Positions 1 through 64,000 of a DNA stretch of 64,000 nucleotides are shown here, piece after piece (within the stretch, counting starts at the first letter, position 1; each line of letters starts with the position of its first letter). The stretch lies in the NCBI GenBank assembly GCA_902500055.1, contig GCA_902500055.1_4131.1. One strand, written 5' to 3'. A program made the translations under genes and the position numbers. The stretch is from Escherichia coli (GTDB taxonomy: Bacteria; Pseudomonadota; Gammaproteobacteria; Enterobacterales; Enterobacteriaceae). The notes under the pieces were generated by a model. It was given only the letters and a program-made list of their open reading frames with translations, ran no database searches and was not told the origin of the DNA.

Positions 1-248
1 TCATGACAGTAAGAAATAGAAGAATCGCTATACATTACTACATCACGAATTGCAACTTCTTTTGTAAAACCTTTTTTGACGGAAATTTGAAAGTCATTGT
101 ATGGGAAGATTGTATATCCATCGTATGCATTTGATGTACTGATACCAAATGGTGTAGTAGAATTCAGAAATTCGTTGATATGTTCAAGTACTGAATACTT
201 TTTAAAATTAAGAAAATCTGAAATGTCTAACATATATACAATCCTCAT
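1..248 (-). CDS. hypothetical protein, 3' end beyond window edge; possible famA member
   Basis: Open minus-strand frame from ATG at 248 (MRIVYMLDIS...) runs off the window; YNDFQISV resembles the famA core. Confidence 0.35.
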   Translation of the reverse strand, partial: MRIVYMLDISDFLNFKKYSVLEHINEFLNSTTPFGISTSNAYDGYTIFPYNDFQISVKKGFTKEVAIRDVVMYSDSSISYCH

Positions 249-264
249 AAATTTAGACAAAAAA

Positions 265-396
265 TTAGTCGAGAATAAATCTCGACTTGTGTTTTACTTT
301 ACCATTTTTCATTTCTTTTTTACGATCCACATGTGTCTGAGGCTTGTTAAACTCATTCATGTGTTTCTGTACGAAATTGTTTACTTTCTTAGCCAT
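265..396 (-). CDS. small Lys-rich basic protein (43 aa)
   Basis: Hand-translated; ATG at 396 with GGAG 6 nt upstream; MAKKVNNFVQKHMNEF... Confidence 0.35.
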   Translation of the reverse strand: MAKKVNNFVQKHMNEFNKPQTHVDRKKEMKNGKVKHKSRFILD

Positions 397-398
397 AC

Positions 399-872
399 TT
401 ACTCCAAACTGGGATCTTTAACTGTTAGACTTTCTATGTCACTCGCATAAAGAACTACATTGGATTGATTTTCAGACACTTTAAAGTCGTGATAACTGTC
501 TTTGACGATAAAATTATCTAATATAAACCCTTTACTACAGCACATCATAATTTTATCATCTTTGATTGTGTAGGTGTTTTTCTTTTTACGTACTTCAGAT
601 TGTGGTGTAATACTATCGTTATTACGAATAACACAATCAATATATTGTTCATTTGTACTCATAGGCATACCCATGATAAACGAGTTTTCAGTACTGATTG
701 TTAGTATAAAAACGTTAGTATTTGGGTTGTGAAAAAAATCATGCATTGTCTTGCTACACAAAAATAGACATTGAATAATGTCCTTCACATTAAACATTAT
801 ATCATGAACTTTGAATGCGTCCAACTCTAAAATGTCATCAATTTTCCCATTTTCAACAGTTTTAATCTCCAT
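399..872 (-). CDS. hypothetical protein (degenerate famA-like)
   Basis: 157 aa ORF in minus-strand operon chain; no clear FQxS core. Confidence 0.5.
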   Translation of the reverse strand: MEIKTVENGKIDDILELDAFKVHDIMFNVKDIIQCLFLCSKTMHDFFHNPNTNVFILTISTENSFIMGMPMSTNEQYIDCVIRNNDSITPQSEVRKKKNTYTIKDDKIMMCCSKGFILDNFIVKDSYHDFKVSENQSNVVLYASDIESLTVKDPSLE

Positions 873-914
873 GATCTATCCTTGATCTTCTAATGCACTC
901 CATGTGCGTTTTTA

Positions 915-1412
915 TTAAGTCACTGCATTATATTTCTCTATAGCATTAGTAATATTTAATATAGCTTCAGGAACCATTTCTTTATTGTATTCACGTTTTA
1001 AATTTTCCATTTTCTTAATAATTTCCAAGAAAAATGGCAAAATACATGAAGTATCTGTAAAATTACATGAGTACAAAGTACTCATTTGAAATAATTCACC
1101 TGAATCAATATTAAGAGTATTGTATTCCTTAACAATGTTTTCGTTTGAATTGAAAATGTGAAATACTGTTCCCATGTGATGAAGATATACACCATTCTCA
1201 TTTTGAATATTGCATGGTGTGATTACAATAGCAGTGTTGTCAATATTATTTACTATTGATAAACGCAGACTATGTAAACCAAAAATAACAGTGCAATCAC
1301 TTGAACTGCTTTGAATTTGGTCAGCGGTTTGTGTAACACTTGTAATATTATCTCCATCAAGACAACTCTTGATTTTATCAAATGAATTTTTCATTGATTT
1401 AGTTAGATACAT
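915..1412 (-). CDS. famA paralog (FQxS-core), hypothetical protein
   Basis: 165 aa; core GELFQMSTLY. Confidence 0.6.
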   Translation of the reverse strand: MYLTKSMKNSFDKIKSCLDGDNITSVTQTADQIQSSSSDCTVIFGLHSLRLSIVNNIDNTAIVITPCNIQNENGVYLHHMGTVFHIFNSNENIVKEYNTLNIDSGELFQMSTLYSCNFTDTSCILPFFLEIIKKMENLKREYNKEMVPEAILNITNAIEKYNAVT

Positions 1413-1816
1413 TTATGAACACCTTCGAAATATTTGATTAATGATTTTATCATATCGCTACTAATGCCATGTAAGTCAACACCTAAACACTCGTATTGAA
1501 AAAAATCAATATCCTCCAGCGTGTTTAGATCAATTTCCACCTTATCATGACCCAACGAATTCATAATAACACTGTTATCATTAATTGTCAAGAAAGTTTT
1601 ATTACTTGAACCTAAAAAGATTTTAACATGTTTATTTGGCATTGCATCATAAGACAACGATTGTGAACCATAAATGTATGTACCTTCCATCGAACCAGTA
1701 TCTATAAAGTATAGACGAATACCTTTATGGTATTTTGAATCCTTAGTGATCGCCTCTATTAGTTCATCTGTGGTTGTTAACCTTATTTCTTTCTTCTCTG
1801 AATTGCTCAAATGCAT
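1403..1816 (-). CDS. famA-like paralog, hypothetical protein
   Basis: 137 aa; core DIDFFQYECL; 53-nt overlap with neighbour, start uncertain. Confidence 0.5.
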   Translation of the reverse strand: MHLSNSEKKEIRLTTTDELIEAITKDSKYHKGIRLYFIDTGSMEGTYIYGSQSLSYDAMPNKHVKIFLGSSNKTFLTINDNSVIMNSLGHDKVEIDLNTLEDIDFFQYECLGVDLHGISSDMIKSLIKYFEGVHKCI

Positions 1817-2237
1817 AAAATAATACCTTGATCATTTGTAATGTTTCAGACATAACGTCTGATGAAAATTGAACATCAGTGTATTTTACCATAGTACTTT
1901 GAGTAAAGAAAGTAGCTTCAATATCTTCAAGGTCAAATGGCTCATCAAATAAATTAGTACTGAACATATCAGTTTTTTTCTTATAAGTCAACATAAACTT
2001 AGCACTGTATCTCAATACAATTTCATCTTTACTTACTAAAATTCGTGCAATGTTCTGTCTACCCAGTGTTGTAATGTTAACATTAAACGTATTCTTTCGT
2101 GCCTCAACAATATCAACGAAATAACCATCACCTTGGTAAACGTTATGACGAACTTCTAATCCTTGTTGAACTGTATTGAACAGTGCATCCTGGATAAAAT
2201 AATTTGCAGTATCGATGTTTCCTAAAATATCTAACAT
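1764..2237 (-). CDS. famA-like paralog, hypothetical protein
   Basis: 157 aa; variant core IEATFFTQSTMV. Confidence 0.5.
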   Translation of the reverse strand: MLDILGNIDTANYFIQDALFNTVQQGLEVRHNVYQGDGYFVDIVEARKNTFNVNITTLGRQNIARILVSKDEIVLRYSAKFMLTYKKKTDMFSTNLFDEPFDLEDIEATFFTQSTMVKYTDVQFSSDVMSETLQMIKVLFYAFEQFREERNKVNNHR

Positions 2238-2767
2238 AACTTCTCCTTTATAGCTGTCATATTTAGAAGAAATTCAGTAAGCAATTCCTCCGTAACATGC
2301 TCTGTATACCAGAATATCACAATATCTTTTGAAAGTCGTGTATTCATAAAAATATCTACTAACTCTTTGTAGTACTCTAGCGTTTCGAGATTTGTGAGAA
2401 TTAACGAGTACTGAAAGAGTAATTCTTCTGTTAGATTAAATTCTGGATAAAGTAAATCATTGAACTCATGTGATGCAGTTTGAACTTTAATTTCTTTGAA
2501 GTTATTGGTTATACAACCGGAATAAATATTTCGGTGCAACTCTCTGTACAACGCAGCATAATCTATGAATTTTGCTTTAGGGTTAAAATCAAGAACACTT
2601 TCACCTTTATATGACAATCGGTGGAACGCCGAGAACATAGTCACTTCCCACGGTTGCTTAATATCTAGCTCAGTAATATCAATATTATTGGACAGAAGAA
2701 CCGTAAAAATCTCACCAATCTTTAATAGTAACTTAGTACGTGCCAGTGCTACCATCGGGTCAGTCAT
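2231..2767 (-). CDS. famA paralog, hypothetical protein
   Basis: 178 aa; core EELLFQYSLIL. Confidence 0.6.
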   Translation of the reverse strand: MTDPMVALARTKLLLKIGEIFTVLLSNNIDITELDIKQPWEVTMFSAFHRLSYKGESVLDFNPKAKFIDYAALYRELHRNIYSGCITNNFKEIKVQTASHEFNDLLYPEFNLTEELLFQYSLILTNLETLEYYKELVDIFMNTRLSKDIVIFWYTEHVTEELLTEFLLNMTAIKEKLC

Positions 2768-3180
2768 TATACACCTTCATATTCATCAAGAAAATCTTCG
2801 ATAATCATTTCAGCTTCATCCATATGCATAGCATCAACTTCAATGATGCGAACTTTAGATGCATCCCAAATCATAAAGCTAGGAACATTGTCTGGCTCGT
2901 AATCATTTTTGTACTGAACAGCATCATAACCTTGAGCAGTGCAATTCTCAATAAGTGAACGCCACTCATCATCACTGCCTAAATCTTCACACAGAAGCAC
3001 GTTATCAACATCAACTTCTAAGGTATGCAAGTATACTGTACATGCGTCTACTACGTTCAGTGGGCTTCTCAGCTTGCGTAATGCAGCTTCCAAAGCACTG
3101 TGTTTACCTCCCATATGAAGACCACCATACGGGATATAAAAGTTATCAATTTTTACAGTACTCGCATGATACAGTTTCAT
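2767..3180 (-). CDS. hypothetical protein (no famA core)
   Basis: 137 aa; MKLYHASTVKID...; acidic C-terminus. Confidence 0.5.
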   Translation of the reverse strand: MKLYHASTVKIDNFYIPYGGLHMGGKHSALEAALRKLRSPLNVVDACTVYLHTLEVDVDNVLLCEDLGSDDEWRSLIENCTAQGYDAVQYKNDYEPDNVPSFMIWDASKVRIIEVDAMHMDEAEMIIEDFLDEYEGV

Positions 3181-3189
3181 ATTTCATTC

Positions 3190-3774
3190 CTATTTCAGTA
3201 CTTTAGTCAATGCTTTCACTACAGTTTCAAGTTGAGCATAGTCGTTGATTGTAAGATAATGAATACCATGTGCATTCATTTCAGCATCTATTTTACTATA
3301 TAAATCAAACATGTCAAGGATATGATTGTATGCATATGAAGTATTTGAAACACACAATTCTTGGAACAAGCGTTCTTCCAAGTCATTCACAACTTCACCA
3401 TTAATGTCAAGTACTACACCATCTTTGTAAGTGTAGTATTCTTCACTCCAATCTTCAGAAAGTCGGAACAGTAACGGATTCCCGCCGAACACTTCCATGT
3501 CATAGGAATTTATCTCACTAAGTAGTGTTTCACCTGGTTCTGGTGTGAAGTCAAAATATGCGAGTGTTGAACCATCATAGTCCTTGAGTGATATACCAGT
3601 ATGATTTAAGGTTACTTCACCATAATTATTATTCTTGAACTTGATTTTGATATTAATCTCAATTGTTTTTACAGTGTCATCATCACTGAAATTGTAATCA
3701 ACTTTATACTTTTCCCAAAGAAGTTTGATATCTTTGAAGTACTTTAATTTACTTTCAATTTCTTTAAAGTCCAT
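3190..3774 (-). CDS. famA-like paralog, hypothetical protein
   Basis: 194 aa; variant core ERLFQELCVS. Confidence 0.55.
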   Translation of the reverse strand: MDFKEIESKLKYFKDIKLLWEKYKVDYNFSDDDTVKTIEINIKIKFKNNNYGEVTLNHTGISLKDYDGSTLAYFDFTPEPGETLLSEINSYDMEVFGGNPLLFRLSEDWSEEYYTYKDGVVLDINGEVVNDLEERLFQELCVSNTSYAYNHILDMFDLYSKIDAEMNAHGIHYLTINDYAQLETVVKALTKVLK

Positions 3775-4366
3775 CTGGAACCACCATTTCTTGAATGTGC
3801 TTACATTTTATATTTTCCATATTGGTATGTAATATAATGCTGTGTTTACGCAATGATTTTACTTTATAGCACTCATTGAGTACTGAAATAATTCCCCATA
3901 ACTCTTCTACACTAATAGTGATAGGTTCACTTGTACTCAGTTGCATCAGTGCTGCTTGAACATCATCTTTGTTATTAATAGTGAACTGGATTCCTCTTTT
4001 GAGAATTTTAGTTTTTGGATTGTACTCAGCTAATACATCACCTTCTGGATAACCCTCATGAAGTAATAATGTTGTTTCAAAATCACCGCAGTTGAAGTTA
4101 ATTTCATCATAATCAGGTACACAAATGTTCCCTTCCCCGTACTCATTAGGTTCAGATTCTAGTGTTAAAATACGCTGATTCTCATTGCTCAGGATGATAG
4201 AATCATTCCAGTACTGTGTAGTATATGCACTACGTTTCTTTTGAAAGCACATACTCGACATTGGACCATACTTCTTGTATATGGACTTCTTGAACTCAAT
4301 AGCAGCAGGAGCCACCTTGATAACTTCACGAATTAAGTCAATAGCTTCTTGATAACTTTTTCTCAT
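3764..4366 (-). CDS. hypothetical protein (degenerate famA-like)
   Basis: 200 aa; in operon chain. Confidence 0.5.
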   Translation of the reverse strand: MRKSYQEAIDLIREVIKVAPAAIEFKKSIYKKYGPMSSMCFQKKRSAYTTQYWNDSIILSNENQRILTLESEPNEYGEGNICVPDYDEINFNCGDFETTLLLHEGYPEGDVLAEYNPKTKILKRGIQFTINNKDDVQAALMQLSTSEPITISVEELWGIISVLNECYKVKSLRKHSIILHTNMENIKCKHIQEMVVPDGL

Positions 4367-4914
4367 TTATCGTATCCATATAAAATATGATCTAGTGTAC
4401 TTTGTACTTCTTCATGAAAGAATGAAGGGTAAACTTGTATCAATTTATCTTTAAGTTCAAGGGAATGGCATAGTTCTAAAGTTTTGTAACAATCCTCGTA
4501 CTGTGCCAGATCATGTAATGTACTTAACTGAAAATGTTGTTCTTCGGAGTACAATAAATCATAAACCATATTATCGGATAAAAGATTAGATTTGATTGAA
4601 GGATCAAGTACTGTCTGGTGGTGACCAACCCAAAAGATAGCTTTTGAGTTAATGTTATTACAACCCCATCCTTTCCCCATCTTTTGGTGAATAGCAAATA
4701 CACAGGAATCATACAAATTAATGCTCAGACGTTCTTCGTCTGCATGGATAGTTACACCATCAATAGATAGTGTATATTTGAAATCCATAGCCCCCTCACT
4801 TCGTACACGAGAACTAAAGACCAGATATCGATGAATTATGGTATTGATTTTATCTGTCCATCCATCAACACATTTGGATGCACATAATGTAAAAAGATCA
4901 TGATTGTAGTTCAT
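4363..4914 (-). CDS. famA paralog, hypothetical protein
   Basis: 183 aa; core EEQHFQLSTLH; ATGA overlap with downstream gene. Confidence 0.6.
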   Translation of the reverse strand: MNYNHDLFTLCASKCVDGWTDKINTIIHRYLVFSSRVRSEGAMDFKYTLSIDGVTIHADEERLSINLYDSCVFAIHQKMGKGWGCNNINSKAIFWVGHHQTVLDPSIKSNLLSDNMVYDLLYSEEQHFQLSTLHDLAQYEDCYKTLELCHSLELKDKLIQVYPSFFHEEVQSTLDHILYGYDK

Positions 4915-4932
4915 AAAATTCTCCTTTAGGAC

Positions 4933-4961
4933 AATGTATCATACAAAAATACCAGAGTCAA
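4933..4961 (-). promoter_or_regulatory. sigma70-like promoter inside famA array
   Basis: Minus sense TTGACT-17 nt-TACATT, then AAAGGAG and the ATG of 4976..5557. Confidence 0.4.
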
Positions 4962-4975
4962 CCCCTGGTACAAAT

Positions 4976-5557
4976 TTAATCCATCATAAGTGGGATAATT
5001 GCCCATATCTTTTTCATAATCATATCTTCAGTAAAAACAAATGTTTTAGGAGCAGTATATGATATTGATACACCAAATGGAAGATGGATTGCATCATCAA
5101 TTATATTATGAATATCAAACCATGTTTTAACATAATCATACGGTGGAAGTTCATGAATTGTACTTAACTGAAAGTAATTCTCTTCACCAAAATCATTATA
5201 TTCAATTTCACAAATTTTAGTGAATTGATGATTCCATTTAGATATAATACTATTTTTATTATTGTACATAGTAGTTCTATGCATAAAACCATTTTTGCTA
5301 GTATGATTTGATATTACGTTTTCTTCAATGTCAGTATCTATTTTAAAATTCATATCAAAGTTGTAGTACGGACTTGACGATTCTTTGAATTTTAAATGTA
5401 AATTACGATTGTTATTAATTTCAATTTCAATACAAAACACATCTGAATCAAAACGATTAAACTTGTAATCGTTATCTTCCGGTAGATTCTGTATTTTTTT
5501 CATAATACTAAGCATAGGGTGTACTACACTTTTAATAAAATCATTTGTTATTTTCAT
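4976..5557 (-). CDS. famA paralog, hypothetical protein
   Basis: 193 aa; core EENYFQLSTIH. Confidence 0.6.
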   Translation of the reverse strand: MKITNDFIKSVVHPMLSIMKKIQNLPEDNDYKFNRFDSDVFCIEIEINNNRNLHLKFKESSSPYYNFDMNFKIDTDIEENVISNHTSKNGFMHRTTMYNNKNSIISKWNHQFTKICEIEYNDFGEENYFQLSTIHELPPYDYVKTWFDIHNIIDDAIHLPFGVSISYTAPKTFVFTEDMIMKKIWAIIPLMMD

Positions 5558-6050
5558 AGTATTCCTTTAGAACTTTATATGATTCAACAATACTATTTTG
5601 TGTATAATTTGAACTATATACAACAGCACTTGTTTTAGTTGACCATAGATATGACATAAAGGTTATAACACTACTACATGGACTTAATGTATTGTTTTGA
5701 AATTCAATTTCTTCAATGTTATCAGTACTGGTATATATGAATTGGAAAGTATCCATTGATTTATTGGACAGCGATACTATAGTAGAATCCGTACCGGGAC
5801 TATACATGAATGTCTCATTACTAATTGAACTATCATTAGTATATGATGGTTTGGGAATATAAATCAAACGCATGATATCGCGTTCAAGACCTGACTTATT
5901 ACTTTCCACCAAAGAAATCATATCTATATTTGATATATTTTCAACACTGACATGGAACTTTTTGTCGAGAATCACATCTCCATGAGAATTTTTATATGAA
6001 GACAAAATCTCATACATCTCAACCAATTCGCGTGCATTTAATAAACTCAT
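5541..6050 (-). CDS. famA-like paralog, hypothetical protein
   Basis: 169 aa; variant core EIEFQNNTLS. Confidence 0.5.
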   Translation of the reverse strand: MSLLNARELVEMYEILSSYKNSHGDVILDKKFHVSVENISNIDMISLVESNKSGLERDIMRLIYIPKPSYTNDSSISNETFMYSPGTDSTIVSLSNKSMDTFQFIYTSTDNIEEIEFQNNTLSPCSSVITFMSYLWSTKTSAVVYSSNYTQNSIVESYKVLKEYYENNK

Positions 6051-6475
6051 GTTTTGTCTCTTAATGAAAGAATATCCTTAGTATAAACTGAAACAGAAAT
6101 ATGATTATATTTCATCATTAATTTATACACATAAGAAGCTAGTACTAAATCGTAAATTAATTTAGTATTATACAGTACTTGGTATTGTAACGCAAGTGAA
6201 TCAATATCATCTTTACTTTCAATATCCAGAAATGTACCAAAAATTGTAGTACCGTGGAGATGAAAAGTGGAATTAATGCAATCAATGCATTCATTGTCCA
6301 ACAGAGTAGATGCTGATGTCCTCGGTGAATCCCAAATAGTCACTGCGTGTATGTCCTCAACGAACAAATCTATCCATGTTTTGTGTCGTTGTCTTTTTTG
6401 TGTTTTATAATTTTCTGGATTTGAAAGTGTAGTTTCAATTATATCCCATATGTACAAACAATCATCTCTTGTCAT
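6047..6475 (-). CDS. hypothetical protein
   Basis: 142 aa; ATGA-coupled in chain. Confidence 0.5.
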   Translation of the reverse strand: MTRDDCLYIWDIIETTLSNPENYKTQKRQRHKTWIDLFVEDIHAVTIWDSPRTSASTLLDNECIDCINSTFHLHGTTIFGTFLDIESKDDIDSLALQYQVLYNTKLIYDLVLASYVYKLMMKYNHISVSVYTKDILSLRDKT

Positions 6476-7053
6476 TATAGCACCTTATCCATTGCTGAAT
6501 TTAATGCTTTTAAACGATCTACATTCAAATTATTGAAGATGTACGTTCCTAACATGTGGAAATCGAACTGGTTCTTTTTGTATTCATGATAAATTAAACT
6601 ACAAAAAATAACAGTACTAAGAACCTCTTCAGGTATAACAGTGCTCATCTGGAACAGTTCTTCTTCAACTGTACTTGAATCTGGATTGATAGCTTTTAAC
6701 ACATACTCTTCATCACCGAATAGAACTTTAATATTATATAAAACACCAACAGTACTAATATGGAATGGGTGATGTGAAAAACTTCCATCATCCTTAATTT
6801 GTATATCGGTTCTAATCTCACACTCTTCATTACTTTTACTTTTATTTTTTACAATACAAATATTTCTGGCCCCAGAAATAGTAAGAATACCGTGGTCGTA
6901 ATATTCATTTGACCAACATTTAGATGAAATTGCTACATCACGGATGAGATATTGTTTTTCAATTTCTTTCGCACTACCAACAATTGATAGCATTTTTTTA
7001 CTGATATCATATAATAACTGATGGCGTTCTGTCATATAACTATAAGCGTTCAT
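6475..7053 (-). CDS. famA paralog, hypothetical protein
   Basis: 192 aa; core EEELFQMSTVI. Confidence 0.6.
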   Translation of the reverse strand: MNAYSYMTERHQLLYDISKKMLSIVGSAKEIEKQYLIRDVAISSKCWSNEYYDHGILTISGARNICIVKNKSKSNEECEIRTDIQIKDDGSFSHHPFHISTVGVLYNIKVLFGDEEYVLKAINPDSSTVEEELFQMSTVIPEEVLSTVIFCSLIYHEYKKNQFDFHMLGTYIFNNLNVDRLKALNSAMDKVL

Positions 7054-7624
7054 ATTTTTCCTTAACAGATTCTATATTTTGAAGTAGTGTATTCAGAACA
7101 TCAGTCTTGCAATTGATAAAATCATTGTACATAACTAGTTCACCACAATCAAGAACTTTTGCAGTATCGTAACAAAGCATTAAGTACTCGAATTCTTTGT
7201 AATTGTCCAACAATGATTTCTGGAAAATGAATGCATCTCGAATATCTTCACTTTGGTCTAATTCTGGTGGAACTTCCAAACCAATAAAACCATCATCTTC
7301 ACTGAAATTAGATTCTACAATTTTATTCATTTTTTCATGTAATGCATTCGCAAATACCATATTATAAGAAATAGAACCAATACGTTCACGATTTCTGGAT
7401 GTGCGAATGTACATAGTAATCGTATCCCATGAACTTTTAATTTTTTTAGAAAATTCATAAGTTTTATATACATCCAACTGAACTGAACCAAAACGATGTT
7501 TGGATTTGTTTTCAATTTTCAGTCGATAATTATCAAATTCAACAATTTCTGTAATGTCATGAATCTCTGAAAGTTCTGCAATGTCATGCATGAGTCTCAA
7601 AATTTTAGTTCTGATATGGTTCAT
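7040..7624 (-). CDS. famA-like paralog, hypothetical protein
   Basis: 194 aa; variant core DAFIFQKSLL. Confidence 0.55.
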   Translation of the reverse strand: MNHIRTKILRLMHDIAELSEIHDITEIVEFDNYRLKIENKSKHRFGSVQLDVYKTYEFSKKIKSSWDTITMYIRTSRNRERIGSISYNMVFANALHEKMNKIVESNFSEDDGFIGLEVPPELDQSEDIRDAFIFQKSLLDNYKEFEYLMLCYDTAKVLDCGELVMYNDFINCKTDVLNTLLQNIESVKEKYERL

Positions 7625-8199
7625 TGTGCATCCTCGAATTTAACAGGTACATGTTCATTAATGAAATTCTTAAGAGCCTGTACTAAATCCTCTAATTCTT
7701 TTGTACTGTATTTTAAAATTGTTTTAAAGTGAATCAAATCTTTTCTTTCCATGATCTTTGGAATTTTATATGCTAACTCTAAACAGCGTACAGTACTGGC
7801 ATCATACAAAAGGTTTGCGTTGAACATTAGAACATTGTATTCATCAGATGAAATTTTATAATTATATGTATCAATCACTTCATGTGTGTATAAATTCTTA
7901 TACACAATTTTATTCTCACTGAAGTTTGAGCAAACACACAGATGATCGTTGTAAAATGAAGAACGATAATCTTGTTTACGTTGTACATCTGCTATGATTT
8001 GTAATACTGTATATTTTTCTTCAGAATCCAACTCAATGTTAGCATAACTGCTCGCAGTTTCAGATACAAGGATATTGATGTTATATTTCTCATTAACTTT
8101 AATGTACTGGCGGGAACCAGTATCAGGAATGAACTTAAAACAATGCTTCAGAAGTAATGTGACTTCTTTAATTAATTCAGTACTCATAGATTCCTCCAA
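7621..8199 (-). CDS. hypothetical protein (degenerate famA-like)
   Basis: 192 aa. Confidence 0.5.
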   Translation of the reverse strand: MEESMSTELIKEVTLLLKHCFKFIPDTGSRQYIKVNEKYNINILVSETASSYANIELDSEEKYTVLQIIADVQRKQDYRSSFYNDHLCVCSNFSENKIVYKNLYTHEVIDTYNYKISSDEYNVLMFNANLLYDASTVRCLELAYKIPKIMERKDLIHFKTILKYSTKELEDLVQALKNFINEHVPVKFEDAQ

Positions 8200-8214
8200 C
8201 TCTATTTAAAATCA

Positions 8215-8243
8215 AGTATAACACACCTGAATGCTCTTGTAAA
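8215..8243 (-). promoter_or_regulatory. sigma70-like promoter
   Basis: Minus sense TTTACA-17 nt-TATACT, then GGAGGAA and the ATG of 7621..8199. Confidence 0.4.
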
Positions 8244-8253
8244 GCCATAAACA

Positions 8254-8274
8254 CAAAAAGACCCATACGGGTCT
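8254..8274 (-). terminator. intrinsic terminator after 8275..8841
   Basis: Hairpin AGACCCGTATGGGTCT followed by a T-run on the minus sense strand. Confidence 0.5.
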
Positions 8275-8841
8275 TTATTTGGGTAAAACACTGTCAATGT
8301 ACGCTAGAACCTCATCTCGAAGGTACGTTCCATCTATAGTTAGGTAATAGTTCATGGGAATATCACTCCCAACCTTCTCATAAATTTTCATACATGATAT
8401 CACATCTTCATCACAAATGGTACTCAATTGAAAAAGAACTTCATCGGTTAACGGTACGATATCATGTTTAGATAGGGGATTTGTATTTTCATTCAACACA
8501 ATATTAATCAAGTTAGGAGTATTCTTTGACGAAATATAACGATGCTTACTACGAATTACCATTCTCGATAGTGAAATACTGGAACTCCATCTTGGATCAA
8601 CATCTTCATATGATAACGATATTAACATCTCGTGAAAATCTTGAAATTTCATTGACGCATAATATGTTTTATCCTCACCGTACATACCAAATGATTTAAA
8701 TTCAATATCCCCTACTTTGTATGTATCGACATCATTATTTGAGAACTTTATTAAACTATTAATTAGTCTAATTAGAATATCATCTTTATCCATTCTTAAA
8801 TAACTCCAAGTGCATGTCGTATAAATCTCTGAAGTCTTCAT
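8275..8841 (-). CDS. famA paralog, hypothetical protein
   Basis: 188 aa (start may be internal Met at 8793); core DEVLFQLSTIC. Confidence 0.6.
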   Translation of the reverse strand: MKTSEIYTTCTWSYLRMDKDDILIRLINSLIKFSNNDVDTYKVGDIEFKSFGMYGEDKTYYASMKFQDFHEMLISLSYEDVDPRWSSSISLSRMVIRSKHRYISSKNTPNLINIVLNENTNPLSKHDIVPLTDEVLFQLSTICDEDVISCMKIYEKVGSDIPMNYYLTIDGTYLRDEVLAYIDSVLPK

Positions 8842-9349
8842 AGAAATCTTTTTCTTCCAGAATATCCTTTAAACTAGGAAACACTGCCATAATTTCTTCT
8901 ATATCCGATTCCATGAAAAACCCTGATGGATTATCGTAGTTTTGTAACAGATAACTGAAAGTAATAATGTAAAGAAGTTCATTAGGATTATGAATTAAAC
9001 TTAGCTGGAACATAGCTGATTCTAAATCTGATTCAGTACTAAGATCAACCCAACGTGAATTTCTATAATCAATTCGCACTTGACTTGTATTTGGATTCCA
9101 TGTGAAGCAATGTGTACCAATATGACCTATACAACCAACCCTTGTACTGTCTCCGGTATCAACACTGATATCAACAAATAGTTCAATACCGATATCGGTT
9201 GATGTTACACGACCTTTTTTCAGAAATAAATCATTATCCTTACGAAATTGTTTGGATGAAAGAGTGTCAATGATGCACATCAATGTTTTTGCAAATGCAA
9301 CACAATGACGAAATTCAAGCCTATGAAATTGGTAATCATTGATATTCAT
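8786..9349 (-). CDS. famA paralog, hypothetical protein
   Basis: 187 aa; core ESAMFQLSLIH. Confidence 0.6.
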   Translation of the reverse strand: MNINDYQFHRLEFRHCVAFAKTLMCIIDTLSSKQFRKDNDLFLKKGRVTSTDIGIELFVDISVDTGDSTRVGCIGHIGTHCFTWNPNTSQVRIDYRNSRWVDLSTESDLESAMFQLSLIHNPNELLYIITFSYLLQNYDNPSGFFMESDIEEIMAVFPSLKDILEEKDFYEDFRDLYDMHLELFKNG

Positions 9350-9888
9350 AATTCAACCCTCAATATTTTATCAGCAATTGATATAACCTTATCATTGAAT
9401 ACATTACCAATCTCAATCCTTATATACATAGCAGGTGGAATCTTTCCTTGTAGTGAATAATATGTTTGTATACCTAAGTACTCATTATCTGATAATGAAA
9501 ATTTGATTCTCTCCATATCAATGTCTGTTACTGGTAAATCTATCATTTCATAATGGTAGTCAACGTTTTCAGTGTATATTTTATCGAAGTAATTTGAATA
9601 ATCACTACTAATGTAGATGCTATCATCACGAATAATTACTTTATAATCAGAAGGTTCAAATTTATCTTTACAGGAAAAGAATGCATCATCTATTTTCTCT
9701 TCTCTTATACCGAATAACATTTTACCATCATATTTTACATCAAGAATACTACCTAGTATATTAATGGTACAATGCTCATCAATATTATGATGTAATGAAC
9801 GTTTTTTGTATTTTGGATTAATGAAAATTTTCATTAATTTTATACAAATGTCAGTAATGCATTTTACATTCTCATTTTCTATGTACAT
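9346..9888 (-). CDS. hypothetical protein
   Basis: 180 aa; no clear core. Confidence 0.5.
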   Translation of the reverse strand: MYIENENVKCITDICIKLMKIFINPKYKKRSLHHNIDEHCTINILGSILDVKYDGKMLFGIREEKIDDAFFSCKDKFEPSDYKVIIRDDSIYISSDYSNYFDKIYTENVDYHYEMIDLPVTDIDMERIKFSLSDNEYLGIQTYYSLQGKIPPAMYIRIEIGNVFNDKVISIADKILRVEL

Positions 9889-10375
9889 TAAAAGCCCTCT
9901 TTAATTCTTTTACATTTTTAATGAATACTTTCATTGCAGAAATCTCAAAAGATAATGTATTAAATTTGCAGTACTTTTTAAAGTACGACATAATATATAA
10001 CATTTTGAGTTCTTTTTCTGTATAAATTAAACTGTTTTGAAAGTAACTTTCTTCGGAAATGTCCGTAAGAAAAGAATAAAATGTATTTTGCTTGTGCACA
10101 ATTTTAATACTATCAGACCAAGATTTGTATGAAACGTAATCAGTACGTGCAAAATCATATAGTGAATTAGATGTATCTGTGTATGTTTCCGAGAACACAA
10201 TCTTATATATCTTATCTTGAATTCGAGAACATATGTACCTATGGTCATCTGTCTCACTGATTGCAATGTATCTATGGAGTAAATCTTTATGAGCATTGAT
10301 GAACTCAAACACTTCTAAACACTCCCTAGCGAACTTCATAGTTTCTCTGTACTTTCGGTTCATTAGTCTCTCCAA
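9872..10375 (-). CDS. famA paralog, hypothetical protein
   Basis: 167 aa; core EESYFQNSLIY. Confidence 0.6.
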   Translation of the reverse strand: MERLMNRKYRETMKFARECLEVFEFINAHKDLLHRYIAISETDDHRYICSRIQDKIYKIVFSETYTDTSNSLYDFARTDYVSYKSWSDSIKIVHKQNTFYSFLTDISEESYFQNSLIYTEKELKMLYIMSYFKKYCKFNTLSFEISAMKVFIKNVKELKRAFNVHRK

Positions 10376-10776
10376 ACTTTACCAGGGAAGTGTTTCTCGT
10401 AGTACTCATCATCACTTAACATATAATCAGGAGTTTCTACTTCTATGGTTTTGAAGATTGTTTCTGGAATGTGTGTGACTTTATTGGGTTGTACTTTATG
10501 TTCGCGTAAAACCTTCTGTATCGCTCCTAGACGTTGTAAATCGATACATGTAGGAAAGACTAAGCTGTACTGAAATAACTCATCAGGGGTCATTATAGAC
10601 ACATCTTTAGCTTGTTTGATTTGATAATTAGTACTAATGAATATATCAAATCCTTGTACAGCATTATAGCTTACATAGGTTGTTTTATTTTTGTCAATAG
10701 GAGCACTTAAACGATATCCATATATCCCGTGTTGGTCAACAACACAACGTTGCATAATTTTAATCATTTCTAACAT
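10363..10776 (-). CDS. famA paralog, hypothetical protein
   Basis: 137 aa; core PDELFQYSLVF. Confidence 0.6.
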   Translation of the reverse strand: MLEMIKIMQRCVVDQHGIYGYRLSAPIDKNKTTYVSYNAVQGFDIFISTNYQIKQAKDVSIMTPDELFQYSLVFPTCIDLQRLGAIQKVLREHKVQPNKVTHIPETIFKTIEVETPDYMLSDDEYYEKHFPGKVWRD

Positions 10777-11122
10777 AATTTACCTCATATGTATTGTAAC
10801 ACCACGGTTTAACAATATCGATTTGTATATCATTTGCTTCATGAAAATGTTTAAGTACCTTCTGGTATTCCATTATTTCGTACACATCTTCAGTACTTAT
10901 AGTGCTCTCCTGAAATAATTCCTCTTCTGATAAAGTACTATAATCAGGGATTTTTATTTCTGAATATATATCATTTATCTTTCCATTATATTGATAAATC
11001 TGGATATAAAATTGATTGTATTCTGGAATATAGGTTACATAATGGTTGTGGTTGATTACATATCTTGAAACAAAGTATTCAGTACCATCAGTCATGTACT
11101 GAATTGTTGTCGTATTTTGCAT
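10760..11122 (-). CDS. famA paralog, hypothetical protein
   Basis: 120 aa; core EEELFQESTIS. Confidence 0.6.
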   Translation of the reverse strand: MQNTTTIQYMTDGTEYFVSRYVINHNHYVTYIPEYNQFYIQIYQYNGKINDIYSEIKIPDYSTLSEEELFQESTISTEDVYEIMEYQKVLKHFHEANDIQIDIVKPWCYNTYEVNYVRND

Positions 11123-11582
11123 TCAAATAATCCACGCATTTATAGTATACTGCTAAATCTAAAAAGAATCGTTGTTTGTATTTGTAATGATGAAGTAGTG
11201 CACCATAAAATAACATAGCATTAAGTACTTTTACATCATGAATACAAGAACCCTGAAAGTACATTTCCTCTGACATGAATACTAAATCATTATACGGAAC
11301 AAATACTGCTTCTCTAAATGTATCAATATTAATCTTCAAATCAGACCCAGGGCAATATGAAATGTATTCTGCTTTGTAATGAAAGTCATTATCATCAAAG
11401 TACTCCGCGTAGATTTGATTACCTCTACCATTAGTAAATGCTAGTCTTCCTTTAGATGAACTGAACTCATCGTATTGAAACATACCACCAAAAGGTTTAG
11501 GACTTCTGAACTCCTTTGCAATGCGATAGATATTTTCTGCAAATTCTAAAACACCATCGTAATCATATTCTGTAGTAATCAT
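11088..11582 (-). CDS. famA paralog, hypothetical protein
   Basis: 164 aa; core EEMYFQGSCIH. Confidence 0.6.
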   Translation of the reverse strand: MITTEYDYDGVLEFAENIYRIAKEFRSPKPFGGMFQYDEFSSSKGRLAFTNGRGNQIYAEYFDDNDFHYKAEYISYCPGSDLKINIDTFREAVFVPYNDLVFMSEEMYFQGSCIHDVKVLNAMLFYGALLHHYKYKQRFFLDLAVYYKCVDYLNAKYDNNSVHD

Positions 11583-12055
11583 AAACCATTTTTCTCCAGG
11601 TACTCAATAATACAATCGACATTGTTCAGGTCCAAGTAGAAATGATCACTATCGGAATTTAGTTCATTTTTAAGGGCTGTTAAAATCACTGAACTGAAAA
11701 CAATCCTCTCTGGATACACAGTATTGTACTGGAAGAACTCTTCTTCAGTGTTAATTACAATCGTATCAAATGCTTCATTTATAAGAAGATGATTGTAGTA
11801 TTTGAAATTATCTGAACTTGGGAAATGGTATGAAATAAAATCACCACTTGGTACTTCATCAAGCACTCTAATACTACAAGTTGATTCATCTGAACTATAG
11901 AGTAACCCATCCATAAAGGAAAGGTATCCATTTCGTTTTTTGACTGTATGTTTGCCCACTGAAAAATCTTCAGTAACATTCGAAAGGAATTTATAAACCC
12001 TGATAATGTCTTTTGCTATTTTTTGTGCATTGCTAAATGATAGGTCTTTGGACAT
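11579..12055 (-). CDS. famA paralog, hypothetical protein
   Basis: 158 aa; core EEEFFQYNTVY. Confidence 0.6.
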   Translation of the reverse strand: MSKDLSFSNAQKIAKDIIRVYKFLSNVTEDFSVGKHTVKKRNGYLSFMDGLLYSSDESTCSIRVLDEVPSGDFISYHFPSSDNFKYYNHLLINEAFDTIVINTEEEFFQYNTVYPERIVFSSVILTALKNELNSDSDHFYLDLNNVDCIIEYLEKNGL

Positions 12056-12065
12056 TGTGTTATAA

Positions 12066-12118
12066 CCCTTTACAATTAATATAAAGGGATTATATCACAA
12101 AAAATCGGTGGGTGTCAA
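12066..12118 (-). promoter_or_regulatory. sigma70-like promoter plus 5' leader hairpin
   Basis: Minus sense TTGACA-18 nt-TATAAT followed by palindrome CCCTTTA..TAAAGGG before the ATG of 11579..12055. Confidence 0.4.
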
Positions 12119-12699
12119 GAGTGGTTGCGAAGTTCTACCATTTCTTCCCAAACTAATTGGTAATCTTCTAAGTCCAGATAGAAGTCTTCATTCCAGTGCT
12201 CATGAAAGTACTTATACATGAATAGAACTCCTAAATCGTATGCAGGAAACAATAATGATAGTTGAAAGTAGTATTCCTGATTTAAAACTATATCAATAAA
12301 CTCTAATGTACGTATGCCACCTTTCGATGAACGTATCTCAATGTGTGAGGTATCCTTCATACTGTAACACATGAAACCACCTCTAAATTCTGGATCATAT
12401 TCACATTCGAACTGCTCACTGTTGTTATAGAAATCTCTCCCACTTTCTTGATCTTTCGGTCTACGTACTGATACATGAATATTTTTATCACGGTACATTG
12501 AACGATTTAGTATTTTCAAACATTTGAACTTATCTTCTTTAATGAACTTGATAATATCAATTATATCTTGTGCTGTACTGATAGCTGATTCGAATGTATC
12601 CAACTTAAGATGATTATATTGGGTTCCAGAGTTCATTTTTTTATCTAACATATAAACCTCATAATTCATACATTTTTGATTTGAACTGCATATGACCAC
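12115..12699 (-). CDS. famA paralog, hypothetical protein
   Basis: 194 aa; core QEYYFQLSLLF. Confidence 0.6.
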   Translation of the reverse strand: MVICSSNQKCMNYEVYMLDKKMNSGTQYNHLKLDTFESAISTAQDIIDIIKFIKEDKFKCLKILNRSMYRDKNIHVSVRRPKDQESGRDFYNNSEQFECEYDPEFRGGFMCYSMKDTSHIEIRSSKGGIRTLEFIDIVLNQEYYFQLSLLFPAYDLGVLFMYKYFHEHWNEDFYLDLEDYQLVWEEMVELRNHS

Positions 12700-13000
12700 C
12701 TATTTCACATGGATAACAATTCATAATTTTGTTCAATAGAATCTGGTATTTTTTAATAACTTCTATATCAATTTTTATATTACTATTAAAAACTAATGAT
12801 TCTTGAAATAATTCCCCCTCGTCAAGTGAAGTAAAATCATTTATCTTCAAGGGTATATTGTTGCATCGCAAGGAGAATGTATTTTCATCACGAATTAAAG
12901 TATAGAAATCATTATGTTTTTTATTATAATCAAATTTAACAAGTAGTAGTTTAATATGAGTAGCGTACATTACTTTAACTAATTCAGATTCACGTCGCAT
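12659..13000 (-). CDS. famA paralog, hypothetical protein
   Basis: 113 aa; core EGELFQESLVF. Confidence 0.6.
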   Translation of the reverse strand: MRRESELVKVMYATHIKLLLVKFDYNKKHNDFYTLIRDENTFSLRCNNIPLKINDFTSLDEGELFQESLVFNSNIKIDIEVIKKYQILLNKIMNCYPCEIGGHMQFKSKMYEL

Positions 13001-13422
13001 ACAATACCTCTCTTATGATGCAAACATTCTTGCATAATGTGTTGTATTTTTCGTAACAGAAACACATCCAGTTCATTAAAAACAGTACTGTACTGGAACA
13101 TCTCTTCTTCCCCGTACTCAGTTAAATCGTCAATTTCATCTCTAGAAACAGCTACAATATTAAAACCACGTGTACTACAATAACCCTTAGTAAGATAATA
13201 TATGTACTTGTACTCTCCGTTGATATCTAAGAGATCTTGTGTGATACAGAAGCTTTTGGGTGACAGTTTATCATCAGGAACCATATGCCTTGCTTGTACA
13301 TAGCAACGGATACCATCACCTATACTATATGTAATAACTTCAAATTCAATCTTCATAGGTGAATATAATCCTTTTATATTGCTCAGGTGCAGTACTGAAA
13401 CGTTTGATTGGATAATTATCAA
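12979..13422 (-). CDS. famA paralog, hypothetical protein
   Basis: 147 aa; core EEEMFQYSTVF. Confidence 0.6.
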   Translation of the reverse strand: MIIIQSNVSVLHLSNIKGLYSPMKIEFEVITYSIGDGIRCYVQARHMVPDDKLSPKSFCITQDLLDINGEYKYIYYLTKGYCSTRGFNIVAVSRDEIDDLTEYGEEEMFQYSTVFNELDVFLLRKIQHIMQECLHHKRGIVCDVNLN

Positions 13423-13708
13423 AGATTCTTTTCATTTCTTTCTGGATTAAACATAAGAAATCAAAGTTACAATCGTACTTATTATCCCATACTAAACTTT
13501 CTTGGAATAACTCATCCTCTTGCATTAGTGTAGTGTCAATTACATCTTCACGGACATAGCTATATACTTCATAGCTCTTGAAGCCATCTTCTGATAATTC
13601 TAATTCATATGCAGCCATATCAAACATATCATCATGGTTTGTCTTCAAAGATATTAAACAAGTAACTAATTTTTTAGTTGTATAGTATGTAATACTTAAT
13701 GTGTTCAT
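13346..13708 (-). CDS. famA paralog, hypothetical protein
   Basis: 120 aa; core EDELFQESLVW. Confidence 0.6.
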   Translation of the reverse strand: MNTLSITYYTTKKLVTCLISLKTNHDDMFDMAAYELELSEDGFKSYEVYSYVREDVIDTTLMQEDELFQESLVWDNKYDCNFDFLCLIQKEMKRIFDNYPIKRFSTAPEQYKRIIFTYED

Positions 13709-13713
13709 TTGTT

Positions 13714-14316
13714 TTATACCTCAGTGTATAGCTTACAATAACTTTCATCGAAGTCACAAACACTTCTCAAGTACTGACACAGGTCATTGAAAATATTTAC
13801 ATTTGATATATATACATTATCAAATTCTGTTCGTTGAAAGAATGTATGCATAGAATTTGTAATATATCGCATTGCATCTTCACGTCCCATAGTTATATCA
13901 TTTGTGAACATTGCATCTTCATCAGTACTGATGTGTTCTATTTTAAATGATTTCATAAATGGAATACTCTTTCCTAGGGCATAACCATCACCATATGATG
14001 CTTCTACTGCACCTTTGGAATAAAGGAATTGATATAAGTCCGAATCACGATTATAAAAAGTACGACATACGGAGGAACATAATTTATTATCTATATGAAA
14101 TAAAAATCTTTTAGCATTTTTGTCTAATACTATTCGCAATGCATCACTCTCTAGAAATATATCACCATCAAGCATAAATGAGAACTGTACTAATGCTTTT
14201 TCTAAATCCGCTCGTTTGTGATAAATCATTTCCTGCATATATATAATATCATTTGCTAATTTCTTAAAAAACAAATGCACATCTGCACTACAACATTTAT
14301 TTGCATTTATTGACAT
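13714..14316 (-). CDS. hypothetical protein (degenerate famA-like)
   Basis: 200 aa. Confidence 0.5.
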   Translation of the reverse strand: MSINANKCCSADVHLFFKKLANDIIYMQEMIYHKRADLEKALVQFSFMLDGDIFLESDALRIVLDKNAKRFLFHIDNKLCSSVCRTFYNRDSDLYQFLYSKGAVEASYGDGYALGKSIPFMKSFKIEHISTDEDAMFTNDITMGREDAMRYITNSMHTFFQRTEFDNVYISNVNIFNDLCQYLRSVCDFDESYCKLYTEV

Positions 14317-14867
14317 AATAGTTCCTTATACATATGATGTACTTTACAAATCTCATTATAGTATTTCATATCAATGTCATTTGTAATAAAAACGGAAACA
14401 GACAATACTGCTAACTTATCAATTAAGTAATTATTATCGGCGTACTGTTTTAACTTATTGAACATATAGATGCATTTTATACTTAATTCATCATGCAACA
14501 CACTGTTCTGAAAAATATTCTCTTCAGTATTAGGAGATAAGTAATCTTCAATTATATACGATAAACTACTATCGCAATCTTTATAGATTGAAATTGATGG
14601 ATGTAATGTGTCATACATTACACTAAACAGATCACCGTCATATGTGGATATTAAACTATTATTGGAAACAGTAGGATGATAATATTTCAGTACTGAAAAC
14701 TTTGAACAATCAGTGCAGTAAAAATGATCCATCCCTCGACGACTTTCGTATGAGAATAGTTTACTTGTATATTCAATCCCTTTGGTGCGACGGATTGTTT
14801 CATGCATTTCTGCACATTGCATTAAAATTACCATACGTTCAAACGCAAGATCTAAATCATCGTACAT
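14307..14867 (-). CDS. famA paralog, hypothetical protein
   Basis: 186 aa; core EENIFQNSVLH. Confidence 0.6.
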   Translation of the reverse strand: MYDDLDLAFERMVILMQCAEMHETIRRTKGIEYTSKLFSYESRRGMDHFYCTDCSKFSVLKYYHPTVSNNSLISTYDGDLFSVMYDTLHPSISIYKDCDSSLSYIIEDYLSPNTEENIFQNSVLHDELSIKCIYMFNKLKQYADNNYLIDKLAVLSVSVFITNDIDMKYYNEICKVHHMYKELLCQ

Positions 14868-15048
14868 AACGGATATCCTTCTTCAACGAATTAATATATT
14901 CCAAAATAACTTGTTCCTGATATTGGGTTCCCAAGTACATCAGTACTTTCAACTCTTTGAATTCAGTACTATATGAGTCTGTTTGCATCATTCTAGTAGA
15001 ATATATATTGAATAGTTTAGCAATATCATCTTGGTCTATTATTTTCAT
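14857..15048 (-). CDS. famB paralog (LGTNYQE-core small protein)
   Basis: 63 aa; core YLGTQYQEQVILEYI; isolated copy inside famA array. Confidence 0.55.
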   Translation of the reverse strand: MKIIDQDDIAKLFNIYSTRMMQTDSYSTEFKELKVLMYLGTQYQEQVILEYINSLKKDIRYVR

Positions 15049-15244
15049 TAACCCTCTTCTGTATTAGTTCCTGTAAGTGCTGAATATAACCCTTCATTGC
15101 AACATCCTGTTTGTTAGAGCCAACGAAGAACAAGAGCTTAAAGTCATGGTAATCCATTTTTGGTTTAGTAGTGAACCATATGTCCCACACTGCACTCACA
15201 GTTCTCATGTATTCAATTCGATTAAATGTTTTTGAATACTTCAT
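15026..15244 (-). CDS. famB-like small protein
   Basis: 72 aa; degenerate core FVGSNKQDVAMKGYI. Confidence 0.45.
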   Translation of the reverse strand: MKYSKTFNRIEYMRTVSAVWDIWFTTKPKMDYHDFKLLFFVGSNKQDVAMKGYIQHLQELIQKRVNENNRPR

Positions 15245-15758
15245 CGATGTTCATTGCCAATAAGTTAATATACAAATTACTGTTAAATGCTATCTGCAAT
15301 TCCATATAGAACTGAATGATTGCATAGTCAGGGTCAGTACACGATAGTTGAAAACACTGTTCGTCGAATGCATTGTAATTGTACTTAGGGATGTGAATTT
15401 CACGCTTCAAATCAGGTTGCCCCCACTTCATCGCGTACACACCAATGTTATTGTTCTTTTTCCTTTTCTTAAATGTTAATTGTTGAATATTTCCTGCGTT
15501 ATCCAGGAAAATAGAATTATTCGACACAGGTGCACCAATAGAAAACAATGATGTATCAATTACGTGTTTCTCACGTACATCACACTTCTGAAATGCACCT
15601 GTACCCTGTAATACACGATGAAAATTGTACTTCTCATTAACAACAGTACTAGGATCAATTAAACCAGTACTGCATTTTTTGAGTACTGGTACAATGGTGC
15701 GAATCTTTTTTGATAAATCTTGTAATGCATCAAAGTCATTGATGTTAACTTTCATCAC
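15222..15758 (-). CDS. famA paralog, hypothetical protein
   Basis: 178 aa; core DEQCFQLSCTD. Confidence 0.6.
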   Translation of the reverse strand: MMKVNINDFDALQDLSKKIRTIVPVLKKCSTGLIDPSTVVNEKYNFHRVLQGTGAFQKCDVREKHVIDTSLFSIGAPVSNNSIFLDNAGNIQQLTFKKRKKNNNIGVYAMKWGQPDLKREIHIPKYNYNAFDEQCFQLSCTDPDYAIIQFYMELQIAFNSNLYINLLAMNIDEVFKNI

Positions 15759-16204
15759 TCGAATGTAGCCTCTTCAGTAGTAACAAAATTGGTTAGTGTA
15801 TCCAGTTCAGCAGTGTCAAGATAAAATACATCTAGTACAGATTTCTGATATATTACACTGAATGTGCATAGATTGTCAAGTGTCCCTTGTTCATAAACAG
15901 TACTACCCTGGAAGTACCCTTCTTCAGTACTCAGGGATAAAATATCTGAAATTTTAAAAGATTCTTCAGTTGCATGTCTTTCTATATTAACTATATTGCC
16001 GTTTCGGTTCAATGAAATATAATCGTATGCTAACTCAATTAGACTATAATTATCCGCATTAGTGTCAAATAAAGCGACAATTTTTCGTCTCAATCTCTCA
16101 TCGTGATCATGGTTTTCATCAGCTAAGTATTCAGGATTTTCTTTGAAGAATTTAACGACGCGTAGAATATCATTTGCTTTCTTGATTGCACTTTCGTAAC
16201 TCAT
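15755..16204 (-). CDS. famA paralog, hypothetical protein
   Basis: 149 aa; core EEGYFQGSTVY. Confidence 0.6.
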   Translation of the reverse strand: MSYESAIKKANDILRVVKFFKENPEYLADENHDHDERLRRKIVALFDTNADNYSLIELAYDYISLNRNGNIVNIERHATEESFKISDILSLSTEEGYFQGSTVYEQGTLDNLCTFSVIYQKSVLDVFYLDTAELDTLTNFVTTEEATFE

Positions 16205-16509
16205 AATAATTCAACCACTCCATCTCTAAAGTACATATAACTACCACCATTGGATACTGTGAATTCTATTGTCCCCAATAATATATTATATTTTTTTATT
16301 TCACATGTAGTACTTGTAGTGTAAGGCTCACCATCTCCTAAGTACATTGACATATGACATAGAACTTTTCTACCAGCATATTTCTCTTCAAACGATTGTT
16401 CAAAACTATGCATAATTTGATTTAAAGCTGAAATGTAATTAATAAAGTCAGGTATTTCTGTCAATGAATTATAAACCGTACAAAGTGAATCAAATTCATT
16501 TTTAGTCAT
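16201..16509 (-). CDS. hypothetical protein
   Basis: 102 aa; no famA core. Confidence 0.5.
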   Translation of the reverse strand: MTKNEFDSLCTVYNSLTEIPDFINYISALNQIMHSFEQSFEEKYAGRKVLCHMSMYLGDGEPYTTSTTCEIKKYNILLGTIEFTVSNGGSYMYFRDGVVELL

Positions 16510-16823
16510 TATATTTCTATCTCAATGTAATCCTGTGTGATTAAGTAATTCCAATGATACTTCACCTGCTTTTGTAATTCAATTAACGTAAAGAAGTTGA
16601 TCGATTTATCCCACACGAGCGATTCCTGGAAAATAAATGATTCATGTTCATCGTAATAATCACACTCTAAAAAATCAGGTATATATTCACTATCGTGAAT
16701 GTATTCAACAAATGAACTAGCTTGGCATTTCTTTACTACTAGTAATAATGAATTATCATGATCAAACAGATACAATAAACTAATTTCACCAGGGACGTAC
16801 TGAACACTGAATAAGTTTTTCAT
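16509..16823 (-). CDS. famA paralog, hypothetical protein
   Basis: 104 aa; core ESFIFQESLVW. Confidence 0.6.
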   Translation of the reverse strand: MKNLFSVQYVPGEISLLYLFDHDNSLLLVVKKCQASSFVEYIHDSEYIPDFLECDYYDEHESFIFQESLVWDKSINFFTLIELQKQVKYHWNYLITQDYIEIEI

Positions 16824-17272
16824 TCTATACCTTCTGGATCTTTACGAAGTTCTTCGAAATCCAAATAAAATCGAGGACAGTTAACACTCTTTAAGTACCA
16901 CATAATAACTAATGCTTCAAGTACTTCATCATCGTAAACAGTACTGTTTTGGAAGTAATACTCTTCACTATCCCACGGACCTTCCAGTACTTCATAATTC
17001 AAAATTAATGGTTTTTTGCGATTAATAAAACGAATGCTACCATTTTCAACATAACTAATAAATTCTGCATCTCTATTGTATTCAGAAAACGATATAGGAC
17101 TATTGGAATTCAACCCAAGAATAACCCTTACACCAACGGAGTTATTATACATTTCATCCTTGTAGTAGTTGCCGTTCTCGGCTTTGTACACTTCTTTGAA
17201 CTTTCCTGCCTTTATATCGTCAAAGTATCCATGTAGTTCTTTTGCTTTTTCAAGAGCACTTTGTAATGACAT
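16820..17272 (-). CDS. famA subfamily A1 paralog
   Basis: 150 aa; N-term MSLQSALEKAK; core SEEYYFQNSTVY; tail VIMWYLK. Confidence 0.65.
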   Translation of the reverse strand: MSLQSALEKAKELHGYFDDIKAGKFKEVYKAENGNYYKDEMYNNSVGVRVILGLNSNSPISFSEYNRDAEFISYVENGSIRFINRKKPLILNYEVLEGPWDSEEYYFQNSTVYDDEVLEALVIMWYLKSVNCPRFYLDFEELRKDPEGIE

Positions 17273-17738
17273 TACCTTCTCCTACAGTATTCTCTACATA
17301 TTCATAATCAAAATAGAAACTACTGGAGTCAATACTTTTGAAATACCACATAATTACAATAACATCCAGTTCTTCTTCATTGTACAACGTACTATTCTGG
17401 AAGTAATACTCTTCACTATCCCACGGACCTTCTAGTACTGAATAAGGAATGATAGTGTCATCAGCATCACTATCTGTGTTGTAGATGGTAATATCTTCAT
17501 TACGGCAATAACTAATGTACTGATTGTACATATGATATTCACAGTTATCACTGTCACCAGTATCAGTGTGCAGTACTAATGTTTCTGCACATACCTCTGA
17601 TTCGTCATAATCATCTCTATCCTTAACGAAGAATTCCGTATCTGATGTTTTGTATACACCTGGTACTGAACCTTCCTGTACCATAATCATGTACTCATGA
17701 ATTTTCTTTGCTTCTTTCAATGCACTTTGTAATGACAT
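17250..17738 (-). CDS. famA subfamily A1 paralog
   Basis: 162 aa; MSLQSALKEAK; core SEEYYFQNSTLY. Confidence 0.65.
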   Translation of the reverse strand: MSLQSALKEAKKIHEYMIMVQEGSVPGVYKTSDTEFFVKDRDDYDESEVCAETLVLHTDTGDSDNCEYHMYNQYISYCRNEDITIYNTDSDADDTIIPYSVLEGPWDSEEYYFQNSTLYNEEELDVIVIMWYFKSIDSSSFYFDYEYVENTVGEGNVITKCS

Positions 17739-17740
17739 TA

Positions 17741-18181
17741 TTATTCCCCTGAAATTAAATACTCACATGATCCCCAGTCAAGAAAGAATGGTTCAAAATT
17801 CAATTCCTTAAAGTACCACAACACAACCAAGGAATCAAGCATTTCTTGGTTAAAAATGAGACTCTGTTGGAAGTAATACTCTTCAGTACCCCACGGGCCA
17901 TCAAGTACTCCGAAGTCAACAGGTGTATTTGATGTGTCAAAAGTAATCTTAGTACCAGGAATATATACCATAAAACTAGTATATTGACTACATGAAGAGT
18001 ACTGTATATTATTGTCTTTATCATGACCCATAAGTAAAATATCATTAGAGTATCTCTTTACTCCAGTGAGGTAATATTCATTCCCATATGCATGTACTTT
18101 ATCAGCATAGAACCCACTTTTTATTTTATCATGGTACTGATGTATTTTGTTGGCTAGTTCTAGTGCTTTTTCTAAACTCAT
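17741..18181 (-). CDS. famA subfamily A1 paralog
   Basis: 146 aa; MSLEKALELANK; core TEEYYFQQSLIF. Confidence 0.65.
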   Translation of the reverse strand: MSLEKALELANKIHQYHDKIKSGFYADKVHAYGNEYYLTGVKRYSNDILLMGHDKDNNIQYSSCSQYTSFMVYIPGTKITFDTSNTPVDFGVLDGPWGTEEYYFQQSLIFNQEMLDSLVVLWYFKELNFEPFFLDWGSCEYLISGE

Positions 18182-18648
18182 ATATCCTCTTTAAGTACTC
18201 TTAGTAGATCCAAGTCTATGTAGAAGCTACTATAATCCGTGTTATGAAAGTACCACGAAATAACAAGTTTGTCAAGTATATCTTCATTATATATAGTACT
18301 CTGCTGGAAATAGTAATCTTCACTACCCCAGTTATTATCCAGTACTGAATACGGAAGATATACCTCTGGTGCACCTGTTTGAATTAATGAATCTTGGATT
18401 AAAATATCAGCATCACGGCAGAAGTACATGTAATTATCTTCCAAATTAACATCACATCCTGTGAGTACTATGTCAGAATCATCTAAGTTTTCTTCATACA
18501 TATGGATATATTCACTACTGTCATCGTATATCATTCGACAATATGATTTACCTTCCTTGAATAGATATCCATTGAGACAATTTGATACAATTTCTTTGCT
18601 GCATAAATCAATTAACTTCGCAATCTCTAATGCTCTTTCTAAACTCAT
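18178..18648 (-). CDS. famA subfamily A1 paralog
   Basis: 156 aa; MSLERALEIAK; core SEDYYFQQSTIY. Confidence 0.65.
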   Translation of the reverse strand: MSLERALEIAKLIDLCSKEIVSNCLNGYLFKEGKSYCRMIYDDSSEYIHMYEENLDDSDIVLTGCDVNLEDNYMYFCRDADILIQDSLIQTGAPEVYLPYSVLDNNWGSEDYYFQQSTIYNEDILDKLVISWYFHNTDYSSFYIDLDLLRVLKEDI

Positions 18649-18649
18649 T

Positions 18650-19144
18650 TCAACCCCTGTTAATACCGTTATCTACAGTTTTCGTTACGTATCTGTAATC
18701 GAAATAGAAGTTCCCAGAACCAATACTTTTAAAGTACCACATAATAACTAATACTTCAAGTACTTCATCATCGTAAACAGTACTTTGTTGGAAGTAATAC
18801 TCTTCACTATCCCACTGACCTTCTAGTACTTCACTCGGAATTATAATGTCATCGGAATCGCAGTCAGTACTGTATATGGTAATATCTGCATCATTAATAT
18901 AGACCATGTACTCATTATGCATATCAATGAAACATTCATAATCATTAGGGTCGGTATCTAGTATGCACGTTTCTGTATCCAGTACGCACGTTTCTGTATC
19001 TGAGCAGTCATTATAAAGGAGGTTATCTGGCACATAATATTGAGTACTTGTGTCTTTGAAAACACCGTAAACTGAACCTTCTTTTGCCATATTCATGTAC
19101 TCATGAATCTTCTTTGCTTTTTCCAATGAACTCTGTAATGTCAT
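18650..19144 (-). CDS. famA subfamily A1 paralog
   Basis: 164 aa; MTLQSSLEKAK; core SEEYYFQQSTVY; internal tandem duplication TETCVLDTETCILDT. Confidence 0.65.
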   Translation of the reverse strand: MTLQSSLEKAKKIHEYMNMAKEGSVYGVFKDTSTQYYVPDNLLYNDCSDTETCVLDTETCILDTDPNDYECFIDMHNEYMVYINDADITIYSTDCDSDDIIIPSEVLEGQWDSEEYYFQQSTVYDDEVLEVLVIMWYFKSIGSGNFYFDYRYVTKTVDNGINRG

Positions 19145-19153
19145 TTTATAATC

Positions 19154-19513
19154 TCATATATTGAAATAATAATTATTCGTTCTTGATGGGGATGGATTAA
19201 ATACGTTTTCTTTTTCAAATCTCTTCATTTCATTTTGCAAAGAAACCATTTCTTCAAATGTACAGGAGTACTTATTCTTATCAAACACTAATGCTTCCTG
19301 AAATAGTTCACCATCGTCCAGTACTGTATAATCTATAAGACTCTCAGATTCATAGTCATAGCCATCATGTAATACATGAATAAATTTAAAACAAGAATCT
19401 TTGTAGTGCATATATAAACTCAACTCATGTTCCGAGTCTCCCTTAATAAGATTACAGCACAAGTCCCATCCTTTAGGTAACTTATAATAGTACATAGAAT
19501 AATCATATGTCAT
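19154..19513 (-). CDS. famA subfamily A2 paralog
   Basis: 119 aa; core DGELFQEALVFDK. Confidence 0.6.
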   Translation of the reverse strand: MTYDYSMYYYKLPKGWDLCCNLIKGDSEHELSLYMHYKDSCFKFIHVLHDGYDYESESLIDYTVLDDGELFQEALVFDKNKYSCTFEEMVSLQNEMKRFEKENVFNPSPSRTNNYYFNI

Positions 19514-19869
19514 TTTGGAATTCCTATATTGAATTTGTATTCTTGATTAATACATTCATTAGGTTTATTCAACGATGCATACACCTTCATTTCATTTTGT
19601 ATAGTAATTACTTCTTCAAGTGTACAGATGTACTTCTTGTCAAATACTAATGCAGCTTGAAATAGTTCACCAGCATCCATCAATGTATAGTCCGGCATAT
19701 CAGTGTATGGAAAATCTAATGAACTGTAATCAATAAATGAGAATTTACCATCAGTAAAATGAATATACTCATTCGCACTGTGCATTAAATCACCTTTGTT
19801 TAAATTACAAAAGTACTGATAACTGTGCTTAAAAGAATGTACTGATATTAAAAAATCAAATTCCATCAC
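19510..19869 (-). CDS. famA subfamily A2 paralog
   Basis: 119 aa; core AGELFQAALVFDKKYICTLEE. Confidence 0.6.
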   Translation of the reverse strand: MMEFDFLISVHSFKHSYQYFCNLNKGDLMHSANEYIHFTDGKFSFIDYSSLDFPYTDMPDYTLMDAGELFQAALVFDKKYICTLEEVITIQNEMKVYASLNKPNECINQEYKFNIGIPK

Positions 19870-20243
19870 ACTTCCCCTAGATTGAAATGATTACAAAAAT
19901 CAACTTCACCAGTACTGCACCAGATATCTATACATTCCCTGTGAATACATTTAATTCTACGCTGTAATTCAATCATCTCTTCTAATGTACAGATGTACTT
20001 CTTATCAAATACTAATGCCTCCTGAAACAGTGCAGCATCATCAAGTACTGTATAGTCCAACATCTCGGTTGCTTTACCCCTAAACCCAGTACTAAAATCC
20101 ATCAAATAAAAGTCAGCATTCCAGTACTTTAAAATCTTGTCCCTAGCGTAGTTTAAATCACCCTTGTATAAGTTAGAGTGCGTAACTAACTCACCAGTGT
20201 ACATCCATGTCCTTGCACAAAATTCATTATATTTTATTTCCAT
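19866..20243 (-). CDS. famA subfamily A2 paralog
   Basis: Track ORF 19866..20384 trimmed to Met48 (MEIKYNEF...); core AALFQEALVFDKKYICTLEE. Confidence 0.5.
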   Translation of the reverse strand: MEIKYNEFCARTWMYTGELVTHSNLYKGDLNYARDKILKYWNADFYLMDFSTGFRGKATEMLDYTVLDDAALFQEALVFDKKYICTLEEMIELQRRIKCIHRECIDIWCSTGEVDFCNHFNLGEV

Positions 20244-20439
20244 CTTAATCTCTACTATAATTAATAAGGTAAACTCCAATATAAGGAGCACGTTCGGCGG
20301 CGGGGTATTTTTTGTTTCAGGAAACATGAACTGTACTCTGAAAAACACAATATAAAACTTTATATTAAACATATACCTTAGCATGTTTTTCAGCGGAAAT
20401 TTTTTTGACCCCCCTGCGGCCTGTCAAAATGAAACGTCT

Positions 20440-29969: not shown

Positions 29970-30181
29970 TTTAGTTCAATCGCTCGTTTAAGTGTATTAA
30001 TATAATCTTTAATGTCGTGTTCTTGATAGTTCGTTCCAAGGGTAGCTAGAACATAGACTTCATTTCTCTTAATAATTTTATCCATATCTGGTATATCTGA
30101 TGTGTTAATGACGAAGAGCTTCAAAAACAGTCCATTTATGATTGTTAGGTATTCTGCATCGGTAATGATTTTCATTTGCAT
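29954..30181 (-). CDS. famB paralog
   Basis: 75 aa; core TLGTNYQEHDIKDYI. Confidence 0.6.
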   Translation of the reverse strand: MQMKIITDAEYLTIINGLFLKLFVINTSDIPDMDKIIKRNEVYVLATLGTNYQEHDIKDYINTLKRAIELKCQNH

Positions 30182-30387
30182 TTTCTCAGTACTAATTCTT
30201 TAAGTTCATTGATGTAGCACTCTACATATTCTTCTTGTAGGTTTGTTCCGATATGTAACAGTACTCTTAAATCTGCTCTCAGTACTTCTTTGTCATCTTC
30301 ATCTATATCAGACAGTGTTATGTTTAAGAATTTACTTGAACTCTCTATAAGTAATATTACTGAATCACCTTTGCTTAAAATTTTCAT
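30172..30387 (-). CDS. famB paralog
   Basis: 71 aa; core HIGTNLQEEYVECYI. Confidence 0.6.
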   Translation of the reverse strand: MKILSKGDSVILLIESSSKFLNITLSDIDEDDKEVLRADLRVLLHIGTNLQEEYVECYINELKELVLRKCK

Positions 30388-30595
30388 AATCTCTTTTTGC
30401 TTTCCTCGCCAAAAGGTACATATACGATTCTTCGTATTGTGCTTGGAAGTTTGTGTTTAAGAGTCGAAACAACTTCTGTTCTGCTAGAACGAGTTGCTTA
30501 TCTTCATAACAACGGTAGCGTATCAACTTTTTGTATTCGATGTTGATTACATCCATTACTATAAGCCCATGTTCATCATCTGTCAAGTGCTTCAT
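30365..30595 (-). CDS. famB paralog
   Basis: 76 aa; core LLNTNFQAQYEESYM. Confidence 0.55.
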   Translation of the reverse strand: MKHLTDDEHGLIVMDVINIEYKKLIRYRCYEDKQLVLAEQKLFRLLNTNFQAQYEESYMYLLARKAKRDYENFKQR

Positions 30596-30833
30596 GCTTT
30601 TTTCTTTTCCTGATGTGTTTAGTTAAAAGGTATATTAGTTTTCTGATGTATTCTTCCTGATAGTTTGTTCCTAGGAGTGCAAGAAGTTTTGCTTCAACTA
30701 GAGCTAATTGGCGTTCTTCGAATGTGTGTTCCAGTATGTACTTTGGGTTTGATTTTTTAGAAATTTCACTATTAGTTTTCATTACAATCTTATGATATTC
30801 ATTAACTGTTAGGATTTTTAAATTCTTGAGCAT
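30576..30833 (-). CDS. famB paralog
   Basis: 85 aa; core LLGTNYQEEYIRKLI. Confidence 0.6.
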   Translation of the reverse strand: MLKNLKILTVNEYHKIVMKTNSEISKKSNPKYILEHTFEERQLALVEAKLLALLGTNYQEEYIRKLIYLLTKHIRKRKKHEALDR

Positions 30834-31053
30834 GTATCTTTTCCTTTATAGAGAATTTAAGATATCGAAGCATACTTTCAATGTAATACTCTTGTCTGTC
30901 AGTTCCAAGAAAGTACATGAGTTGAATGTATAAAACTTCTGCACTCCTTTCGGCATGTGACTTGTTTGTGTCGTTTGGAAGTTGATTTGTAAGTTTTCTG
31001 GATTTAATTAGTCGTTCTTTTAACTCATCGTCTGTTAAGTATTTCATTTGCAT
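30802..31053 (-). CDS. famB paralog
   Basis: 83 aa; core FLGTDRQEYYIESML. Confidence 0.6.
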   Translation of the reverse strand: MQMKYLTDDELKERLIKSRKLTNQLPNDTNKSHAERSAEVLYIQLMYFLGTDRQEYYIESMLRYLKFSIKEKIHAQEFKNPNS

Positions 31054-31279
31054 TTACTTTTTCCTTAATAGTGATTTTAAGATATCTAATCATACGTGCA
31101 ACATATTCCTCTTGTCTATCAGTTCCCAGAAGATATGGTAGTGATTGGAATAATACTTCTGCACTCCTTTCTGCTGGGGTTTGGTTTAGGTCAATTGGAC
31201 GTTTATTGGTATATCTCTTGGCACGAACTAATCTCTCGACGTATTCATTATAGGTTAAGTATATCATTTCATTTTGCAT
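31025..31279 (-). CDS. famB paralog
   Basis: 84 aa; core LLGTDRQEEYVARMI. Confidence 0.6.
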   Translation of the reverse strand: MQNEMIYLTYNEYVERLVRAKRYTNKRPIDLNQTPAERSAEVLFQSLPYLLGTDRQEEYVARMIRYLKITIKEKVNANEILNRR

Positions 31280-31515
31280 TTAATGTTTCTTACGTAAATT
31301 GTCTGGATTAAACAATCAATCCAAGTTTGAATATATTGGTTTTGATACTGTGTGCCTAAGAGACTCTGCATTTTAAACTCTGCTTCAAGTTCATATCTCT
31401 TTTCTATAGAAAAGCTCAAATGACCATATTCTTTATCGTATCTTCTCAGTGCTTCCCCAATTCTATCAAATCTTTCTGCTAATCTGATGTTATTCACAAT
31501 ATTCATCGCATTCAT
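31264..31515 (-). CDS. famB paralog
   Basis: 83 aa; core LLGTQYQNQYIQTWI. Confidence 0.6.
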   Translation of the reverse strand: MNAMNIVNNIRLAERFDRIGEALRRYDKEYGHLSFSIEKRYELEAEFKMQSLLGTQYQNQYIQTWIDCLIQTIYVRNIKCKMK

Positions 31516-31790
31516 CGATCAGTACACCTCAGTGGCTGGGTCATTTGATGAAAGTACAGCTTACCTTTGATTTCCAATAGTAACTCAGCAATTAATCGAT
31601 TTACTTCTGGCTCTTGATAGTTTGTTCCCAAGAATACACCCATCTTTAACTCACGCATCATAATCATTTTCTTACTGTGTTGAATTTCTGGGTTGTGATA
31701 GATTGTATTACGTTTGTGCGTAATTTTTGTCATACGCTCGGTATATTCATCTTTACTTAAATTGATCATTTGCATGTTCATCAACCTCAC
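31512..31790 (-). CDS. famB paralog
   Basis: 92 aa; core FLGTNYQEPEVNRLI. Confidence 0.6.
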   Translation of the reverse strand: MRLMNMQMINLSKDEYTERMTKITHKRNTIYHNPEIQHSKKMIMMRELKMGVFLGTNYQEPEVNRLIAELLLEIKGKLYFHQMTQPLRCTDR

Positions 31791-32001
31791 ATTTATTTTC
31801 GATACAAATCATTAGTTCTCTAAGATAGTTTTTTACCTTACCTGCCTGATAGTTCGTCCCCAGGAAGTTGCATAACTCTGCTTCTATCATTTTGATTCTT
31901 CTGGTGTCAGGTTTCAATTTTTTGTTATTGAAGATTTGAATCCTTATATCCCTTGATGCATTTAAACGTTTTTGATAATCATGGTAAGATAAATGAATCA
32001 T
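31753..32001 (-). CDS. famB paralog
   Basis: 82 aa; core FLGTNYQAGKVKNYL. Confidence 0.6.
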   Translation of the reverse strand: MIHLSYHDYQKRLNASRDIRIQIFNNKKLKPDTRRIKMIEAELCNFLGTNYQAGKVKNYLRELMICIENKCEVDEHANDQFK

Positions 32002-32216
32002 TTACTTTGTATCTCTCTCTGGAGGGCATCAATTAACAACAGTACAGCATTCTCTTGATAGTTTGTTCCTAAGACTGAAAGCATCTTAATCTCATTTACT
32101 ACGATCAACTTCTTTGAGCGTTCAATAATGTTACTATTATAAACGGCGTTACGTGCTGGATAAGTTTTTGCAAGACGAACATAATATTCATCTTTACTTA
32201 AATTAATCATTTGCAT
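31998..32216 (-). CDS. famB paralog
   Basis: 72 aa; core VLGTNYQENAVLLLI. Confidence 0.6.
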   Translation of the reverse strand: MQMINLSKDEYYVRLAKTYPARNAVYNSNIIERSKKLIVVNEIKMLSVLGTNYQENAVLLLIDALQREIQSK

Positions 32217-32425
32217 TTACTTTTAACCTCTTTCTGTAGAGCGTCAATCCATAGATCCACATACATTTGTTGATAGTTTGTGCCTAAGAGTGCACCTACA
32301 TAGAGTTCAGTTACTAGTGCGTGCTTAAGGTTAGCTTGGATGCTCTTATCGCTTGATAAGATTTTCCTTCTGCTGGTGCATGTTTTCAGGAGTCTGATGT
32401 ATTCAAAGCCTTGTAAATTTCTCAT
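32207..32425 (-). CDS. famB paralog
   Basis: 72 aa; core LLGTNYQQMYVDLWI. Confidence 0.6.
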   Translation of the reverse strand: MRNLQGFEYIRLLKTCTSRRKILSSDKSIQANLKHALVTELYVGALLGTNYQQMYVDLWIDALQKEVKSKCK

Positions 32426-32649
32426 ATTTTGGATACCACCTTGTTACGTAAGGCACTTAACAATACGTCAGTGTAGATGTTTTGATAGTTTGTCCCTACG
32501 AAAGCACCCAACTTCATTTCAGCTATTATAACACATTTGTCCTCTTGTGCAATAGATTTGTTTAACACAATACTATACACTTTTGATTTGATAGTTTGTA
32601 ACCTCCAATGATACTGAAACTCATTTAGTGTTATCATTCTCGTCTCCAT
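32422..32649 (-). CDS. famB paralog
   Basis: 75 aa; core FVGTNYQNIYTDVLL. Confidence 0.6.
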   Translation of the reverse strand: METRMITLNEFQYHWRLQTIKSKVYSIVLNKSIAQEDKCVIIAEMKLGAFVGTNYQNIYTDVLLSALRNKVVSKI

Positions 32650-32870
32650 ATCTCGGTTCTAATGTGTTGACATTGTGCTTCGATGAACATATCTATTGAT
32701 TTGGCAATTGCTTTTTTATCAGTGCCTGTCATCAGTACAAGCATCTCTGCCTCACTATGAATTAAACGCATGATATCATAGGGTAATATTTCAGATACAG
32801 TGTCATAGTGTTTCTGTGCCAGTGTCTGCAATAGTTTACAATACATTTTGTGATTTAGTCTTTGTCGCAT
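32634..32870 (-). CDS. famB-like paralog
   Basis: 78 aa; divergent core LMTGTDKKAIAKSIDMFI. Confidence 0.5.
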   Translation of the reverse strand: MRQRLNHKMYCKLLQTLAQKHYDTVSEILPYDIMRLIHSEAEMLVLMTGTDKKAIAKSIDMFIEAQCQHIRTEIWRRE

Positions 32871-33127
32871 TGTTTATTCCATTCTTTTTTGGCTCTATGG
32901 GTTTTATATTGGATTTGGTTTCTCAATGCTGCCAGGTATCGTAGAATGAACAGTTCTTGATAGTTTGTTCCAATGAATTTCATAAGATAAACATCACCGT
33001 TGATAACATCCAATTCAGGTGCACCATGTAATGCATAGTTTTTTCTAAGGGTGTTAAGAATAGAGAAGAGGGCGGCTTGATACTCAGAGCTTGATAAAGT
33101 TTTCATATTTTTCCACAATTCGTTCAT
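32855..33127 (-). CDS. famB paralog
   Basis: 90 aa; core FIGTNYQELFILRYL. Confidence 0.6.
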   Translation of the reverse strand: MNELWKNMKTLSSSEYQAALFSILNTLRKNYALHGAPELDVINGDVYLMKFIGTNYQELFILRYLAALRNQIQYKTHRAKKEWNKQCDKD

Positions 33128-33341
33128 TTAGTTTTATCTGTATAAGATCCATTAGTTGTTCAAGATAATCGGTACAATATTTCTCTTGATATTGGGTTCC
33201 CACAAAGTACAGCAACCATAGCTCATGAACTTTAACTTTCATCTCGTTCCATGAAAGTGCATCGTCATCGTAGATTACTCTTGCTTCTGGGGTGAGCTTT
33301 CGAATTCTAAGTGAATATTCATCGTTCGTCAAGTGTTTCAT
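33084..33341 (-). CDS. famB paralog
   Basis: 85 aa; core FVGTQYQEKYCTDYL. Confidence 0.6.
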   Translation of the reverse strand: MKHLTNDEYSLRIRKLTPEARVIYDDDALSWNEMKVKVHELWLLYFVGTQYQEKYCTDYLEQLMDLIQIKLNERIVEKYENFIKL

Positions 33342-33496
33342 TTACATTTATCCCTTATTAGATTTGTGAGTGCAACTATGTGTTCATGGATATAAAAATT
33401 CTGATGAGAAGTTCCAAGAAAGTACAACATCCATCCCTCACTCTGCTCGACTTCTAGTTTAGTATCGAGTTGGTCAGATATGTTAATGAAAACCAT
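33338..33496 (-). CDS. famB paralog (52 aa, below track cutoff)
   Basis: Hand-translated MVFINISDQ...; core FLGTSHQNFYIHEHI; ATGA and TAATG junctions with neighbours. Confidence 0.5.
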   Translation of the reverse strand: MVFINISDQLDTKLEVEQSEGWMLYFLGTSHQNFYIHEHIVALTNLIRDKCK

Positions 33497-33753
33497 TAGT
33501 TCTTTTCCTTTCTTTCTATTTGTTTCATAAGAACATTGATATACTCACCCGCAAACCTATTCTGATACTGCGTCCCCATGAATTCCAACATCCATACTTC
33601 AGCAACCTTTTCTTCAATTTCAGTCCATTGTAAGTACATCATAGTGAAGTAAATGGTGTTCTCTTTTTTTCTGGCACTCTTAGCACGGGCCTCGTATTCA
33701 AAGTTATTAATGATGTTCATTACATTTGTCCATAATGTAATTCTTGAGTGCAA
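33496..33753 (-). CDS. famB paralog
   Basis: 85 aa (start probably internal Met); core FMGTQYQNRFAGEYI. Confidence 0.55.
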   Translation of the reverse strand: MHSRITLWTNVMNIINNFEYEARAKSARKKENTIYFTMMYLQWTEIEEKVAEVWMLEFMGTQYQNRFAGEYINVLMKQIERKEKN

Positions 33754-33934
33754 CTATGTGTGCAATAACATACTCTTCCTGGAAGTTCGTCCCCAGTACA
33801 GCCATCATGCGTATATCGGTGGTGTTTATCCTGTGTTCTCTTATACATAAACCTTCTTTGTGAGGAAGTGTAAAATATTTGTTTATTGCAGCAATGATAA
33901 TTTTATTCTTCTCGGAATTACTTAAATGTTTCAT
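33707..33934 (-). CDS. famB paralog
   Basis: 75 aa; core VLGTNFQEEYVIAHI. Confidence 0.6.
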   Translation of the reverse strand: MKHLSNSEKNKIIIAAINKYFTLPHKEGLCIREHRINTTDIRMMAVLGTNFQEEYVIAHIVALKNYIMDKCNEHH

Positions 33935-34143
33935 AGTTTACTCCTGATATAATTCTGAAGTGCAATTAAGTATTCCCCTACATAATACACCTGAAAGTCT
34001 GTATCAAGGAATGCACCCATAAGTAAATCTTTTTCTAATACCCTTGATAAGTTAAGGTCTGCATTTGAAAGGTATATAAGTAAGATTTCACCCTGTGCGG
34101 AATTGAAACGTTTCTTATATTCTTCTGGTGTTAAAAAAATCAT
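33931..34143 (-). CDS. famB paralog
   Basis: 70 aa; core FLDTDFQVYYVGEYL. Confidence 0.6.
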   Translation of the reverse strand: MIFLTPEEYKKRFNSAQGEILLIYLSNADLNLSRVLEKDLLMGAFLDTDFQVYYVGEYLIALQNYIRSKL

Positions 34144-34355
34144 AATTTGCTCCTGATATATTTCTCAAGAGATGACAAATACTTTTCCTCATAATACTTC
34201 TGATAGTCTGTTCCTAAGAATGCACCCAATAGTATATCATTTTCCAATACCTCGGCTAAGTTTAAATCAGAAGTCTCTTCGTATATTATGAGGATTTCAA
34301 GTTGTCTGGCAGCGATGCGTTCAGTATATTGATATGAGTTTTCTATAATAATCAT
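34140..34355 (-). CDS. famB paralog
   Basis: 71 aa; core FLGTDYQKYYEEKYL. Confidence 0.6.
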   Translation of the reverse strand: MIIIENSYQYTERIAARQLEILIIYEETSDLNLAEVLENDILLGAFLGTDYQKYYEEKYLSSLEKYIRSKL

Positions 34356-34561
34356 AATTTACTCTTTATATCTTCTATTAAAAATCGAATCCATTCTTCA
34401 ACATAATCTTCCTGATGGTTTGTGTTCAGTACAGCTAACATGCGGATCTCTGCTCTTGCAACTTGGATTTCAGTTTTAGGAAGGTCTTTGCTGATATCCA
34501 ACATTAAGTCCATGTATTTCAAGATAAGACCTAATGATTGGGTTCGTGTTATAGTTTTCAT
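34352..34561 (-). CDS. famB paralog
   Basis: 69 aa; core VLNTNHQEDYVEEWI. Confidence 0.6.
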   Translation of the reverse strand: MKTITRTQSLGLILKYMDLMLDISKDLPKTEIQVARAEIRMLAVLNTNHQEDYVEEWIRFLIEDIKSKL

Positions 34562-34764
34562 TGTTTACTCTTTATATCTTTTATTAAATGTAAAATCCAA
34601 TCATTAACAAAACTTTCTTGGAAGTTGGTTCCCAGTCCAGCCATCATCCACCACTCCGATAGAATAAACTTTTTTTCATCCCTAGATAACTCATCTGGTA
34701 TATATATATTCTTTCTATATTCGATCATAAGATTATATAGTTGAAATTGTGTGATAATTTTCAT
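34558..34764 (-). CDS. famB paralog
   Basis: 68 aa; core GLGTNFQESFVNDWI. Confidence 0.6.
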   Translation of the reverse strand: MKIITQFQLYNLMIEYRKNIYIPDELSRDEKKFILSEWWMMAGLGTNFQESFVNDWILHLIKDIKSKQ

Positions 34765-34958
34765 AGTTTACCCGTTATATCTTCAATTAAATATGAAATC
34801 CAATCCTTGACATACCTTTCCTGAAAGTTAGTTCCAATGAATAGTGCCATAACCAATTCACGCTTATATGCAATACCACGGATATGTGACATATGTAGGA
34901 TATATGCCATGTTATTGATAAGTCTTTCGTGATGTTCTGCTTGAGTTAAAATACGCAT
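34761..34958 (-). CDS. famB paralog (first gene of array)
   Basis: 65 aa; core FIGTNFQERYVKDWI. Confidence 0.6.
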   Translation of the reverse strand: MRILTQAEHHERLINNMAYILHMSHIRGIAYKRELVMALFIGTNFQERYVKDWISYLIEDITGKL

Positions 34959-34988
34959 AGGGACTCCATTAAAAATAATATCAATCCT

Positions 34989-35016
34989 ATAATATACGAT
35001 TCGTATAAAAAGTCAA
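34989..35016 (-). promoter_or_regulatory. sigma70-like promoter heading the famB array
   Basis: Minus sense TTGACT-16 nt-TATTAT about 30 nt upstream of the ATG at 34958. Confidence 0.4.
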
Positions 35017-35207
35017 TAACATTTTATTAGTAATACCCCTTTATCGAAGTCGCTAAGGTTACCCGCAGTTAAGCCCCCTACGCATTTTGCCATAGTCCAA
35101 TCCCTTTTTATTCATAAAAGTCAAGGGATTACCTATGCATTTTTTTAACGCTGAAATTTAAAAATGCCTTGACTTTTTTATGATTCAGTACTAAATCCTT
35201 TTACGCA

Positions 35208-35417
35208 TTAATCCTTCGTTACGCTTACGATTATCTGTGTATCCCCATAGTCCTGCCATACTTCCACGCCAGCCGTCGCCCTGGTTAGTCGTGCTGTCAT
35301 CTGCTTAATGGTCTTAGGCTTTAGTGGAACCTGTTGCAGTACTGTACGCATAGCACTATCGACGTTATCATGTACGCCTGCAATAGTGCCTAGAACGCTG
35401 TATACTGTATAGAACAT
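35208..35417 (-). CDS. hypothetical protein
   Basis: 69 aa; AGGAGG upstream of ATG. Confidence 0.5.
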   Translation of the reverse strand: MFYTVYSVLGTIAGVHDNVDSAMRTVLQQVPLKPKTIKQMTARLTRATAGVEVWQDYGDTQIIVSVTKD

Positions 35418-35443
35418 ATGTATGCCCTCCTGATATAGTTAAG

Positions 35444-35461
35444 GCCGCTAGAGAGCGGCCT
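35444..35461 (-). terminator. hairpin, probable terminator
   Basis: Perfect palindrome GGCCGCT-AGAG-AGCGGCC just downstream of 35486..35887. Confidence 0.4.
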
Positions 35462-35485
35462 ATGATGTTTGGTGATGTGTATTGC

Positions 35486-35887
35486 TTACAGCCCTAAGAT
35501 AGTACGTGCTTCGTTACGTTCCTTAGTTTGCTGCATGATGTAAGCTAACTGGTCCTTGCTAATGTATCCCTTGTCCATAGCTTCACGGATAGATACATCA
35601 TAAGCACCGAACCCCGTGCGAACGATACGCACATCATTCAGGTTAGTGTTATAGATACCGCCGAGATCAACGGATTCGAATACTGCATCAACTGTATATT
35701 CGTTGTTACCGTCATTGAAGTTTTCAATCTCAATGTTACGGGACACGGCCCAACGTTTACAGCTTCCAATGATGCGGCAATATTCAGGGTGCATATGACC
35801 ATTACTTACAGCGTGTTCAAGGCCAGCTTTACCAAAAGTCCGGGCCAGTACTAAAACGTCAGCGAAGGAATTGATTGAGAAGGTCAT
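35486..35887 (-). CDS. hypothetical protein
   Basis: Track ORF trimmed to Met12 (MTFSINSF...), which follows AAGGAG; the longer ORF reads through the leader hairpin. Confidence 0.55.
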   Translation of the reverse strand: MTFSINSFADVLVLARTFGKAGLEHAVSNGHMHPEYCRIIGSCKRWAVSRNIEIENFNDGNNEYTVDAVFESVDLGGIYNTNLNDVRIVRTGFGAYDVSIREAMDKGYISKDQLAYIMQQTKERNEARTILGL

Positions 35888-35941
35888 GATAAAACTCCTT
35901 AATTTAGGAGGGAGAACCATTTCCCCCTCTCTATGTAAAAC

Positions 35942-35970
35942 ATTATACTTGATTCTAAGTACTATGCAAG
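35942..35970 (-). promoter_or_regulatory. conserved early-type promoter
   Basis: Minus sense CTTGCA-17 nt-TATAAT, then leader hairpin and the ATG at 35887. Confidence 0.5.
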
Positions 35971-35976
35971 TACTTT

Positions 35977-36309
35977 TTACATTTTAATACCTGGATTCAG
36001 GTAGCGGTGAGATCCATATTCTGGATCGGTTTCGGTCCAGTACTGTAAATCGATAGTACCTTTCGCGTTAATCTTGTCTACCAGCTTATTCATCTTAGCG
36101 TATACTACATCAGCATCGATGCGTTTAAAGCCAGTGGCTTTAGTGAAGTAGTAGTGATTTGCTTCACTATCATTCAGGATGTACCGAGAACCGTTTGCCG
36201 TTTGTGCGATAATGATTGAGTATTCTACGTTACGGTCGAGGCCGTCGATGAATACAGAGGAAACATTAGTACGGATGAAAGCTTTAACGATAGCGATTGA
36301 AGTAGTCAT
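35977..36309 (-). CDS. hypothetical protein
   Basis: 110 aa; AGGAG upstream. Confidence 0.55.
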   Translation of the reverse strand: MTTSIAIVKAFIRTNVSSVFIDGLDRNVEYSIIIAQTANGSRYILNDSEANHYYFTKATGFKRIDADVVYAKMNKLVDKINAKGTIDLQYWTETDPEYGSHRYLNPGIKM

Positions 36310-36363
36310 TTTGAATCTCCTAACTTTGTGGGCCGTCGCACCATTGCCGCCCTACGAGATACA

Positions 36364-36391
36364 TTATTGCAGTACTGATATACTTTGTCAA
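36364..36391 (-). promoter_or_regulatory. conserved early-type promoter
   Basis: Minus sense TTGACA-17 nt (contains CAGTACTG)-AATAAT. Confidence 0.45.
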
Positions 36392-36461
36392 TACTTTTTT
36401 TATTAATAGTTTTCACTCCACCAGCAGATAGTTACTCACCGTTATTAACTATATATTTTGG

Positions 36462-36540
36462 ATACACTTATGCACCCTGTGGGCTAGTTTTTGTCTATGC
36501 GTATATAATAGCAAAGGGACTGACCGGAGTCAATCCCTTT
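36462..36540 (+). repeat. conserved intergenic unit, copy 1
   Basis: ATACACTTATGCACCCTGTGGGCTAG ... hairpin AAAGGGACTGACCGGAGTCAATCCCTTT plus T-run; also at 39212, 42222, 45607. Confidence 0.6.
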
Positions 36541-36555
36541 TTTTATTCTTTTTTG

Positions 36556-36756
36556 TTAGATGATTCTCCAATCATCAACGATCATGGTAAGATACCGAAC
36601 CAGTGATTCGAGTGATTCGTGTTCTCGATAGTCTGCCGCACCGCCAGCGGTACAAGTACAGCCGATTAAGCCGTTTTGCAATTCCTTAATCTGTACATCG
36701 ATAAGGTTGGCTTTAGCTTCTTTCAGTACTTCAACCAGGGCGATAGCGATAGACAT
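36556..36756 (-). CDS. hypothetical protein
   Basis: 66 aa. Confidence 0.5.
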   Translation of the reverse strand: MSIAIALVEVLKEAKANLIDVQIKELQNGLIGCTCTAGGAADYREHESLESLVRYLTMIVDDWRII

Positions 36757-36778
36757 AATGTTTTACTCCAAACTATTG

Positions 36779-36839
36779 GCGGGAGAACTATTCCCCCGCT
36801 CTATGTAAAACATTATACATTACTGGTTAGTACTGTCAA
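36779..36839 (-). promoter_or_regulatory. conserved promoter plus 5' leader hairpin
   Basis: Minus sense TTGACA-N-TATAAT followed by GCGGGGGAA..TTCTCCCGC palindrome. Confidence 0.5.
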
Positions 36840-36846
36840 ATAGTTT

Positions 36847-37104
36847 TTATGAAATATCTTCGATGTAGTCGGCCCATTTCATTTTTTCAGTACTGTCAAG
36901 TGCAATCGGATTGCTAGGATCAAACCATTCACCATTCCCGCAATACATCCCCACGGCGACGGTTTTATATCCATCCTGGGCCGCACTCCACGACATTGCA
37001 CGATAGATATGGCCTTTAACTGGTTGCAGTACTGGTAACGTTTTATGGTCTTCTACGTAGGCCATAGCTTGAGGATTTACCCGATATTGTGTGAATTGAT
37101 CCAT
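36847..37104 (-). CDS. hypothetical protein
   Basis: 85 aa. Confidence 0.5.
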   Translation of the reverse strand: MDQFTQYRVNPQAMAYVEDHKTLPVLQPVKGHIYRAMSWSAAQDGYKTVAVGMYCGNGEWFDPSNPIALDSTEKMKWADYIEDIS

Positions 37105-37180
37105 TATGTTTCCCCTTGTAGTTAGTAAAGTTATTACATCAGTACTATCAAGCTATGTCAATAGTACTGAAATAAAACTT

Positions 37181-37405
37181 TTAGATTAGATTATTGAGGC
37201 CGTTGATGGTAGACTCGCTTTCTTCTTTCTCCCATTGGCGGTAGTACTTCCATGCTTCATGATATGTGGCGATTAGTTCATCTTTTTGATCCTGGTTACA
37301 TGCCAGTACTGAATCACGGTGAGCGGTGTTATAGATAGAATCGAATGATTTCTTCTCTTCTGCCAGGTTAGCTACTTCCCGCATCAGTTCATCAAAGTTA
37401 GCCAT
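37181..37405 (-). CDS. hypothetical protein
   Basis: 74 aa; AAAGGAG upstream. Confidence 0.55.
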   Translation of the reverse strand: MANFDELMREVANLAEEKKSFDSIYNTAHRDSVLACNQDQKDELIATYHEAWKYYRQWEKEESESTINGLNNLI

Positions 37406-37423
37406 TTTATTACTCCTTTTAGT

Positions 37424-37480
37424 GGGGGAGGATATCTCCCCCTATGCAAAACATTATACTTTGTTTTAGTTATTATGCAA
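37424..37480 (-). promoter_or_regulatory. conserved promoter plus 5' leader hairpin
   Basis: Minus sense TTGCAT-16 nt-TATAAT, then GGGGGAGATATCCTCCCCC palindrome. Confidence 0.5.
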
Positions 37481-37736
37481 GTACTTTTTTCATATAAACA
37501 TTAAATTCTACACCGCCGTAACCTTCCACGATGATATGTTTTGCGTTATCACGCTTGCACATAGTGAAACCGTTGTTGATATGTTCTGCATTTTCCAGGG
37601 ATACATCACCGATTGCAGCACATACGGCACTAATAACAGTATTCCGCAAAGTACTGGTATCATTAGCGGTCATAGTAGTTTGCAGTACTACGTTGTCGTA
37701 TACGTGTGCATTGATAGTGATTTCGATAGTGTTCAT
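37473..37736 (-). CDS. hypothetical protein
   Basis: Track ORF trimmed to Met19 (MNTIEITIN...); upstream part is leader hairpin read-through. Confidence 0.5.
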   Translation of the reverse strand: MNTIEITINAHVYDNVVLQTTMTANDTSTLRNTVISAVCAAIGDVSLENAEHINNGFTMCKRDNAKHIIVEGYGGVEFNVYMKKVLA

Positions 37737-37823
37737 GGTGTATCTCCTGGACTTGAGGGGAAACCATTTCCCCCTCTCGATATAAAACATTATACGTTAA
37801 TCTAACTACAATGCAAGTACTTT

Positions 37824-38015
37824 TTAAATTTTATTTCCGATATAGTCCGGCATGTTCTTTTCAGTCATACGCTTTGCTAATGTCTGCATATGGCTTATAG
37901 CGTTCAAGGTGTCTTCCTCCAGGGATGAATCAAGATAATCAGGATCATTCTTCACCTTGCAATGATTATGATAGCGTAGTACAGCCAGTACTTTTTTAAC
38001 TTCTTCAACTGTCAT
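37824..38015 (-). CDS. hypothetical protein
   Basis: 63 aa. Confidence 0.5.
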   Translation of the reverse strand: MTVEEVKKVLAVLRYHNHCKVKNDPDYLDSSLEEDTLNAISHMQTLAKRMTEKNMPDYIGNKI

Positions 38016-38284
38016 AATAAGTACCCCACTTCGTTAGCTTTCAGGTTAGTATCAATCATCAGTGGATTTTTGTAGTTCACAAAACGATTAGTTTTCTCGA
38101 TAGCGAATCCCATATAATCCAGCTTGCTTACAGTACATTCATTCTTAAAAACTTCTTTCGCTGTATCGATGGCTGATTGCATGGATAACCGCCCATCTAA
38201 ATTAATGTTTCCAAATGATCCACCAGCAGAAGTAGGATTACCGTTCATATCTTTAATGATCATAGTAGCGGAGTAGCTGGACAT
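38012..38284 (-). CDS. hypothetical protein
   Basis: 90 aa; ATGA-coupled to downstream gene. Confidence 0.5.
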   Translation of the reverse strand: MSSYSATMIIKDMNGNPTSAGGSFGNINLDGRLSMQSAIDTAKEVFKNECTVSKLDYMGFAIEKTNRFVNYKNPLMIDTNLKANEVGYLL

Positions 38285-38372
38285 AATTTTGTTTCCTTTT
38301 ATTGGTGGGGGAGAACTATTCTCCCCTTGATGTAAACTATTATACAGTACTGATATACTTTGTCAAATACTT

Positions 38373-38777
38373 TTATTCGCCCATATAGATTAAGTTATCA
38401 TCGCCTACATAGGGATCGCAAACGTTGATTTCTTCGCAGTACTTCGTGAATACATCGCCATAGTGACCTAAACCACGATCCCAAAAACCAGTTCCGTGAC
38501 CTTCGCGGGTAAGGAACAGATCATGACCAGCTTGCTCATAACCGTAATCAATAAACATACCGCGAACTACTTCCAGATCATTACCGTGTTTCTCAATGAA
38601 GCGAGAACATGCAATCACCGCCGCTTGACGTGCTTCATCAGATAACTCATAATCTTCCAGGTAATCGCCGTTATCATTATGTACAGTACTGAATTGCATA
38701 GCTTCAATGTAACCAGCGACCATTGCAGCATGATTTTTATCGTTGGCGATATTCCGAGCAAGATTAGTAGTAGTCAT
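38373..38777 (-). CDS. hypothetical protein
   Basis: 134 aa; motif REGHGTGFWDRG. Confidence 0.55.
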   Translation of the reverse strand: MTTTNLARNIANDKNHAAMVAGYIEAMQFSTVHNDNGDYLEDYELSDEARQAAVIACSRFIEKHGNDLEVVRGMFIDYGYEQAGHDLFLTREGHGTGFWDRGLGHYGDVFTKYCEEINVCDPYVGDDNLIYMGE

Positions 38778-38798
38778 GATTTTATTCCTTTTAGTATC

Positions 38799-38857
38799 GG
38801 GGAGAACTATTCTCCCCTTGATGTAAACTATTATACAGTACTAAGATACTTTGTCAA
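38799..38857 (-). promoter_or_regulatory. conserved promoter plus 5' leader hairpin (archetype)
   Basis: Minus sense TTGACA-16 nt (AGTACTG)-TATAAT, GTTTACATCAA, then GGGGAGAATAGTTCTCCCC, then AAAGGAA and ATG. Confidence 0.55.
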
Positions 38858-38861
38858 ATAC

Positions 38862-39083
38862 TTAATTACGTTTAAAATGATATGTACCTTTATCATCCTG
38901 TACGCCCCATACTGATTTACCATCAACACCAGTGAAGCCGGATTGTAATTCAATATGGAAACCATTATTATCAACTACAAAAACTTTTTTATTTTCATCC
39001 CGATAACATTGATATTCTGAATCAACATTAAAGGCCGCATCATTCAGACGATTGGAAGCGTAAATGCAAGTCATTGTAGTCAT
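38862..39083 (-). CDS. hypothetical protein
   Basis: Track ORF trimmed to Met12 (MTTMTCIY...). Confidence 0.5.
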   Translation of the reverse strand: MTTMTCIYASNRLNDAAFNVDSEYQCYRDENKKVFVVDNNGFHIELQSGFTGVDGKSVWGVQDDKGTYHFKRN

Positions 39084-39211
39084 GATTTTATTCCTTAATA
39101 TACCAGGGAGAACCATTTCCCCCTCTCGATATAAAACATTATACTTGATTCTAAGTACAATGCAAGTACTTTTTAAAAAATAGTTTTCAGTACTGAATAC
39201 TTATATAATAG

Positions 39212-39295
39212 ATACACTTCCGCACCCTATGGGTCAGTGAGTTATCTCTCAATGGATATATAATAGCAAAGGGACTGACCGGAGTCAATCCCTTT
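39212..39295 (+). repeat. conserved intergenic unit, copy 2
   Basis: GATACACTTCCGCACCCTATGGGTCAG ... AAAGGGACTGACCGGAGTCAATCCCTTTTTT. Confidence 0.6.
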
Positions 39296-39306
39296 TTTAA
39301 TCTTTT

Positions 39307-39891
39307 TTATCGTGTTACCTTACTTGCTGCCACATCACGCTTTTTATAGTACTGATTCCAGATATTGCAGGTTAAACCGTAATCAAGTACTTTAATAAGG
39401 CCATTACGATCCTGGCCGATATTCTGTTTTCTGATATCTCTTATCGTTAGTGTTGATAATGTATCATCGACGTGTTGTAGTGCATCAGCAAAGCGGTGCT
39501 GGCGTTCGATTGCATTACGTTTAATATTGTACTTTAATTCATTGCACGCGTTTACGTGCTTCACACTACCTTTGCTTGCAGTACTCAACCGATCCATAAC
39601 GATAAACATATTATCAGGATCGCATAAATGCATATGCACCTTTGCAAAGTACTGTTTCAACTGAGGGCGGTCATAGTCTAAAAAATTCCATACCTTACAT
39701 TCAGTTTCATTTTGTTCTACACCCGCATCACAATTCGCGACCTTAATCACTAACCGATCATTTAAAGCGAAAACTATACGGGAAGAACCAGCACCGATGA
39801 TCTCCAGGCCAGCTAACCGACAAGCTGAAAGGATCTCTTTGTTGGTTTCCATTTCTGACAGTGTACGGATGAATTTAGTATAATTACGCAT
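39307..39891 (-). CDS. Hanks-type (eukaryotic-like) Ser/Thr protein kinase-like protein
   Basis: Trimmed to Met20 after AAGGAG; Gly loop IGAGSSRIVF, Lys in VIKV, catalytic-loop-like RDIRKQN, DYG in place of DFG. Confidence 0.55.
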   Translation of the reverse strand: MRNYTKFIRTLSEMETNKEILSACRLAGLEIIGAGSSRIVFALNDRLVIKVANCDAGVEQNETECKVWNFLDYDRPQLKQYFAKVHMHLCDPDNMFIVMDRLSTASKGSVKHVNACNELKYNIKRNAIERQHRFADALQHVDDTLSTLTIRDIRKQNIGQDRNGLIKVLDYGLTCNIWNQYYKKRDVAASKVTR

Positions 39892-39922
39892 TGCATGTTC
39901 TCCTTGAGTTAATGAAACTATA

Positions 39923-40165
39923 TTACAGTACTTTACTATCAATGGCAACTACTTTTTTAACATTAACGGCGTGGATCACTTCCTTCGTGTTTTTAGTACT
40001 GAATACTTTCGCCGCTCCTTGTTCGACCGTGATACGATAGCGACCATTAACATCAACCATATTAATAAAGTCCGGCGTGCTGAATGGTGTTGTTTTACAT
40101 TTGAGTACTGTTAACAGTTCCACCAGCGATGTAGTTTCTTTGATACGTTTTTCTAAAGTAATCAT
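39923..40165 (-). CDS. hypothetical protein
   Basis: Track ORF trimmed to Met20 (MITLEKRIK...). Confidence 0.5.
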   Translation of the reverse strand: MITLEKRIKETTSLVELLTVLKCKTTPFSTPDFINMVDVNGRYRITVEQGAAKVFSTKNTKEVIHAVNVKKVVAIDSKVL

Positions 40166-40222
40166 TTTGTTTCCCCCGTGTTGGTATGTACATATAGTAC
40201 TAAAACATTTGAGTACTGTCAA

Positions 40223-40441
40223 TTAGATAATATTATATTTCTTTAAAGATAATGCGTCTTGGGTTGGCTGATACTCGATACCGTTCCCATTATTGACTTC
40301 AACTAATAAACCTTTGTCAATTAGTTTTTTAATAGTACGATACCCCTGTTGAAAATTGGTAAAATGTGAATCATTACGAAAGGTATAACCGTGCTTAACT
40401 GCTTCATCAATAGTTTTCTTTTCGATTTTAGATAATTTCAT
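40223..40441 (-). CDS. hypothetical small protein, possible DNA-binding
   Basis: Trimmed to Met20 (MKLSKIEKK...); shares leader sequence with the upstream gene. Confidence 0.45.
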   Translation of the reverse strand: MKLSKIEKKTIDEAVKHGYTFRNDSHFTNFQQGYRTIKKLIDKGLLVEVNNGNGIEYQPTQDALSLKKYNII

Positions 40442-40494
40442 TTTGTTTCTCCCGTGTTGGTATGTGTACATAATACTAAAACAATTGAGTACTG

Positions 40495-40749
40495 TCAACG
40501 TGATATTAGTTTTATTTTCTTATTATATTGTTGGTGTTCATATAGGTTTATTTTTCCTGTGTTCTCTATTACTATTCTGTTGTTAGTGTCCACATCGATT
40601 ACACGCAGTTTCCCGTTGCTTAACTTCCTTGGTAATAGGTTACCATTAATAAACTCATTAGCAAGCTGTACGGCCTTTGTGATGATTCTCTTCGGTGCTT
40701 TATAGTGTACCCGTAAGATGTTATCTTTATATAGTTGAACCTTAATCAT
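40495..40749 (-). CDS. hypothetical protein
   Basis: 84 aa. Confidence 0.5.
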   Translation of the reverse strand: MIKVQLYKDNILRVHYKAPKRIITKAVQLANEFINGNLLPRKLSNGKLRVIDVDTNNRIVIENTGKINLYEHQQYNKKIKLISR

Positions 40750-40810
40750 TTTGTTTGTCCTATAAAAAAGGCGGGATCAGTTCCCGCCGTGTTGTTAGTA
40801 CTGCAAGTTA

Positions 40811-41206
40811 TTAGATAACCTGGCGGCGTTTACTGTATACTGTTACACGATTACCCTTACGATCATGTCGGATCTCTTTCTGGTTGCGAATCAGTTCACT
40901 TGGACGCTTAAGGTTTGCCAGGTGATCCGCGTGAGTCCATGCGGTGTGGTTTACCTGTACTTTGATATCAGAATCAGCGATAAACTCATCTTGTGCGTCA
41001 AGTATTGCCGCCAGCATATCCGCTCGTTTTAGTTCTGCTGCTGTTAGTACTGGCTCAGGTGAATTCACAATATCAGAGATTTCTTTGAACTGTACGGCCC
41101 AGCGTTGACCTTTCGGTGCTGTCGTTCCCATGTCTTTAAATGCTGCTCCTTCCTCGCGTGCAACAATACGGGCAGCTTCACGGGTAGCGTAGAATTTAGT
41201 AATCAT
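40811..41206 (-). CDS. hypothetical protein, paralog of 52866..53132
   Basis: Start set to Met4 (MITKFYATREAARIV...) by alignment with MNIKYFATREQARIA; shared ...RKGNRVTVY tail. Confidence 0.55.
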   Translation of the reverse strand: MITKFYATREAARIVAREEGAAFKDMGTTAPKGQRWAVQFKEISDIVNSPEPVLTAAELKRADMLAAILDAQDEFIADSDIKVQVNHTAWTHADHLANLKRPSELIRNQKEIRHDRKGNRVTVYSKRRQVI

Positions 41207-41301
41207 GGTATACATCCTATTAGTTGAGTTAGTACTACAAGTTAGAGTCTATTATAAAGTACTATCTGGGCAATGTCAAATAGTACTTTAAATGGATTCT
41301 A

Positions 41302-41625
41302 TTACATGTCTTTCTTACGTTTTACATCGTAGTAGCGAACTGTTATTTCTTTGTTAATCTCTTTTTCGATGCGGTGAATAACTTTTTCTTTCGGGTTGAA
41401 ACCTATAACGGTTTCTTTAATGATCTCCAAACCAGTGTATTCGCCTTGCGTACCGTAACCGTATGTAAAGGTTTCGTGTCCCAGGTCTTCCCAGCGGTCG
41501 CCAATTAACGCAGACACGTAGCAAGAGTGGTAAGTATTGCCGTTCCGATCAGTCCAGCGATTAACTTTAATGTCAAAGGAGGTTACAATTTTCAATTCCA
41601 CTTTCTGGGTAAGGATCATAGCCAT
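41302..41625 (-). CDS. hypothetical protein, paralog of 47258..47602
   Basis: 107 aa; shared YGYG and C-terminal VKRKKD. Confidence 0.55.
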   Translation of the reverse strand: MAMILTQKVELKIVTSFDIKVNRWTDRNGNTYHSCYVSALIGDRWEDLGHETFTYGYGTQGEYTGLEIIKETVIGFNPKEKVIHRIEKEINKEITVRYYDVKRKKDM

Positions 41626-41712
41626 TTTTATTTCTCTCTCTTTGTTAGGAGGGGAACCATTTCCCCGCCTTGATGTAAACTATTATACAGTACTAAGATA
41701 CTTTGTCAATAC

Positions 41713-41988
41713 TTAAGTATTGTAAATGTCGTGAATAGTGATAAAGTTTTTACGCCCGTAAACCTGTAAATCGGTATTAATGTAATGCTTATCAAGTACA
41801 TCCTCGACGCTTAAAGCCGTGTCGTGAATATCTTCGTAGAATTGAGGATCTACAATCTTGCTTAAGTCATCCGGCGTTAACTTATCGTTAAGCCATTGAA
41901 CCGCCTGGATATCTGCATCACGTTTCCATTGTTCCAGGTTAGTAGTCAGTACTTGTTCGATTTCGTTAGCTGTCAGTAGAATCCGCAT
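41713..41988 (-). CDS. hypothetical protein
   Basis: 91 aa. Confidence 0.5.
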   Translation of the reverse strand: MRILLTANEIEQVLTTNLEQWKRDADIQAVQWLNDKLTPDDLSKIVDPQFYEDIHDTALSVEDVLDKHYINTDLQVYGRKNFITIHDIYNT

Positions 41989-42008
41989 TTTAATGTTTCC
42001 TTATCAGT

Positions 42009-42150
42009 GGTTGATGTAAGTATTATACTCGTTTACTTTCTATTGTCAAACTATTTTATCAGGGGAGTTTTTCGTATGTCTTACTCCTGGACTACTTAAC
42101 GGGGTTACTTGTTTCGTTCCCCGTCCTGATGTAAAACATTATACTTGATT
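42009..42150 (-). repeat. duplicated ~140-bp leader cassette, copy 1
   Basis: Near-identical to 52141..52282; contains two tandem promoters and hairpins CGGGGAACG..CCCCG and GGAGTAAG..CTCC. Confidence 0.55.
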
Positions 42151-42221
42151 CTAAGTACAATGCAAGTACTTTTTAAAAATAGTTTTCAGTACTTGATAGT
42201 ACTAGCCACCAGCAAACAATA

Positions 42222-42301
42222 GATACATTTATGCACCCGGTGGGCTAATTTGTTTCTATGCGTATATAATAGCAAAGGGACTGACCGGAGTCAATCCCTT
42301 T
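42222..42301 (+). repeat. conserved intergenic unit, copy 3
   Basis: GATACATTTATGCACCCGGTGGGCTAA ... AAAGGGACTGACCGGAGTCAATCCCTTTTT. Confidence 0.6.
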
Positions 42302-42312
42302 TTCAATTATTT

Positions 42313-42462
42313 TTAAACTTCTTTCGGGTTGCGATAGGTGATAGCGTTCGGGTACATTTGTTTAATGTTATTCCATGCCTGGTTAACATTATAACCACTT
42401 GAGCGAATCAGTTGGTTACTACCGACACCTTGAAACACTACTTCAAATAAGAATTCTTTCAT
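42313..42462 (-). CDS. small hypothetical protein (49 aa)
   Basis: Hand-translated MKEFLFEVVFQGVGSNQ...; ATGA-coupled to upstream gene. Confidence 0.35.
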   Translation of the reverse strand: MKEFLFEVVFQGVGSNQLIRSSGYNVNQAWNNIKQMYPNAITYRNPKEV

Positions 42463-42632
42463 GCTTTCACCTCGCTATCTGCTTTGCCTTTACGCCAGGC
42501 CGTTGCTAATTGTTCGCGTTGCCATAAGTCGAGTGATACGTAAAGTTTTGCATTATCACCCTTCGGATATTCGCCAGTAGTACCAATCCGATAAAACAGA
42601 TCTTTCAGTACTGTTAATTCTACCTGGACCAT
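42459..42632 (-). CDS. small hypothetical protein
   Basis: Track ORF trimmed to Met35 (MVQVELTVLKDLF...) downstream of the leader hairpin. Confidence 0.45.
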   Translation of the reverse strand: MVQVELTVLKDLFYRIGTTGEYPKGDNAKLYVSLDLWQREQLATAWRKGKADSEVKA

Positions 42633-42718
42633 TATACTTTCCTCTTTGTTAGGAGGGGAACTATTCCCCTTCCGATATAAAACATTATACACTTTATTCA
42701 GTACAGTGCAAGTACTTT

Positions 42719-42931
42719 TTAATCTTTCAGCCAATGATCCTGAATGAATTTTTCACCGAAACCTTGCTGCATTGATTGTAACAGACGTTCGCGATGAGCG
42801 GCGGCGAATTGCTCAGTACTATGCGTTACACCTGGTTGATATCTGGATTCACCATTGGGGGCGATGTATTGTACATCCCACGGTTTTTCGTTAGTATCAG
42901 ACCATTTACGAACGATTAGTTGACCTTGCAT
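42719..42931 (-). CDS. hypothetical protein
   Basis: 70 aa. Confidence 0.5.
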   Translation of the reverse strand: MQGQLIVRKWSDTNEKPWDVQYIAPNGESRYQPGVTHSTEQFAAAHRERLLQSMQQGFGEKFIQDHWLKD

Positions 42932-43017
42932 TTTTCTTTCCTCTTAGTGGGGAGAATCATTTTCTCCCCTTCATGTAACTTATTATACAGTACTATAATC
43001 TATTGTCCAGTACTTTT

Positions 43018-43206
43018 TTACAGTTTATGAATTAATTCTTTATCTAAGCGATAGCGTACATTATTAATGGTAACAGCATTATTTTTAATGCTACGCTGTA
43101 CGGGTCCACCAGCAATAACAAACGTTGCTTTATTGCCCCGAACAATGATAGCACTTCCAGGATTACCGAAATCATCTTGTACTAAAATACTTGATAAGTT
43201 TTCCAT
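43018..43206 (-). CDS. hypothetical protein
   Basis: 62 aa. Confidence 0.5.
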   Translation of the reverse strand: MENLSSILVQDDFGNPGSAIIVRGNKATFVIAGGPVQRSIKNNAVTINNVRYRLDKELIHKL

Positions 43207-43284
43207 TTTTATTTCCTCTTAGTAGGGGAAGATGTTTCCCCTTGATGCAAGTACTATAACAGTACTGAAAACTAAATGCAAGTA

Positions 43285-43641
43285 CTATGATAAAATCATG
43301 ATAGGATATTCACTATCTATCAATACCTCGAATCCGAAACCTTCGTACCATTCTTTAAGATTAAAGGCGTTATCTTCTCCCGTATCGCATTCTAAGATGA
43401 TACAATCTGAATCATCGGCGGCATCGATAAAGGCATTCATTAATTCGTTACCTTCACCATTGCCCCGACTATCAGGATCAACATAAAGAGAATCAATAAA
43501 CGCTACACGGTCATAATCAAGATCCGGTGCAATGATTCCACGTTTAACAAACCAGTACTGCAATTGTGCTACTTTGCCCTGTACCTGATAACCAGTGATC
43601 TCTCCATTGTCAGTAGTACGCGTGATATGTTGTATTCCCAT
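43285..43641 (-). CDS. GNAT-family N-acetyltransferase-like protein
   Basis: 118 aa; acetyl-CoA motif-A-like IDSLYVDPDSRGNGEGNELMNAFIDAA. Confidence 0.5.
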   Translation of the reverse strand: MGIQHITRTTDNGEITGYQVQGKVAQLQYWFVKRGIIAPDLDYDRVAFIDSLYVDPDSRGNGEGNELMNAFIDAADDSDCIILECDTGEDNAFNLKEWYEGFGFEVLIDSEYPIMILS

Positions 43642-43705
43642 GATTACTATCCTCAGTTAAGATATAAAACATTATACACTATCTTTCAGTACTGTCAATT
43701 ACTTT

Positions 43706-43963
43706 TTATCTCATAGATCTATGCCAACAATTACGCGGTTGACGTTTAAAAATACTATCATGATCCTCCTGGCAAGTTATGCAGTACTTACACCCCTTAA
43801 CGACCTGGCGGCGATTCTCAGGGATTTTATCGCCGCAGTCGAGGCAATGTATCAGTGATTCTATTTGTGCGTTAATTTGCGTTCTAGCGTGGTTAACAGC
43901 AGCCTGAATCACTGCGTTAATCTCGTCTTGTTCGGCCCCATCTTTCGCGAATCCTACAGCCAT
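43706..43963 (-). CDS. TraR/DksA-type C4 zinc-finger protein
   Basis: 85 aa; CLDCGDKIPENRRQVVKGCKYCITC (CxxC...CxxC). Confidence 0.5.
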   Translation of the reverse strand: MAVGFAKDGAEQDEINAVIQAAVNHARTQINAQIESLIHCLDCGDKIPENRRQVVKGCKYCITCQEDHDSIFKRQPRNCWHRSMR

Positions 43964-44164
43964 TATTTTAACCTCATTATAAAAATACTATAGTACTGTA
44001 ATGCGACAATAATATTACTTGTTCTTACTTTTTCCAATCCACATGATACCACATATTCATTACCATATGTGCGGAACGATACACCATGAAAATTTTTATA
44101 CACTTGCACTACTAATCATAACCTTTCGTCTAACCAACTGCATAGAATTATACTACTTTACGCA

Positions 44165-44205
44165 AATTGATCAAGTATTGATCAGATCATTTTTGATCAA
44201 TATTA
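44165..44205 (-). promoter_or_regulatory. cluster of TTGATCA palindromes (4 GATC sites in ~40 bp) in a leader
   Basis: AAATTGATCAAGTATTGATCAGATCATTTTTGATCAATATT. Confidence 0.4.
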
Positions 44206-44293
44206 TACAGTTACATTTGTGCACCCTATGGGTTAGTGACGTTCTCGTCTTGATGTAAGTATTATGCCAGTACTGGATGATATTGTCAATAGA

Positions 44294-44491
44294 TTATTTT
44301 AATTTTTTTCTGTCATTGATTAATGCTTTCAGTACTATACTAATGATTTGCAATGATTCATCAATGACTATAAAATTATTTTCTTTCATTAGATGATAGT
44401 TACCATTGATTGTATATTCTAAGGAGTACTGTTTACGTTTAATTTTTGATAATGTTTCTATTTGTTTTTGTACTGATTTCATGCTAATCAT
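44294..44491 (-). CDS. hypothetical protein
   Basis: 65 aa. Confidence 0.45.
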   Translation of the reverse strand: MISMKSVQKQIETLSKIKRKQYSLEYTINGNYHLMKENNFIVIDESLQIISIVLKALINDRKKLK

Positions 44492-44596
44492 TGGTAAACG
44501 TCCTGTAACGCATTCTAACGAGATAAACGGTTGAGTACTGGCATTGTATAGGGTAATGAATTAAAGCCCACCAGCGTTAACCAGTGGGCTATAATC

Positions 44597-44740
44597 TTAC
44601 ATCTTGCGGATAATCTTAACAGTATCTTTCACCGATTTACCGTTTTGCTGACATTGCTCGATCATCGCGTATTGTTCTGCGGTCAGATCCTCGCCAGTTT
44701 TTGCCAGTACTGCGTCGATGAATGAATCCAGTGCGATCAT
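44597..44740 (-). CDS. small hypothetical protein (47 aa)
   Basis: Hand-translated MIALDSFIDAVLAKTGEDLTAEQ...; promoter and leader upstream. Confidence 0.35.
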   Translation of the reverse strand: MIALDSFIDAVLAKTGEDLTAEQYAMIEQCQQNGKSVKDTVKIIRKM

Positions 44741-44832
44741 TTTGTTTCTCTCTCTTAGGTTAAGTTAACTACTGTTTATAAAACTTATTATACAGTACTA
44801 TCAAACGTTGTCAATAGTACTGGTAATATATT

Positions 44833-45045
44833 TTAATTGATGATGGTTAATGTAAAGTTATAATCCCCTGCCTGGTATAGTACTTTATCGCCGAACGTGC
44901 CGACACGTTTCATATTGCAATAGATACCCATAACACTTTTTACATCTTTGATATTCCGAACGCCCGTAATATCCTTGTTTAAATGATCGTGATCAGAAAA
45001 TAAAACTTGTTTTGCATTTTTCAGTACAGTGCAGATATTAGCCAT
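44833..45045 (-). CDS. hypothetical protein
   Basis: 70 aa. Confidence 0.5.
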   Translation of the reverse strand: MANICTVLKNAKQVLFSDHDHLNKDITGVRNIKDVKSVMGIYCNMKRVGTFGDKVLYQAGDYNFTLTIIN

Positions 45046-45141
45046 TTTGTTTTCTCTCTCTGTTAGTGGGGAGAAGTTTTTCTCCCCTTGATGTAAACTA
45101 TTATACAGTACTATAATCTATTGTCAAACTATTTTTTTATA

Positions 45142-45483
45142 TTATTCGAAATCTTCTGGACCGGACTGATAATCATCTTCACCGTATGCACTTTCTAACT
45201 TCTCGCCAGTGTGATCATCAGTTAGTGAATCATCCTCATAATTCACGTCTACGCCTACAATGTAAAACTGGCTATCGTCTGGATCATTGAAATTAATTTT
45301 CTGAATGTTTACAATAACTGTATTGATGCCCAGGACACAGCCATCAGCCGTTACAAAGTACTGATATTTTTCACAACCGCCTGAATTGAAACCGTAATTA
45401 ATTTCGGCCCGACCATCATTTAAACGCAGTGCCTGGGCGATGATTTCATTTTCAAAGTTAGATTGAGCAATTGAGATAGTCAT
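45142..45483 (-). CDS. hypothetical protein with acidic C-terminus
   Basis: 113 aa; C-terminal ...ESAYGEDDYQSGPEDFE. Confidence 0.5.
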   Translation of the reverse strand: MTISIAQSNFENEIIAQALRLNDGRAEINYGFNSGGCEKYQYFVTADGCVLGINTVIVNIQKINFNDPDDSQFYIVGVDVNYEDDSLTDDHTGEKLESAYGEDDYQSGPEDFE

Positions 45484-45606
45484 GATTTGTTTCCTTATTA
45501 CCAGGGGAAACCGTTTCCCCTTTCGATGTAAAACATTATACGCTTATTGAGATAGTTTGCAAGTACTTTTTAAAAATAGTTTTCAGTACTCAATACTTAT
45601 ATAATA

Positions 45607-45692
45607 GATACACTTATGCACCCGGTGGGCTAGTGAGCTATCTCTCAATGAATATATAATAGCAAAATGGCTGACCGAAGTCAACCACTTTT
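45607..45692 (+). repeat. conserved intergenic unit, copy 4 (degenerate hairpin)
   Basis: GATACACTTATGCACCCGGTGGGCTAGTGAG ... AAAATGGCTGACCGAAGTCAACCACTTTTTT. Confidence 0.55.
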
Positions 45693-45697
45693 TTCAT

Positions 45698-45832
45698 TTA
45701 TTTTTTAGCTTTCAGTACTGCCGCCTTTCGCGTCATGCCTTGCTTAATGTACTCCTTTACTTTCGCTTTACGTGCTTTCGCTTTATCTGCTTTCGTTTTA
45801 GGAGTACTGTAAATTAAACCGTTAGGATTCAT
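45698..45832 (-). CDS. small basic protein (44 aa)
   Basis: Hand-translated MNPNGLIYSTPKTKADKAKARKAK...; TAAATG junction with upstream peptide. Confidence 0.35.
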   Translation of the reverse strand: MNPNGLIYSTPKTKADKAKARKAKVKEYIKQGMTRKAAVLKAKK

Positions 45833-45922
45833 TTAAATCACCATAAAGAATAGATAGGTTACTAACAATGCCGCGATCAATGCACCGATCACCGCTGAAC
45901 TGTAATAAGCTAATGATTTCAT
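45833..45922 (-). CDS. small hydrophobic peptide (29 aa), probable single TM helix
   Basis: Hand-translated MKSLAYYSSAVIGALIAALLVTYLFFMVI; ATGA-coupled to upstream gene. Confidence 0.35.
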   Translation of the reverse strand: MKSLAYYSSAVIGALIAALLVTYLFFMVI

Positions 45923-46071
45923 TTTTTAGCCTGAAAATAATGTTTAATTTGAGCGGCGGTCAGTGCACAATTACGCAGGAAGTTTTCTGTATAACTTTTG
46001 CGAGTACTGAAAGAGAATTGACCTTTGCCGTTACCGATAGTAACATCAAACCGAGCGTTGTATTGTTTCAT
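45919..46071 (-). CDS. small hypothetical protein (50 aa)
   Basis: Track ORF trimmed to Met11 (MKQYNARFDVTIGNGKGQ...). Confidence 0.4.
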   Translation of the reverse strand: MKQYNARFDVTIGNGKGQFSFSTRKSYTENFLRNCALTAAQIKHYFQAKK

Positions 46072-46152
46072 TTTGTTTCTCCTGTTATTGGGGAGAATCA
46101 TTTCTCCCCTTCATGTAAACTATTATACAGTACTAAAAACTAATTGCAAGTA

Positions 46153-46299
46153 CTATTTTTTAGATTTACGCAAACTTTCTACCATCTCAGGAGTAAGGCC
46201 CGGCGGGTAGGAAACTACTTCATCAACGAAACGTAAAGGGAATACCCCAGCGAAAGGTGAACGTGCTTTCTTAGTATTACTCTTTTTTGATGCTTTCAT
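46153..46299 (-). CDS. small basic protein (48 aa)
   Basis: Hand-translated MKASKKSNTKKARSPFAGVF...; leader hairpin GGGGAGAATCATTTCTCCCC upstream. Confidence 0.4.
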   Translation of the reverse strand: MKASKKSNTKKARSPFAGVFPLRFVDEVVSYPPGLTPEMVESLRKSKK

Positions 46300-46368
46300 T
46301 TCATATTCCTTAATTAGTGGGGAGAATCATTTCTCCCCTTCATGTAAAACATTATACGCGTTTAAAAA

Positions 46369-46578
46369 CTAATTGCAAGTACTATTTGAAAGTAAATGCT
46401 CATACGCTGCATTAACTACGTTTTCAATAACCGACTGTACAGAAAGATCCCCCACGTCCTGGCTATAGTAGAAATCGCTTACAGTGGTGTCATCGTATGC
46501 AAATACTTTACCAGGTACGGCATCAATCACATACATATTAACCTTTAAGATGTCGATCTTATCCTGTACAGTAAGCAT
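46369..46578 (-). CDS. hypothetical protein
   Basis: 69 aa. Confidence 0.5.
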   Translation of the reverse strand: MLTVQDKIDILKVNMYVIDAVPGKVFAYDDTTVSDFYYSQDVGDLSVQSVIENVVNAAYEHLLSNSTCN

Positions 46579-46583
46579 ATTAA

Positions 46584-46856
46584 TTAACCTTTTAAGTACT
46601 GGCTTAAGTAGTCTTGTTGATCTTCGGTGATTGCAGCCATCTTCCCTAGTACTGGATTGATGATATAATCCCCTGTAACGTCCTGTAACGCATTCTCAGG
46701 CGGTTTAACGGCTGGGGTAGCCATAGCCATTGCCTGGACTTGTTCGACGCTGTAACGCTCATATAGGCGGCATTCTTCCGGTGTTAACATAGCATCAGTA
46801 CGCTTCATCGGTTTAATGATGCTTTCGATCTCATTCAGTACTTGATTAACGTTCAT
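46584..46856 (-). CDS. hypothetical protein
   Basis: 90 aa. Confidence 0.5.
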   Translation of the reverse strand: MNVNQVLNEIESIIKPMKRTDAMLTPEECRLYERYSVEQVQAMAMATPAVKPPENALQDVTGDYIINPVLGKMAAITEDQQDYLSQYLKG

Positions 46857-46907
46857 GGTATAATCCCCAATATAAGCGGCCTGAATCGACCGCTAACGAT
46901 GTTTTGA

Positions 46908-47177
46908 TTAATAGGTGTATGGTTGACGCTCAAACAATGATTGCACGTTGTACGCCCCGCTTATGGGCTTCGCTGGTAAATCAATTTTATATTGTTCACG
47001 CTTAAAGATAATAAAACGGCAATTGTTTTTAACATCAAAATTGATTGAACGTTCCAGGAGTTTACCATCGTGCACAAATACAAGATAACCGCTTGGTACT
47101 TGTTTTGTAGTACTGGTTGCAACCATAGACCGCCGAACATGTGTACCTGCATCGATTAAAGTACTGATATTTTTCAT
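46908..47177 (-). CDS. hypothetical protein
   Basis: 89 aa. Confidence 0.5.
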   Translation of the reverse strand: MKNISTLIDAGTHVRRSMVATSTTKQVPSGYLVFVHDGKLLERSINFDVKNNCRFIIFKREQYKIDLPAKPISGAYNVQSLFERQPYTY

Positions 47178-47257
47178 TATACGATCCTCTTAAGTTAATT
47201 TAATTTCTTTCCCCTATGCAGACACTATATCAAAGTATCTGCATAAAGTAAAGCTAA

Positions 47258-47602
47258 TTAAAGATCTTTTTTGCGTTTAACATCAGTTACCGAACTGTAA
47301 ACAGTGATATTATTGTCACGGCAAAAACGGGAAAGATAAGAACCGCGTAAAAACTCTTTATCTTCCATATTAATAACCTTGCTAAATTCTTCCATTGCTA
47401 CAGTGTCAAAGTGATCCCCGTATCCATATTGGAACGGCACGTTTACTACTTCAATAAAATTACCATCAATTTCTACGTCTACACTTAAAGAGAAATAAGT
47501 GTTACCATATGAAGCCTGGAACCAACGCCGAGCGGCAATATGTACAACTTCAACAGAAGACAGGTTGATATTTTGTTTTGCGATAGTGTTGATATTAGCC
47601 AT
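47258..47602 (-). CDS. hypothetical protein, paralog of 41302..41625
   Basis: 114 aa; shared YGYG and VKRKKD tail. Confidence 0.55.
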   Translation of the reverse strand: MANINTIAKQNINLSSVEVVHIAARRWFQASYGNTYFSLSVDVEIDGNFIEVVNVPFQYGYGDHFDTVAMEEFSKVINMEDKEFLRGSYLSRFCRDNNITVYSSVTDVKRKKDL

Positions 47603-47683
47603 TTTAATTTCCTCTTAGTTGTCTTGATAAAATCTATTATGCCAGTACTATCAAACTATGTCAATAGTACTGTGATAATATTT

Positions 47684-47896
47684 TTACTTACTTTCTTTCG
47701 CTGCTTTGTGCGTTGCCACTGCCATAACCACATCAGCACGAACAAAGTTTTTTACCGTGTCAGTGTAGTAATTGATTGCATCGTCAACATCTGTAAAAAT
47801 CCGATACATGCCGCACCACGATACTTTATAACCTTCTTTCACTTCTTCCAGCTTAACCAGTGATTTGTTTACTTTGATTTTTGTGATGATAGCCAT
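47684..47896 (-). CDS. hypothetical protein
   Basis: 70 aa; promoter TTGACA-17-CATAAT upstream, duplicated at 47620 and 47920. Confidence 0.5.
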   Translation of the reverse strand: MAIITKIKVNKSLVKLEEVKEGYKVSWCGMYRIFTDVDDAINYYTDTVKNFVRADVVMAVATHKAAKESK

Positions 47897-47980
47897 TATT
47901 GTTTCCTCTTAGTTGTCTTGATAAAATCTATTATGCCAGTACTATCAAACTATGTCAATAGTACTGTGATAATATTTTTA

Positions 47981-48121
47981 CTTACTTTTTGCTTTCTTTG
48001 CTGCTTCCACCTGGTCGGCCCACTCTTTACCCCATACCTGAGCGTTATAGTGATACTGACAAAGAGCAACGCCCCGCTTTAAACCAGTAATAGATTTCTG
48101 ACCACATTGACAAGTTTTCAT
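47981..48121 (-). CDS. small Cys-containing protein (46 aa), possible zinc ribbon
   Basis: Hand-translated MKTCQCGQKSITGLKRGVALCQYHY...; leader hairpin upstream. Confidence 0.35.
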
Positions 48122-48207
48122 TTTAGTTTCCTTGTAGTGGGGAGAACCATTTTCTCCCCTTGATGTAATGTATTATACTTTATTCGATTTACTTTGCAAG
48201 TACTTTT

Positions 48208-48435
48208 TTAATTTAATTCATCAAGGCAAAGGATACGCTCAACGCCCAAATCAGTTAAACTAATCGACGGCACTTGATAGGTTTCAATGTATGCTACACT
48301 TGCCCACTGACCGAACTCATTAACGGCCCAGGTATTCATTGCATTTTGCAATTCCGCACCTTCCTTGTTGGTAATGACTGCAACTACTTGTTCGTTGCCA
48401 GTAGTACCAGATACGCGAGTAATGATAATAGCCAT
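48208..48435 (-). CDS. hypothetical protein
   Basis: Track ORF trimmed to Met20 (MAIIITRVSG...). Confidence 0.5.
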   Translation of the reverse strand: MAIIITRVSGTTGNEQVVAVITNKEGAELQNAMNTWAVNEFGQWASVAYIETYQVPSISLTDLGVERILCLDELN

Positions 48436-48549
48436 TGTTTTGATTCCTTTGATTTGGAAGGAGAACCGTTTCCCCCTCTCGATGTAAAACATTATACGCT
48501 AATCTCTTAATCGTGCAAGTACTTTTTATTACTTTTTGCAAAATACTTT

Positions 48550-48650
48550 AAACGCACTCAATCGCATTCTAACGACTTTAACGCCACCAGCTAGGGCAAT
48601 GCATCAGATAAACAGTTTAATACGTTAGAATCGTTTCTAGGCGGTGCTGG
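48550..48650 (-). other. interleaved inverted repeats (A-B-A'-B')
   Basis: CGCATTCTAACG ... GCCACCAGC ... CGTTAGAATCG ... GCTGGTGGC. Confidence 0.4.
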
Positions 48651-48672
48651 TGGCCTGGTAAACGATAAACAC

Positions 48673-48698
48673 AAAAAAGCCCACTGTATAAGTGGGCT
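48673..48698 (-). terminator. intrinsic terminator after 48720..49202
   Basis: Hairpin AGCCCACTTATACAGTGGGCT followed by T-run on minus sense. Confidence 0.55.
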
Positions 48699-48719
48699 AA
48701 TGATTCAGTACTTTAATTG

Positions 48720-49202
48720 TTATGCTTCAACTTTGCGATGAGCTTCGATCCATTCCTCGCGAGTCATACCACTGGAGTTAATCGCATCCAGTACTACCGC
48801 AATGCAGTTACCACGCACCGGAATCAGATATTCTTCCCCGTTATCAAGTACTACCGCTACACGTTCTTGAATCCATTTTTTAGCTTTTACTTCTGGCTTA
48901 TCTTCACCGTACTTTTTCGCCAGGGCTTTTTGTGCCATCTCTGTAACTACTTCCAGATCCAATCCAACTACTGCCGCCTGAATACTTTCAATTGTTGCTT
49001 GTAGTTCTGCTTCACGGGCCGCCTTTGCCGCTTCAATTTCTGCCGCTTTATTTGCTTGTAGTTCTTTCGCAGTACTGTAAGCGATGTTAAAATTATTGCG
49101 TACCGCTTTCATGGTATCGTTATCCAGTTCAGCCAGGATCTCAGCCGCGACGTTAGTTTCATTTGCTACCAGTGCTTTGATGAATGATTTTACATTAGCC
49201 AT
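48720..49202 (-). CDS. Ala/Glu-rich coiled-coil protein, hypothetical
   Basis: Trimmed to Met6 (MANVKSF...) after GAGGA; central KAAEIEAAKAAREAELQATIESIQAA. Confidence 0.5.
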   Translation of the reverse strand: MANVKSFIKALVANETNVAAEILAELDNDTMKAVRNNFNIAYSTAKELQANKAAEIEAAKAAREAELQATIESIQAAVVGLDLEVVTEMAQKALAKKYGEDKPEVKAKKWIQERVAVVLDNGEEYLIPVRGNCIAVVLDAINSSGMTREEWIEAHRKVEA

Positions 49203-49408
49203 TTTATAAATCCTCAATTAAAGTTTAGTTTACGTTTATTAGTGTATCAAAGTTTTCTCGACGTGTCCAGTTTTTCGTTCGACTTACTGGCGGTCTACTT
49301 AGTGCTCCCCGTCTTGATGTAATACATTCTACGCTTTTCTGCGGTAATGTCAACTACTTTCTTAAAACTATTTTCAAAGTATCTCAGTACTACGATACTA
49401 CAAAAACA

Positions 49409-49430
49409 AAAAAAGCCCACCAGGTGGGCT
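49409..49430 (-). terminator. intrinsic terminator after 49437..49667
   Basis: Hairpin AGCCCACCTGGTGGGCT followed by T-run on minus sense. Confidence 0.5.
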
Positions 49431-49436
49431 ATGTAC

Positions 49437-49667
49437 TTAATCAGTGAGTAAAATATTAAACACTTTACCATTTAACGTTATTGGTGCACTGCTACCAGGC
49501 TCAAGATCCGTTAATATACCTGCAATCGCTTTATCATTGGCGACCTTTCCAGTGTCCAACAGTACTACAGTACTGATAAGATTAACGCTCGTTTCAATAT
49601 CATAATGCACGGCGTTAAGTAGTTGTGTAGTACTGCTTTCGTTAAGTAAAACAATTCGCTTAGTCAT
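49437..49667 (-). CDS. hypothetical protein
   Basis: 76 aa. Confidence 0.5.
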   Translation of the reverse strand: MTKRIVLLNESSTTQLLNAVHYDIETSVNLISTVVLLDTGKVANDKAIAGILTDLEPGSSAPITLNGKVFNILLTD

Positions 49668-49688
49668 GATGTTACCCCGTAGTATCTA

Positions 49689-49988
49689 TCAACGGCAATT
49701 AATAACGCCGGTATGCGTTACTTTCTCAGTATCCATTACAGTGACCGAACCGCGTTTAGTACTGGCATCATAATAAATTGTCGTGCTACCGTTTTCGTCT
49801 TCTTCATGGAACGGGCCGTTTTTAAATGCTTCCGGCTGAATCTCCAGATCCTTTAATACAATCTCGCCAGTACTTTCATCGGTCATTGCAACAGTGCACT
49901 GAATGAATTTTTCACTACTTACATCTAATGACGCATTAACAGCGAAAGAGGAAACAGATAAAGCCAGGGCGATGATTGTAATTTTCAT
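49689..49988 (-). CDS. secreted or periplasmic small protein
   Basis: 99 aa; N-terminal signal peptide MKITIIALALSVSSFAVNA with AxA-type cleavage site. Confidence 0.5.
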   Translation of the reverse strand: MKITIIALALSVSSFAVNASLDVSSEKFIQCTVAMTDESTGEIVLKDLEIQPEAFKNGPFHEEDENGSTTIYYDASTKRGSVTVMDTEKVTHTGVINCR

Positions 49989-50072
49989 TTGATTATCCTT
50001 AGTTACCAGGGGGAACCGCTCCCCCTTGCGATGTAAAATATTATACAGTACTAAAAACTATTATCAAGTACT

Positions 50073-50309
50073 TTATGATTTTTTATAAAACATTTCAGCA
50101 GTGATATTTTTACCCGTTGGCTGTACTTTATCCAGAATTTTTTGATGCCCTGGTCGTCCAAAGGAATATGATCCGTAAACAGTAAACCAGTAGTTGCCAT
50201 CAGTGTTTACATGTACAGCACAATAGGGTACGCCCCGCGATTCATCACTAGTAAAGTGTGCTACCGTTCCCGTTACATTCGAAGTCGTTGATTTGATTTG
50301 TTCAAGCAT
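50073..50309 (-). CDS. hypothetical protein
   Basis: 78 aa. Confidence 0.5.
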   Translation of the reverse strand: MLEQIKSTTSNVTGTVAHFTSDESRGVPYCAVHVNTDGNYWFTVYGSYSFGRPGHQKILDKVQPTGKNITAEMFYKKS

Positions 50310-50418
50310 TTTATTATTCCTTAGTTACCAGGGGGAACCGCTCCCCCTATGCAAAACATTATACGCGTTTAAAAACTAATTGCAAGTATTTTAATAAAAA
50401 GTATTTGAAAAATAGTTG

Positions 50419-50447
50419 TTGACAAGTGCATCCAGTACTGGCATAAT
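50419..50447 (+). promoter_or_regulatory. plus-strand sigma70-like promoter, divergent from early genes
   Basis: TTGACA-17 nt (CCAGTACTG)-CATAAT on the plus strand. Confidence 0.45.
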
Positions 50448-50448
50448 T

Positions 50449-50562
50449 ACTACATCAAGACGAAACAGTCACTAACCCACCGGGTGCCGAGATCCGTCTA
50501 TTAAATGATTCAGTACTGAAAAAGTAACGGGGAGTTATTATCTCCCCGCGTTGTTATTTTGT
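50449..50562 (+). ncRNA. candidate short plus-strand transcript
   Basis: Runs from the promoter at 50419 to hairpin CGGGGAGTTATTATCTCCCCG plus T-rich tract; contains CCCACCGGGTGC box; no ORF. Confidence 0.25.
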
Positions 50563-50775
50563 AAGGTATAAACAGAAGTCGCCTTTATTTGCTACGCCGC
50601 CAGTGTAACGCGATGAATAGTTAGAAACGTCCTGGACTTCTGCTATTACCAGGGTATCATCATTCAATTCGTCGCAGAAGCAAACGGCTGGATCTTGTAC
50701 GCCGATTTTGTCGGCATGTTCCCGCATAGATTTCACCAGTGCTTCCAGTTGGGAAAGAGTAGTGATATTAGCCAT
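50554..50775 (-). CDS. hypothetical protein
   Basis: Track ORF trimmed to Met11 (MANITTLSQ...). Confidence 0.5.
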   Translation of the reverse strand: MANITTLSQLEALVKSMREHADKIGVQDPAVCFCDELNDDTLVIAEVQDVSNYSSRYTGGVANKGDFCLYLTK

Positions 50776-50863
50776 TTTATTTTCCTCATTACCAGGGAGA
50801 ACCATTTCTCCCTTTGATGTAAACCATTATACAGTACTGAAAACTAATTGCAAGTACTTTTTT

Positions 50864-51124
50864 TCAGTATTGTTTATCGTCGTCTTCCTCGATGAATTGA
50901 CCGACGAAATGATCTACTTTCGCTTTGAGGCTTTTATAATCTTCTTCTACTTCCGTTAAACGTTCCTGGTAGTATTCCAGTGCCTCAAGATACGCCGCCT
51001 CAGCAGTTTTTGCACGCATAGCTAAATTCATTCCACGCGTTTCATCATAAAGCCAATAACCATCGGTGCACTGGCTAATAGATAATGACTTGCTTAGTGC
51101 TGTATAGCTAATTACTTTACTCAT
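50864..51124 (-). CDS. hypothetical protein
   Basis: 86 aa. Confidence 0.5.
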   Translation of the reverse strand: MSKVISYTALSKSLSISQCTDGYWLYDETRGMNLAMRAKTAEAAYLEALEYYQERLTEVEEDYKSLKAKVDHFVGQFIEEDDDKQY

Positions 51125-51181
51125 TAGATAACCCTCAGTAAAGGCGGGAACTATTACCCGCCATTATCTCAGTACTGAATA

Positions 51182-51421
51182 TTACATTCCAACCATTGCA
51201 GCACGGATCGCCGTAGTGCTATACTTGAATCCGTCCGGCGTTGTAGTAGTACCGTTGGCTTTTAATCTGCGGTACATACATTCCGCAGCAATATCTTTCG
51301 TTTTACTTTGTGCGATGCAATTTTGAGCAATCCGGTATAATGATTCATCGTTATTGATCCAAAGGCTTACATTCCAATGAGTTTTGTTTTTGTGCCCGTT
51401 GTAAGTTTTAGTACTAGCCAT
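51182..51421 (-). CDS. hypothetical protein, paralog of 53221..53460
   Basis: Trimmed to Met11 (MASTKTYNGHKNKTHWNVSLWINNDE...); shared C-terminal PDGFKYSTTAIRAAMVGM. Confidence 0.55.
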   Translation of the reverse strand: MASTKTYNGHKNKTHWNVSLWINNDESLYRIAQNCIAQSKTKDIAAECMYRRLKANGTTTTPDGFKYSTTAIRAAMVGM

Positions 51422-51511
51422 TTTTAAATCCTCGTTTGAGCGGGGAACCACTCCCCGCCTTGATGTAAAGTATTATACGCTTTTAAACTTAGTTTACAAG
51501 TACTTTTTAAA

Positions 51512-52120
51512 TTAATATTCGATTGATTCCACTACGCCATCAATAACATTGAATTGATATTCGTTACCCTCAATCAGTGCAGTAATGTTTTCAGTAGTGA
51601 ATTGATCCTCATATGCATTCTCTAAATCACGGTACAACTTACGAGATAATTCACGGATCGCATCAGTCAGTAAGTTTTCCAGATCCTCAGCCAATGCCGC
51701 CTGTTTTACAGTTAAATCAGTGTAGCGAGTATCAACGCAACCGCCTACCGTGTTTTCGTGTGCGTAGCGTGATTGGAAACGTTCTACACTCATTTCTAAA
51801 TCATCCTCGTTCAACAGGTGACGGATTGAACGATATTTCGTTAACGCCTTAACCTTGCGTAAAAACTTCTCAGCGTCAACGTGGTTAGTACTGATTGATG
51901 CACCGTCACCTTGCGACCAAAAACCACTGTATTGCAATTCAGCTTCATCTATGCCGTATTCTGGTAGTACTGTTTCTTTATAGTACTCGATAACGCCCTC
52001 AGCAAAGAAATTATCCTCACATGAACGCTCACGATCCCGAACCAGTTCAATAGCCGCCGTTTTTTGTTCTGCGTTCAGTTCAGAAAAAGCCATAACAAAA
52101 GTAGTAGTGATAGTTTTCAT
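51512..52120 (-). CDS. hypothetical protein
   Basis: 202 aa; motif SGFWSQGDGAS; preceded by duplicated leader cassette. Confidence 0.55.
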   Translation of the reverse strand: MKTITTTFVMAFSELNAEQKTAAIELVRDRERSCEDNFFAEGVIEYYKETVLPEYGIDEAELQYSGFWSQGDGASISTNHVDAEKFLRKVKALTKYRSIRHLLNEDDLEMSVERFQSRYAHENTVGGCVDTRYTDLTVKQAALAEDLENLLTDAIRELSRKLYRDLENAYEDQFTTENITALIEGNEYQFNVIDGVVESIEY

Positions 52121-52140
52121 TTTGTAACCCTCATTCAGTA

Positions 52141-52282
52141 GTTGATGTAAGTATTATACGCTTTTACTTTCTATTGTCAAACTATTTTATCAGGGGAGTT
52201 TTTCGTGTGCCTTACTCCTGGGCTACTTAACGGGAAGTTACTTATTTCGTTCCCCGTCCTGATGTAAAACATTATACGCCTT
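52141..52282 (-). repeat. duplicated ~140-bp leader cassette, copy 2
   Basis: Near-identical to 42009..42150. Confidence 0.55.
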
Positions 52283-52344
52283 TAAACATAGTTTACAAGT
52301 ACTTTTTAAAAATAGTTTTCAGTACTGAATATTAAAAAAAAGTA

Positions 52345-52373
52345 TTGACAGCATTATCAAGTACTGGCATAAT
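52345..52373 (+). promoter_or_regulatory. plus-strand sigma70-like promoter
   Basis: TTGACA-17 nt-CATAAT, followed by CCCACCGGGTGC box. Confidence 0.4.
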
Positions 52374-52547
52374 ATACCCCATGACAACAGCTAACCCACC
52401 GGGTGCACAATTGTAACTATACTAAACTAATTTTTCTATAGATACACTCCCGCACCCTATGGGCTACGGCTTATCTGCCAATGAATACATTATGCCAGTA
52501 CTGACAAAATAAGTCAATACCGGCAATTGTAAAGATTTGTAAACTGC

Positions 52548-52784
52548 TTATACTGCAATCGCGTCCAGGCTGTAATAATAATAAGTGCCGTATTGGTGTA
52601 CTTTATTACCTTTTATTTCAGTACTGAATGAATCCGAACGGTTTGCATATGATGTTAATTTAAAGTACTTTGATTTGCTGATACGTTGCCATACACCACA
52701 GATCCGCTGTAAGTAAGTAGTTTTATTCGTGGTAGTATCTTTTACGGTTTTAACTTCAGTCATATACATATTAGTCATTTTCAT
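52548..52784 (-). CDS. hypothetical protein
   Basis: 78 aa. Confidence 0.45.
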   Translation of the reverse strand: MKMTNMYMTEVKTVKDTTTNKTTYLQRICGVWQRISKSKYFKLTSYANRSDSFSTEIKGNKVHQYGTYYYYSLDAIAV

Positions 52785-52865
52785 TACTCCAGGTTATAGG
52801 CGGGAAGAGTTCCCGCTCTCGATGTAAAACATTATACGCTTTTATCAGTACGGTGCAAGTACTTT

Positions 52866-53132
52866 TTATTCAAGTACTGCAATCTTTTTAGTACGGTACA
52901 CGGTCACGCGGTTGCCCTTTCGGTCGAGCTTTATTTCTACCACTCGACGCGATACACTATCGGGACTTTTTAAGGCCGCTAACCAGTACTGTAATGATCT
53001 GGCCGTACTACGCTTTACAATGGCCCAACGTTCACCACTTGCCGATCCCGCTCCCATATCTTTAAACGTTGCCCCGTCCTGGCGTGCGGCGATCCGAGCT
53101 TGTTCACGCGTCGCAAAATACTTAATATTCAT
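52866..53132 (-). CDS. hypothetical protein, paralog of 40811..41206
   Basis: Trimmed to MNIKYFATREQARIA... Confidence 0.55.
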   Translation of the reverse strand: MNIKYFATREQARIAARQDGATFKDMGAGSASGERWAIVKRSTARSLQYWLAALKSPDSVSRRVVEIKLDRKGNRVTVYRTKKIAVLE

Positions 53133-53220
53133 GTTGTTGCCCTTATCGTTGGTGTATGAATAAAACACTATTATAAAGTACTATCCCCGTGCAATAGTAC
53201 TTTAAATAAATTCTATTCTA

Positions 53221-53460
53221 TTACATTCCAACCATAGCCGCACGGATCGCAGTAGTGCTATATTTGAATCCGTCCGGTGTTTTATCTTGTCCAGTCTGTT
53301 CTAAAAATAACATCATATGACGGGCCGCATCATTGCGATTAGTATTGGCGGCAATAAAGTCCAGGGCCAACCGATACAATCCCTCATCGTTATTAATCCA
53401 CAGGCTTACATTCCAATGAGTTTTGTTTTTGTGACCTAAGAACATTTTTGATTTAGCCAT
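53221..53460 (-). CDS. hypothetical protein, paralog of 51182..51421
   Basis: Trimmed to Met14 (MAKSKMFLGHKNKTHWNVSLWINNDE...). Confidence 0.55.
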   Translation of the reverse strand: MAKSKMFLGHKNKTHWNVSLWINNDEGLYRLALDFIAANTNRNDAARHMMLFLEQTGQDKTPDGFKYSTTAIRAAMVGM

Positions 53461-53552
53461 TTTTTTAATCCTCTTATATAGTGGGGAACTATTCCCCACC
53501 TGATGTAAAACATTATACGCTTTTATTCAGTACTGTCAAACTAATTTTTAAC

Positions 53553-53915
53553 TTATTCGTAAATTTTGCCACTGTCAGCCCATACCAGGAAACGAGGCAT
53601 ATTATCCCATGCATCTTGTTTTAAATTTAAACCGTGTAATACTTCTGTACTTTCCATTCCTGGTACTGGTTTACTATACACCGCGAAATTTTCGCCCATA
53701 TACTGATAAACCATCGTCAAATCACTGGCGATCATCTTATGGATCATCGCATCAAGCATCACGGTGGCGGCGTATTGTTCACGCTTAAGCGGCAGCATTT
53801 TAATCAGTTCGCGGTATGCGTCAATGTGAGTTTTAACCGTTGCCGCCGGAAGATCTTTCATATCGTCGCGGAAGTTAACCAGGTTAGCAATGATTTTAGT
53901 GATTTGAGTCGCCAT
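53553..53915 (-). CDS. hypothetical protein
   Basis: 120 aa; first gene of the early-like cluster. Confidence 0.55.
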   Translation of the reverse strand: MATQITKIIANLVNFRDDMKDLPAATVKTHIDAYRELIKMLPLKREQYAATVMLDAMIHKMIASDLTMVYQYMGENFAVYSKPVPGMESTEVLHGLNLKQDAWDNMPRFLVWADSGKIYE

Positions 53916-54028
53916 CGTTTTAATCTCTTAAAAGTGAGTAGGGAAGTGTTCCCGCTCTCGATGTAAAACATTATACGCTTTTTTCAGTACTGTGCAAGTA
54001 CTTTCTACAAATACTTTTAAAATAGTTT

Positions 54029-54125
54029 TCTTTCTATATAGGGGAACTATTATTCAGTACTGAATCAATCCAGGGGAACTATCTTTCTATATAGGAGTAC
54101 TATTATTCAGTACTGAATCAATCCA
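54029..54125 (+). repeat. two ~43-bp direct repeats
   Basis: TCTTTCTATATAGGGGAACTATTATTCAGTACTGAATCAATCCA repeated with 2 mismatches. Confidence 0.6.
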
Positions 54126-54277
54126 CTAAATCATCCCTATACCCCGTAAAACGGCCTCAGACGCATTCTAACGCATTAATACACCTAAGCTATACATTTG
54201 CACCATTCTAATCATTCCAGGGCTTTACGGGCCGTTTAAACGCGTTAAATTATTTTCAATTATTTTGTTTTTAGGTA

Positions 54278-54305
54278 TTGACTTGATCCTGAAAAAGCGT
54301 ATAAT
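54278..54305 (+). promoter_or_regulatory. plus-strand sigma70-like promoter
   Basis: TTGACT-16 nt-TATAAT. Confidence 0.4.
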
Positions 54306-54493
54306 TACTACATAGACGCGAGAAAGCGGAAACCCCAGGGGGTGCGGAATTACGCCCAAAATTCAAGATATAAAAAAAGGATACACTCCCGCACCCTAGC
54401 AGGCAAACGCACTTTCTCAGTACTGAAATATAGTACCATAGTCCGGCCCAGGATAGCAAGCAAATTAATTAAAATTTTTTTGCTTCCAGGGTA

Positions 54494-54521
54494 TTGCTTT
54501 ATTTTTTCAGTACTGTATAAT
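54494..54521 (+). promoter_or_regulatory. plus-strand sigma70-like promoter
   Basis: TTGCTT-16 nt (CAGTACTG)-TATAAT; downstream sequence paralogous to that after 54305. Confidence 0.4.
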
Positions 54522-54743
54522 AGTTCCATCAAGTCGAGAAAGACTCAAGCCCACCGGGTGCATAGTTACGCCCAAAATTCAGTACTGAAAAAATTTTTAA
54601 AAATATCCGTCCAGGCCGTTGACATTGCCCCCAGTTTATAAGATAATGATTCCAGATTCAGAAAAATCTAACTCCAGATACTGCGGGGAAACTATCCCCA
54701 CGCGGTAGGGGAACTATTGGAAAAAACAAAATAAAATTTTGAT

Positions 54744-54870
54744 TTAGCCGTCTATACTTCCAGACGTGTAACCATCTAGCCGTTTAGCCGTCCAAACGTC
54801 TAGCCATCCAGCCATCCAGAAATCTAGCCGTTTAGCCGTCTAGATGGATAGCCATCTTTACTTCCAGACT
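54744..54870 (+). repeat. iteron-like short direct repeats
   Basis: At least 8 copies of TAGCC(G/A)T within ~110 bp, flanked by CTTCCAGAC x2. Confidence 0.5.
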
Positions 54871-55925
54871 TCTGGAGGGCTAGACATATCTACGTCCAAA
54901 ATCCACCCAGGGTAACTACACCCAAAATCCGTCAGTACTATACCATAGATCTATCTTTTGAAAGGGAGTATTCAGTACTGCCATCATAGCCCTCACTATG
55001 TTACCCTAGGAGGATGAAGACCATCATGTAGTACTGAATACTGTTAGAGGGAATCCACCAGCTTGTGCTGGTGGCATAATGCATTAAATTAAAATCAGTA
55101 CTGACACCATTCTGTTAATATCAGTACTGTTTATATTACGAAAAAAGAGGTTATAAAAAGATGTACCACCCATAGGAGGAACTATCCTTTCAGTACTGTC
55201 TCACGACAGGAGGTAGAGTGAATGAATTGTTTGCGGCAACTCATCTCTCTATGTAGAACATTATACAGTACTGAATCATAATGTCAATAGCTTTCTTTCA
55301 TTATTCAGTACTGATATTCTTGAGAACTACCCGACTACAAACATCATTATATCCCACAAATCATAAACGTCCCAACGTAAATTTCAACTTTCGAAGATCC
55401 AACTTTTATTTCATAGGTACTCCAAAATTTTTAGGATCGAGATTTAGGATGGAGTACTAACCAACTTTTTGCTGGAGCCTCAAGGGGTAATGGAATTTTA
55501 CCCCGAAGGGTAAAAGGGTAATTGTAATTAAGGTGAAAGTAATAATTCAGTACTAATCATTGTGTGATTACTTTTGATTACATTTGATGTAATTTGCAAA
55601 ATGGAAAAGGAGCTTGGAAACTACAAAGTACGGCAGACTTCCTCTGCCTACTTAGTGGGATATCAGTACTGAATCATTCACACACATTTCCGTGCATTCT
55701 TGAGCAATCTTGTCTATACTAATCAGTACTGAATCATATATAATCATTCTGTGATTCTACGGTGCTCATATAAATGTTTATATATGATTACTTATGACTA
55801 CCTATGATTACGGGGTTTAGCCTGGGGAGAATCCTAGTGATCGCATTTGTCCAGGCTGAATTTTAACAATTCGCCTGTACATAAAGGTTGTTCACTAGGA
55901 GCTTCCCCTGTCTCTATGTGTTTAA

Positions 55926-56117
55926 TTACTTTCTATATATAAGCATTAAGATATAGTAGTACTGATTATACTGTACATTCTCTTTAATATTATAAGGGTC
56001 TATAGCAATCTCGGTACATCTGTTAAATGCATATCTATTAAATGCCAGTGGAATTATAGATCTAATCCATACTTGTTCATTTTCTTTTAGTTTACTTATA
56101 TAGAAGTTTTTATACAT
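55926..56117 (-). CDS. famC paralog (KEYY...LIFRY small protein)
   Basis: 63 aa; MYKNFYISKL...ILMLIYRK. Confidence 0.5.
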   Translation of the reverse strand: MYKNFYISKLKENEQVWIRSIIPLAFNRYAFNRCTEIAIDPYNIKENVQYNQYYYILMLIYRK

Positions 56118-56132
56118 AGTATTCTCTATTAA

Positions 56133-56315
56133 TTAATATGATAGTACTAGTGTTAGTACTGAGCACAATTGTTCTTTATAGTTCTTATGGTATATAGAAT
56201 CTTTTATGCACTCATTGAAGTGCCATAGGTATAATCTTGGGTCGCATTCTTTATATATTCTTACGGGGACGAATGTTAGTTTTCGTATATAGAATTCTTT
56301 ATGTTCTTTATTCAT
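56133..56315 (-). CDS. famC paralog
   Basis: 60 aa; MNKEHKEFYIRKL... Confidence 0.5.
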   Translation of the reverse strand: MNKEHKEFYIRKLTFVPVRIYKECDPRLYLWHFNECIKDSIYHKNYKEQLCSVLTLVLSY

Positions 56316-56316
56316 A

Positions 56317-56505
56317 TTAGTACCTGAATATAAGTAGGATTATGTTATAGTACTGGTTAGTACTGCAATGATTCTCTATACATCGATTAACAGTTATGGA
56401 ATAGCTATATCTGGCGTAAGCATTATCCAGCGGGATTTTACATTGAGCACTTAGAGAAAGTACAGTAGGTAGTGTATTCAAATAGAAGTCTTTGTAATTA
56501 TTCAT
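56317..56505 (-). CDS. famC paralog
   Basis: 62 aa; MNNYKDFYLNTL...IILLIFRY. Confidence 0.55.
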   Translation of the reverse strand: MNNYKDFYLNTLPTVLSLSAQCKIPLDNAYARYSYSITVNRCIENHCSTNQYYNIILLIFRY

Positions 56506-56707
56506 ACAGGAATAGTATACCTATGATACCTGAGTACAGGTTAGTACTGTTACCATCTTCGTTTGCGTTTAAAGTCATTTGAATACAATTATTGTAGCAT
56601 ACTCTGCCGAAAAATGTATTAGTACTTAAAGGTGGAGTAGTCCTTAGAAACATTTGTTCTGAGGGGCTGAGGTGTTTGGAGTAGTATTCTTTATGTTCTT
56701 TATTCAT
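56498..56707 (-). CDS. famC paralog
   Basis: 69 aa; MNKEHKEYYSKHL... Confidence 0.5.
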   Translation of the reverse strand: MNKEHKEYYSKHLSPSEQMFLRTTPPLSTNTFFGRVCYNNCIQMTLNANEDGNSTNLYSGIIGILFLYE

Positions 56708-56712
56708 ATTAG

Positions 56713-56898
56713 TTAGTGTCTGTATATAAGTAATAGTAAGAATACGTACTGCACTTGTTCATCTTTAGTATTGAGTACTGTACGTATTGCGTCATTAAAC
56801 AAGAATATAGTACTTGGGTCATGAGAATTTAAAGGGGTTCTGGGTACGGCATGTTTGTAGTTCCCTTTAACAAATTGTGTGTAGTATTCTCTATGCAT
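56713..56898 (-). CDS. famC paralog
   Basis: 61 aa; MHREYYTQFV...LLLLIYRH. Confidence 0.55.
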   Translation of the reverse strand: MHREYYTQFVKGNYKHAVPRTPLNSHDPSTIFLFNDAIRTVLNTKDEQVQYVFLLLLIYRH

Positions 56899-56899
56899 A

Positions 56900-57085
56900 T
56901 TAGTACCTATATATTAGGGCGATAATGTAGTACAATTCATATGGAATGTAATTTGGGGTGATCGCACACTGTGTATGGTAAATGAATTGTTCGGTATTTT
57001 TCTTATCCTTGATATCTATTGGGATTAGTGGTATAAGCATTTGGGAGTTTAGATCGAGATGGCTTAAGTAGAATTCTTTATGCAT
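56900..57085 (-). CDS. famC paralog
   Basis: 61 aa; MHKEFYLSHL...IIALIYRY. Confidence 0.55.
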   Translation of the reverse strand: MHKEFYLSHLDLNSQMLIPLIPIDIKDKKNTEQFIYHTQCAITPNYIPYELYYIIALIYRY

Positions 57086-57094
57086 ATTGTTCTT

Positions 57095-57283
57095 TTAGAA
57101 TACGAAAGCTAGGTACAGGGTATGATACAGTACTCGATGATAGCTATCAAAATCTAGTATACATGCTTTAGTGCACATAGTAAAGTACACTTTATCGTTT
57201 TGTGCAATGATACCGCGAGGTTTATCTAATAGATTAGTACTGAGGTACATTGGGAAATATTTTGTGTAGTATTCTTTATGCAT
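57095..57283 (-). CDS. famC paralog
   Basis: Track ORF trimmed to Met16 (MHKEYYTKYF...). Confidence 0.5.
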   Translation of the reverse strand: MHKEYYTKYFPMYLSTNLLDKPRGIIAQNDKVYFTMCTKACILDFDSYHRVLYHTLYLAFVF

Positions 57284-57284
57284 A

Positions 57285-57467
57285 TTAGTACCTGAATATA
57301 AGTAGGATAGTGTTATATAGCTGGTCATAACTACTACTATTTTCTATACTTCGTTCTATGCAGTTATTGAATCCCAGTACTGCCAAATCGTTATCCATAG
57401 GGACTTTGTATCTGGCGTAGTGTTCAAAAATGCTGGGGAGAAATTGTGTGTAGTATTCTTTGTGCAT
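57285..57467 (-). CDS. famC paralog
   Basis: 60 aa; MHKEYYTQFL...ILLIFRY. Confidence 0.55.
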   Translation of the reverse strand: MHKEYYTQFLPSIFEHYARYKVPMDNDLAVLGFNNCIERSIENSSSYDQLYNTILLIFRY

Positions 57468-57468
57468 A

Positions 57469-57660
57469 TTAGTACCTATATATTAGTAAAAGGATGTGAT
57501 ACAGTACTCGATTATAGTCTTCAATATATATCGAGGATTTAGTGCACTTAATGAAATAGTCTTTTTCGTAGTCTTTTTCTATACTCAATTGTTTTGTTGG
57601 TACAAGGTGTTGGAGATACATTGGGAGTTTCTCTATGTAGTATTCTTTGTGGTTATTCAT
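57469..57660 (-). CDS. famC paralog
   Basis: 63 aa; MNNHKEYYIEKL...ILLLIYRY. Confidence 0.55.
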   Translation of the reverse strand: MNNHKEYYIEKLPMYLQHLVPTKQLSIEKDYEKDYFIKCTKSSIYIEDYNRVLYHILLLIYRY

Positions 57661-57668
57661 ATTATGTG

Positions 57669-57848
57669 TTATTTCGTGAAAACAAGGGTTAGTACTGCAT
57701 AGTACAAGTCATACGTATCTTTAGGGTTAATAGCACCTTTAATACATTCTTTCATTACTTCATTATAGATAATTTTAGTACTGAATGTATTGGATGTTAC
57801 TATATCGGAATTAAGGTACGAGAGGTAGAATTCTTTATAAGTATTCAT
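57669..57848 (-). CDS. famC paralog (59 aa, below track cutoff)
   Basis: Hand-translated MNTYKEFYLSYL...AVLTLVFTK; coordinates approximate. Confidence 0.4.
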   Translation of the reverse strand: MNTYKEFYLSYLNSDIVTSNTFSTKIIYNEVMKECIKGAINPKDTYDLYYAVLTLVFTK

Positions 57849-57849
57849 A

Positions 57850-58032
57850 TTAGTACCTGAATGTTAGCATTACTACGTAGTACAGCATATATGGATTATC
57901 ATCGTATATGAGCGTGTACTTAGTACATTGTTGGAACATTATCTTTGCGTGATCTTTGATACCCAATGCAACGTTTGGTATATGGTGTTGTAGATGCATT
58001 GGGATTTTATCTTTGTAGTATTCTTTATACAT
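57850..58032 (-). CDS. famC paralog
   Basis: Track ORF trimmed to Met22 (MYKEYYKDKIP...VVMLTFRY). Confidence 0.5.
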   Translation of the reverse strand: MYKEYYKDKIPMHLQHHIPNVALGIKDHAKIMFQQCTKYTLIYDDNPYMLYYVVMLTFRY

Positions 58033-58684
58033 AGTTTGAAATATACGTAATGAGGTGATGAAATTTCTTATCAGTACTGATAAGTTCCTGTACATGTTTT
58101 GTTAGTTTGTACGCGTTTTTATAGAGTTCTGGATTATCGATTACAGTACTGTACATGAATTCTTCTTCTGGTGTTAATTCTTTGTTTTGTAGTTCTTTGA
58201 GGAATTGCAGTACTGTATCAGTTTCGTTAGTACGTTGCTTTTGGAAGAAGTGCATGTTATCGTGTATTTTTTCTGAACCCATGCAGTACATATCGCCGAT
58301 TTGGAATTGTGCAGTACTGATATCATGGGTGCTATTACAATTCCCGAAGAAGTATACATTCCCGAAAGATAGAATTATAGTGCACGGGATATTATCCATG
58401 TGTATATAGATAGATGCATTCTTTAGTGCTTTTGTGCTGGTATTAGTACTCAATACTTTTAAATCAGTATGATAGATATTAATAAAAGCAAGAGCTATAT
58501 TATTTTTCTTCAAGTACGATTTGAGGTTCTTAGATACGAGAACATTTCTGGATTTTTTCTTTTTATTTCGTTTCTTTAGTACATTAGGGTGATACGTATA
58601 TGCAGATGTAATAGATTCTGCTTGAATACTGTTGAGGTACTTAAAGTGCTTAAGGTATTGTTTGCTGTGTGCATTAAGTTTCAT
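58025..58684 (-). CDS. hypothetical protein with famA-like core, embedded in famC array
   Basis: 219 aa; EEEFMYSTVIDNPELY resembles the famA core. Confidence 0.5.
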   Translation of the reverse strand: MKLNAHSKQYLKHFKYLNSIQAESITSAYTYHPNVLKKRNKKKKSRNVLVSKNLKSYLKKNNIALAFINIYHTDLKVLSTNTSTKALKNASIYIHMDNIPCTIILSFGNVYFFGNCNSTHDISTAQFQIGDMYCMGSEKIHDNMHFFQKQRTNETDTVLQFLKELQNKELTPEEEFMYSTVIDNPELYKNAYKLTKHVQELISTDKKFHHLITYISNYV

Positions 58685-58694
58685 TTGGTTTCCT

Positions 58695-58874
58695 TTATAC
58701 AGATGCTAGTGCGAGGATTTCCCTGAAGGGATTATCTTTTGTTAGTGCGTGATGAATGCAGCTATTGAGATTAATATTTTTAGTACTGTTAGTTGCCAGG
58801 TTGTAGTACTTCACGAAGGTGTCGTACATGAAACGGTCTTTAATGCTTATGTGTTCTATATAGTATTCTTGCAT
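58695..58874 (-). CDS. famC paralog
   Basis: Track ORF trimmed to Met26 (MQEYYIEHIS...). Confidence 0.5.
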   Translation of the reverse strand: MQEYYIEHISIKDRFMYDTFVKYYNLATNSTKNINLNSCIHHALTKDNPFREILALASV

Positions 58875-58882
58875 ATTATTCC

Positions 58883-59062
58883 TTACATAGAGATGAGTTT
58901 CAGTACTTCTCTGTACGTGTACTTTTCGTTTTGTGCTTCTACTGTACATGATAGAAAGTATCGTTTTTTATCTCTTTTGTTCCCGACTGTGTAGTACCTT
59001 TGGAATTTATTATAGTTGTATCTATCTTTGTGCTGAAGTTTATAGATATAGAATTCTTGCAT
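58883..59062 (-). CDS. famC paralog (59 aa, below track cutoff)
   Basis: Hand-translated MQEFYIYKLQ...REVLKLISM; coordinates approximate. Confidence 0.4.
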   Translation of the reverse strand: MQEFYIYKLQHKDRYNYNKFQRYYTVGNKRDKKRYFLSCTVEAQNEKYTYREVLKLISM

Positions 59063-59070
59063 AGAGTACC

Positions 59071-59256
59071 TTAGATAGAGATTAGTTTCAGTACTTCAAT
59101 ATATGTGCGGTACTCTGCTTTAATTAAATTTGTACACACTGTAAGGGAATTTCTTTGTATAAGTTTATTGCCGCTTTTATACGCATTTCTCCACACATAG
59201 AGATGAGATCTTTCTGGCATAGATAGTTTATTTGTATAGTACTCAAATGTATTCAT
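59071..59256 (-). CDS. famC paralog
   Basis: Track ORF trimmed to Met8 (MNTFEYYTNKL...IEVLKLISI). Confidence 0.5.
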   Translation of the reverse strand: MNTFEYYTNKLSMPERSHLYVWRNAYKSGNKLIQRNSLTVCTNLIKAEYRTYIEVLKLISI

Positions 59257-59266
59257 AGTATTCTCT

Positions 59267-59452
59267 TTACATATCAATAAGTTTCAGTACTGCTCTGTAC
59301 GTGTACTTAGTTGTTAGTGTTTCTTTTATAGCAGTACTGAAGTAATGTTGTTTGTCCCTTATACTACCGCGTTTGTAGTACCATACATGGGAGTTGTGGG
59401 TGTACTTGTCCCTGTCGGATAGATTTTGGTAATAGTATAATATATGATTCAT
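59267..59452 (-). CDS. famC paralog
   Basis: 61 aa; MNHILYYYQNL...RAVLKLIDM. Confidence 0.5.
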   Translation of the reverse strand: MNHILYYYQNLSDRDKYTHNSHVWYYKRGSIRDKQHYFSTAIKETLTTKYTYRAVLKLIDM

Positions 59453-59652
59453 GGTAATGTAATTAGCCTTATTATGTTAAAGTACTCGGTTCCTGGTACA
59501 CCTTGTAGAATATTATCAACTACATTTTCTTGGTGCAGGATTAATACATTCGGTGCGGTTCTTTTAAGGTTTTTTAAAGTACTGTATTCTTGTTTAAGGA
59601 TGAACTGTACATCTTTAGGGAGAATATCTAAGTAGTACTGGTGTATGTTCAT
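59449..59652 (-). CDS. famC paralog
   Basis: Track ORF trimmed to Met4 (MNIHQYYLDILP...). Confidence 0.5.
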   Translation of the reverse strand: MNIHQYYLDILPKDVQFILKQEYSTLKNLKRTAPNVLILHQENVVDNILQGVPGTEYFNIIRLITLP

Positions 59653-59672
59653 AGTTTTCATATAGTACTCTT

Positions 59673-59858
59673 TTAGAACTTAAAGATGAGGTTCATGATA
59701 GATAAGTACTTAGTTTCAGGAAATTGATGTTCTATTGCATAACGTGTCTCCAGTCTGAAGTCAAATTTATAAAAGGGACTATTCATATCCATAGGTTCAT
59801 TGGGAAATGAATCTCTGTATTGTTTGTGCAGCTTACTACAGTAGAATTCTTTATACAT
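59673..59858 (-). CDS. famC paralog
   Basis: 61 aa; MYKEFYCSKL...IMNLIFKF. Confidence 0.5.
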   Translation of the reverse strand: MYKEFYCSKLHKQYRDSFPNEPMDMNSPFYKFDFRLETRYAIEHQFPETKYLSIMNLIFKF

Positions 59859-59859
59859 A

Positions 59860-60063
59860 TTAGTGCTCGATTAAAAGGGTTAGGATGTAATAGTATTGCA
59901 TACTTTCTACCCCTTGTACAGCATTTCTTATTTTATTATTCCTGTACGAGTTCAAGAGTTTAGGACAATGTTTGAAGTTTATATAATTATTTTGTGTATA
60001 CAGTAGGCTTTCTCGTAGACCTTTTGTTGGTAGTGCATCGATGTAGTACTGTTCAATGTTCAT
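59860..60063 (-). CDS. famC paralog
   Basis: Track ORF trimmed to Met4 (MNIEQYYIDALP...ILTLLIEH). Confidence 0.5.
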   Translation of the reverse strand: MNIEQYYIDALPTKGLRESLLYTQNNYINFKHCPKLLNSYRNNKIRNAVQGVESMQYYYILTLLIEH

Positions 60064-60068
60064 AGTGT

Positions 60069-60296
60069 TCATAGAGCTACCAGTACTAAGATTTTTGATA
60101 ATTGTTTATTGCTATCCCCGCAGATGGTGCTGTGTAAAATACTCACTACAAGGGTATCAAGTGCATTGTTCAGCATAAGGTTACATCCAGTACTGTTATG
60201 TGTTTTTAGCTCTATTAGCCACGAACAATCCGCGAGAAACTTACCGTACTCTAGTTCATTTAGAGTATTAATGTAGTACTTAAGTGTAGCTGTCAT
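60069..60296 (-). CDS. famC-like protein (first gene of array)
   Basis: Track ORF trimmed to Met19 (MTATLKYYINTLNE...). Confidence 0.45.
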   Translation of the reverse strand: MTATLKYYINTLNELEYGKFLADCSWLIELKTHNSTGCNLMLNNALDTLVVSILHSTICGDSNKQLSKILVLVAL

Positions 60297-60398
60297 GTGT
60301 AGTTCTCCTTGTATTCCTTCTATAGTACACCAGTACTGAAAGGATGTCAAGGGTTTTGTTTATGGGGTAAATATGATATAATGAATAAAGGAGGAAAT

Positions 60399-61304
60399 AT
60401 GTTACCTTTTGTTAGAATGTTTGATTATGGGAATGAAGCTCCATTACCAGCCCCAAATGGTGGTATACGAACTCAATTTACCACATCACCAGTACCTTCA
60501 GCACGAAATAACTTTGGTTATACGTATGATGCATCAAGAAATACTGCTTATATATTTGGTGGTATAATGAATACTTCGAACCAGGATAATCAGTTATGGA
60601 GTTTTAATTTAAATTCTAGAATATGGGTACAATTATCATCACCACCAGTATCCACCTATGGAAGTGCATTGTGTGCCTATCAAGGAAAAATATATTTGTT
60701 CGGTGGTTTAGGTGCAGCGAATGTTGCTAATAATAATTTTTATGTATATGACATAAGCTCTGATACATGGACACTGAATAATACAAGTGTTGGCAAACCT
60801 AACCAGGCAGTATATAGTAAGATGATTACTACAGGGGATAAGATATATTTGTGGGGTTCACCGTCTAATACTGCATTATATAGTTATACGCCGAGTACTA
60901 ATACATGGGCATCGTTAGGTACTACTGGGAATACAACAAACAATGGTGGTGGTGATATGTGCACTGATGGTACTTACATATATTTTACAGGACAAGGATC
61001 TACTCCTGCACAAAAATATCACATAGAGAGTGCGGTTTGGTCAAGAATGGCAGCAGTTGGTGGAGCTAACCCTAGTAAGATAATTTACAATAGATATGAC
61101 AAAGGTATATATGCAGTATCTTATGGTGCATTAAATTTATTAAAATATGATGCCGAGCAAAACAAATGGATACCATTAGCTATCAATACAACGTTGAGTA
61201 ATAGTACTGGTGCATTATTTGGCTCTAATAATAGTGCTGAAATATTTTACGTACTTGGTTACGACAACGGGACACGTGTTAATACGCAGTATGTTTTTAA
61301 ATAA
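60399..61304 (+). CDS. famD: Kelch-like beta-propeller protein with conserved MLPFVRMFDYGNEAP N-terminus
   Basis: Start set at ATG after AAAGGAGG; Kelch-like periodicity AYIFGG...LWSF, KIYLFGGLG...DTWT, KIYLWG...NTWA. Confidence 0.6.
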   Translation: MLPFVRMFDYGNEAPLPAPNGGIRTQFTTSPVPSARNNFGYTYDASRNTAYIFGGIMNTSNQDNQLWSFNLNSRIWVQLSSPPVSTYGSALCAYQGKIYLFGGLGAANVANNNFYVYDISSDTWTLNNTSVGKPNQAVYSKMITTGDKIYLWGSPSNTALYSYTPSTNTWASLGTTGNTTNNGGGDMCTDGTYIYFTGQGSTPAQKYHIESAVWSRMAAVGGANPSKIIYNRYDKGIYAVSYGALNLLKYDAEQNKWIPLAINTTLSNSTGALFGSNNSAEIFYVLGYDNGTRVNTQYVFK

Positions 61305-61316
61305 TTTGGAGGAAAT

Positions 61317-62466
61317 ATGTTACCTTTTGTAAGAATGTTTGATTATGGGAATGAAGCACCTACCAACTCTGGGCGTTTTAAAATATATTCCAGTGATTCT
61401 ATGTATCTTCATGATACTTATACTGATAAGTTGTATGCATCTTCTGCGACGAATTGGGGTACTGGTACAGGTGTAGCATCGAGTAAATTTATTCTTTGTG
61501 CGGAGAATGTTAAACGAGTTCTATTGGAAGATAACAGTAGTGATTGTCAATTGTATGAAGAGAAAGGTACTGGAAAAGTTTTTATCACTGGTAACACGAA
61601 GGCATTCACTGGTGTAACTGATAGAAAAACTTTGTGGACGGACTGTACTACGTGGATAACATCAAGTGGTATTAATGTTTCTGATATAAAATACATGAGT
61701 AGTTTTTATGATATGAAGGTGAATTTGATAACAAACGATGGTACATTGTATTGTTGTGGAACTAACAATATATCGAACATATCATCATTTGGTGATGGCA
61801 CAAACATTAATTCTTTTAACACATTCAAAAGAGTAGATACTATAACTTCGGTTAAAAAGGCAGTTGGTAACATTTATTTGCGAGAAGATAATACTTTATG
61901 GGGTTGTGGTTTTAACTATTACTACCAGTTGGGTACTGGTAATCAAACTTCGATTACTGGGGTGACGATGATTTCTTCGGATGTTATAGATTTTGATGTA
62001 AGTTATCAGAGTACATTTTTTTATCAAATCGGATAATAATTTGTACGCATGTGGGAAGCAGTACGGAGCACAATATGGTAATGAATTTGGCACAGGTGGA
62101 ACATCTACTAGTACTGATATTCAATACAAGACTCCTACATTATTGAGTACAGGGGTATATGGTGTATATGCATGTGTTGCTAACATGGCATCACATATTG
62201 TCAAAGCAGATGAAGTTCTATATGCTTCTGGATCGAATGGGTTTGGGCAATTAGGTGTTGGTAATAATAATAATCAGTACTCCTATACTCCTTCATATAC
62301 TTCGTTTAATACTTCGTGTAATTTGGTACGCACTCCATCTGGTTCACTTATACTTACTGACACTTCGAAGTTATATTATTCGGGTGCTTCATTTGTAGTA
62401 ATGGGTGGTAGTGCTGGACAGAACGTTCTTAATTATACCGAAGTCGATATGTCATTTGTGCAGTAA
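61317..62466 (+). pseudogene. famD: RCC1-like repeat protein split by a frameshift in a T7 run
   Basis: ORFs 61317..62036 and 62041..62466 both carry RCC1-like repeats (LYCCGTNN, LWGCGFNYYYQLGTGN; LYACGKQYG, LYASGSNGFGQLGVGN); a 1-nt shift in TTTTTTT at 62016-62022 joins them. Confidence 0.5.
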
Positions 62467-62475
62467 ATTAATATA

Positions 62476-62500
62476 CCAGTACTTGATACTGGCTTTTTTT
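62476..62500 (+). terminator. intrinsic terminator
   Basis: Hairpin CCAGTA-CTTGA-TACTGG followed by TTTTTTT. Confidence 0.6.
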
Positions 62501-62534
62501 GATTAAATATAGTATAATGAATAAAGGAGGAAAT

Positions 62535-63644
62535 ATGTTACCTTTTGTAAGAATGGTTAAGTACGGGAATATTGCACCAGTACCGAAAAAAATAAAGAAA
62601 GTTATAGCAGGATATGATAATTTATATGTACTATATGGTGATGGTTCGCTATATGGTTGTGGAATCAATAACTATCAACAGTTAAATATTGATGGAACTG
62701 CTACACAAAATAATTGGGTACTAATTACCAATGGTGTTAGTAATGCATGGGCTGGTGGATACAATATTTTATATTTGAAAGAAGATAAATTTATAATGCA
62801 CGGAACTAATGTCTCATTAGGTTTAGGAAATACTACAATTCCATTAGGTGGAGTAGATGTAACTTCTTCATTCCCAGATATCTCTAATATTAAAATGATA
62901 TCCATTGGTTTTGATTCAATGCACTATGTTAGTGCTGATGGTACAACTGTATATGGAAGAGGTATGAACACAAATGGTTCTGTTGGTTCAGGTAGTACTT
63001 ACTCACAGAGTACTTTCACTTCAGTACTGAATAATGGAACTAATCAGGTTATTGATATATTTGGTAACGTTAATAATACAGTGCTTCTAACATCGAATGG
63101 TGAGCTTCGAGCATGTGGGACAAGTGCTTATGGTTCTATAGGAAATGAAACTGGTAAGTGGACATCGTTTGGTTTAAAATTATCTGGCACTAAAATAATG
63201 GGTGGTAATGGGTATAGTACGCTTGCATATACAAATTCGGGAATGTACCACTCAGGGTGGCAGTTAAATGGGGAACTAGGAAATGGTTTAGATACTAACG
63301 TACAGGTATATCCATTTCAATTTAACTCTAAAACGATAGATAGCAAGATAGATAAAATTGCCAAATCATCATCTGGGTCATATGTTAACATGTACTCAAC
63401 AACAGAAGGAAAGATATATACGACAGGTTCGTTTGGTAAAAACGGGTCAACTACTGCATTGAATTTGTTCACCAATACATTAACACTTATAAATTACAAT
63501 CCAGATACCGCCTCGTTGTATACGTGCACAAACTTCAGTGTTGTGTATGATGGTAATGAAACTATTGCTGTAAGTGGTAGTCCTACATATGTACCAGGGG
63601 GCGTTGCCGCTAATAGATGGACTACAATTCCATTACCCAAGTAA
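62535..63644 (+). CDS. famD: RCC1-like repeat beta-propeller protein with MLPFVRMVKYGN N-terminus
   Basis: Start at ATG after AAAGGAGG; repeats LYGCGINNYQQLNIDG, VYGRGMNTNGSVGSG, LRACGTSAYGSIGNE, MYHSGWQLNGELGNG. Confidence 0.6.
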   Translation: MLPFVRMVKYGNIAPVPKKIKKVIAGYDNLYVLYGDGSLYGCGINNYQQLNIDGTATQNNWVLITNGVSNAWAGGYNILYLKEDKFIMHGTNVSLGLGNTTIPLGGVDVTSSFPDISNIKMISIGFDSMHYVSADGTTVYGRGMNTNGSVGSGSTYSQSTFTSVLNNGTNQVIDIFGNVNNTVLLTSNGELRACGTSAYGSIGNETGKWTSFGLKLSGTKIMGGNGYSTLAYTNSGMYHSGWQLNGELGNGLDTNVQVYPFQFNSKTIDSKIDKIAKSSSGSYVNMYSTTEGKIYTTGSFGKNGSTTALNLFTNTLTLINYNPDTASLYTCTNFSVVYDGNETIAVSGSPTYVPGGVAANRWTTIPLPK

Positions 63645-63651
63645 TACTATG

Positions 63652-63676
63652 CCAGTACTTGATACTGGCTTTTTTT
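63652..63676 (+). terminator. intrinsic terminator
   Basis: Same hairpin CCAGTACTTGATACTGG plus T-run as at 62476. Confidence 0.6.
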
Positions 63677-63711
63677 GATTAAATATAGTATAATGAATAA
63701 AGGAGGGAATT

Positions 63712-64000
63712 ATGTTACCTTTTGTTAGAATGTTTGATTATGGGAATATAATCGAAGTTAATAATATAAAGAAAAGTGTTGTTAGTTACACTCTTGAAAT
63801 GTTTCTAATGCAAGATGGCACTGTATATGCACACGGTGAAGATTCAAACTATAATGCGGGTTTAAGTACAAAGTTTGTATCGTTAGGAGCAGTTCAACAA
63901 ATCACAACTGAAGTTGATGACTTATGGTTAGGATCGTTTTCCGTTGTTATTAAAGGTGATAAAATATATGGTTCAGGTTCAACATATGCATTCACGAATT
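63712..64000 (+). CDS. famD: RCC1-like repeat protein, 3' end beyond window
   Basis: Starts MLPFVRMFDYGNIIEV after the conserved cassette (here AAGGAGGG); VYAHGEDSNYNAGL, IYGSGS; open to window end. Confidence 0.5.
   Translation, partial: MLPFVRMFDYGNIIEVNNIKKSVVSYTLEMFLMQDGTVYAHGEDSNYNAGLSTKFVSLGAVQQITTEVDDLWLGSFSVVIKGDKIYGSGSTYAFTN

Follow-up and report, generated by a model that had tools for sequence, protein, structure and literature searches.

A recurrent terminal-repeat box in a Rak2-like jumbo coliphage: a candidate core of a promoter-proximal structured RNA

Introduction

Several phage and plasmid systems combine promoters with short structured or repeated elements. The boxB hairpins of lambda and P22 carry GAAAA or GACAA loops; the geometry of T4 middle promoters matches that of a box with a downstream −10-like hexamer; and face-to-face promoters that give overlapping antisense RNAs are found in coliphage 186 (pR/pL) and ColE1 (RNA I/RNA II). 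T4-type PeSL cassettes reportedly consist of a sigma70 early promoter and a terminator-like stem-loop, as described by Arbiol et al. in 2010. In phage HK022, the putL site begins at position +3 of the RNA made from PL and needs no protein to act on the host RNA polymerase; put measures about 70 nt, folds into two long stems with bulges, and contains an RNA triplex, and a weak −10-like hexamer lies near putL (PMC9378689). In the related phage PA5oct, the direct terminal repeat (DTR) is the early region, is transcribed by host RNA polymerase, and produces abundant ncRNAs (PMC7318152).

The window analysed here (the whole stretch of 64,000 nucleotides) comes from an Asteriusvirus-type, Rak2-like jumbo coliphage. 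All copies of the box lie within a DTR of ~21 kb at ~34.5–56 kb of the window, and the annotated DTR of vB_Ec-M-J is homologous to this box-bearing region. The repeat is built as a mosaic in which small ORFs are split by repeated promoter and stem-loop cassettes of two separate classes, a 27-copy D1 family and the box family; its gene content varies between close relatives, and only about ten canonical terminators lie on its gene strand. Pfam scans of the 20 largest repeat ORFs returned only a GNAT domain, a weak kinase match, and DUF7249, and no N-like protein was identified; small arginine-rich proteins are not assignable from sequence, which limits these scans as a search for an N-type antiterminator among the repeat ORFs. 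No published description of the element was found in the paper library searched.

Box copies in the window

The exact box GCACCCNNTGGGYTA occurs seven times in the window, at 36472, 42233, 44221, 45618, and 52452 on the plus strand and at 50473 and 52392 on the minus strand, against a shuffle expectation of 0.00. Allowing up to two mismatches adds 39222 and 49417 on the plus strand and 54547 and 54331 on the minus strand. The match at 49417 (GCCCACCtGGTGGGC followed by T7) is an ordinary terminator and not a family member; the other three are variant copies already listed in the sequence-only reading, whose observation of a recurrent box is borne out by seven exact and three near copies against none expected by chance. 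An eleventh, degenerate copy absent from that list, CCTGCTAGGGTGC at 54391–54403 on the minus strand, faces the 54331 unit. Searching all 64 kb with an unfiltered covariance model built on the complete unit recovers exactly these ten units and the degenerate one, and no unit outside 36.4–54.6 kb.

Every copy reads TARCCCANNGGGTGC from its own promoter, so the copies previously called forward belong to minus-strand transcripts. The longer context proposed for them, GATACACTT, is real; its reverse complement, read in the RNA sense, is the conserved GUGUAUC located after the box. The eleven units are as follows, with the positions of minus-strand elements given in the direction of transcription.

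Unit 1, 36460–36540, minus strand: same sense as the genes; −35 TTGACT 36533–36528, enclosed by a GC hairpin at 36513–36540; −10 TATTAT 36510–36505; short leader without 5′ hairpin (CAUAGACAAAAAC); box core CCCACAGGGTGC 36483–36472; 3′ partner GTATCC 36465–36460.
Unit 2, 39210–39295, minus strand: same sense as the genes; −35 TTGACT 39288–39283, within a hairpin; −10 TATTAT 39265–39260; 5′ hairpin UGAG-AGAUAA-CUCA; box core CCCATAGGGTGC 39233–39222; 3′ partner GTATCT 39215–39210; next downstream, a D1-type promoter and an 84-aa ORF.
Unit 3, 42221–42301, minus strand: same sense as the genes; −35 TTGACT 42294–42289, within a hairpin; −10 TATTAT 42271–42266; short leader; box core CCCACCGGGTGC 42244–42233; 3′ partner GTATCT 42226–42221; next, a Chi site at 42206–42213.
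Unit 4, 44209–44289, minus strand: same sense as the genes; −35 TTGACA 44289–44284; TG-extended −10 CATAAT 44266–44261; 5′ hairpin GACG-AGAA-CGUC; box core CCCATAGGGTGC 44232–44221; 3′ partner GTAACT 44214–44209, with one mismatch.
Unit 5, 45606–45691, minus strand: same sense as the genes; −35 TTGACT 45684–45679, within a hairpin; −10 TATTAT 45661–45656; 5′ hairpin UGAG-AGAUAG-CUCA; box core CCCACCGGGTGC 45629–45618; 3′ partner GTATCT 45611–45606; a D1-type promoter begins 55 nt past the box, followed by a 113-aa ORF.
Unit 6, 50419–50548, plus strand: antisense to the gene row; −35 TTGACA 50419–50424; −10 CATAAT 50442–50447; 5′ hairpin GAC-GAAACA-GUC; box core 50476–50487; 3′ partner CCGTCT 50494–50499; runs into a bidirectional terminator at 50528–50548, for a predicted RNA of about 100 nt.
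Unit 7, 52345–52418, plus strand: left half of a face-to-face pair; −35 TTGACA 52345–52350; −10 CATAAT 52368–52373; box core 52395–52406; 3′ partner GTAACT 52413–52418; exactly 45 nt from its box to the anti-box of unit 8.
Unit 8, 52440–52517, minus strand: right half of the pair with unit 7; −35 TTGACT 52517–52512; −10 CATAAT 52494–52489; 5′ hairpin UGGC-AGAUAA-GCCG; box core CCCATAGGGTGC 52463–52452; 3′ partner GTATCT 52445–52440.
Unit 9, 54278–54357, plus strand: left half of a second pair; −35 TTGACT 54278–54283; −10 TATAAT 54300–54305; 5′ hairpin CGC-GAGAAA-GCG; variant box CCCCAGGGGGTGC 54333–54345; strong 3′ partner ACGCCC 54352–54357.
Unit 10, 54378–54459, minus strand: degenerate partner of unit 9, 45 nt away; weak promoter, TTGCTA 54459–54454 and TACTAT 54435–54430; 5′ hairpin ACU-GAGAAA-AGU; variant box CCTGCTAGGGTGC 54403–54391; GGGUGC:GUAUCC helix followed by U7, which scores as an intrinsic terminator (54397–54378).
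Unit 11, 54494–54573, plus strand: points to the probable genome end; −35 TTGCTT 54494–54499; −10 TATAAT 54516–54521; 5′ hairpin AGUC-GAGAAA-GACU; box core CCCACCGGGTGC 54550–54561; strong 3′ partner ACGCCC 54568–54573.

Coupling of the box to promoters

On both strands of the window, the end of a sigma70-type −10 element lies 21–29 nt upstream of the CCC of the box. The window and five related loci together gave 77 raw box matches, or about 65 sites after merging overlapping registers, and at 55 of these a sigma70-type promoter (score of at least 9 of 12), in every case directed toward the box in the sense orientation, has its −10 ending 21–30 nt ahead of it. Two classes of spacing from −10 to box are seen, of 21–22 and 25–29 nt. 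The remaining sites, about ten, are degenerate or weak, and the only well-formed core among them is RaK2 11399. Reverse copies had been noted downstream of plus-strand promoters, which is correct, and the forward copies lie downstream of minus-strand promoters likewise; the box is directional relative to its promoter, as had been claimed, but it is not free of symmetry, since it contains a small internal CCC/GGG inverted repeat.

The box promoters have a 17–18-bp spacer, often a TG-extended −10, and often a −35 buried in a terminator hairpin; those that have an upstream A-tract and enclose the −35 in a hairpin carry a terminator annotation in G17, and in many box promoters the −35 hairpin is a strong terminator in the opposite direction. 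Transcription is predicted to start about 15–20 nt upstream of the box, and the module to begin 2–5 nt after the start. No RBS or ORF directly follows the module; sense units lie upstream of an ordinary promoter, located about 50–110 nt downstream, and a gene, and no terminator intervenes ahead of these. This layout would suit a mark on transcripts.

The box could also be read as the −35-region activator or sigma site, near −30, of a second, T4 MotA-like middle promoter behind the early one, and we regard this as very unlikely. TATTAT, TATAAT, TATACT, or CAAAAT does occur 11 nt after most window copies, and positions +23 to +28 have a TATWRT-like consensus. However, TANNNT is present at 11 or 13 nt in only 49/86 units and is missing from whole subfamilies (CGCCCAAAAUU, UACCCAUUAAAA), the units show no association with the MotA box TTTGCTTTA, and antisense units would yield RNAs of only about 25 nt, while essentially every well-formed box has an upstream promoter at a constrained distance.

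Distribution and conservation

Among ten Rak2-like genomes of at least four genera, 86–88 distinct units were collected, in which CC...GG is invariant and CCCA..GGGTGC near-invariant. Box promoters are found only in the ~21-kb DTR of Rak2-like jumbo phages: the DTR copies of CBB hold each of the 11 units detected in 37.5 kb of this genome, as well as every exact 16-mer match along its complete 378-kb contig, and the element was not found in PA5oct. Rfam covariance models gave no match at gathering score over 64 kb and, at E ≤ 5 over 35.5–56 kb, only two unrelated weak matches, neither at a unit.

Flanks, stems, and spacers fall to about 72% identity between genera with the core unchanged. An invariant core and covarying stems persisting despite diverged flanks indicate that the core is under purifying selection, rather than reflecting recent copying. 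This bears on the idea that the units are mobile or recombinogenic promoter cassettes of the T4 PeSL type, kept alike by recent spread or gene conversion, or used as recombination sites that reshuffle small early genes, in which the box itself is functionless. The mosaic of small ORFs with its two repeated cassette families, the terminator-plus-promoter hairpins, and the gene content that differs between close relatives would suit such cassettes, but an unchanging core and covarying stems within flanks ~72% identical between genera would not, making this account most improbable.

Structure of the proposed RNA module

Three features are common to the 86–88 units: a 5′ hairpin, the box with its possible CCC:GGG pairing, and a downstream YRYYY. 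The 5′ hairpin has a covarying stem and a conserved, purine-rich loop (GNGAAA, AGAACAA, or AGAUAA), a shared set of loops being closed by about 25 distinct stems. Double-sided changes occur at all four pairs, in 31–44 sequences each. The covariation score is 0.49 versus 0.23 in shuffles and was reached by 0/500 shuffles; stems of at least 4 bp are present in 61/86 units (shuffle mean 32, maximum 41) and lacking in the other 25. The box, R-CCC-AYN-GGGUGC, begins 4–5 nt after this hairpin.

The YRYYY pentamer lies 6–7 nt beyond the box and is able to pair with GGGUG. The two are fully compatible in 71/86 units, where about 3% would be expected at random, and the compatible pentamers take 16 different forms; the five pairs are 93–100% paired versus 33–60% with the partner slid. 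Variation in YRYYY consists almost solely of transitions that keep G·U or G-C pairing, and the many G·U pairs make the helix specific to the sense RNA; this evidence is one-sided, because GGGUG itself hardly varies, and, as the sequences form a few ancient subfamilies, the counts overstate the number of independent events. The CCC:GGG helix is supported by two double changes, independent compensatory C:G to U:A replacements in CBB 16111 and Yen9-03 4611 (the GAP32 ortholog is unchanged), and its loops of 3 and 4 nt coexist within single genomes. The box can thus be modelled as the shared strand of two mutually exclusive helices, CCC:GGG and GGGUG:YRYYY, which are nearly isoenergetic (−3.7 vs. 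−2.5 kcal/mol), each being the stabler in about half of the units. The stems are only 4–6 bp in a module of about 47 nt, and single-sequence folding z-scores are unremarkable (−0.1 to −2.3).

Convergent and antisense units

Face-to-face pairs account for 42% of the units (34/81 convergent), mostly at exactly 45 nt, and their predicted transcripts overlap by about 120 nt, with complementary hairpins. The exact 45-bp box-to-box spacing recurs in 13 convergent pairs from several genera, and wider pairs in relatives have a near-consensus Fur-box-like palindrome at the centre; the fixed spacing and the central palindromes point to probable protein binding at the DNA level in these intervals.

Such pairs also bear on a serious, if unlikely, rival, in which the box serves as an operator in duplex DNA: a phage or host protein bound at about +15 to +33 of these early promoters would block them or set their timing, as a roadblock or shut-off, and the potential for RNA pairing would be incidental. 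The strictly fixed position of the box relative to the promoter, its 12-bp invariant core, the recurrent 45-bp interval, and the central Fur boxes, which suggest that the intervals serve as protein-binding platforms, agree with an operator. What an operator leaves unexplained is the RNA-like behaviour of the sequence: a CCC-to-GGG distance of 3 or 4 nt in one genome, the two compensatory changes, five post-box positions whose G·U/G-C pairing is sensible only for a sense RNA, and an adjoining 5′ hairpin that clearly evolves as RNA. Nor does a simple roadblock need an invariant orientation to the promoter.

Antisense units meet a terminator 35–60 nt past the box in at least four genera (50456–50548 in the window; RaK2 23357 and 16289; Munch 12026; CBB 10245). 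These ends raise a possible, rather doubtful alternative, namely that the units make stand-alone short RNAs of ~60–170 nt, in high copy from the first-entering DNA, that act in trans, for example as decoy or sponge for a host RNA-binding factor or defence sensor, or as antisense, and not in cis on the transcription complex that made them. Units in any orientation relative to genes would then be expected; two convergent units would halt one another, many box promoters have −35 hairpins that terminate the opposite direction strongly, and abundant DTR ncRNAs are found in PA5oct (PMC7318152). Against this, no terminator separates sense units from the promoter and gene that come next, and the core, mostly base-paired in either conformation, would be a poor base-pairing seed.

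Proposed role

The box is coupled to promoters, conserved, and marked by pairing signatures, and we hold with moderate confidence that it forms the invariant core of a ~47-nt promoter-proximal structured RNA, a nut/put-like mark on early transcripts. Our best reading is a bistable leader RNA marking a subclass of early transcripts, for which the covarying 5′ hairpin, the G·U-tolerant one-sided changes, the compensatory changes, and the coexisting 3- and 4-nt loops argue. Of the two options raised by the sequence-only reading, a shared RNA leader or a binding site, the former gains support from the single transcription sense and the RNA-type signatures, with the strand of the forward copies inverted; the units would be promoter-proximal RNA, but not simply mRNA leaders, since many are directed away from genes, run into terminators, or converge.

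The module would be made from some ten dedicated strong host-sigma70 early promoters in the terminal repeat and would have three parts, a 5′-terminal hairpin, R-CCC-AYN-GGGUGC, and the YRYYY partner. It may function at the RNA level, providing a recognition platform or a switch by which transcripts from these promoters, or the polymerase elongating them, are marked. Most likely, as with nut or put, the marked complexes would resist pausing, termination, or Rho, and would thereby differ from transcripts of the ordinary promoters ~50–110 nt downstream. Units that point away from genes or toward one another (34/81 convergent) are hard to reconcile with an antitermination role. The invariance of the 12-nt core from one phage genus to the next makes RNA polymerase, or some other conserved host component, a more likely partner than a fast-evolving phage protein.

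Comparison with known systems

An intrinsic-terminator reading was rejected: in typical units the helix runs into AU-mixed sequence, and a terminator-like form is limited to the non-member at 49417 and the degenerate unit (54397–54378, U7). The RfaH ops/JUMPStart sequence GGCGGTAGnnTG has one 1-mismatch match, at 55209, outside all units.

Like T4 PeSL, the units are repeated intergenic promoter/stem-loop cassettes of ~70–100 bp, with sigma70 early promoters, among small variable early ORFs of a T4-superfamily phage. The PeSL definition lacks a box; here, the box module adds a transcribed element that has an invariant core of its own and stands apart from the 27-copy family. The convergent units, with their ~120-nt predicted overlaps, resemble the face-to-face promoters of 186 and ColE1, but in the box pairs a single element faces its own mirror image across a fixed 45-nt gap, and the phage is virulent.

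The module is promoter-proximal, as lambdoid nut sites are, and its short 5′ hairpin, with a covarying 4-bp stem and conserved purine-rich loops beside a conserved linear element, partly recalls boxB; the loops, however, are of 6–8 nt instead of a GNRA-like pentaloop, and 25/86 units have no stem of at least 4 bp. In contrast to nut, the conserved element follows the hairpin rather than preceding it, and the core is constant across phage genera, whereas N/boxB pairs co-vary. No boxA (CGCUCUUA, or the rrn form UGCUCUUUAACAA) is present in the repeat, and GCTCTT occurs in 0/86 units from −30 to +60 of the box.

HK022 put, which suppresses termination and pausing independently of factors through the beta′ zinc-binding domain of RNA polymerase, is likewise an RNA from a host-RNA-polymerase early promoter, with stem-loops, no ORF, and more than one copy, and action in cis is predicted here as well; the module, at about +2 to +5, also starts near the 5′ end. 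Unlike put, with its ~70 nt and two long stem-loops, the module has about 47 nt, 4–6-bp helices, and an apparent two-state core, and it occurs about ten times, where put occurs twice, with many of its copies in antisense or convergent orientation; judged from the description of put rather than by alignment, the element has no similarity to the described put features. A host RNA polymerase partner, if true, would explain the invariance of the core across genera.

A promoter-coupled element confined to the terminal repeat

The recurrent box GCACCC-NN-TGGG(C/T)TA is shown to belong to a promoter-coupled, structured element that is under strong purifying selection, confined to the direct terminal repeat of a jumbo phage and, by prediction, transcribed. 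The 15-mer GCACCCNNTGGGYTA occurs in seven exact copies in the window and in none of the dinucleotide-preserving shuffles, which places the motif above chance, and a window search allowing up to two mismatches adds 39222+, 54547- and 54331-, so that every copy listed in the sequence-only reading is recovered, together with 49417+. This last match is GCCCACCtGGTGGGC followed by seven T, an ordinary terminator, and is not a member of the family. A covariance model of the full unit (5′ hairpin, box and downstream YRYYY, ~47 nt), run with filters off over all 64 kb, finds ten copies and a degenerate eleventh (box 54391-54403, minus strand), and no unit outside 36.4-54.6 kb. The two orientations described earlier hold, with the strand of the "forward" copies inverted: each copy read in the TARCCCANNGGGTGC sense sits downstream of a promoter, so that the "forward" copies are part of minus-strand transcripts, and plus-strand transcripts carry the "reverse" ones.

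The promoter upstream of every copy is strong and consists of an A-tract, TTGACW, a spacer of 17-18 bp that is usually TG-extended, and a -10 element of TATTAT, CATAAT or TATAAT; counted from the -10 end, the spacing to the CCC falls into two classes of 21-22 nt and 25-29 nt. The -35 of four box promoters is buried in a 9-12-bp GC hairpin, with an A-run on one side and a T-run or T-rich sequence on the other.

GC hairpins enclosing the -35 of box promoters
36513-36540
39268-39295
42274-42301
45664-45691

This hairpin is a combined terminator and promoter, the terminator being stronger in the antisense direction, and the equivalent hairpin carries a terminator annotation in phage G17. No ribosome-binding site or open reading frame follows the box in the units of the window, which are named here by box coordinate. 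Downstream of units 39222 and 45618 comes an ordinary promoter with a gene behind it, while 36472, 42233 and 44221 lead into longer non-coding stretches, each also with a further promoter; the long untranslated stretch past unit 44221 carries three TGATCA palindromes, which contain Dam sites, within 32 bp (44168-44199). Unit 50473 opposes the direction of the genes and has a bidirectional terminator ~40 nt past its box, 52392/52452 and 54331/54391 are face-to-face pairs, and unit 54547 is directed at the genome end.

Asteriusvirus jumbo coliphages of ~350 kb, such as SP27, phAPEC6, 121Q and PBECO4, match the region at 92-94% identity, and the homologous unit in vB_Ec-M-J falls within the annotated direct terminal repeat, positions 1-21525. 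By this comparison the repeat would map roughly to 34.5-56 kb of the window and the physical genome end would fall near 56 kb, at which point the GC skew also changes sign. The terminal repeat is the early, host-RNA-polymerase-dependent region in this phage group (PMC5259590; PMC7318152), and here it is an array of small minus-strand ORFs, each with its own sigma70-type promoter. A Pfam scan identified among them a GNAT acetyltransferase (E=4e-9), a DUF7249 protein (E=5e-11) and a weak match of protein-kinase type (E=0.004) that falls short of the cut-off; the matches of the 20 largest repeat ORFs include no candidate RNA- or DNA-binding partner.

ORFs with GNAT, kinase-like or DUF7249 matches (Pfam)
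43285-43641, minus strand
39307-39948, minus strand
53221-53499, minus strand

In Munch, an ORF of the corresponding early region carries a putative protein kinase annotation, with no homology to the kinase-like ORF implied. The gene-free stretch at 54.0-55.9 kb contains an array of 8-bp period (CGTCTAGC / CATCCAGC) at 54749-54900. The switch in GC skew and the probable physical end of the genome lie beside this array, which could serve in packaging or end recognition or as an origin.

Signatures of RNA structure

Between the predicted start site and the box lies a 5′ hairpin whose stem varies among the units, with ~25 versions (GCCA/UGGC, GACG/CGUC, GGAG/CUCC, ACCG/CGGU and ACCAC/GUGGU, for example), and whose loop is conserved as GNGAAA, AGAACAA or AGAUAA. 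In a model-based alignment of 88 units, which leans toward structure, double-sided changes are present at all four pairs, in 31-44 sequences each, and the covariation score is matched by 0 of 500 shuffles; the units belong to a few old subfamilies, so that the raw counts overstate the number of independent events. An ungapped MAFFT alignment of 29 units, preselected for having the stem, agrees, and by an unselected measure a stem of at least 4 bp is found in 61 of 86 units, compared with a shuffle mean of 32 and maximum of 41. Units of the short spacing class lack the stem and keep GAAAACAA.

The GGGUG of the box is almost invariant across units. Positions +19 to +23, counted from the C of CCC as 0, change almost solely by transitions (UAUCU, CGUCU, CGCCC, CGUCC, UACCC, UGUCU), and all of these variants are Watson-Crick or wobble complements of GGGUG. 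Full GGGUG:YRYYY compatibility is seen in 71 of 86 units, with 16 different compatible pentamers and ~3% expected at random, and the pairs are 93-100% formed, as against 33-60% when the partner is slid; because many of them are G·U, this helix would form in the sense RNA only. The box can also close on itself through CCC:GGG, mostly around a 3-nt loop and otherwise around one of 4 nt (UAUA, UAGA, UCAA, AUUA), the two lengths coexisting inside single genomes. A compensatory change from C:G to U:A occurs in CBB 16111 (CCTACAAGG), the GAP32 ortholog being unchanged, and a second, independent one occurs in Yen9-03 4611 (CCTTATAAGG). As the two helices share the GGG, they are mutually exclusive; their computed mean stabilities are similar (-3.7 vs -2.5 kcal/mol), and each wins in about half of the units. 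Structure prediction for the leaders, the check proposed in the sequence-only reading, gives weak z-scores in single-sequence folding. A long-range helix between the 5′ end and the 3′ tail (AGAUA/UAUCU, AGACG/CGUCU) appears in some minimum-free-energy folds and is not general.

Conservation among Rak2-like jumbo phages

With a 101-nt unit as query, homologs were found in Rak2-like jumbo phages only, at 88-100% identity in Asteriusvirus and at ~72-82% in Klebsiella phages RaK2 and K64-1, Pectobacterium phage CBB, Cronobacter phage GAP32, Salmonella phages Munch and 7t3, and Erwinia and Yersinia phages. A 16-mer scan of IMG/VR returned 47 loci, of which those with the full unit lie only in jumbo contigs of ~345-378 kb; in small contigs only the 16-mer itself matches, by chance. 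The window, RaK2, CBB, GAP32, Munch, fHe-Yen9-03 and four jumbo contigs from the IMG/VR scan gave 86-88 distinct units in total. The extended consensus is T-A-R CCCA-Y-A GGGTGC R-K-A-R n T-S Y-R-Y-Y-Y T-A-T (C of CCC = 0). In CBB all 11 units of the 37.5 kb examined lie inside the annotated 22,456-bp repeat, and every exact-pattern match in the 378-kb contig maps to the two repeat copies. The 39-kb repeat of the more distant Pseudomonas phage PA5oct contains no unit.

Facing pairs and Fur boxes

Flanking sequence was sufficient for 81 units, and 34 of these face another unit. The gap from box end to anti-box is exactly 45 nt for 26 facing units, in several genera and at several loci per genome; other gaps are 63 nt (eight units), 56 nt (two) and 67 nt (one). 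Read-through RNA from either member of a pair would, as modelled, form a long box:anti-box hairpin. Seven units meet a terminator within ~35-70 nt, and after fourteen an ordinary promoter comes first. The wider pairs carry a central near-consensus Fur box, such as GATAATGATAATCATT, in Munch, RaK2, Yen9-03 and two metagenomic phages, and Fur boxes recur in the terminal repeats of the relatives, notably in the middle of pairs spaced 56-67 nt; a search of this window found none.

Fur boxes (GATAATGATAATCATT and variants) in relatives
Munch (L004), 1041-1056
Munch (L004), 7434-7449
RaK2 (L001), 12154-13524
L005, 344-359
L008, 2825-2840
L008, 8083-8098
L032, 1034-1049

These boxes suggest that the host iron regulator may feed into early transcription in some genera. 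Together with the exact 45-bp pair spacing, they also speak for the box being a DNA operator, an alternative that is still alive beside the RNA reading that the pairing signatures favour; the sequence-only reading had named both, as a shared RNA leader element or a binding site.

Other repeated elements in the window

Several further elements recur in the same DNA. Chi sites are over-represented (11 copies vs ~0.3 expected); eight share one orientation within the terminal repeat, several lie in promoter spacers or just past box units, and CCACCAGC is present in the box-promoter spacers of relatives as well. The excess may protect linear ends from RecBCD, and Chi-rich lambdoid phages were reportedly described in a 2025 paper. 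The palindrome CAGTACTG (65 copies vs 0.64 expected) and AGTACT (272 vs ~21) are abundant inside and outside the repeat; CAGTACTG stands directly before the -10, abutting the -35 (AGTACTTGCA) or ~60 bp upstream of promoters. In this phage group it may act as a promoter element or as a site for protein binding.

Upstream of most small repeat ORFs lies a separate 27-copy promoter cassette, TTGCAA/TTGACA-N16-TATAAT-GTTTTACATC, with ACATC after TATAAT, then a GC hairpin (GGGGAGAA-nnnn-TTCTCCCC), a ribosome-binding site and ATG; it resembles the PeSL cassettes of T4 type. A third repeated non-coding element of ~65-75 nt follows ordinary promoters (CAGGACGGGGAACGAAAyAAGUAAC..CCCGUUAAGUAG.CCAGGAGUAAG.CA.ACGAAAAACUCCCCUG); its predicted fold has two hairpins, it contains no ORF, and a further small RNA is a possible reading. 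A sub-threshold Trp_leader match in Rfam (27.9 bits vs gathering 41, E=0.05) overlaps a terminator (48678-48698), and chance resemblance of the hairpin probably explains it.

Other repeated elements
36418, 38220, 40120, 42206, 43106, 44568, 48584, 55055: Chi, CCACCAGC on plus strand
48646, 55067, 62751: Chi, GCTGGTGG on plus strand
Window-wide, e.g. 36370, 44268, 50433, 52496, 54508, 55096-55306: CAGTACTG palindrome
35.9-55.3 kb, e.g. 50817-50871, 46069-46163, minus strand: 27-copy promoter cassette
42064-42128, 52195-52261, variant 49267-49316, minus strand: third non-coding element
48671-48735, minus strand: Trp_leader match

Function and relation to known systems

We infer that the element works as RNA, since the 5′ hairpin covaries, variation is wobble-only, compensatory changes occur, loop length is flexible and the orientation to the promoter never changes. 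The idea of a middle-promoter element with a downstream -10-like hexamer is weak, as the hexamer is found 11-13 nt past the box in only 57% of units. Units show no association with boxA, ops, the MotA box or the T4 late motif. A mini-ORF reading, with NTG at +16 to +18, a peptide M-Y-L-stop and GGGUG serving as Shine-Dalgarno, was rejected, since the NTG is missing in 16 of 41 units and replaced by UUA or GCA in strongly pairing subfamilies, as was a CsrA or RegB site (GGA / GGAG in the loop), since orthologous units alternate GGAG and AUAA. Inspection, with models limited to Rfam, revealed no hammerhead or other ribozyme cores.

At the units, neither a tRNA/tmRNA scan nor Rfam, at gathering and E-value thresholds, gave a match; in a search of 8 million papers the literal motif strings appear only as unrelated primers, and the literature search found no relevant transcriptomics study of these genera. 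Published promoter analyses of CBB and GAP32 describe RpoD-like, TGAAACG-type and late promoters, and the box element is absent from them (PMC5259590). The element would fall among the phage early promoter-proximal regulatory RNAs.

When infection begins, Rak2-like jumbo phages rely on the RNA polymerase of the host; their terminal repeats carry ~50 small host-takeover genes. Within this region the motif defines a distinct promoter class, set by a transcribed structured element that is invariant from Escherichia to Klebsiella, Pectobacterium, Cronobacter, Salmonella and Yersinia phages. Should it target RNA polymerase or some other host factor, it would represent a compact regulatory RNA of a new sort and might supply a part for synthetic biology; should it be an operator, the box would mark the regulon of an early regulator.

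A full proposal can be put forward only tentatively, and we consider it unlikely as a whole: the units would be an undescribed class of phage early regulatory RNA, in which a compact two-state 5′ module (CCC:GGG vs GGGUG:YRYYY) binds a conserved host component, possibly RNA polymerase as put does. The module would reprogram transcription from about ten dedicated promoters of the first-injected repeat, or the fate of the RNA made there, and the mirror pairs at their fixed 45 nt would serve as an inbuilt control point for both directions.

For the sense units, the most economical reading would be that the module marks one class of transcripts or of elongation complexes, as their layout of promoter, ORF-less module and then ordinary promoter and gene would follow the logic of nut and put sites; putL of HK022 is alike in that it starts at +3 and host RNA polymerase is sufficient for it (PMC9378689). 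A conserved host partner would also account for a core that stays the same from one phage genus to the next. This reading suits the antisense and convergent units less well; they are better accommodated as stand-alone short RNAs or as control at the DNA level.

Follow-up and report, generated by a model that had tools for sequence, protein, structure and literature searches.

The repeat units described here are best read as composite early-transcription cassettes that would launch a short module RNA from the terminal repeat of a jumbo phage, a reading to which we assign a probability of about 0.6. Each of the four units found in the window, i.e. the whole 64,000-nucleotide stretch of DNA that was analysed, appears to consist of a terminator hairpin, a promoter and a transcribed module. 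All the evidence from the sequence agrees that the units are to be read on the minus strand, which is the strand of the surrounding genes. The anatomy of the units, their conservation, their strandedness and their covariation could be read from the sequence and its comparison with related phages.

The window resembles Asteriusvirus jumbo phages of E. coli (121Q, PBECO4, G17, UE-S1 and others), which are about 350 kb in size, with a mosaic identity of up to 97%. By homology with phages vB_Ec-M-J and G17, the region from about 35.06 to 56.6 kb is the direct terminal repeat (DTR) of an Asteriusvirus-type jumbo phage. In vB_Ec-M-J the DTR spans 1-21525, with a homologue of copy 2 at 17276-17386, and in G17 the homology is to the start of the record. 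According to the ORF list the terminal repeat is crowded with small minus-strand ORFs, and nearly every one of them is preceded by a sigma70-type promoter and a 5'-UTR hairpin (repeat families D1-D8); nine promoters that match at 12 of 12 positions are found between 36 and 46.5 kb. A comparable early region, with RpoD-like promoters and UP-like elements, has been predicted in the related phage CBB (PMC5259590).

All four copies of the ~85-bp unit named in the original prediction (36462-36540, 39212-39295, 42222-42301 and 45607-45692) are present and align over their full length. Their pairwise identity is 78-93%, and a profile made from the four finds them again at E = 1e-28 to 1e-31. Three exact occurrences of the 28-nt hairpin AAAGGGACTGACCGGAGTCAATCCCTTT (copies 1-3) were counted, against none expected from 100 shuffles, and the hairpin of copy 4 deviates by G.U or compensated changes, with pairing kept on the minus strand only and A.C mismatches on the plus strand. 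Copies 1 and 3 represent a short form without 5 nt of H1, the 5' hairpin of the module. When searched with a covariance model the promoter-distal half of the unit, i.e. the module, is found in ten copies in the window and not just in four. Coordinates are collected in Table 1.

Table 1. Coordinates of copy 2 and its surroundings, of the other three original units, and of further module copies in the window. Functional names denote predicted features.
Feature	Position	Strand	Details
Upstream ORF of copy 2	39307..39948	-	stop codon 39307-39309; ORF list; homologous CDS annotated in UE-S1 and G17
A-rich tract between stop codon and hairpin, copy 2	39296..39306	-	T-run on the plus strand; from sequence
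Terminator hairpin, copy 2	39268..39295	-	12 unbroken pairs including one U.G; C-G-closed UCCG loop; tail GCUAUUAU
P1 -35 hexamer TTGACT, copy 2	39283..39288	-	within the hairpin: inner stem and first loop base
P1 TG-extended -10 TGcTATTAT, copy 2	39260..39268	-	17-bp spacer; TG is the end of the terminator U-tract
Predicted transcription start, copy 2	39253	-	A of CAT, 7 nt past the -10; from spacing
Module, copy 2	39202..39257	-	covariance-model match, 60.0 bits, E 2e-20
Module H1, copy 2	39238-39251	-	UGAG-AGAUAA-CUCA; linker next
Invariant core CCCAUAGGGUGC, copy 2	39222-39233	-	followed by the H3 stem-loop, then CUAU
Palindrome TTCAGTACTGAA	39186..39197	.	3' of the copy 2 module; from sequence
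Second early promoter P2, canonical	39138..39165	-	TTGCAT-16-TATAAT with AAAAAGTAC upstream; repeat families D1/D3
5'-UTR hairpin GGGGGAAAUGGUUCUCCC of the downstream gene	39102..39126	-	repeat families D6/D7
Downstream ORF behind P1 and P2	38862..39083	-	ORF list; start taken from the G17 homologue
Copy 1	36452..36540	-	hairpin 36513-36540, -35 36528-36533, -10 36505-36510
Short-form module, copy 1	36452-36496	-	core 36472-36483; upstream stop at 36556
Copy 3	42213..42301	-	hairpin 42274-42301, -35 42289-42294, -10 42266-42271
Short-form module, copy 3	42213-42263	-	core 42233-42244; upstream 49-aa ORF, stop 42313
Copy 4	45598..45691	-	hairpin 45664-45691 (UUCG loop, extra G.U pairs), -35 45679-45684, -10 45656-45661
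Module, copy 4	45598-45653	-	core 45618-45629; upstream 44-aa ORF, stop 45698
Module copy with plain promoter, no hairpin	44201..44289	-	TTGACA-17-CATAAT
Stand-alone copy	50419..50561	+	promoter 50419-50447, module 50452-50507, intrinsic terminator 50528-50548 and U-rich tail
Module copy, opposite strand	52345..52426	+	convergent with 52432-52517
Module copy	52432..52517	-	promoter TTGACT-17-CATAAT; convergent with 52345..52426
Module copy, opposite strand	54278..54365	+	promoter 54278-54305; degenerate inverted copy next
Module copy, opposite strand	54494..54581	+	promoter 54494-54521; further promoter next

The hairpin had been placed directly after minus-strand genes, and in 4/4 copies it indeed starts 6-15 nt past the upstream stop codon. 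A GC-containing stem-loop followed by a U-rich tract is thus present 3' of a gene in all four copies. ARNold terminator annotations coincide with these hairpins in G17 (copies 1-2) and UE-S1 (copy 2), and the GAP32 record annotates the homologous hairpin as a stem-loop. Since four of the five minus-strand terminator-like sites between 36 and 46.5 kb are these units, they would close gene blocks of about 3 kb. The hairpin had also been taken for a textbook plus-strand terminator, which was not supported, since the plus-strand stem has C.A/A.C mismatches and folds more weakly in copies 2 and 4. For copy 2 the hairpin reaches -19.5 kcal/mol (z -6.1) on the minus strand vs -13.4 on the plus strand, and for copy 4 the values are -15.9 (z -4.3) and -6.4 (z -1.5), respectively. 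The twelve minus-strand pairs are unbroken because the plus-strand C.A mismatch becomes U.G, and on the minus strand only the loop is a UNCG tetraloop (UCCG or UUCG) closed by C-G. The tail on this strand reads UUU or UUUU and then G; in copies 1-3 the U-tract is short and weak (UUUGCUAUUAU, with just UUU before GC), which counts against termination.

The strongest argument for a terminator is the comparison across 77 distinct copies, taken from the window and from phages GAP32, CBB, Serratia BF, K64-1, Munch, fHe-Yen9-03 and Hallingskeid. A hairpin is present in 43 of them, namely in 40/51 copies that are co-directional with the genes and in 0/26 copies with the opposite orientation (p = 4e-12). 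The sense strand is the stabler one in 41/43 hairpins, with a mean of -14.9 vs -9.5 kcal/mol for the antisense strand. Altogether the hairpins hold 64 G.U pairs and exhibit 16 different outer arms, in which the pair types change in a compensatory way. The pattern TTGAC-N4-G is matched by 33 promoters, and 22 of these have UUCG, UCCG or UACG as their loop. In all likelihood, as far as can be judged from these sequences, transcripts of the upstream gene block end at the C(UNCG)G hairpin with its U3-4 and G. The element had been proposed to be a bidirectional terminator and a promoter in one. The terminator and the promoter were both upheld, and the bidirectional part is without sign of selection; termination in both directions is possible for copies 1-3, which have the A-tract on one side and T6 on the other.

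The predicted minus-strand promoter TTGACT-17-TATTAT was recovered in 4/4 copies, each with a TG before the -10 and an A-tract upstream. In our own reading this A-tract, which precedes the hairpin, resembles the UP proximal subsite (AAAAAARNR upstream of the -35). The hairpin extends over both the -35 and the spacer, and therefore its descending stem and the U-tract make up the spacer, while the last TG extends the -10. A sigma70-like promoter precedes the module in 77/77 copies, and in 71 of them it scores 9/12 or more when compared with the sigma70 consensus. In 56/77 copies the spacer measures 17 bp, the -35 reads TTGACA in 33 copies and TTGACT in another 29, and 47 have TG in front of the -10. 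Copies devoid of the hairpin have an ordinary promoter with the same geometry. The seventh base past the -10 is the A of a conserved CAT in 9/10 window copies.

In the hairpin-type copies of other genera TTGAC is unchanged and the outer stem covaries, and the idea of a compact terminator and promoter holds because of this invariance across genera. The -35, the stem, the U-tract and the -10 share the same DNA, and therefore the hairpin would insulate the promoter from upstream read-through. It is very probable from the sequence that the hairpin DNA serves as a strong sigma70 promoter that is shielded from read-through and restarts transcription about 7 nt past the -10. Cassettes of hairpin and promoter also exist without the module (L005 12799 and 11786, L003 17749, L004 17830), and the module is therefore separable and conserved on its own.

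The shared sequence given in the original prediction, GATACACTT..GCACCC..TGGG, is the reverse complement of the module, which begins at the predicted transcription start. The module would correspond to an RNA of about 55 nt that starts roughly 7 nt past the -10. Its parts follow in a fixed order: H1 (a variable 5' hairpin with a purine-rich loop), a 4-nt linker YUAR, the core, the stem-loop H3, CUAU and an A/U-rich sequence. The core is the invariant 12-mer CCCAYAGGGUGC, in which RCCC-N3/4-GGGU makes up the mini-hairpin H2, and H3 abuts the core and uses its GUGC. The core follows the -10 at a fixed distance of 25-29 nt, which shrinks to 21-22 nt in short-form copies without H1. An H1 of 4 bp or more is found in 55/77 copies; shuffles give 18.8, and 27 at most. 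The stems take 34 different forms, and GCGAAA, GAGAAA, AGAACAA and AGAUAA are among the loops.

A covariance model was built from 24 copies and searched against 338 kb of jumbo-phage DNA with a cut-off of E below 0.01. The search yielded 105 module copies, of which exactly 10 are in the window (6 on the minus and 4 on the plus strand). In the covariance-model alignment 90.6% of the cells are paired vs 75.8% in shuffles (0/500 reach it), a count for which the alignment was itself fitted to the covariance model. Double-change cells number 148 vs 50.5 expected and 4/4 H1 pairs covary, in a set where many copies come from close relatives (GAP32/CBB; BF/Yen9-03) and hence are not independent. The base before CCC, opposite the invariant U, gives 59 A-U and 38 G.U pairs, and H3 positions change only as U-A/U.G and G.U/G-C. 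This one-sided variation of H3 fits a sense-strand RNA, with which it would be compatible without being proof. H2 does not vary and H3 varies one-sidedly, and their pairs are thus no more than compatible with the structure. Folds of single module sequences are not unusually stable (z -0.1 to -2.2), and with a plain MAFFT alignment RNAalifold recovered the invariant CCC/GGG pairs alone, because H1 was misaligned. Taken together, the comparative data make it likely that the module is a functional sense-strand RNA element.

Some further structures and roles were tried for the module and rejected. A closing helix from the RNA 5' end to the sequence after H3 (a cloverleaf) gives 4.08 with the own pairing vs 4.24 with permuted copies. 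A pseudoknot between the H1 loop AGAUAA and a downstream UAUCU would apply to the AGAUAA copies only; UAUCU is kept also with GCGAAA loops, and no covariation was seen by eye. A RegB-type GGAG target is not supported, with GGA at that place in about half of the copies only, and a coding module is contradicted by the lack of AUG in most copies and by length differences of 1 nt and 5 nt between copies. The module also has what we take to be a partial likeness to type I-F CRISPR repeats, and a role as a CRISPR-repeat mimic is unsupported here. The sequence 3' of the module has features of its own: in 29/77 copies AGTACT is found at +30 to +39 relative to the core, there is a massive enrichment of the palindrome CAGTACTG nearby, and a -10-like hexamer follows the module at a fixed offset in a third of the copies.

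What follows the module differs between copies. At the four original copies the module has no terminator behind it; 30-70 nt further downstream there is a second canonical early promoter, and then come a 5'-UTR hairpin, the ribosome-binding site and the next gene. This second promoter blurs the purpose of P1 in the four original copies and counts against the cassette view. Solo copies in the opposite orientation exhibit a clear intrinsic terminator about 50 nt past the core in at least four lineages, and solo copies with their own promoter, structured body and terminator are found in the window (the stand-alone copy in Table 1), K64-1, Munch, BF and Yen9-03. For the stand-alone copy of the window an RNA of about 100 nt is predicted. 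The suggestion that the element may define a small RNA is accordingly to be divided: an RNA on the plus strand that ends at the hairpin was not supported, whereas one on the minus strand that starts after the hairpin is predicted. Convergent pairs account for 26/77 copies, and RNA reading through them is predicted to fold into long hairpins of -29 to -47 kcal/mol. Such pairs do not follow from the cassette scheme, and count against it.

The whole unit is found at 72-81% identity in jumbo phages of Cronobacter, Pectobacterium, Serratia, Erwinia, Yersinia, Salmonella and Klebsiella, with 3-8 matching places reported per phage record, and the copies found with the covariance model come from four or more phage genera and from several unclassified relatives. 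When IMG/VR was scanned for exact matches to the core with its flanks, these were found only on contigs of 345-378 kb or on fragments. No match to a host homologue was found in 5,426 complete E. coli genomes. The whole window has no Rfam match at gathering thresholds, and between 36.3 and 45.8 kb the sole match with E up to 5 was to an unrelated miRNA model; ARAGORN found no tRNA or tmRNA. The 12-mer core was found in no paper in a relevant context in a literature search, and no description of the element is given in those on RaK2, CBB and phAPEC6. Identity of the module with the highly expressed ncRNA001 or ncRNA002 of the related phage PA5oct was rejected, as both are without the module. PA5oct is a more distant relative, in which the abundant ncRNAs come from the terminal repeat.

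The part made up of hairpin and promoter is already of a known kind, whereas the module appears to be undescribed. Promoter-early stem-loop (PeSL) cassettes were described in T4-type phages (Arbiol et al. 2010, PMC2839356; Comeau et al. 2014, PMC4122927), and for these both promoter and terminator activity were shown experimentally (PMC2839356), with stem-loops that lie in the -35/-10 interval or overlap either box. The units share with PeSLs a strong sigma70-like early promoter, an AT-rich upstream region and a stable stem-loop for which termination of upstream transcription is, in the units, predicted; here the hairpin covers the -35 and the entire spacer, with -15.9 to -19.5 kcal/mol. Like PeSLs, the units recur among small ORFan genes; a position at the indel breakpoints of related phages, as described for PeSLs, is hinted at here in a few comparisons with phage TH47. 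In contrast to PeSLs, the units belong to Asteriusvirus and other RaK2-like jumbo phages and not to Tevenvirinae, without sequence homology, and their -35 always occupies the loop and the inner stem of a UNCG hairpin. A PeSL leads directly into the Shine-Dalgarno, whereas here the ~55-nt module, usually a second promoter, and a 5'-UTR hairpin precede the ribosome-binding site, and the unit does not span the distance from stop codon to Shine-Dalgarno/ATG. For PeSLs activity and mini-circle formation are part of the description, whereas the promoter and terminator roles are here predicted from sequence.

As in other intrinsic or bidirectional terminators, a stable stem-loop comes right after the stop codon, flanked on its two sides by an A-tract and a T/U-tract, and terminator finders predict the unit. 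It differs from them in that the U-tract is short (UUU/UUUU, then G) and doubles as spacer and extended -10, and in that just one of the strands shows selection (G.U pairs, UNCG loop). C(UUCG)G hairpins were reportedly described in intercistronic regions of T4 in 1988, by Tuerk and coworkers. The extra-stable, C-G-closed UNCG tetraloop in a phage intergenic hairpin is common to both, but in the unit the loop and its closing pairs also spell the -35 hexamer (T-TGAC-U). Phages SPO1 and T5 carry early 'host-takeover' regions in their terminal repeats. There, as in CBB and here, the terminal repeat is full of small early genes, each behind a strong host-type promoter; in contrast, a counterpart of the module is not known from the descriptions of those regions.

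From these data we infer termination, initiation, the 3' end of the RNA and its role as follows. Transcripts of the upstream gene block would stop at the stable UNCG hairpin, the DNA of which would also act as a sigma70 promoter that the hairpin shields from read-through. The first ~55 nt of the new transcript would be the module, which may be an abundant immediate-early small RNA or a leader domain, with the invariant core as a recognition platform for a protein and the 5' hairpin protecting the RNA. Where a terminator follows the module a discrete RNA of about 100 nt would be made, while at the four original copies the module would be the 5' end of a longer leader that runs into the second promoter and the next gene. 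A small RNA or leader is favoured because the module works in either orientation, forms stand-alone genes, is present in many copies with strong promoters and has variable hairpins around an invariant centre. A trans-acting or protein-binding role of the module is at present a tentative suggestion. Equally speculative is a wider proposal, that the module represents an undescribed immediate-early RNA family, made from some ten strong promoters per terminal repeat in every RaK2/121Q/GAP32-like Enterobacterales jumbo phage. Its core might then capture a host or phage protein (as a decoy or sponge) or reprogram the polymerase, and convergent pairs might give rise to long dsRNA hairpins.

The main rival explanation, which we consider unlikely, is that the module acts in cis as a leader signal and changes the RNA polymerase that transcribes it, by processive antitermination or pause control. 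HK022 put, lambda nut, lambda PR'-qut-6S RNA and ops/RfaH are leader RNAs or DNA sites that load antitermination. Polymerases started at P1 would read through the terminators of the next gene block, and those started at P2 would stop. The module resembles such leaders in that in both a short conserved element with small hairpins is found just past an early promoter and some copies with a terminator would yield a short RNA. The position of the module is always near +20 of a strong early promoter, in the sense direction, and two or three small hairpins are part of it. With 12 nt the core has roughly the length of an exposed element of the non-template strand, a third of the copies have the -10-like hexamer at its fixed offset, and the units occur every ~3 kb at gene-block ends where they are themselves the main predicted terminators. 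Lambda PR'-tR' is an arrangement of a promoter and then a terminator, which the solo copies with a terminator resemble. The purine-rich H1 loops (GCGAAA, GAGAAA, AGAACAA) are boxB-like, but they are hexa- or heptaloops; a nut-type site has a boxB hairpin with a GNRA-like purine loop next to boxA. A boxA (CGCUCUUUA-like) sequence was sought as GCTCTT[TA] from -30 to +120 of the core and found in 0/77 copies, and ops (GGCGGTAGnnTG) has one match with one mismatch in the window (55209), away from the modules, vs 0.76 expected. In addition, the unit has no Rfam match, no antiterminator gene or other cognate factor was identified, and the module occurs in both orientations. Read-through from opposite-orientation copies would run antisense to genes, and convergent pairs would make no sense for an antitermination leader.

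A DNA site is a less probable explanation still. Here the 12-mer would act as an operator, a roadblock or a nicking or recognition site for a phage protein just past early promoters. The core is invariant, so that covariation gives no support for its acting as an RNA structure; it is located in the terminal repeat, where functions related to the phage ends are expected, and the enriched palindrome CAGTACTG next to it looks like a protein site. On the other hand, the core is not palindromic and keeps a strict sense orientation to the promoter in 77/77 copies, the flanking H1 covaries, and H2 and H3 use G.U pairs, which are mismatches on the other strand.

It is very improbable that the repeats are mainly recombination substrates (shuffling points like PeSLs) or a recently duplicated spacer with no function past the promoter and terminator. 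The four copies are 78-93% identical, PeSLs have been proposed to act in this way (PMC2839356; PMC4122927), and, in few comparisons, the borders of indels that distinguish the window from TH47 lie at 36553 (the end of copy 1) and in early-promoter cassettes at 36844, 37828, 39105 and 45477. However, the module is kept at 72-81% identity over at least four genera, in a fixed register to the promoter, with an invariant core and compensatory changes in H1, and the existence of module-free cassettes marks the module as separable and separately conserved. The weakest alternative is the plus-strand small RNA of the original prediction, antisense to the unit and ended by the hairpin and T6: copies 1-3 do have a plus-strand hairpin of -13.4 kcal/mol followed by T6, a plus-strand TATAAT lies at 39204-39209 and copy 3 has a weak 9/12 promoter-like site (42193-42220), but the plus-strand hairpin of copy 4 reaches only -6.4 kcal/mol (z -1.5), the sense strand is the stabler one in 41/43 hairpins, G.U pairs and the UNCG loop are exclusive to the minus strand, copies 1, 2 and 4 have no plus-strand promoter that scores 9/12 or more and none is conserved upstream, and the minus-sense promoter is conserved in 77/77 copies, which makes it scarcely credible.

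The composite cassette represents an extreme regulatory compaction, in which one 44-bp stretch apparently holds a UP-like tract, a terminator stem, a -35, a spacer and an extended -10, and it would be a clean natural design for insulating a promoter from upstream read-through. The PeSL idea is thereby extended from T4-type phages to a distant clade of 350-kb phages, and the analysis reveals a well-defined, multi-copy and clade-wide non-coding element (105 copies) at the very start of predicted early transcripts. The phage group is considered for therapeutic use, and if the module is a functional RNA it would provide a direct handle on host takeover in the first minutes of infection.

Two types of sequence recur downstream of the module, a conserved ~55-nt element that follows a sigma70-like promoter and is predicted to be transcribed. 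Among the 77 related module copies compared, drawn from the window and seven jumbo phages, 25 carried a -10-like hexamer (TATAAT, TATAGT or TATTAT) at a fixed offset, 23 nt past the core's CCC. This hexamer may act as a sigma-dependent pause element or may simply reflect A/T-rich sequence. AGTACT, a palindrome with 272 occurrences in the window and a frequency of about one per 179 bp across the related loci, was found 30-39 nt past the module core in 29 of the 77 copies, and also in promoter spacers, immediately upstream of the -10. The palindrome CAGTACTG occurs 65 times in the whole window (0.75 expected) and is most dense at 35-56 kb. This palindromic motif may be the operator of a phage regulator, or may be related to modification. 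Next to one module copy (44201-44256), four GATC/TGATCA sites lie within ~40 nt immediately on its 3' side (~44160-44205).

Convergent module copies, paired with their promoters pointing inward, are an arrangement kept across genera. Read-through RNA from such pairs is predicted to fold into long, imperfect hairpins with energies of -29 to -47 kcal/mol.

Coordinates of repeated features in the window and in two related jumbo-phage loci (L003, L004)
Feature	Location	Coordinates	Strand
-10-like hexamer after module, example	window	39205-39210	minus
CAGTACTG, example	window	39188-39195	
Convergent module pair	window	52345-52517	
Convergent module pairs	L003	~16470-16600, ~35580-35710	
Convergent module pairs	L004	~16545-16680, ~33570-33700, ~36380-36510	
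Second cassette, example	window	39102-39183	
Second non-coding unit	window	42045-42133, 52170-52263	minus
Second non-coding unit, diverged copy	window	~49205-49325	
Chi, eight sites	window	36418-36425, 38220, 40120, 42206, 43106, 44568, 48584, 55055	minus
Chi, three sites	window	48646, 55067, 62751	plus

A second type of early-promoter cassette is present in ~25 copies at 35.9-55.3 kb (repeat families D1-D8), in which a AAAAAGTACTTGCA..TATAAT promoter is followed in order by GTTTTACAT, a 5' hairpin (GGGGAGAAnnnnTTCTCCCC) and a ribosome-binding site. Indel breakpoints between the window and TH47 were located in these promoter cassettes. A second repeated non-coding unit is flanked by early promoters on either side, and its RNA is predicted to form two inner hairpins enclosed by a closing helix (AUCAGG/CCUGAU), with energies of -21.0 and -19.3 kcal/mol for the fold as a whole. 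An Rfam E-value scan gave no match for the copy near 42.1 kb, the sole copy within the scanned range. The unit may represent a second small RNA, or a leader.

Further repeats were observed in the window. The D9/D12 repeat of 145 nt (five copies with ~450 bp spacing, 16853-18924) probably represents tandem paralogous small genes. The ~90-nt D13 unit (four plus-strand copies, 60359-63761), containing a promoter, a ribosome-binding site and a conserved ORF start (MLPFVRMFDYGNE...), is a paralogous gene family. The 8-bp periodic array of family D10 (CGTCTAGC/CATCCAGC-like, 54749-54900) adjoins a strand-switch region near the outer end of the terminal repeat, with a GC skew flip at ~56 kb.

Chi (GCTGGTGG) is also adjacent to module copies in the phages Munch, Hallingskeid and K64-1. 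The window holds 11 Chi sites against 0.41 expected, and 10 of the 11 fall within the terminal repeat. All eight sites on the minus strand are oriented toward RecBCD coming in from the 35-kb end. Two of the three on the plus strand (48646 and 55067) are oriented toward the 56.6-kb end. The enrichment of Chi in the terminal repeat and the facing of both ends suggest that the sites may serve in genome-end protection.

Follow-up and report, generated by a model that had tools for sequence, protein, structure and literature searches.

Paired early-region genes and a repeated promoter-hairpin cassette in the terminal repeat of a jumbo coliphage (Asteriusvirus)

Three pairs of related genes in the terminal-repeat early block

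The window analysed here, a 64,000-nt stretch of DNA, derives from an Asteriusvirus (PBECO4/121Q-like) jumbo coliphage. Its early region at ~35.0–55.7 kb (about 35.05–55.7) corresponds to a direct terminal repeat of ~20.6 kb, whose limits were mapped from vB_Ec-M-J and G17 (the mapping also rests on PMC6563267 and PMC5259590). This block consists mostly of single-gene units, has a GC content of 0.37–0.40 versus 0.30–0.33 outside it, and is covered by relatives in a mosaic pattern, with discrete genes common to more than 170 rV5/phi92-type phages at a DNA identity of at least 80%. Six genes contained in 13 kb of this one repeat-rich block had been predicted to form three paralogous pairs, and BLASTP bore this out for pair A (35% identity over 124 columns, including a gap of 45 residues, E = 4e-19), pair B (30% over 109 columns, E = 4e-10) and pair C (65% over 80 columns, E = 1e-37), so that all three are significant as proteins; the motifs quoted in the original prediction lie within the alignments of the respective pairs. 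Each pair belongs to one PHROG family (A, phrog_8127; B, phrog_6246; C, phrog_871), and an all-versus-all BLASTP of every window ORF of at least 40 aa returned no other real protein pair at 38–54 kb.

As ORFs, the pairs comprise 40811–41215 and 52866–53168 (A), 41302–41625 and 47258–47602 (B), and 51182–51451 and 53221–53499 (C). For A1 (41206), A2 (53132), C1 (51421) and C2 (53460), translation most likely starts at an internal ATG, in agreement with the annotation of PBECO4 and phAPEC6, giving the following genes:

40811..41206, minus strand: A1, ancestral long copy, 131 aa, phrog_8127 (BLASTP versus A2; synteny with RaK2)
41302..41625, minus strand: B1, Asteriusvirus-specific copy, 107 aa, phrog_6246 (BLASTP; tblastn)
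47258..47602, minus strand: B2, putative xenologous replacement at a dimorphic slot, 114 aa, phrog_6246 (identities and junction alignment)
51182..51421, minus strand: C1, 79 aa, DUF7249 / phrog_871 (BLASTP, Pfam, PHROG)
52866..53132, minus strand: A2, derived short copy lacking the ~45-aa central linker, 88 aa, phrog_8127 (BLASTP, PHROG, tree)
53221..53460, minus strand: C2, 79 aa, DUF7249 / phrog_871 (BLASTP, Pfam, PHROG)

The encoded proteins probably act in host take-over or anti-defence. 121Q, PBECO4 and phAPEC6 each carry all six genes, so the events behind the pairs are not peculiar to this genome. B1 adjoins A1 and C2 adjoins A2, while B2 and C1 are isolated, so the copies are not colinear. 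As similarity between flanks is also confined to the regulatory cassette, the pairs do not represent the segmental paralogy that had been proposed, and no multi-gene duplication is evident.

A repeated cassette and the position of breakpoints

A cassette of ~93 nt, comprising a σ70 promoter, a GC hairpin, a Shine-Dalgarno site and an ATG, begins 31 units in the order AAGTACTTGCA/TTGACA −35 box, 16–17-nt spacer, GTATAAT, GTTTTACATC, 7–9-bp GC hairpin, Shine-Dalgarno, ATG. A covariance model placed all 31 copies on the minus strand at 35880–54003, found no match elsewhere in the window, and also matched muut, RaK2 and Hallingskeid. Across 71 phage records there are 662 cassette sites, and a Justusliebigvirus has this cassette too. 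The hairpin folds in 24/24 tested copies, with stems that vary between copies yet remain complementary, and each of the 12 perfect σ70 consensus promoters lies on the coding strand. Main-class hairpins come after the −10 box, within the predicted 5' leader, and lack a U-run, making a terminator role doubtful, while in a second element type the stem-loop overlaps the −35 box. The promoters of A1, A2 and B2 are of a different, hairpin-less type, and the main cassette is thus not the direct flank for three of the six genes. The elements discussed below are:

35880..54003, minus strand: span holding all 31 cassette copies (covariance model), inside the direct terminal repeat / early block
41624..41714, minus strand: cassette before B1 (covariance model 77.6 bits; hairpin ΔG = -13.8 kcal/mol)
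51414..51505, minus strand: cassette before C1 (covariance model 80 bits; hairpin ΔG = -15.2 kcal/mol)
53453..53546, minus strand: cassette before C2 (covariance model 70.5 bits; TTGACA-16-TATAAT, 12/12 match)
47590..47694, minus strand: B2 promoter-leader, first copy of a 105-nt repeat (repeat family D11)
47884..47988, minus strand: second 105-nt repeat copy, which with the first brackets gene 47684–47896
41637..42144, minus strand: module of gene 41713–41988 and its two flanking cassettes, common to Justusliebigvirus muut (nucleotide and protein comparison)

The duplicated leader cassette of the original prediction is thus present both as these 31 copies and as the 105-nt repeat (95% identity), the first copy of which holds the B2 promoter (TTGACA-17-CATAAT with an upstream TG, 47664–47636). 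phAPEC6 has one copy of this repeat and lacks gene 47684–47896, which PBECO4 has.

Similarity breakpoints with relatives fall within cassettes in 23 of 55 cases, although cassettes make up 14.3% of the DNA (p = 6e-7). Among 18 pairs of neighbouring alignments (HSPs) that overlap, 14 have the overlap within a cassette and the relative has 174–438 nt extra, with additional genes located between two cassette copies. For example, the cassette at 41624..41714 is the overlap point of adjoining HSPs in PBECO4, WPEC5, G17 and vB_Ec-M-J, and at the 53453..53546 point PBECO4 and vB_Ec-M-J have two cassette copies with an additional 256 nt between them. Similarly, the module common to muut (93% nucleotide identity over 514 nt; 96% amino-acid identity) loses its similarity inside the cassettes and is situated, in the muut genome, between muut's own B and C genes.

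These junctions could also arise if the cassette were purely regulatory, serving as a strong early promoter and leader, and genes turned over by ordinary homologous or illegitimate recombination anywhere, the pile-up being only apparent because intergenic DNA tolerates change and repeats truncate BLAST alignments. Part of the enrichment could indeed come from weaker intergenic constraint or from alignments stopping in repeats; σ70 consensus elements are expected to be alike in any coliphage, and 20/55 breakpoints are in coding DNA, showing that cassettes are not the sole crossover sites, as does the 3' junction at B2, which sits in conserved codons. However, the enrichment holds among non-coding breakpoints alone (23/35 versus 40% expected, p = 0.002), an overlap of one cassette where the relative has one more small gene is what exchange between repeats leaves behind, and the likeness of the cassettes reaches well past the two hexamers (60–76 bits in muut). 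We therefore regard a purely regulatory cassette as unlikely and favour its participation in recombination.

Histories of the three pairs

Divergence differs greatly among the pairs. Family A occurs only in Rak2-like jumbo phages; RaK2-type genomes have one copy of it and Asteriusviruses two. RaK2 and Hallingskeid each hold a single syntenic copy, and A1 is syntenic with that of RaK2 (gp182), flanked by homologues of 41713–41988 and 40495–40749. A1 and A2 cluster together, apart from the RaK2 and Hallingskeid copies, in a neighbour-joining tree, which, as for the other families, was built from proteins of 79–131 aa and carries no support values. The two loci (41096–41314 and 53022–53228) also share 66% DNA identity over 219 nt, a stretch that takes in the upstream gene's stop codon, the promoter region and the gene's 5' half. 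The regulatory elements of the two loci, with the terminator of A1, are:

41251..41279, minus strand: A1 own σ70 promoter, TTGACA-17-TATAAT, no hairpin (12/12 consensus), within 41096–41314
40770..40788, minus strand: A1 intrinsic terminator, GGCGGGAACTGATCCCGCC then TTTTTT (terminator scan and sequence reading); G17 is annotated with a terminator at the equivalent site
53133..53228, minus strand: A2 leader, homologous to the A1 promoter region (DNA alignment); TATAAT is intact (53175–53170) and the −35 region is eroded by a 5-nt deletion

Pair A is best read as a genuine within-lineage duplication, the only one of the three pairs to behave in this way.

No DNA similarity was detected between the ORFs of pair B. 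In tblastn, B1 is matched at 92% identity or above solely by Asteriusvirus-type jumbo phage records, which make up 36 of the 37 records matched. B2 is 100% identical to its phAPEC6 counterpart and 77–83% identical to proteins of Justusliebigvirus, Phapecoctavirus and phi92, versus 34% to the gene in the same slot of PBECO4, and the junction alignment combines PBECO4-like flanks with a muut-like ORF body. B2 thus appears to be an ORF-precise, horizontally exchanged replacement in a slot that varies between genomes. As its best match outside Asteriusvirus is ~83%, either the exchange is old or its donor has yet to be sampled.

Both members of pair C exceed the cut-off for Pfam DUF7249 (PF23907; 52.8 and 43.8 bits, cut-off 27), and their DNA is 71% identical over 360 nt, upstream cassette included. 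C2 is 81–92% identical to proteins of rV5/phi92/T7-like phages, among them those on ~135–155-kb coliphage contigs, among which proteins it is nested in the tree, versus 65% to C1, which forms a separate deep branch of the family tree (neighbour-joining); like those for B2, these identities carry no direction of transfer, and either phage group could be the source. C1 and C2 would accordingly represent old DUF7249 subfamilies, C2 in a clade common to rV5/phi92/T7-like coliphages. The DNA pattern of the pair is mosaic, with a 3' block in which C1 and C2, and only these, share an excess of synonymous codons (12/17 identical versus 6.2 expected, p = 0.003; muut comparisons p > 0.7). This suggests gene conversion that partly homogenised the 3' ends, though part of the excess codon identity could instead reflect translation constraint close to the 5' end.

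Module or segment duplication in this lineage, followed by shuffling and divergence in place, would account for pair A, for the confinement of six genes to 13 kb, and for the leader-inclusive similarity and apparent within-genome homogenisation of pair C. As a common origin it is improbable: the copies are not colinear and flank likeness ends at the cassette, B2 is ~80% identical to Justusliebigvirus/Phapecoctavirus versus 30% to B1, C2 is closer to unrelated coliphages than to C1, and the identities of B and C already indicate rV5/phi92-type sequences between the copies. The original prediction therefore holds for the homology itself, for a promoter-equipped module as what changes and for the part of a repeated leader cassette in shuffling, but not for its view that the cluster was built by duplication. 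Slightly less probable still is separate acquisition of every copy from a coliphage early-gene pool, with likeness reflecting family membership alone, since, although families B and C are common well beyond Asteriusvirus (197 and 307 phage records, respectively) and discrete terminal-repeat genes are shared with rV5/phi92-type phages, family A is restricted to Rak2-like phages with a copy-number difference, and A1 and A2 cluster together and have non-coding promoter DNA in common.

Proposed cassette-guided exchange and comparison with known systems

The reading we prefer (probability roughly 0.7) is that each of the six genes is an independent expression unit of its own, subject to cassette-guided recombination, with three different pair histories. 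The promoters would be read by host RNA polymerase immediately upon DNA entry, and the hairpin, which would then lie at each mRNA 5' end, may stabilise the mRNA and/or act as an attenuator. With ~30 copies here and others in further Rak2-like phages and Justusliebigvirus, the cassette offers short homology patches, where crossover could insert, delete, duplicate or swap whole genes while keeping expression intact; short conserved codon blocks at ORF ends may provide additional crossover points. The three pairs would then be outcomes of this process at different times. In pair A, a promoter-plus-gene unit would have been duplicated in the Asteriusvirus lineage after the split from RaK2-like phages, with later deletion of the A2 central linker. 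B1 and B2 would be two very old family members, the second slot being dimorphic and its ORF body swapped in this genome for the version of the phi92/Justusliebigvirus gene pool, while pair C would combine two old subfamilies with partly homogenised 3' ends.

T5-like phages carry pre-early (first-step-transfer) genes in a long terminal repeat. The layout here is similar, with a long direct terminal repeat, small genes, host-type promoters and transcription inward from the genome end, and in both cases the genes are plausibly the first expressed, in host take-over; stepwise DNA entry is not known from Asteriusvirus. The morons of lambdoid phages are independent promoter-gene-terminator units, thought to be inserted by illegitimate recombination and to have no conserved flanks. 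A1 is moron-like in being self-contained, with its own consensus promoter and intrinsic terminator, but most units here have no terminator of their own and conserved flanks appear to guide exchange (morons are also treated in PMC2839356).

The Rak2-like phage CBB, which belongs to the same jumbo phage supergroup, has a ~22-kb terminal repeat packed with short hypothetical ORFs and an early region with RpoD-like promoters accompanied by an UP-like element, and 22 of its ORFs are listed as paralogues (Buttimer et al. 2017, PMC5259590). That paper does not include a promoter-hairpin cassette, junction analysis, cross-family exchange or pairs A–C.

The PeSL (promoter-early stem-loop) cassettes of T4-type phages (Arbiol et al. 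2010, PMC2839356; Comeau et al. 2014, PMC4122927) are likewise repeated composites of ~100 bp, in which a consensus σ70 early promoter, preceded by an AT-rich stretch, is combined with a G-run/C-run stem-loop and with the SD and start codon of the gene that follows. They too cluster in a plastic region packed with small ORFans and lie at insertion, deletion and replacement junctions between close relatives, and one subclass has a stem-loop overlapping the −35 box, as in the second element type here. In contrast to PeSLs, which occur in T4-like phage genomes, the present elements are found in a Rak2-like jumbo phage, where they are confined to the long terminal repeat, and also in an unrelated subfamily (Justusliebigvirus), and their main-class hairpin lies after the −10 box in the predicted 5' leader with no U-run. 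For PeSLs, mini-circles and promoter/terminator activity have been shown (PMC2839356; PMC4122927); the cassette here is described from its sequence. Overall, the pattern agrees with PeSL-mediated modular shuffling of T4-type phages, in a different phage group.

Homology and arrangement of the gene pairs in the terminal repeat

The 40–54 kb part of the window matched Asteriusvirus jumbo coliphages (JP4, WPEC5, Ecwhy_1, phAPEC6, G17, PBECO4 and 121Q) at ~92–95% identity (megablast against GenBank phages) and is mosaic within the genus, since no single relative covered more than 59% of the query. The real genes at 36–54 kb are all short and all on the minus strand. The G17 record starts within this block, and in vB_Ec-M-J the initial 21,525 bp carry the annotation 'Direct Terminal Repeats'; the repeat mapped from these two records is consistent with the terminal redundancy of ~20 kb reported for G17 (PMC6563267) and the 22.5-kb terminal repeat in CBB, a related phage (PMC5259590). 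GC content was 0.37–0.40 in the block versus 0.30–0.33 on both flanks, nearer to the ~39% reported for phAPEC8/phi92-type phages than the flanking DNA. Within this setting, the original prediction had identified three gene pairs, here termed A, B and C, as segmental paralogues arising from module duplication and shuffling.

~35.05–55.7 kb: direct terminal repeat, ~20.6 kb
40811–41206, minus strand: A1 (phrog_8127)
52866–53132, minus strand: A2 (phrog_8127)
41302–41625, minus strand: B1 (phrog_6246)
47258–47602, minus strand: B2 (phrog_6246)
51182–51421, minus strand: C1 (DUF7249/phrog_871)
53221–53460, minus strand: C2 (DUF7249/phrog_871)

Homology was confirmed for all three pairs, with significant BLASTP matches for A (35% amino acid identity, E = 4e-19, with a 45-residue gap), B (30%, E = 4e-10) and C (65%, E = 1e-37), and a single PHROG family for each (8127, 6246 and 871, respectively). 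At the DNA level, similarity was found for C (71% over 360 nt, comprising the gene and its upstream leader) and for A (66% over 219 nt, running from the final bases of the preceding gene across the pair's own promoter region and the 5′ half of the coding sequence), and none was detected inside the ORF of B. An all-versus-all comparison of every ORF in the window revealed no further protein pairs at 38–54 kb; the other matches in the block were plus-strand pseudo-ORFs, translations of a repeated intergenic sequence.

The segmental part of the interpretation did not hold. The minus-strand gene order is C2-A2 ... C1 ... B2 ... B1-A1, such that B1 adjoins A1, C2 adjoins A2, B2 and C1 are solitary, and no two pairs are colinear. 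Outside each gene and its own promoter or leader, the flanks match only by a generic cassette, a repeated ~93-nt unit described below, and this restriction together with the lack of colinearity excludes a segmental duplication. Divergence was also too unequal for a single event, at 65%, 35% and 30% amino acid identity and 71%, 66% and undetectable DNA identity for C, A and B. Misassembly through collapse of the terminal repeat was also rejected as the source of the pairs, because the copies are 30–65% identical and each has its own orthologue in every relative examined.

Far bigger tandem paralogue families were recovered outside the terminal repeat by all-versus-all BLASTP of the window ORFs:

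15700–19150: tandem paralogue family, 146–164 aa
19150–20400: tandem paralogue family, 119–172 aa
29000–35000: tandem paralogues, ~25 ORFs of 60–90 aa
55900–60100: run of paralogous 60–80-aa ORFs

Adjoining the outer boundary of the repeat is a 1.9-kb non-coding stretch (54000–55900) with degenerate, CGTCTAGC-like 8-bp tandem repeats, especially at 54749–54900, which could be linked to the genome end or to packaging.

Separate histories of the three pairs

Module duplication was upheld for pair A, whose two copies form a clade and share promoter DNA, and failed for pairs B and C, in which B2 and C2 are nearer to homologues in other phage groups. Family A was seen only in Rak2-like jumbo phages, with two copies in Asteriusviruses (four where the record has both terminal repeats) and one in RaK2, K64-1, Muenster and Hallingskeid. 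In a neighbour-joining tree (without support values), A1 and A2 of four Asteriusviruses grouped together versus RaK2, Hallingskeid and related metagenomic proteins, and the RaK2 copy is syntenic with A1, lying between homologues of window genes 41713–41988 and 40495–40749. Judged by tree and synteny, pair A is a true in-lineage duplication with A1 at the ancestral position. A2 is without ~45 central residues, and the duplicated DNA takes in the promoter region; the A2 copy of this promoter (53133–53228) has kept TATAAT and has a 5-nt deletion. As this leaves a spacer of only 13 nt, A2 is probably without independent transcription and read from the C2 promoter instead. A1 has its own predicted terminator.

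Members of pair B have different distributions. B1 was confined to Asteriusvirus-type jumbo phages (36 of 37 matching records at ≥92% identity). B2 was 100% identical to its counterpart in phAPEC6, ~95% in UE-S1 and 77–83% in ~130 Justusliebigvirus, Phapecoctavirus and phi92-type phages, while in PBECO4, 121Q and most other Asteriusviruses the exact B2 slot is filled by another member of the family, which shares only 34% identity with B2. With ~80% identity to phi92-type proteins versus 30% to B1, B2 does not behave as an in-lineage paralogue. In a three-way DNA alignment with PBECO4 and Justusliebigvirus muut (hereafter muut), the promoter, the leader, the final ~22 nt of the ORF and everything after them were nearly identical to PBECO4; the body of the ORF was ~79–90% identical to muut, with no match to PBECO4. 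These junctions therefore place the crossovers in the leader and in the conserved DVKRKKDL codons, and by this alignment B2 is a xenologous replacement. Directly upstream, gene 47684–47896 is flanked by the two copies of a 105-nt repeat (95% identical); the gene is present in PBECO4 and absent from phAPEC6, where the repeat is single-copy.

Pair C belongs to a widespread family. Both proteins matched Pfam DUF7249 (PF23907; C1 52.8 bits, C2 43.8 bits, gathering cut-off 27), as did 120/120 homologues among the matches listed, and the family, with >700 homologues, was found in 307 phage records, among them those of rV5-like, phi92-like, T7-like, Ralstonia, Vibrio and Synechococcus phages. C2 is 81–92% identical to proteins of ~135–155-kb coliphage contigs and nested among them in the family tree, C1 occupies a separate deep branch, and the C2 allele of other Asteriusviruses is a different one, grouping with other proteins of ~140-kb phages. 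Having its relatives among rV5/phi92/T7-like proteins and only 65% identity to C1, C2 is likewise not an in-lineage paralogue. The C1/C2 DNA alignment is itself mosaic, with codons 9–26 and the last 20 codons ~93–94% identical and the middle third near random. Identical synonymous codons were compared with the expectation from local codon usage for C1/C2, C2/muut and C1/muut. In the 5′ block, synonymous-codon identity exceeded expectation in all three comparisons (p = 0.0003–0.005). In the 3′ block, the excess was restricted to C1/C2 (12/17 versus 6.2 expected, p = 0.003; p > 0.7 for both muut comparisons), suggesting gene conversion within the Asteriusvirus genome or a younger shared origin of this block there. 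On the tree and codon patterns, pair C represents old subfamilies with signs of partial homogenisation. The DNA coding for the N-terminal DUF7249 motif (GHKNKTHWNVSLWINND; 51345–51422 and 53384–53435) has synonymous sites conserved across unrelated phages beyond codon bias (p = 0.0003–0.005), with short matches of 96–98% in phiWec181 and a Serratia phage.

Overall, the original observation was confirmed and its interpretation is partly supported: apparent paralogues in a single genome can conceal three histories, namely duplication, xenologous replacement and the retention of old subfamilies.

A promoter–hairpin cassette and probable exchange between phages

Repeat finding revealed a family of at least 26 copies of the cassette. 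Aligned on the coding strand, it consists of a −35 region (AAGTACTTGCA or TTGACA), a 16–17-nt spacer, GTATAAT and then GTTTTACATC, followed by a GC-rich hairpin, a Shine-Dalgarno site and the ATG of the downstream gene. A hairpin of 7–9 bp was present in 24/24 copies tested (ΔG −8.4 to −16.0 kcal/mol), with stems that vary in sequence among copies and keep their complementarity. A generic scan predicted 12 σ70 promoters at 12/12 consensus positions, all on the coding strand, and many more at 10–11/12. In this main class of cassette, the hairpin follows the −10 box, falls in the predicted 5′ leader and is without a U-run, so it seems more likely to stabilise the mRNA 5′ end or to act as an attenuator than to terminate transcription.

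A 93-position covariance model built from the cassette alignment found 31 copies, every one of them minus-strand and within 35,880–54,003; the remaining ~43 kb of the window had none. The model also matched muut (76 and 60 bits), RaK2 (62 bits) and Erwinia phage Hallingskeid (48 bits), and one 92-nt copy used as a query hit 662 places in 71 phage records, mostly those of Rak2-like jumbo phages of six host genera. The cassette matched no Rfam family; an Rfam scan of 35–56 kb gave one sub-threshold Trp_leader hit (27.9 bits versus a cut-off of 41), taken as chance.

Other regulatory elements were also identified. A second promoter type, without a hairpin and flanked by AGTACT motifs, serves A1, A2 and B2. 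A further composite element combines a hairpin with a 12-bp stem, AAAGGGATTGACTCCGGTCAGTCCCTTT, overlapping a TTGACT −35 box, with a subsequent TATTAT; read on the opposite strand, it is a hairpin plus T-run, i.e. a predicted terminator for antisense transcripts. Its four copies are:

36513–36540: AAAGGGATTGACTCCGGTCAGTCCCTTT hairpin element
39268–39295: AAAGGGATTGACTCCGGTCAGTCCCTTT hairpin element
42274–42301: AAAGGGATTGACTCCGGTCAGTCCCTTT hairpin element
45664–45691: AAAGGGATTGACTCCGGTCAGTCCCTTT hairpin element

In addition, an intergenic element of ~200 nt without an Rfam family, comprising a long hairpin (GGACGGGGAACGAA...CCCCGT) and tandem promoters, occurs twice in the window (42000–42201 and 52115–52335; 86–90% identical) and also in muut (L003 4940–5086).

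The points at which similarity to relatives breaks off are concentrated in cassettes. When the block was compared with eight related loci at ≥85% identity (ends of fetched loci excluded, cassettes defined by covariance-model matches), 23 of 55 distinct breakpoints fell inside cassettes, whose share of the DNA is 14.3% (p = 6e-7); among the 35 non-coding breakpoints, these 23 exceeded the 40% expected (p = 0.002). Where neighbouring alignments overlapped, the overlap lay wholly inside one cassette in 14/18 cases, and in those 14 the relative has an extra 174–438 nt, equivalent to one small gene between two cassette copies. A 134-aa gene (38373–38777), present in G17 and absent from PBECO4 and phAPEC6, sits exactly between the cassette copies at 38280–38372 and 38773–38863.

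One such unit is shared with muut:

41637–42144: 514-nt module of gene 41713–41988 and both flanking cassettes, 93% identical to muut

In muut, this module is placed between the B and C genes, and similarity ends inside the cassettes. Gene 41713–41988 and muut_139 share 96% identity at the protein level and 93% at the DNA level; such identity across subfamilies suggests that unrelated virulent coliphages exchanged the gene fairly recently. Discrete genes of the terminal repeat are also common to >170 rV5/phi92-type phages at ≥80% DNA identity.

A broader reading, which we regard as possible though doubtful (probability roughly 0.3), is that the shared cassette lets co-infecting virulent coliphages of unrelated groups swap early genes that come ready for expression. 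The partners would be jumbo Rak2-like, phi92/Justusliebigvirus and rV5-like phages, with the terminal repeat of the jumbo phage acting as an integron-like collection site. Conserved codon blocks at ORF ends, whose conservation in DUF7249 extends to synonymous sites, would make the variable central part of a protein exchangeable too. If true, this would permit rapid diversification of host-interaction or anti-defence proteins.

Predicted functions and comparison with known systems

For pairs A–C, the only Pfam match was DUF7249 (pair C) and the only PHROGs were families of unknown function; searches of NCBIfam, PADLOC and PDB sequences with the proteins of the pairs gave no match, and the literature searched did not mention DUF7249 or PHROGs 871, 6246 and 8127. 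Predicted structures for families B and C had pLDDT values of 86–87 and only weak, generic fold matches. We infer that these proteins may be expressed early and act in host take-over or anti-defence, because they lie in the terminal repeat behind host-type promoters and are transcribed inward from the genome end. Annotations in relatives are rare, with few genes of the block having any:

39307–39948: 213-aa ORF lying under a match whose ph0011 annotation reads 'protein kinase domain-containing protein'
43285–43641: GNAT acetyltransferase (annotation in relatives)
43706–43963: DksA-like zinc-finger protein (annotation in relatives)

The closest described system is the promoter-early stem-loop cassette (PeSL) of T4-type phages, a conserved ~100 bp comprising a strong σ70 promoter, a GGGG...CCCC stem-loop, a Shine-Dalgarno site and ATG; PeSLs are concentrated in hyperplastic regions and have been shown to drive the insertion, deletion and replacement of ORFans, including via mini-circles (PMC2839356, PMC4122927). 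Every sequence-level feature of a PeSL was found in the present cassette: a predicted early promoter of σ70 consensus type preceded by AT-rich DNA, an adjacent stable stem-loop, ~100 bp of conservation up to and including the downstream gene's Shine-Dalgarno site and start codon, location in a plastic region upstream of small ORFans, and placement at the junctions of insertions, deletions and replacements between close relatives. The genome, however, is an Asteriusvirus and not a T4-like (Tevenvirinae-type) phage, so the cassette is PeSL-like but belongs to a phage group other than the one for which PeSLs were defined. The literature searched did not mention PeSLs for Rak2-like, rV5 or phi92 phages; σ70 promoters are given in the rV5 paper, and paralogues and RpoD-like promoters in the CBB paper (PMC5259590), neither of which reports a cassette.

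The same cassette is evidence tying Rak2-like jumbo phages to an unrelated phage subfamily, and its covariance model offers a simple finder of such units. It also provides a concrete, testable route to fast turnover of early genes, the likeliest site of host take-over and anti-defence functions. The block is an ordinary but clean case of phage mosaicism, with a probable cassette-guided mechanism known from T4-type phages rather than a new kind of system; cassette-guided shuffling, confined to T4-like phages in the literature searched, is here extended to the early region in the terminal repeat of Rak2-like jumbo phages.

Follow-up and report, generated by a model that had tools for sequence, protein, structure and literature searches.

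A conserved, non-coding and structured unit of about 75 nt occupies the sense strand of early transcription units in jumbo coliphages and in phage T7, independently of the gene that lies downstream. On balance, we favor reading this element as a horizontally exchanged, structured early-leader RNA that some factor of the host, perhaps its RNA polymerase, would recognize, a role suggested by the comparison of sequences and predicted folds. The locus described here has an ordinary part, the tandem cassette promoters, which form a recombining family akin to the PeSLs of T4-type phages with a rearranged layout. The part that is not ordinary is the element of ~75 nt between those promoters; it belongs to a seemingly undescribed RNA motif that is represented in the T7 A1 leader as well.

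Genome setting and the early promoter cassettes

Throughout, the window denotes the whole stretch of DNA that was analyzed (64,000 nt). The region is the terminal-repeat region of an Asteriusvirus (a 121Q-like jumbo coliphage): 49 phage records match the 2.5 kb around the finding at 88-97% identity, and the matches listed for that stretch (121Q, PBECO4, UE-S1, vB_Ec-M-J) are all ~350-kb Asteriusvirus jumbo coliphages. In the vB_Ec-M-J record, the equivalent stretch is part of a direct terminal repeat, annotated as 21.5 kb long, that is dense in short hypothetical genes on one strand. The coordinates of that record would place a physical genome end near ~56 kb of the window, from which minus-strand transcription would run inward.

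Both promoters of the finding belong to a family of promoter-hairpin cassettes with at least 23 members:

About 35897..53975 (35.9-55.3 kb), minus strand: canonical early cassettes, n=23

The canonical cassette consists of an A-rich/AGTAC upstream stretch, a -35, 16 nt, TATAAT, (G/A)TTTACATC(G/A)AG, a G/C hairpin, an SD and an ATG. The hairpins (7-9 bp, -10 to -19.6 kcal/mol) stand 8-12 nt downstream of the -10 and have no U-tract; the ATG follows ~53-62 nt past the -10, and within the array the next -35 usually comes right after the preceding stop codon. RNAalifold returns a weak consensus for the 23 canonical hairpins (-4.35 kcal/mol) because the stem registers shift in the MAFFT alignment, and the single-sequence folds are the better evidence.

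These cassettes recall the PeSLs of T4-type phages, ~100-bp repeats with a strong sigma70-like early promoter, an AT-rich upstream region, a G/C stem-loop and an SD (PMC2839356, PMC4122927), which flank small ORFans and serve as homologous recombination sites adding or removing single genes (Arbiol 2010, PMC2839356; Comeau 2014, PMC4122927). The window cassettes likewise are strong sigma70-like promoters with AT-rich upstream sequence, repeated between small ORFs, and they too gain and lose single genes by homologous recombination. Relative to the window, vB_Ec-M-J has one extra unit (promoter, hairpin and 60-aa ORF), flanked by two near-identical ~90-bp cassette copies where the window has one, an indel that bears the signature of homologous recombination between cassettes. 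In contrast, the PeSL stem-loop is located upstream of the promoter and terminates incoming transcription (PMC2839356), whereas the stem-loop of the window cassettes, which belong to an Asteriusvirus lineage, lies downstream of the -10, in the 5' UTR, and is devoid of a U-tract. The PeSL concept accounts for the promoters of the finding and not for the conserved element between them. A preliminary description of this DNA had offered a transposed promoter module as one explanation of the leader; this holds for the promoters, members of a recombining cassette family as PeSLs are, but not for what is conserved across lineages, which is the ~75-nt element rather than the promoters.

Two copies of a composite leader

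The leader is present in two near-identical copies, A (42009-42150) and B (52141-52282), which agree in 131 of 144 aligned columns (91%) with a single 2-nt indel. The element proper is identical at 77 of 83 positions (93%), and local similarity extends over 42004-42201 versus 52135-52334 (176/200, 88%), except that the spacer between the -35 and -10 of the upstream promoter is not homologous. Both copies run, on the minus strand, from an upstream promoter through a non-coding element of 73-75 nt to TTGACA-16-TATAAT, an SD and an ATG:

42138..42165, minus strand: P_up of copy A (-35 TTGCAT 42165-42160, 16-nt spacer, -10 TATAAT 42143-42138)
42022..42049, minus strand: P_down of copy A (TTGACA-16-TATAAT, 12/12 consensus)
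41713..41988, minus strand: ORF of 91 aa (phrog_14947), served by P_up A and P_down A
52271..52298, minus strand: P_up of copy B (TTGTAA-16-TATAAT, -10 at 52276-52271)
52153..52180, minus strand: P_down of copy B (TTGACA-16-TATAAT, 12/12 consensus)
51512..52120, minus strand: ORF of 202 aa downstream of copy B (phrog_5162)

The A-rich stretch AAAAAGTAC immediately precedes P_up A, whose start site would be expected ~7 nt past the -10. The spacers of P_up A and P_up B are borrowed from different cassettes, and P_down is without the 5' hairpin typical of canonical cassettes. The 91-aa and 202-aa ORFs yield no BLASTP alignment with each other and fall into separate PHROGs without assigned function. 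Much of the preliminary description is borne out by these data: the near-identity of the copies, the two tandem promoters in each, the two internal hairpins that it named, which exist and are predicted by RNAfold, and the long conserved non-coding leader before unrelated genes. It was also right to call the leader modular or mobile, in that the cassettes recombine and the element is shared across phage lineages.

The start of the transcription unit headed by copy A is marked by a hairpin, and a terminator scan places intrinsic terminators downstream of the copies:

42274..42301, terminator-like on both strands: 12-bp hairpin AAAGGGATTGACTCCGGTCAGTCCCTTT, in the boundary module upstream of P_up A
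50549-50527, 49430-49414, 48698-48678 and 40788-40770, minus strand: intrinsic terminators

Fold of the element and a third copy

Copies A and B and their counterparts in Justusliebigvirus muut and Vequintavirinae A7_1 have one three-helix fold in common (RNAfold -19 to -23 kcal/mol; z -1.5 to -3.0), in which P1 (AUCAGG/CCUGAU) and P2 (ACGGGG...CCCCGU) are followed by an unpaired UAAGUAG and then by P3 (GGAGU/ACUCC), which carries a 14-nt loop AAG-N4-ACGAAAA. For element A, the RNAfold MFE is -21 kcal/mol (z = -2.96).

42058..42130, minus strand: element A, 73 nt (RNAfold, covariance model and motif match)
42130-42125 / 42063-42058, minus strand: P1 of element A (AUCAGG/CCUGAU)
42124-42099, minus strand: P2 hairpin of element A
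42098-42092, minus strand: single-stranded UAAGUAG of element A
42087-42064, minus strand: P3 of element A (GGAGU/ACUCC, loop AAGACAUACGAAAA)
52189..52263, minus strand: element B, 75 nt
52263-52258 / 52194-52189, minus strand: P1 of element B
52257-52230, minus strand: P2 of element B
52229-52223, minus strand: UAAGUAG of element B
52218-52195, minus strand: P3 of element B

In general form, the motif comprises UAAGUAG, 4-6 nt, a 4-5-bp stem with the loop UAAG-N4-ACGAAAAA (14-17 nt) and a closing helix. The closing helix AUCAGG/CCUGAU, which RNAfold predicts, had been overlooked in the preliminary description.

The window also holds a third, diverged copy, C, which has no P2 and forms the 5' UTR of a 160-aa ORF, with no consensus promoter between the two:

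49326..49353, minus strand: promoter C (TTGACA-16-TAGAAT, -10 at 49331), right after the intrinsic terminator 49430-49414
49246..49318, minus strand: element C
49318-49314 / 49250-49246, minus strand: outer helix of element C (AUCAA/UUGAU)
49313-49310 / 49263-49260, minus strand: inner helix of element C (GACG/CGUC)
49301-49295, minus strand: UAAGUAG of element C
49290-49267, minus strand: P3 of element C (CCAGU/ACUGG)
48720-49202, minus strand: ORF of 160 aa

Between the P3 of C (CCAGU/ACUGG) and that of A and B (GGAGU/ACUCC) there is a double compensatory change, and a closing helix is found in all three copies, as AUCAGG/CCUGAU in A and B and as GACG/CGUC with AUCAA/UUGAU in C. The 19-base core motif has three exact matches in the window (42066-42098, 52197-52229 and 49269-49301) against 0.00 expected, and a covariance model of the core, run over the 64 kb, scores A, B and C at 61.6, 58.8 and 53.2 bits, with the next match at 9.7. 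The element is non-coding, lies in sense orientation and stands directly downstream of a sigma70-type early promoter. Variants of element C occur in 121Q, EJP2, LTH01 and Hallingskeid. This third copy and the promoter family of at least 23 cassettes had both escaped the preliminary description.

A long, structured leader speaks for an attenuator, as the preliminary description had suggested, or for a riboswitch, in which premature termination or masking of the SD would control the downstream gene, and the MFE structure predicted for the full leader of copy B does pair GUAGCCC with the SD region GGGUUAC. This pairing, however, is predicted in B only, where it is weak and of low ensemble frequency, and is not conserved in A. 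No U-tract follows any of the helices, the terminator scan found no terminator-like site inside 42009-42150 or 52141-52282, and no alternative pairing is conserved between A and B. Nor is there a leader peptide: the element has no ATG and no conserved reading frame, and in muut an additional C interrupts the ACG/ATA frames that were considered as candidates. Furthermore, a second consensus promoter lies between the element and the SD, so that the gene would be expressed in any case, the genes that follow are different in each lineage carrying the element, and there is no Rfam riboswitch match. We regard attenuation as scarcely credible here, while the riboregulator-like role that was suggested alongside it is possible.

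The element in other phages

Copy A resembles sequences in several other phages, over stretches of different length. By blastn, it matches muut over 493 nt at 93.8% (element, P_down, 91-aa gene and next promoter), EmilieFrey over the 132-nt leader only (85.6%), before a different gene, and A7_1 over the 86-nt element only (90.8%), where the element sits between that phage's own, differently built promoters TTGACA...GTTAAGAT. Because muut shares 493 nt, EmilieFrey a leader of 132 nt and A7_1 just 86 nt, the minimal shared unit is the element. Diverged versions are found behind early promoters of 121Q, EJP2, the jumbo phages Munch and Hallingskeid, and Vequintavirinae LTH01, with the helix sequences CGGC/GCCG, GGGAUG/CAUUCC, GACGG/CCGUC, AUCAA/UUGAU and CUUG/CAAG. 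Copies A and C and those of A7_1 and LTH01 directly follow terminators, and hence head transcription units.

The route to T7 led from weak blastn matches to T7-like phages, by way of Klebsiella phage Pkp-1, to T7 itself (NC_001604), in which the motif is carried by nt 536-593, within the A1 transcript and just before the -35 of A2. The T7 segment reads CCGG-GGUCAA-CCGG-A-UAAGUAG-ACA-GCCUG-AUAAGUCGCACGAAAAA-CAGGU-A-UUGAC, and the T7 record has no annotated feature at this place. As in the window copies, a hairpin, UAAGUAG, a 4-5-bp stem with the loop (A)UAAG-N4-ACGAAAAA and a closing helix are present, in the stretch between one strong early promoter and the next; the initial transcribed sequence of T7 A1, AUCGAGAGGG, with its hairpin, likewise resembles the window cassettes. 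The T7-like element begins ~40 nt into the transcript, behind another hairpin, and occurs once per genome, against three times in the window. Its closing helix P1 is a pseudoknot, in which the P2 loop pairs with bases on the 3' side of P3 that are often those of the A2 -35, whereas the myovirus copies form a nested three-way junction. Since the topology of P1 differs between lineages, the claim that all of these form one family rests on the UAAGUAG-P3 core.

By blastn, 489 phage records match the T7 segment, at one place each; they span the Studiervirinae, Slopekvirinae and Melnykvirinae, with Escherichia, Klebsiella, Salmonella, Yersinia, Enterobacter, Citrobacter, Shigella, Serratia and Cronobacter as hosts. 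In IMG/VR, a stem-free pattern retrieved 28 contigs, 26 of them T7-like in size and two (L020 and L032) AT-rich and apparently chance matches, and a pattern fixed on the myovirus P3 gave no match. One T7 record (OL964750, 37,455 bp) matches just the first 26 nt of the query, which suggests that the element can be lost in the laboratory.

The position of P1 bears on whether the element could act as a 5'-end stabilizer or processing signal. Stem-loops at the 5' terminus stabilize Escherichia coli mRNAs, as established with the ompA leader. In all myovirus copies, P1 is made of 5'-terminal nucleotides and begins ~1-6 nt past the predicted start, where canonical cassettes have a simple hairpin, and P_down, which follows the element, is without such a hairpin; P1 might hence shield early mRNA from RppH- and RNase E-dependent decay, replacing the canonical hairpin in this job. 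Unlike ompA-type leaders, however, the element has sequence-specific loops and a three-helix fold that exceed the needs of end protection, neither the invariant loops nor this specific fold being required for it. The T7-like element, moreover, stands well inside its transcript, and transcripts from P_down would be left unprotected. We thus hold stabilization of the 5' end to be an unlikely explanation.

Covariation of the helices

The T7-type set comprises 18 distinct sequences, with three helices and 15 pairs. In these T7-like sequences, pairing is seen in 93.3% of cells, compared with 13-34% in slid controls, and 9 of the 15 pairs change on both sides, a number reached by none of 500 shuffles. 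The most variable helix is the pseudoknot itself, which joins the P2 loop to the bases directly after P3 and in which five of six pairs change on both sides (GUCAA/UUGAC, GUCGGU/ACCGAC, GUCAUC/GAUGAC, GAUUAG/CUAAUC); in Cronosvirus it reads UCAAC/GUUGA. We read the T7-like fold as a probable H-type pseudoknot with P3 inserted in the third loop. Over all types, P3 (GGAG/CUCC, CCAG/CUGG, CCUG/CAGG, CUUG/CAAG) is paired in 93.8% of cells, with four of five pairs changing on both sides, and its three central pairs are always paired in all lineages, switching among CG, GC, UA and AU. The myovirus P1, in turn, exists as AUCAGG/CCUGAU, CGGC/GCCG, GACGG/CCGUC and AUCAA/UUGAU.

This covariation is not built into the analysis, because the stems were absent from the retrieval pattern. 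The conservation of the loop is partly so by construction, many sequences having been retrieved with a loop-fixing pattern; loop variants retrieved by BLAST differ by one or two bases (ACGAACAA, AUGAAAAA, AAGAAAAA, ACGAAAGA). Within the T7-type set, G-U pairs fill 11 cells and A-C combinations one, which together with the constant sense orientation behind a promoter favors the RNA over the DNA level.

These data also bear on explanations at the level of DNA, in which the element would be the scar of an "empty" cassette after deletion of its ORF by recombination between promoters, or else would serve the promoter downstream as a protein-binding site, a UP element or an inverted repeat. Cassette-wise indels by recombination between near-identical promoter units do occur, and copies A and B hold an SD-like CCAGGAG without a start codon; in addition, the 3' strand of the T7-like pseudoknot coincides with the A2 -35 hexamer, and the A-rich loop stands where an UP element would. 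Nonetheless, the element is conserved at 85-93% across Asteriusvirus, Justusliebigvirus and Vequintavirinae, and in 489 T7-like records with compensatory changes, while the SD-like sequence becomes CCAG or CCUG elsewhere with the pairing kept. Between the motif and the next -35 lie ~2 to ~50 nt, depending on the carrier, a variation that led us to reject an UP-element reading of ACGAAAAA, and the G-U pairs and strict orientation argue for RNA. A DNA-level feature or scar is, in our judgment, highly unlikely. Taken with the matches in other phages, the covariation indicates that the element is an RNA motif which is exchanged horizontally and which at least five groups of virulent enterobacterial phages carry shortly after early promoters of the host polymerase.

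Searches for known RNA classes and bacterial counterparts

At the gathering score, Rfam 15 has no match in the window. Permissive Rfam searches gave chance-level matches around copy A (E 1-3) and none on the T7, Pkp-1, A7_1 or muut elements, and ARAGORN detected no tRNA or tmRNA gene in the window. Similarities noticed by eye to a hammerhead-like CUGAUxA...GAAA and to words of the 16S 3' end (GGGGAAC, AACAAGUAAC) are not conserved in A, B and muut, have no Rfam support and were rejected.

A relation to lambda nut sites and rrn antiterminator leaders was also considered, these being, like the element, promoter-proximal RNA signals, in the case of nut in early phage transcripts. The end of the P3 loop, GAAAAA, is reminiscent of the boxB loop. 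Unlike in lambda nut, however, the P3 loop is 14-17 nt long and no pentaloop, and the window contains no boxA, its four two-mismatch matches comparing with 3.6 expected and none lying near the element; a nut of the lambda type was rejected. We know of no N protein in these phages.

In the literature searched, the motif strings appear in full text only in papers printing the T7 A1 template, and the element between T7 A1 and A2 is not described. A prior mention is possible in older, subscription-only papers on the left end of T7, which this search did not cover.

A blastn comparison with 5,426 E. coli genomes yielded no similar sequence. Across 185,579 genomes of bacteria and archaea, the pattern has 19 matches, scattered in unrelated MAGs, which by our own arithmetic is about the chance number for 19 fixed bases in 596 Gb. 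Among these, only a T7-like contig (L043) combines P3 pairing with T7-type sequence; another (L039) has five pairs, apparently by chance. Apart from this T7-like contig, the searches point to no bacterial counterpart of the element.

The absence of similar host sequence matters for a reading in which the element acts in trans, as a small RNA or decoy. An abundant early RNA would then titrate a conserved enterobacterial protein (an RNA chaperone, ribonuclease, toxin or defense sensor) or pair with a host RNA. The units carrying the element are organized like protein cassettes, with a promoter and a payload and no terminator, but have no ORF, and so amount to small-RNA cassettes. Their independence of the downstream gene, the invariant unpaired motifs between covarying stems, the very strong promoters that drive the element (such as T7 A1) and its horizontal spread between unrelated phages with common hosts all suit a decoy. 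Against this, the element lacks a terminator and a defined 3' end, neither a discrete RNA species nor a partner in the host is known, and the blastn search of E. coli genomes, which short complementarity could escape, returned nothing similar. We consider action in trans conceivable but doubtful.

Possible mechanism of the leader RNA

The mechanism that we tentatively prefer is an action in cis resembling that of the put sites of phage HK022, by virtue of their analogous position, size and independence of the downstream gene. The HK022 putL and putR sites, ~70 nt long and built of two stem-loops, lie just downstream of early promoters and work independently of the downstream gene; the put RNAs suppress both pausing and termination by the polymerase that is transcribing them, to which they bind (PMC9378689). 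They act in cis, by binding the beta' zinc-binding domain of RNA polymerase. The element, at 73-75 nt, is likewise a multi-helix RNA right after an early promoter, and where put has essential unpaired nucleotides (PMC9378689) it has invariant ones.

The element would work at the level of RNA, in sense orientation, by forming the 5' domain of the longer transcript isoform, and a conserved host component would recognize the surface that its invariant unpaired nucleotides present. If the analogy holds, the nascent RNA may bind the transcribing host polymerase, or its Nus/Rho environment, such that polymerases from the first promoter of a transcription unit would pause and terminate less readily while crossing the early region, which is dense in promoters and terminators. 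Unmodified polymerases and an mRNA with a short leader would meanwhile come from the second promoter.

The likeness to put has its limits. There is no sequence similarity to put, no lambdoid phage, HK022 included, is among the blastn matches of the element, and the two structures, as compared by description, differ: put consists of two long stem-loops with a triplex (PMC9378689), whereas the element is a junction or pseudoknot with a 14-17-nt loop. The weak point of a put-like model is that in T7 only the A1 transcripts carry the element, although the A2 and A3 transcripts cross the same operon. We would place cis action on the polymerase first, if only tentatively, ahead of a trans-acting decoy or small RNA, which is possible yet doubtful, and of a 5' stabilizer, which is improbable; a DNA-level feature or scar and an attenuator each have but a slight probability.

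Significance

The ordinary part of these results, the cassettes, extends PeSL-type modular gene shuffling to jumbo phages, with the parts arranged differently. As to the element, it is conceivable, if still far from probable, that it represents a class of RNA in phages that had not been recognized before, folded compactly into a junction or pseudoknot with invariant loops, which is exchanged horizontally and may act in the first minutes of infection, by reprogramming the polymerase or by sequestering a host protein. As proposed, the class would span T7-like podoviruses, 121Q-like and Munch-like jumbo myoviruses, and rV5-like and phi92-like myoviruses. Should the version involving polymerase reprogramming be true, it would constitute a case of factor-independent antitermination or anti-pausing outside the lambdoid phages. 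With either mode of action, a functional RNA would have gone unnoticed within the A1 transcription unit of T7, a heavily used template of transcription biochemistry. T7 allows direct tests of the element, since its genetics and the transcription of A1 templates in vitro are routine. Of practical note, nt 536-593 are present, whole or truncated, in many "T7 A1" templates and reporter fragments. If functional, the element would be a new RNA family, absent from Rfam 15 and common to T7 and to jumbo coliphages that are candidates for therapy, and it would point to a common step of early infection that relies on a conserved host component.

Repeated elements around the early transcription units

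Two repeated sequences lie on or near the borders of minus-strand transcription units:

36461-36553, 39216-39308, 42222-42314 and ~45607-45700, plus strand: repeated unit of ~90 nt
36472, 39222, 42233, 44221, 45618 and 52452, plus strand: GCACCC-N3-GGGYNA motif
50473 and 52392, minus strand: GCACCC-N3-GGGYNA motif

The ~90-nt unit, which sits just upstream of the promoter of copy A (the minus-strand leader at 42009-42150), consists in order of a TATAAT-like box, GATACAC..GCACCC-N3-GGG, a 12-bp hairpin (AAAGGGACTGACCGGAGTCAATCCCTTT) and a T-run, the member at 45.6 kb being a compensated variant. The unit has the appearance of a bidirectional terminator, of a small RNA gene on the plus strand, or of both. 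Exact matches to GCACCC-N3-GGGYNA number eight, where 0.01 would be expected, and every one of the eight falls in a non-coding spacer bounding minus-strand transcription units. The Salmonella jumbo phage Munch carries a similar sequence, GCACCCCGUGGGCUA.

The hexamer AGTACT occurs 272 times in the whole window, against ~21.5 copies expected from base composition, and CAGTACTG occurs 65 times. Repeats of this type border the -35 and -10 boxes of the early cassettes (AAAAAGTACTTGCA ... CAGTACTGTATAAT) and are frequent outside them too; a phage factor may bind or modify the DNA at this repeat.

42146-42200 and 50817-50871: examples of AGTACT repeats
40788-40770, minus strand: strong intrinsic terminator, GGCGGGAACTGATCCCGCC plus T6

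This terminator directly precedes the Shine-Dalgarno sequence of ORF 40495..40749, an attenuator-like placement within the early gene array.

Putative genome end and gene families

Some 1 kb at 54200-55300 is devoid of coding sequence, has promoters on both strands and contains tandem 8-bp repeats (GGCTAGAC / GGCTAAAC / GGATGGCT), especially at 54749-54900. It lies close to where the terminal-repeat annotation of the related phage vB_Ec-M-J would place the physical genome end, and could serve as a terminus, in packaging or as an origin. Two paralogous gene families were also found:

16853-18836: family D9, five repeats at ~450-bp spacing (16.8-18.8 kb)
60359-63761, plus strand: family D13, four copies with common TATAATGAATAAAGGAGGAAATATGTTACCTTTTGT starts

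Early cassettes in unrelated coliphages

The initial transcribed sequence of T7 A1 (T7 nt 498-529; 199-230 of the T7 locus L007) has a hairpin after AUCGAGAGGG and is very similar to the way the canonical early cassettes in the window begin, with (A)CAUCGAGAGGGGG and a hairpin (e.g. 48496-48446). This likeness suggests that early promoter-leader units follow a common design, or have a common origin, in coliphages that are not related to one another. A 493-nt block comprising the structured element, a promoter, the 91-aa ORF and the next promoter is shared at 93.8% identity between this Asteriusvirus of ~350 kb (window positions 42144-41652) and the 146-kb Justusliebigvirus muut (2501-2992 of its locus, L002). 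Such identity indicates that coliphages as different as these have recently exchanged genes by way of common promoter cassettes.
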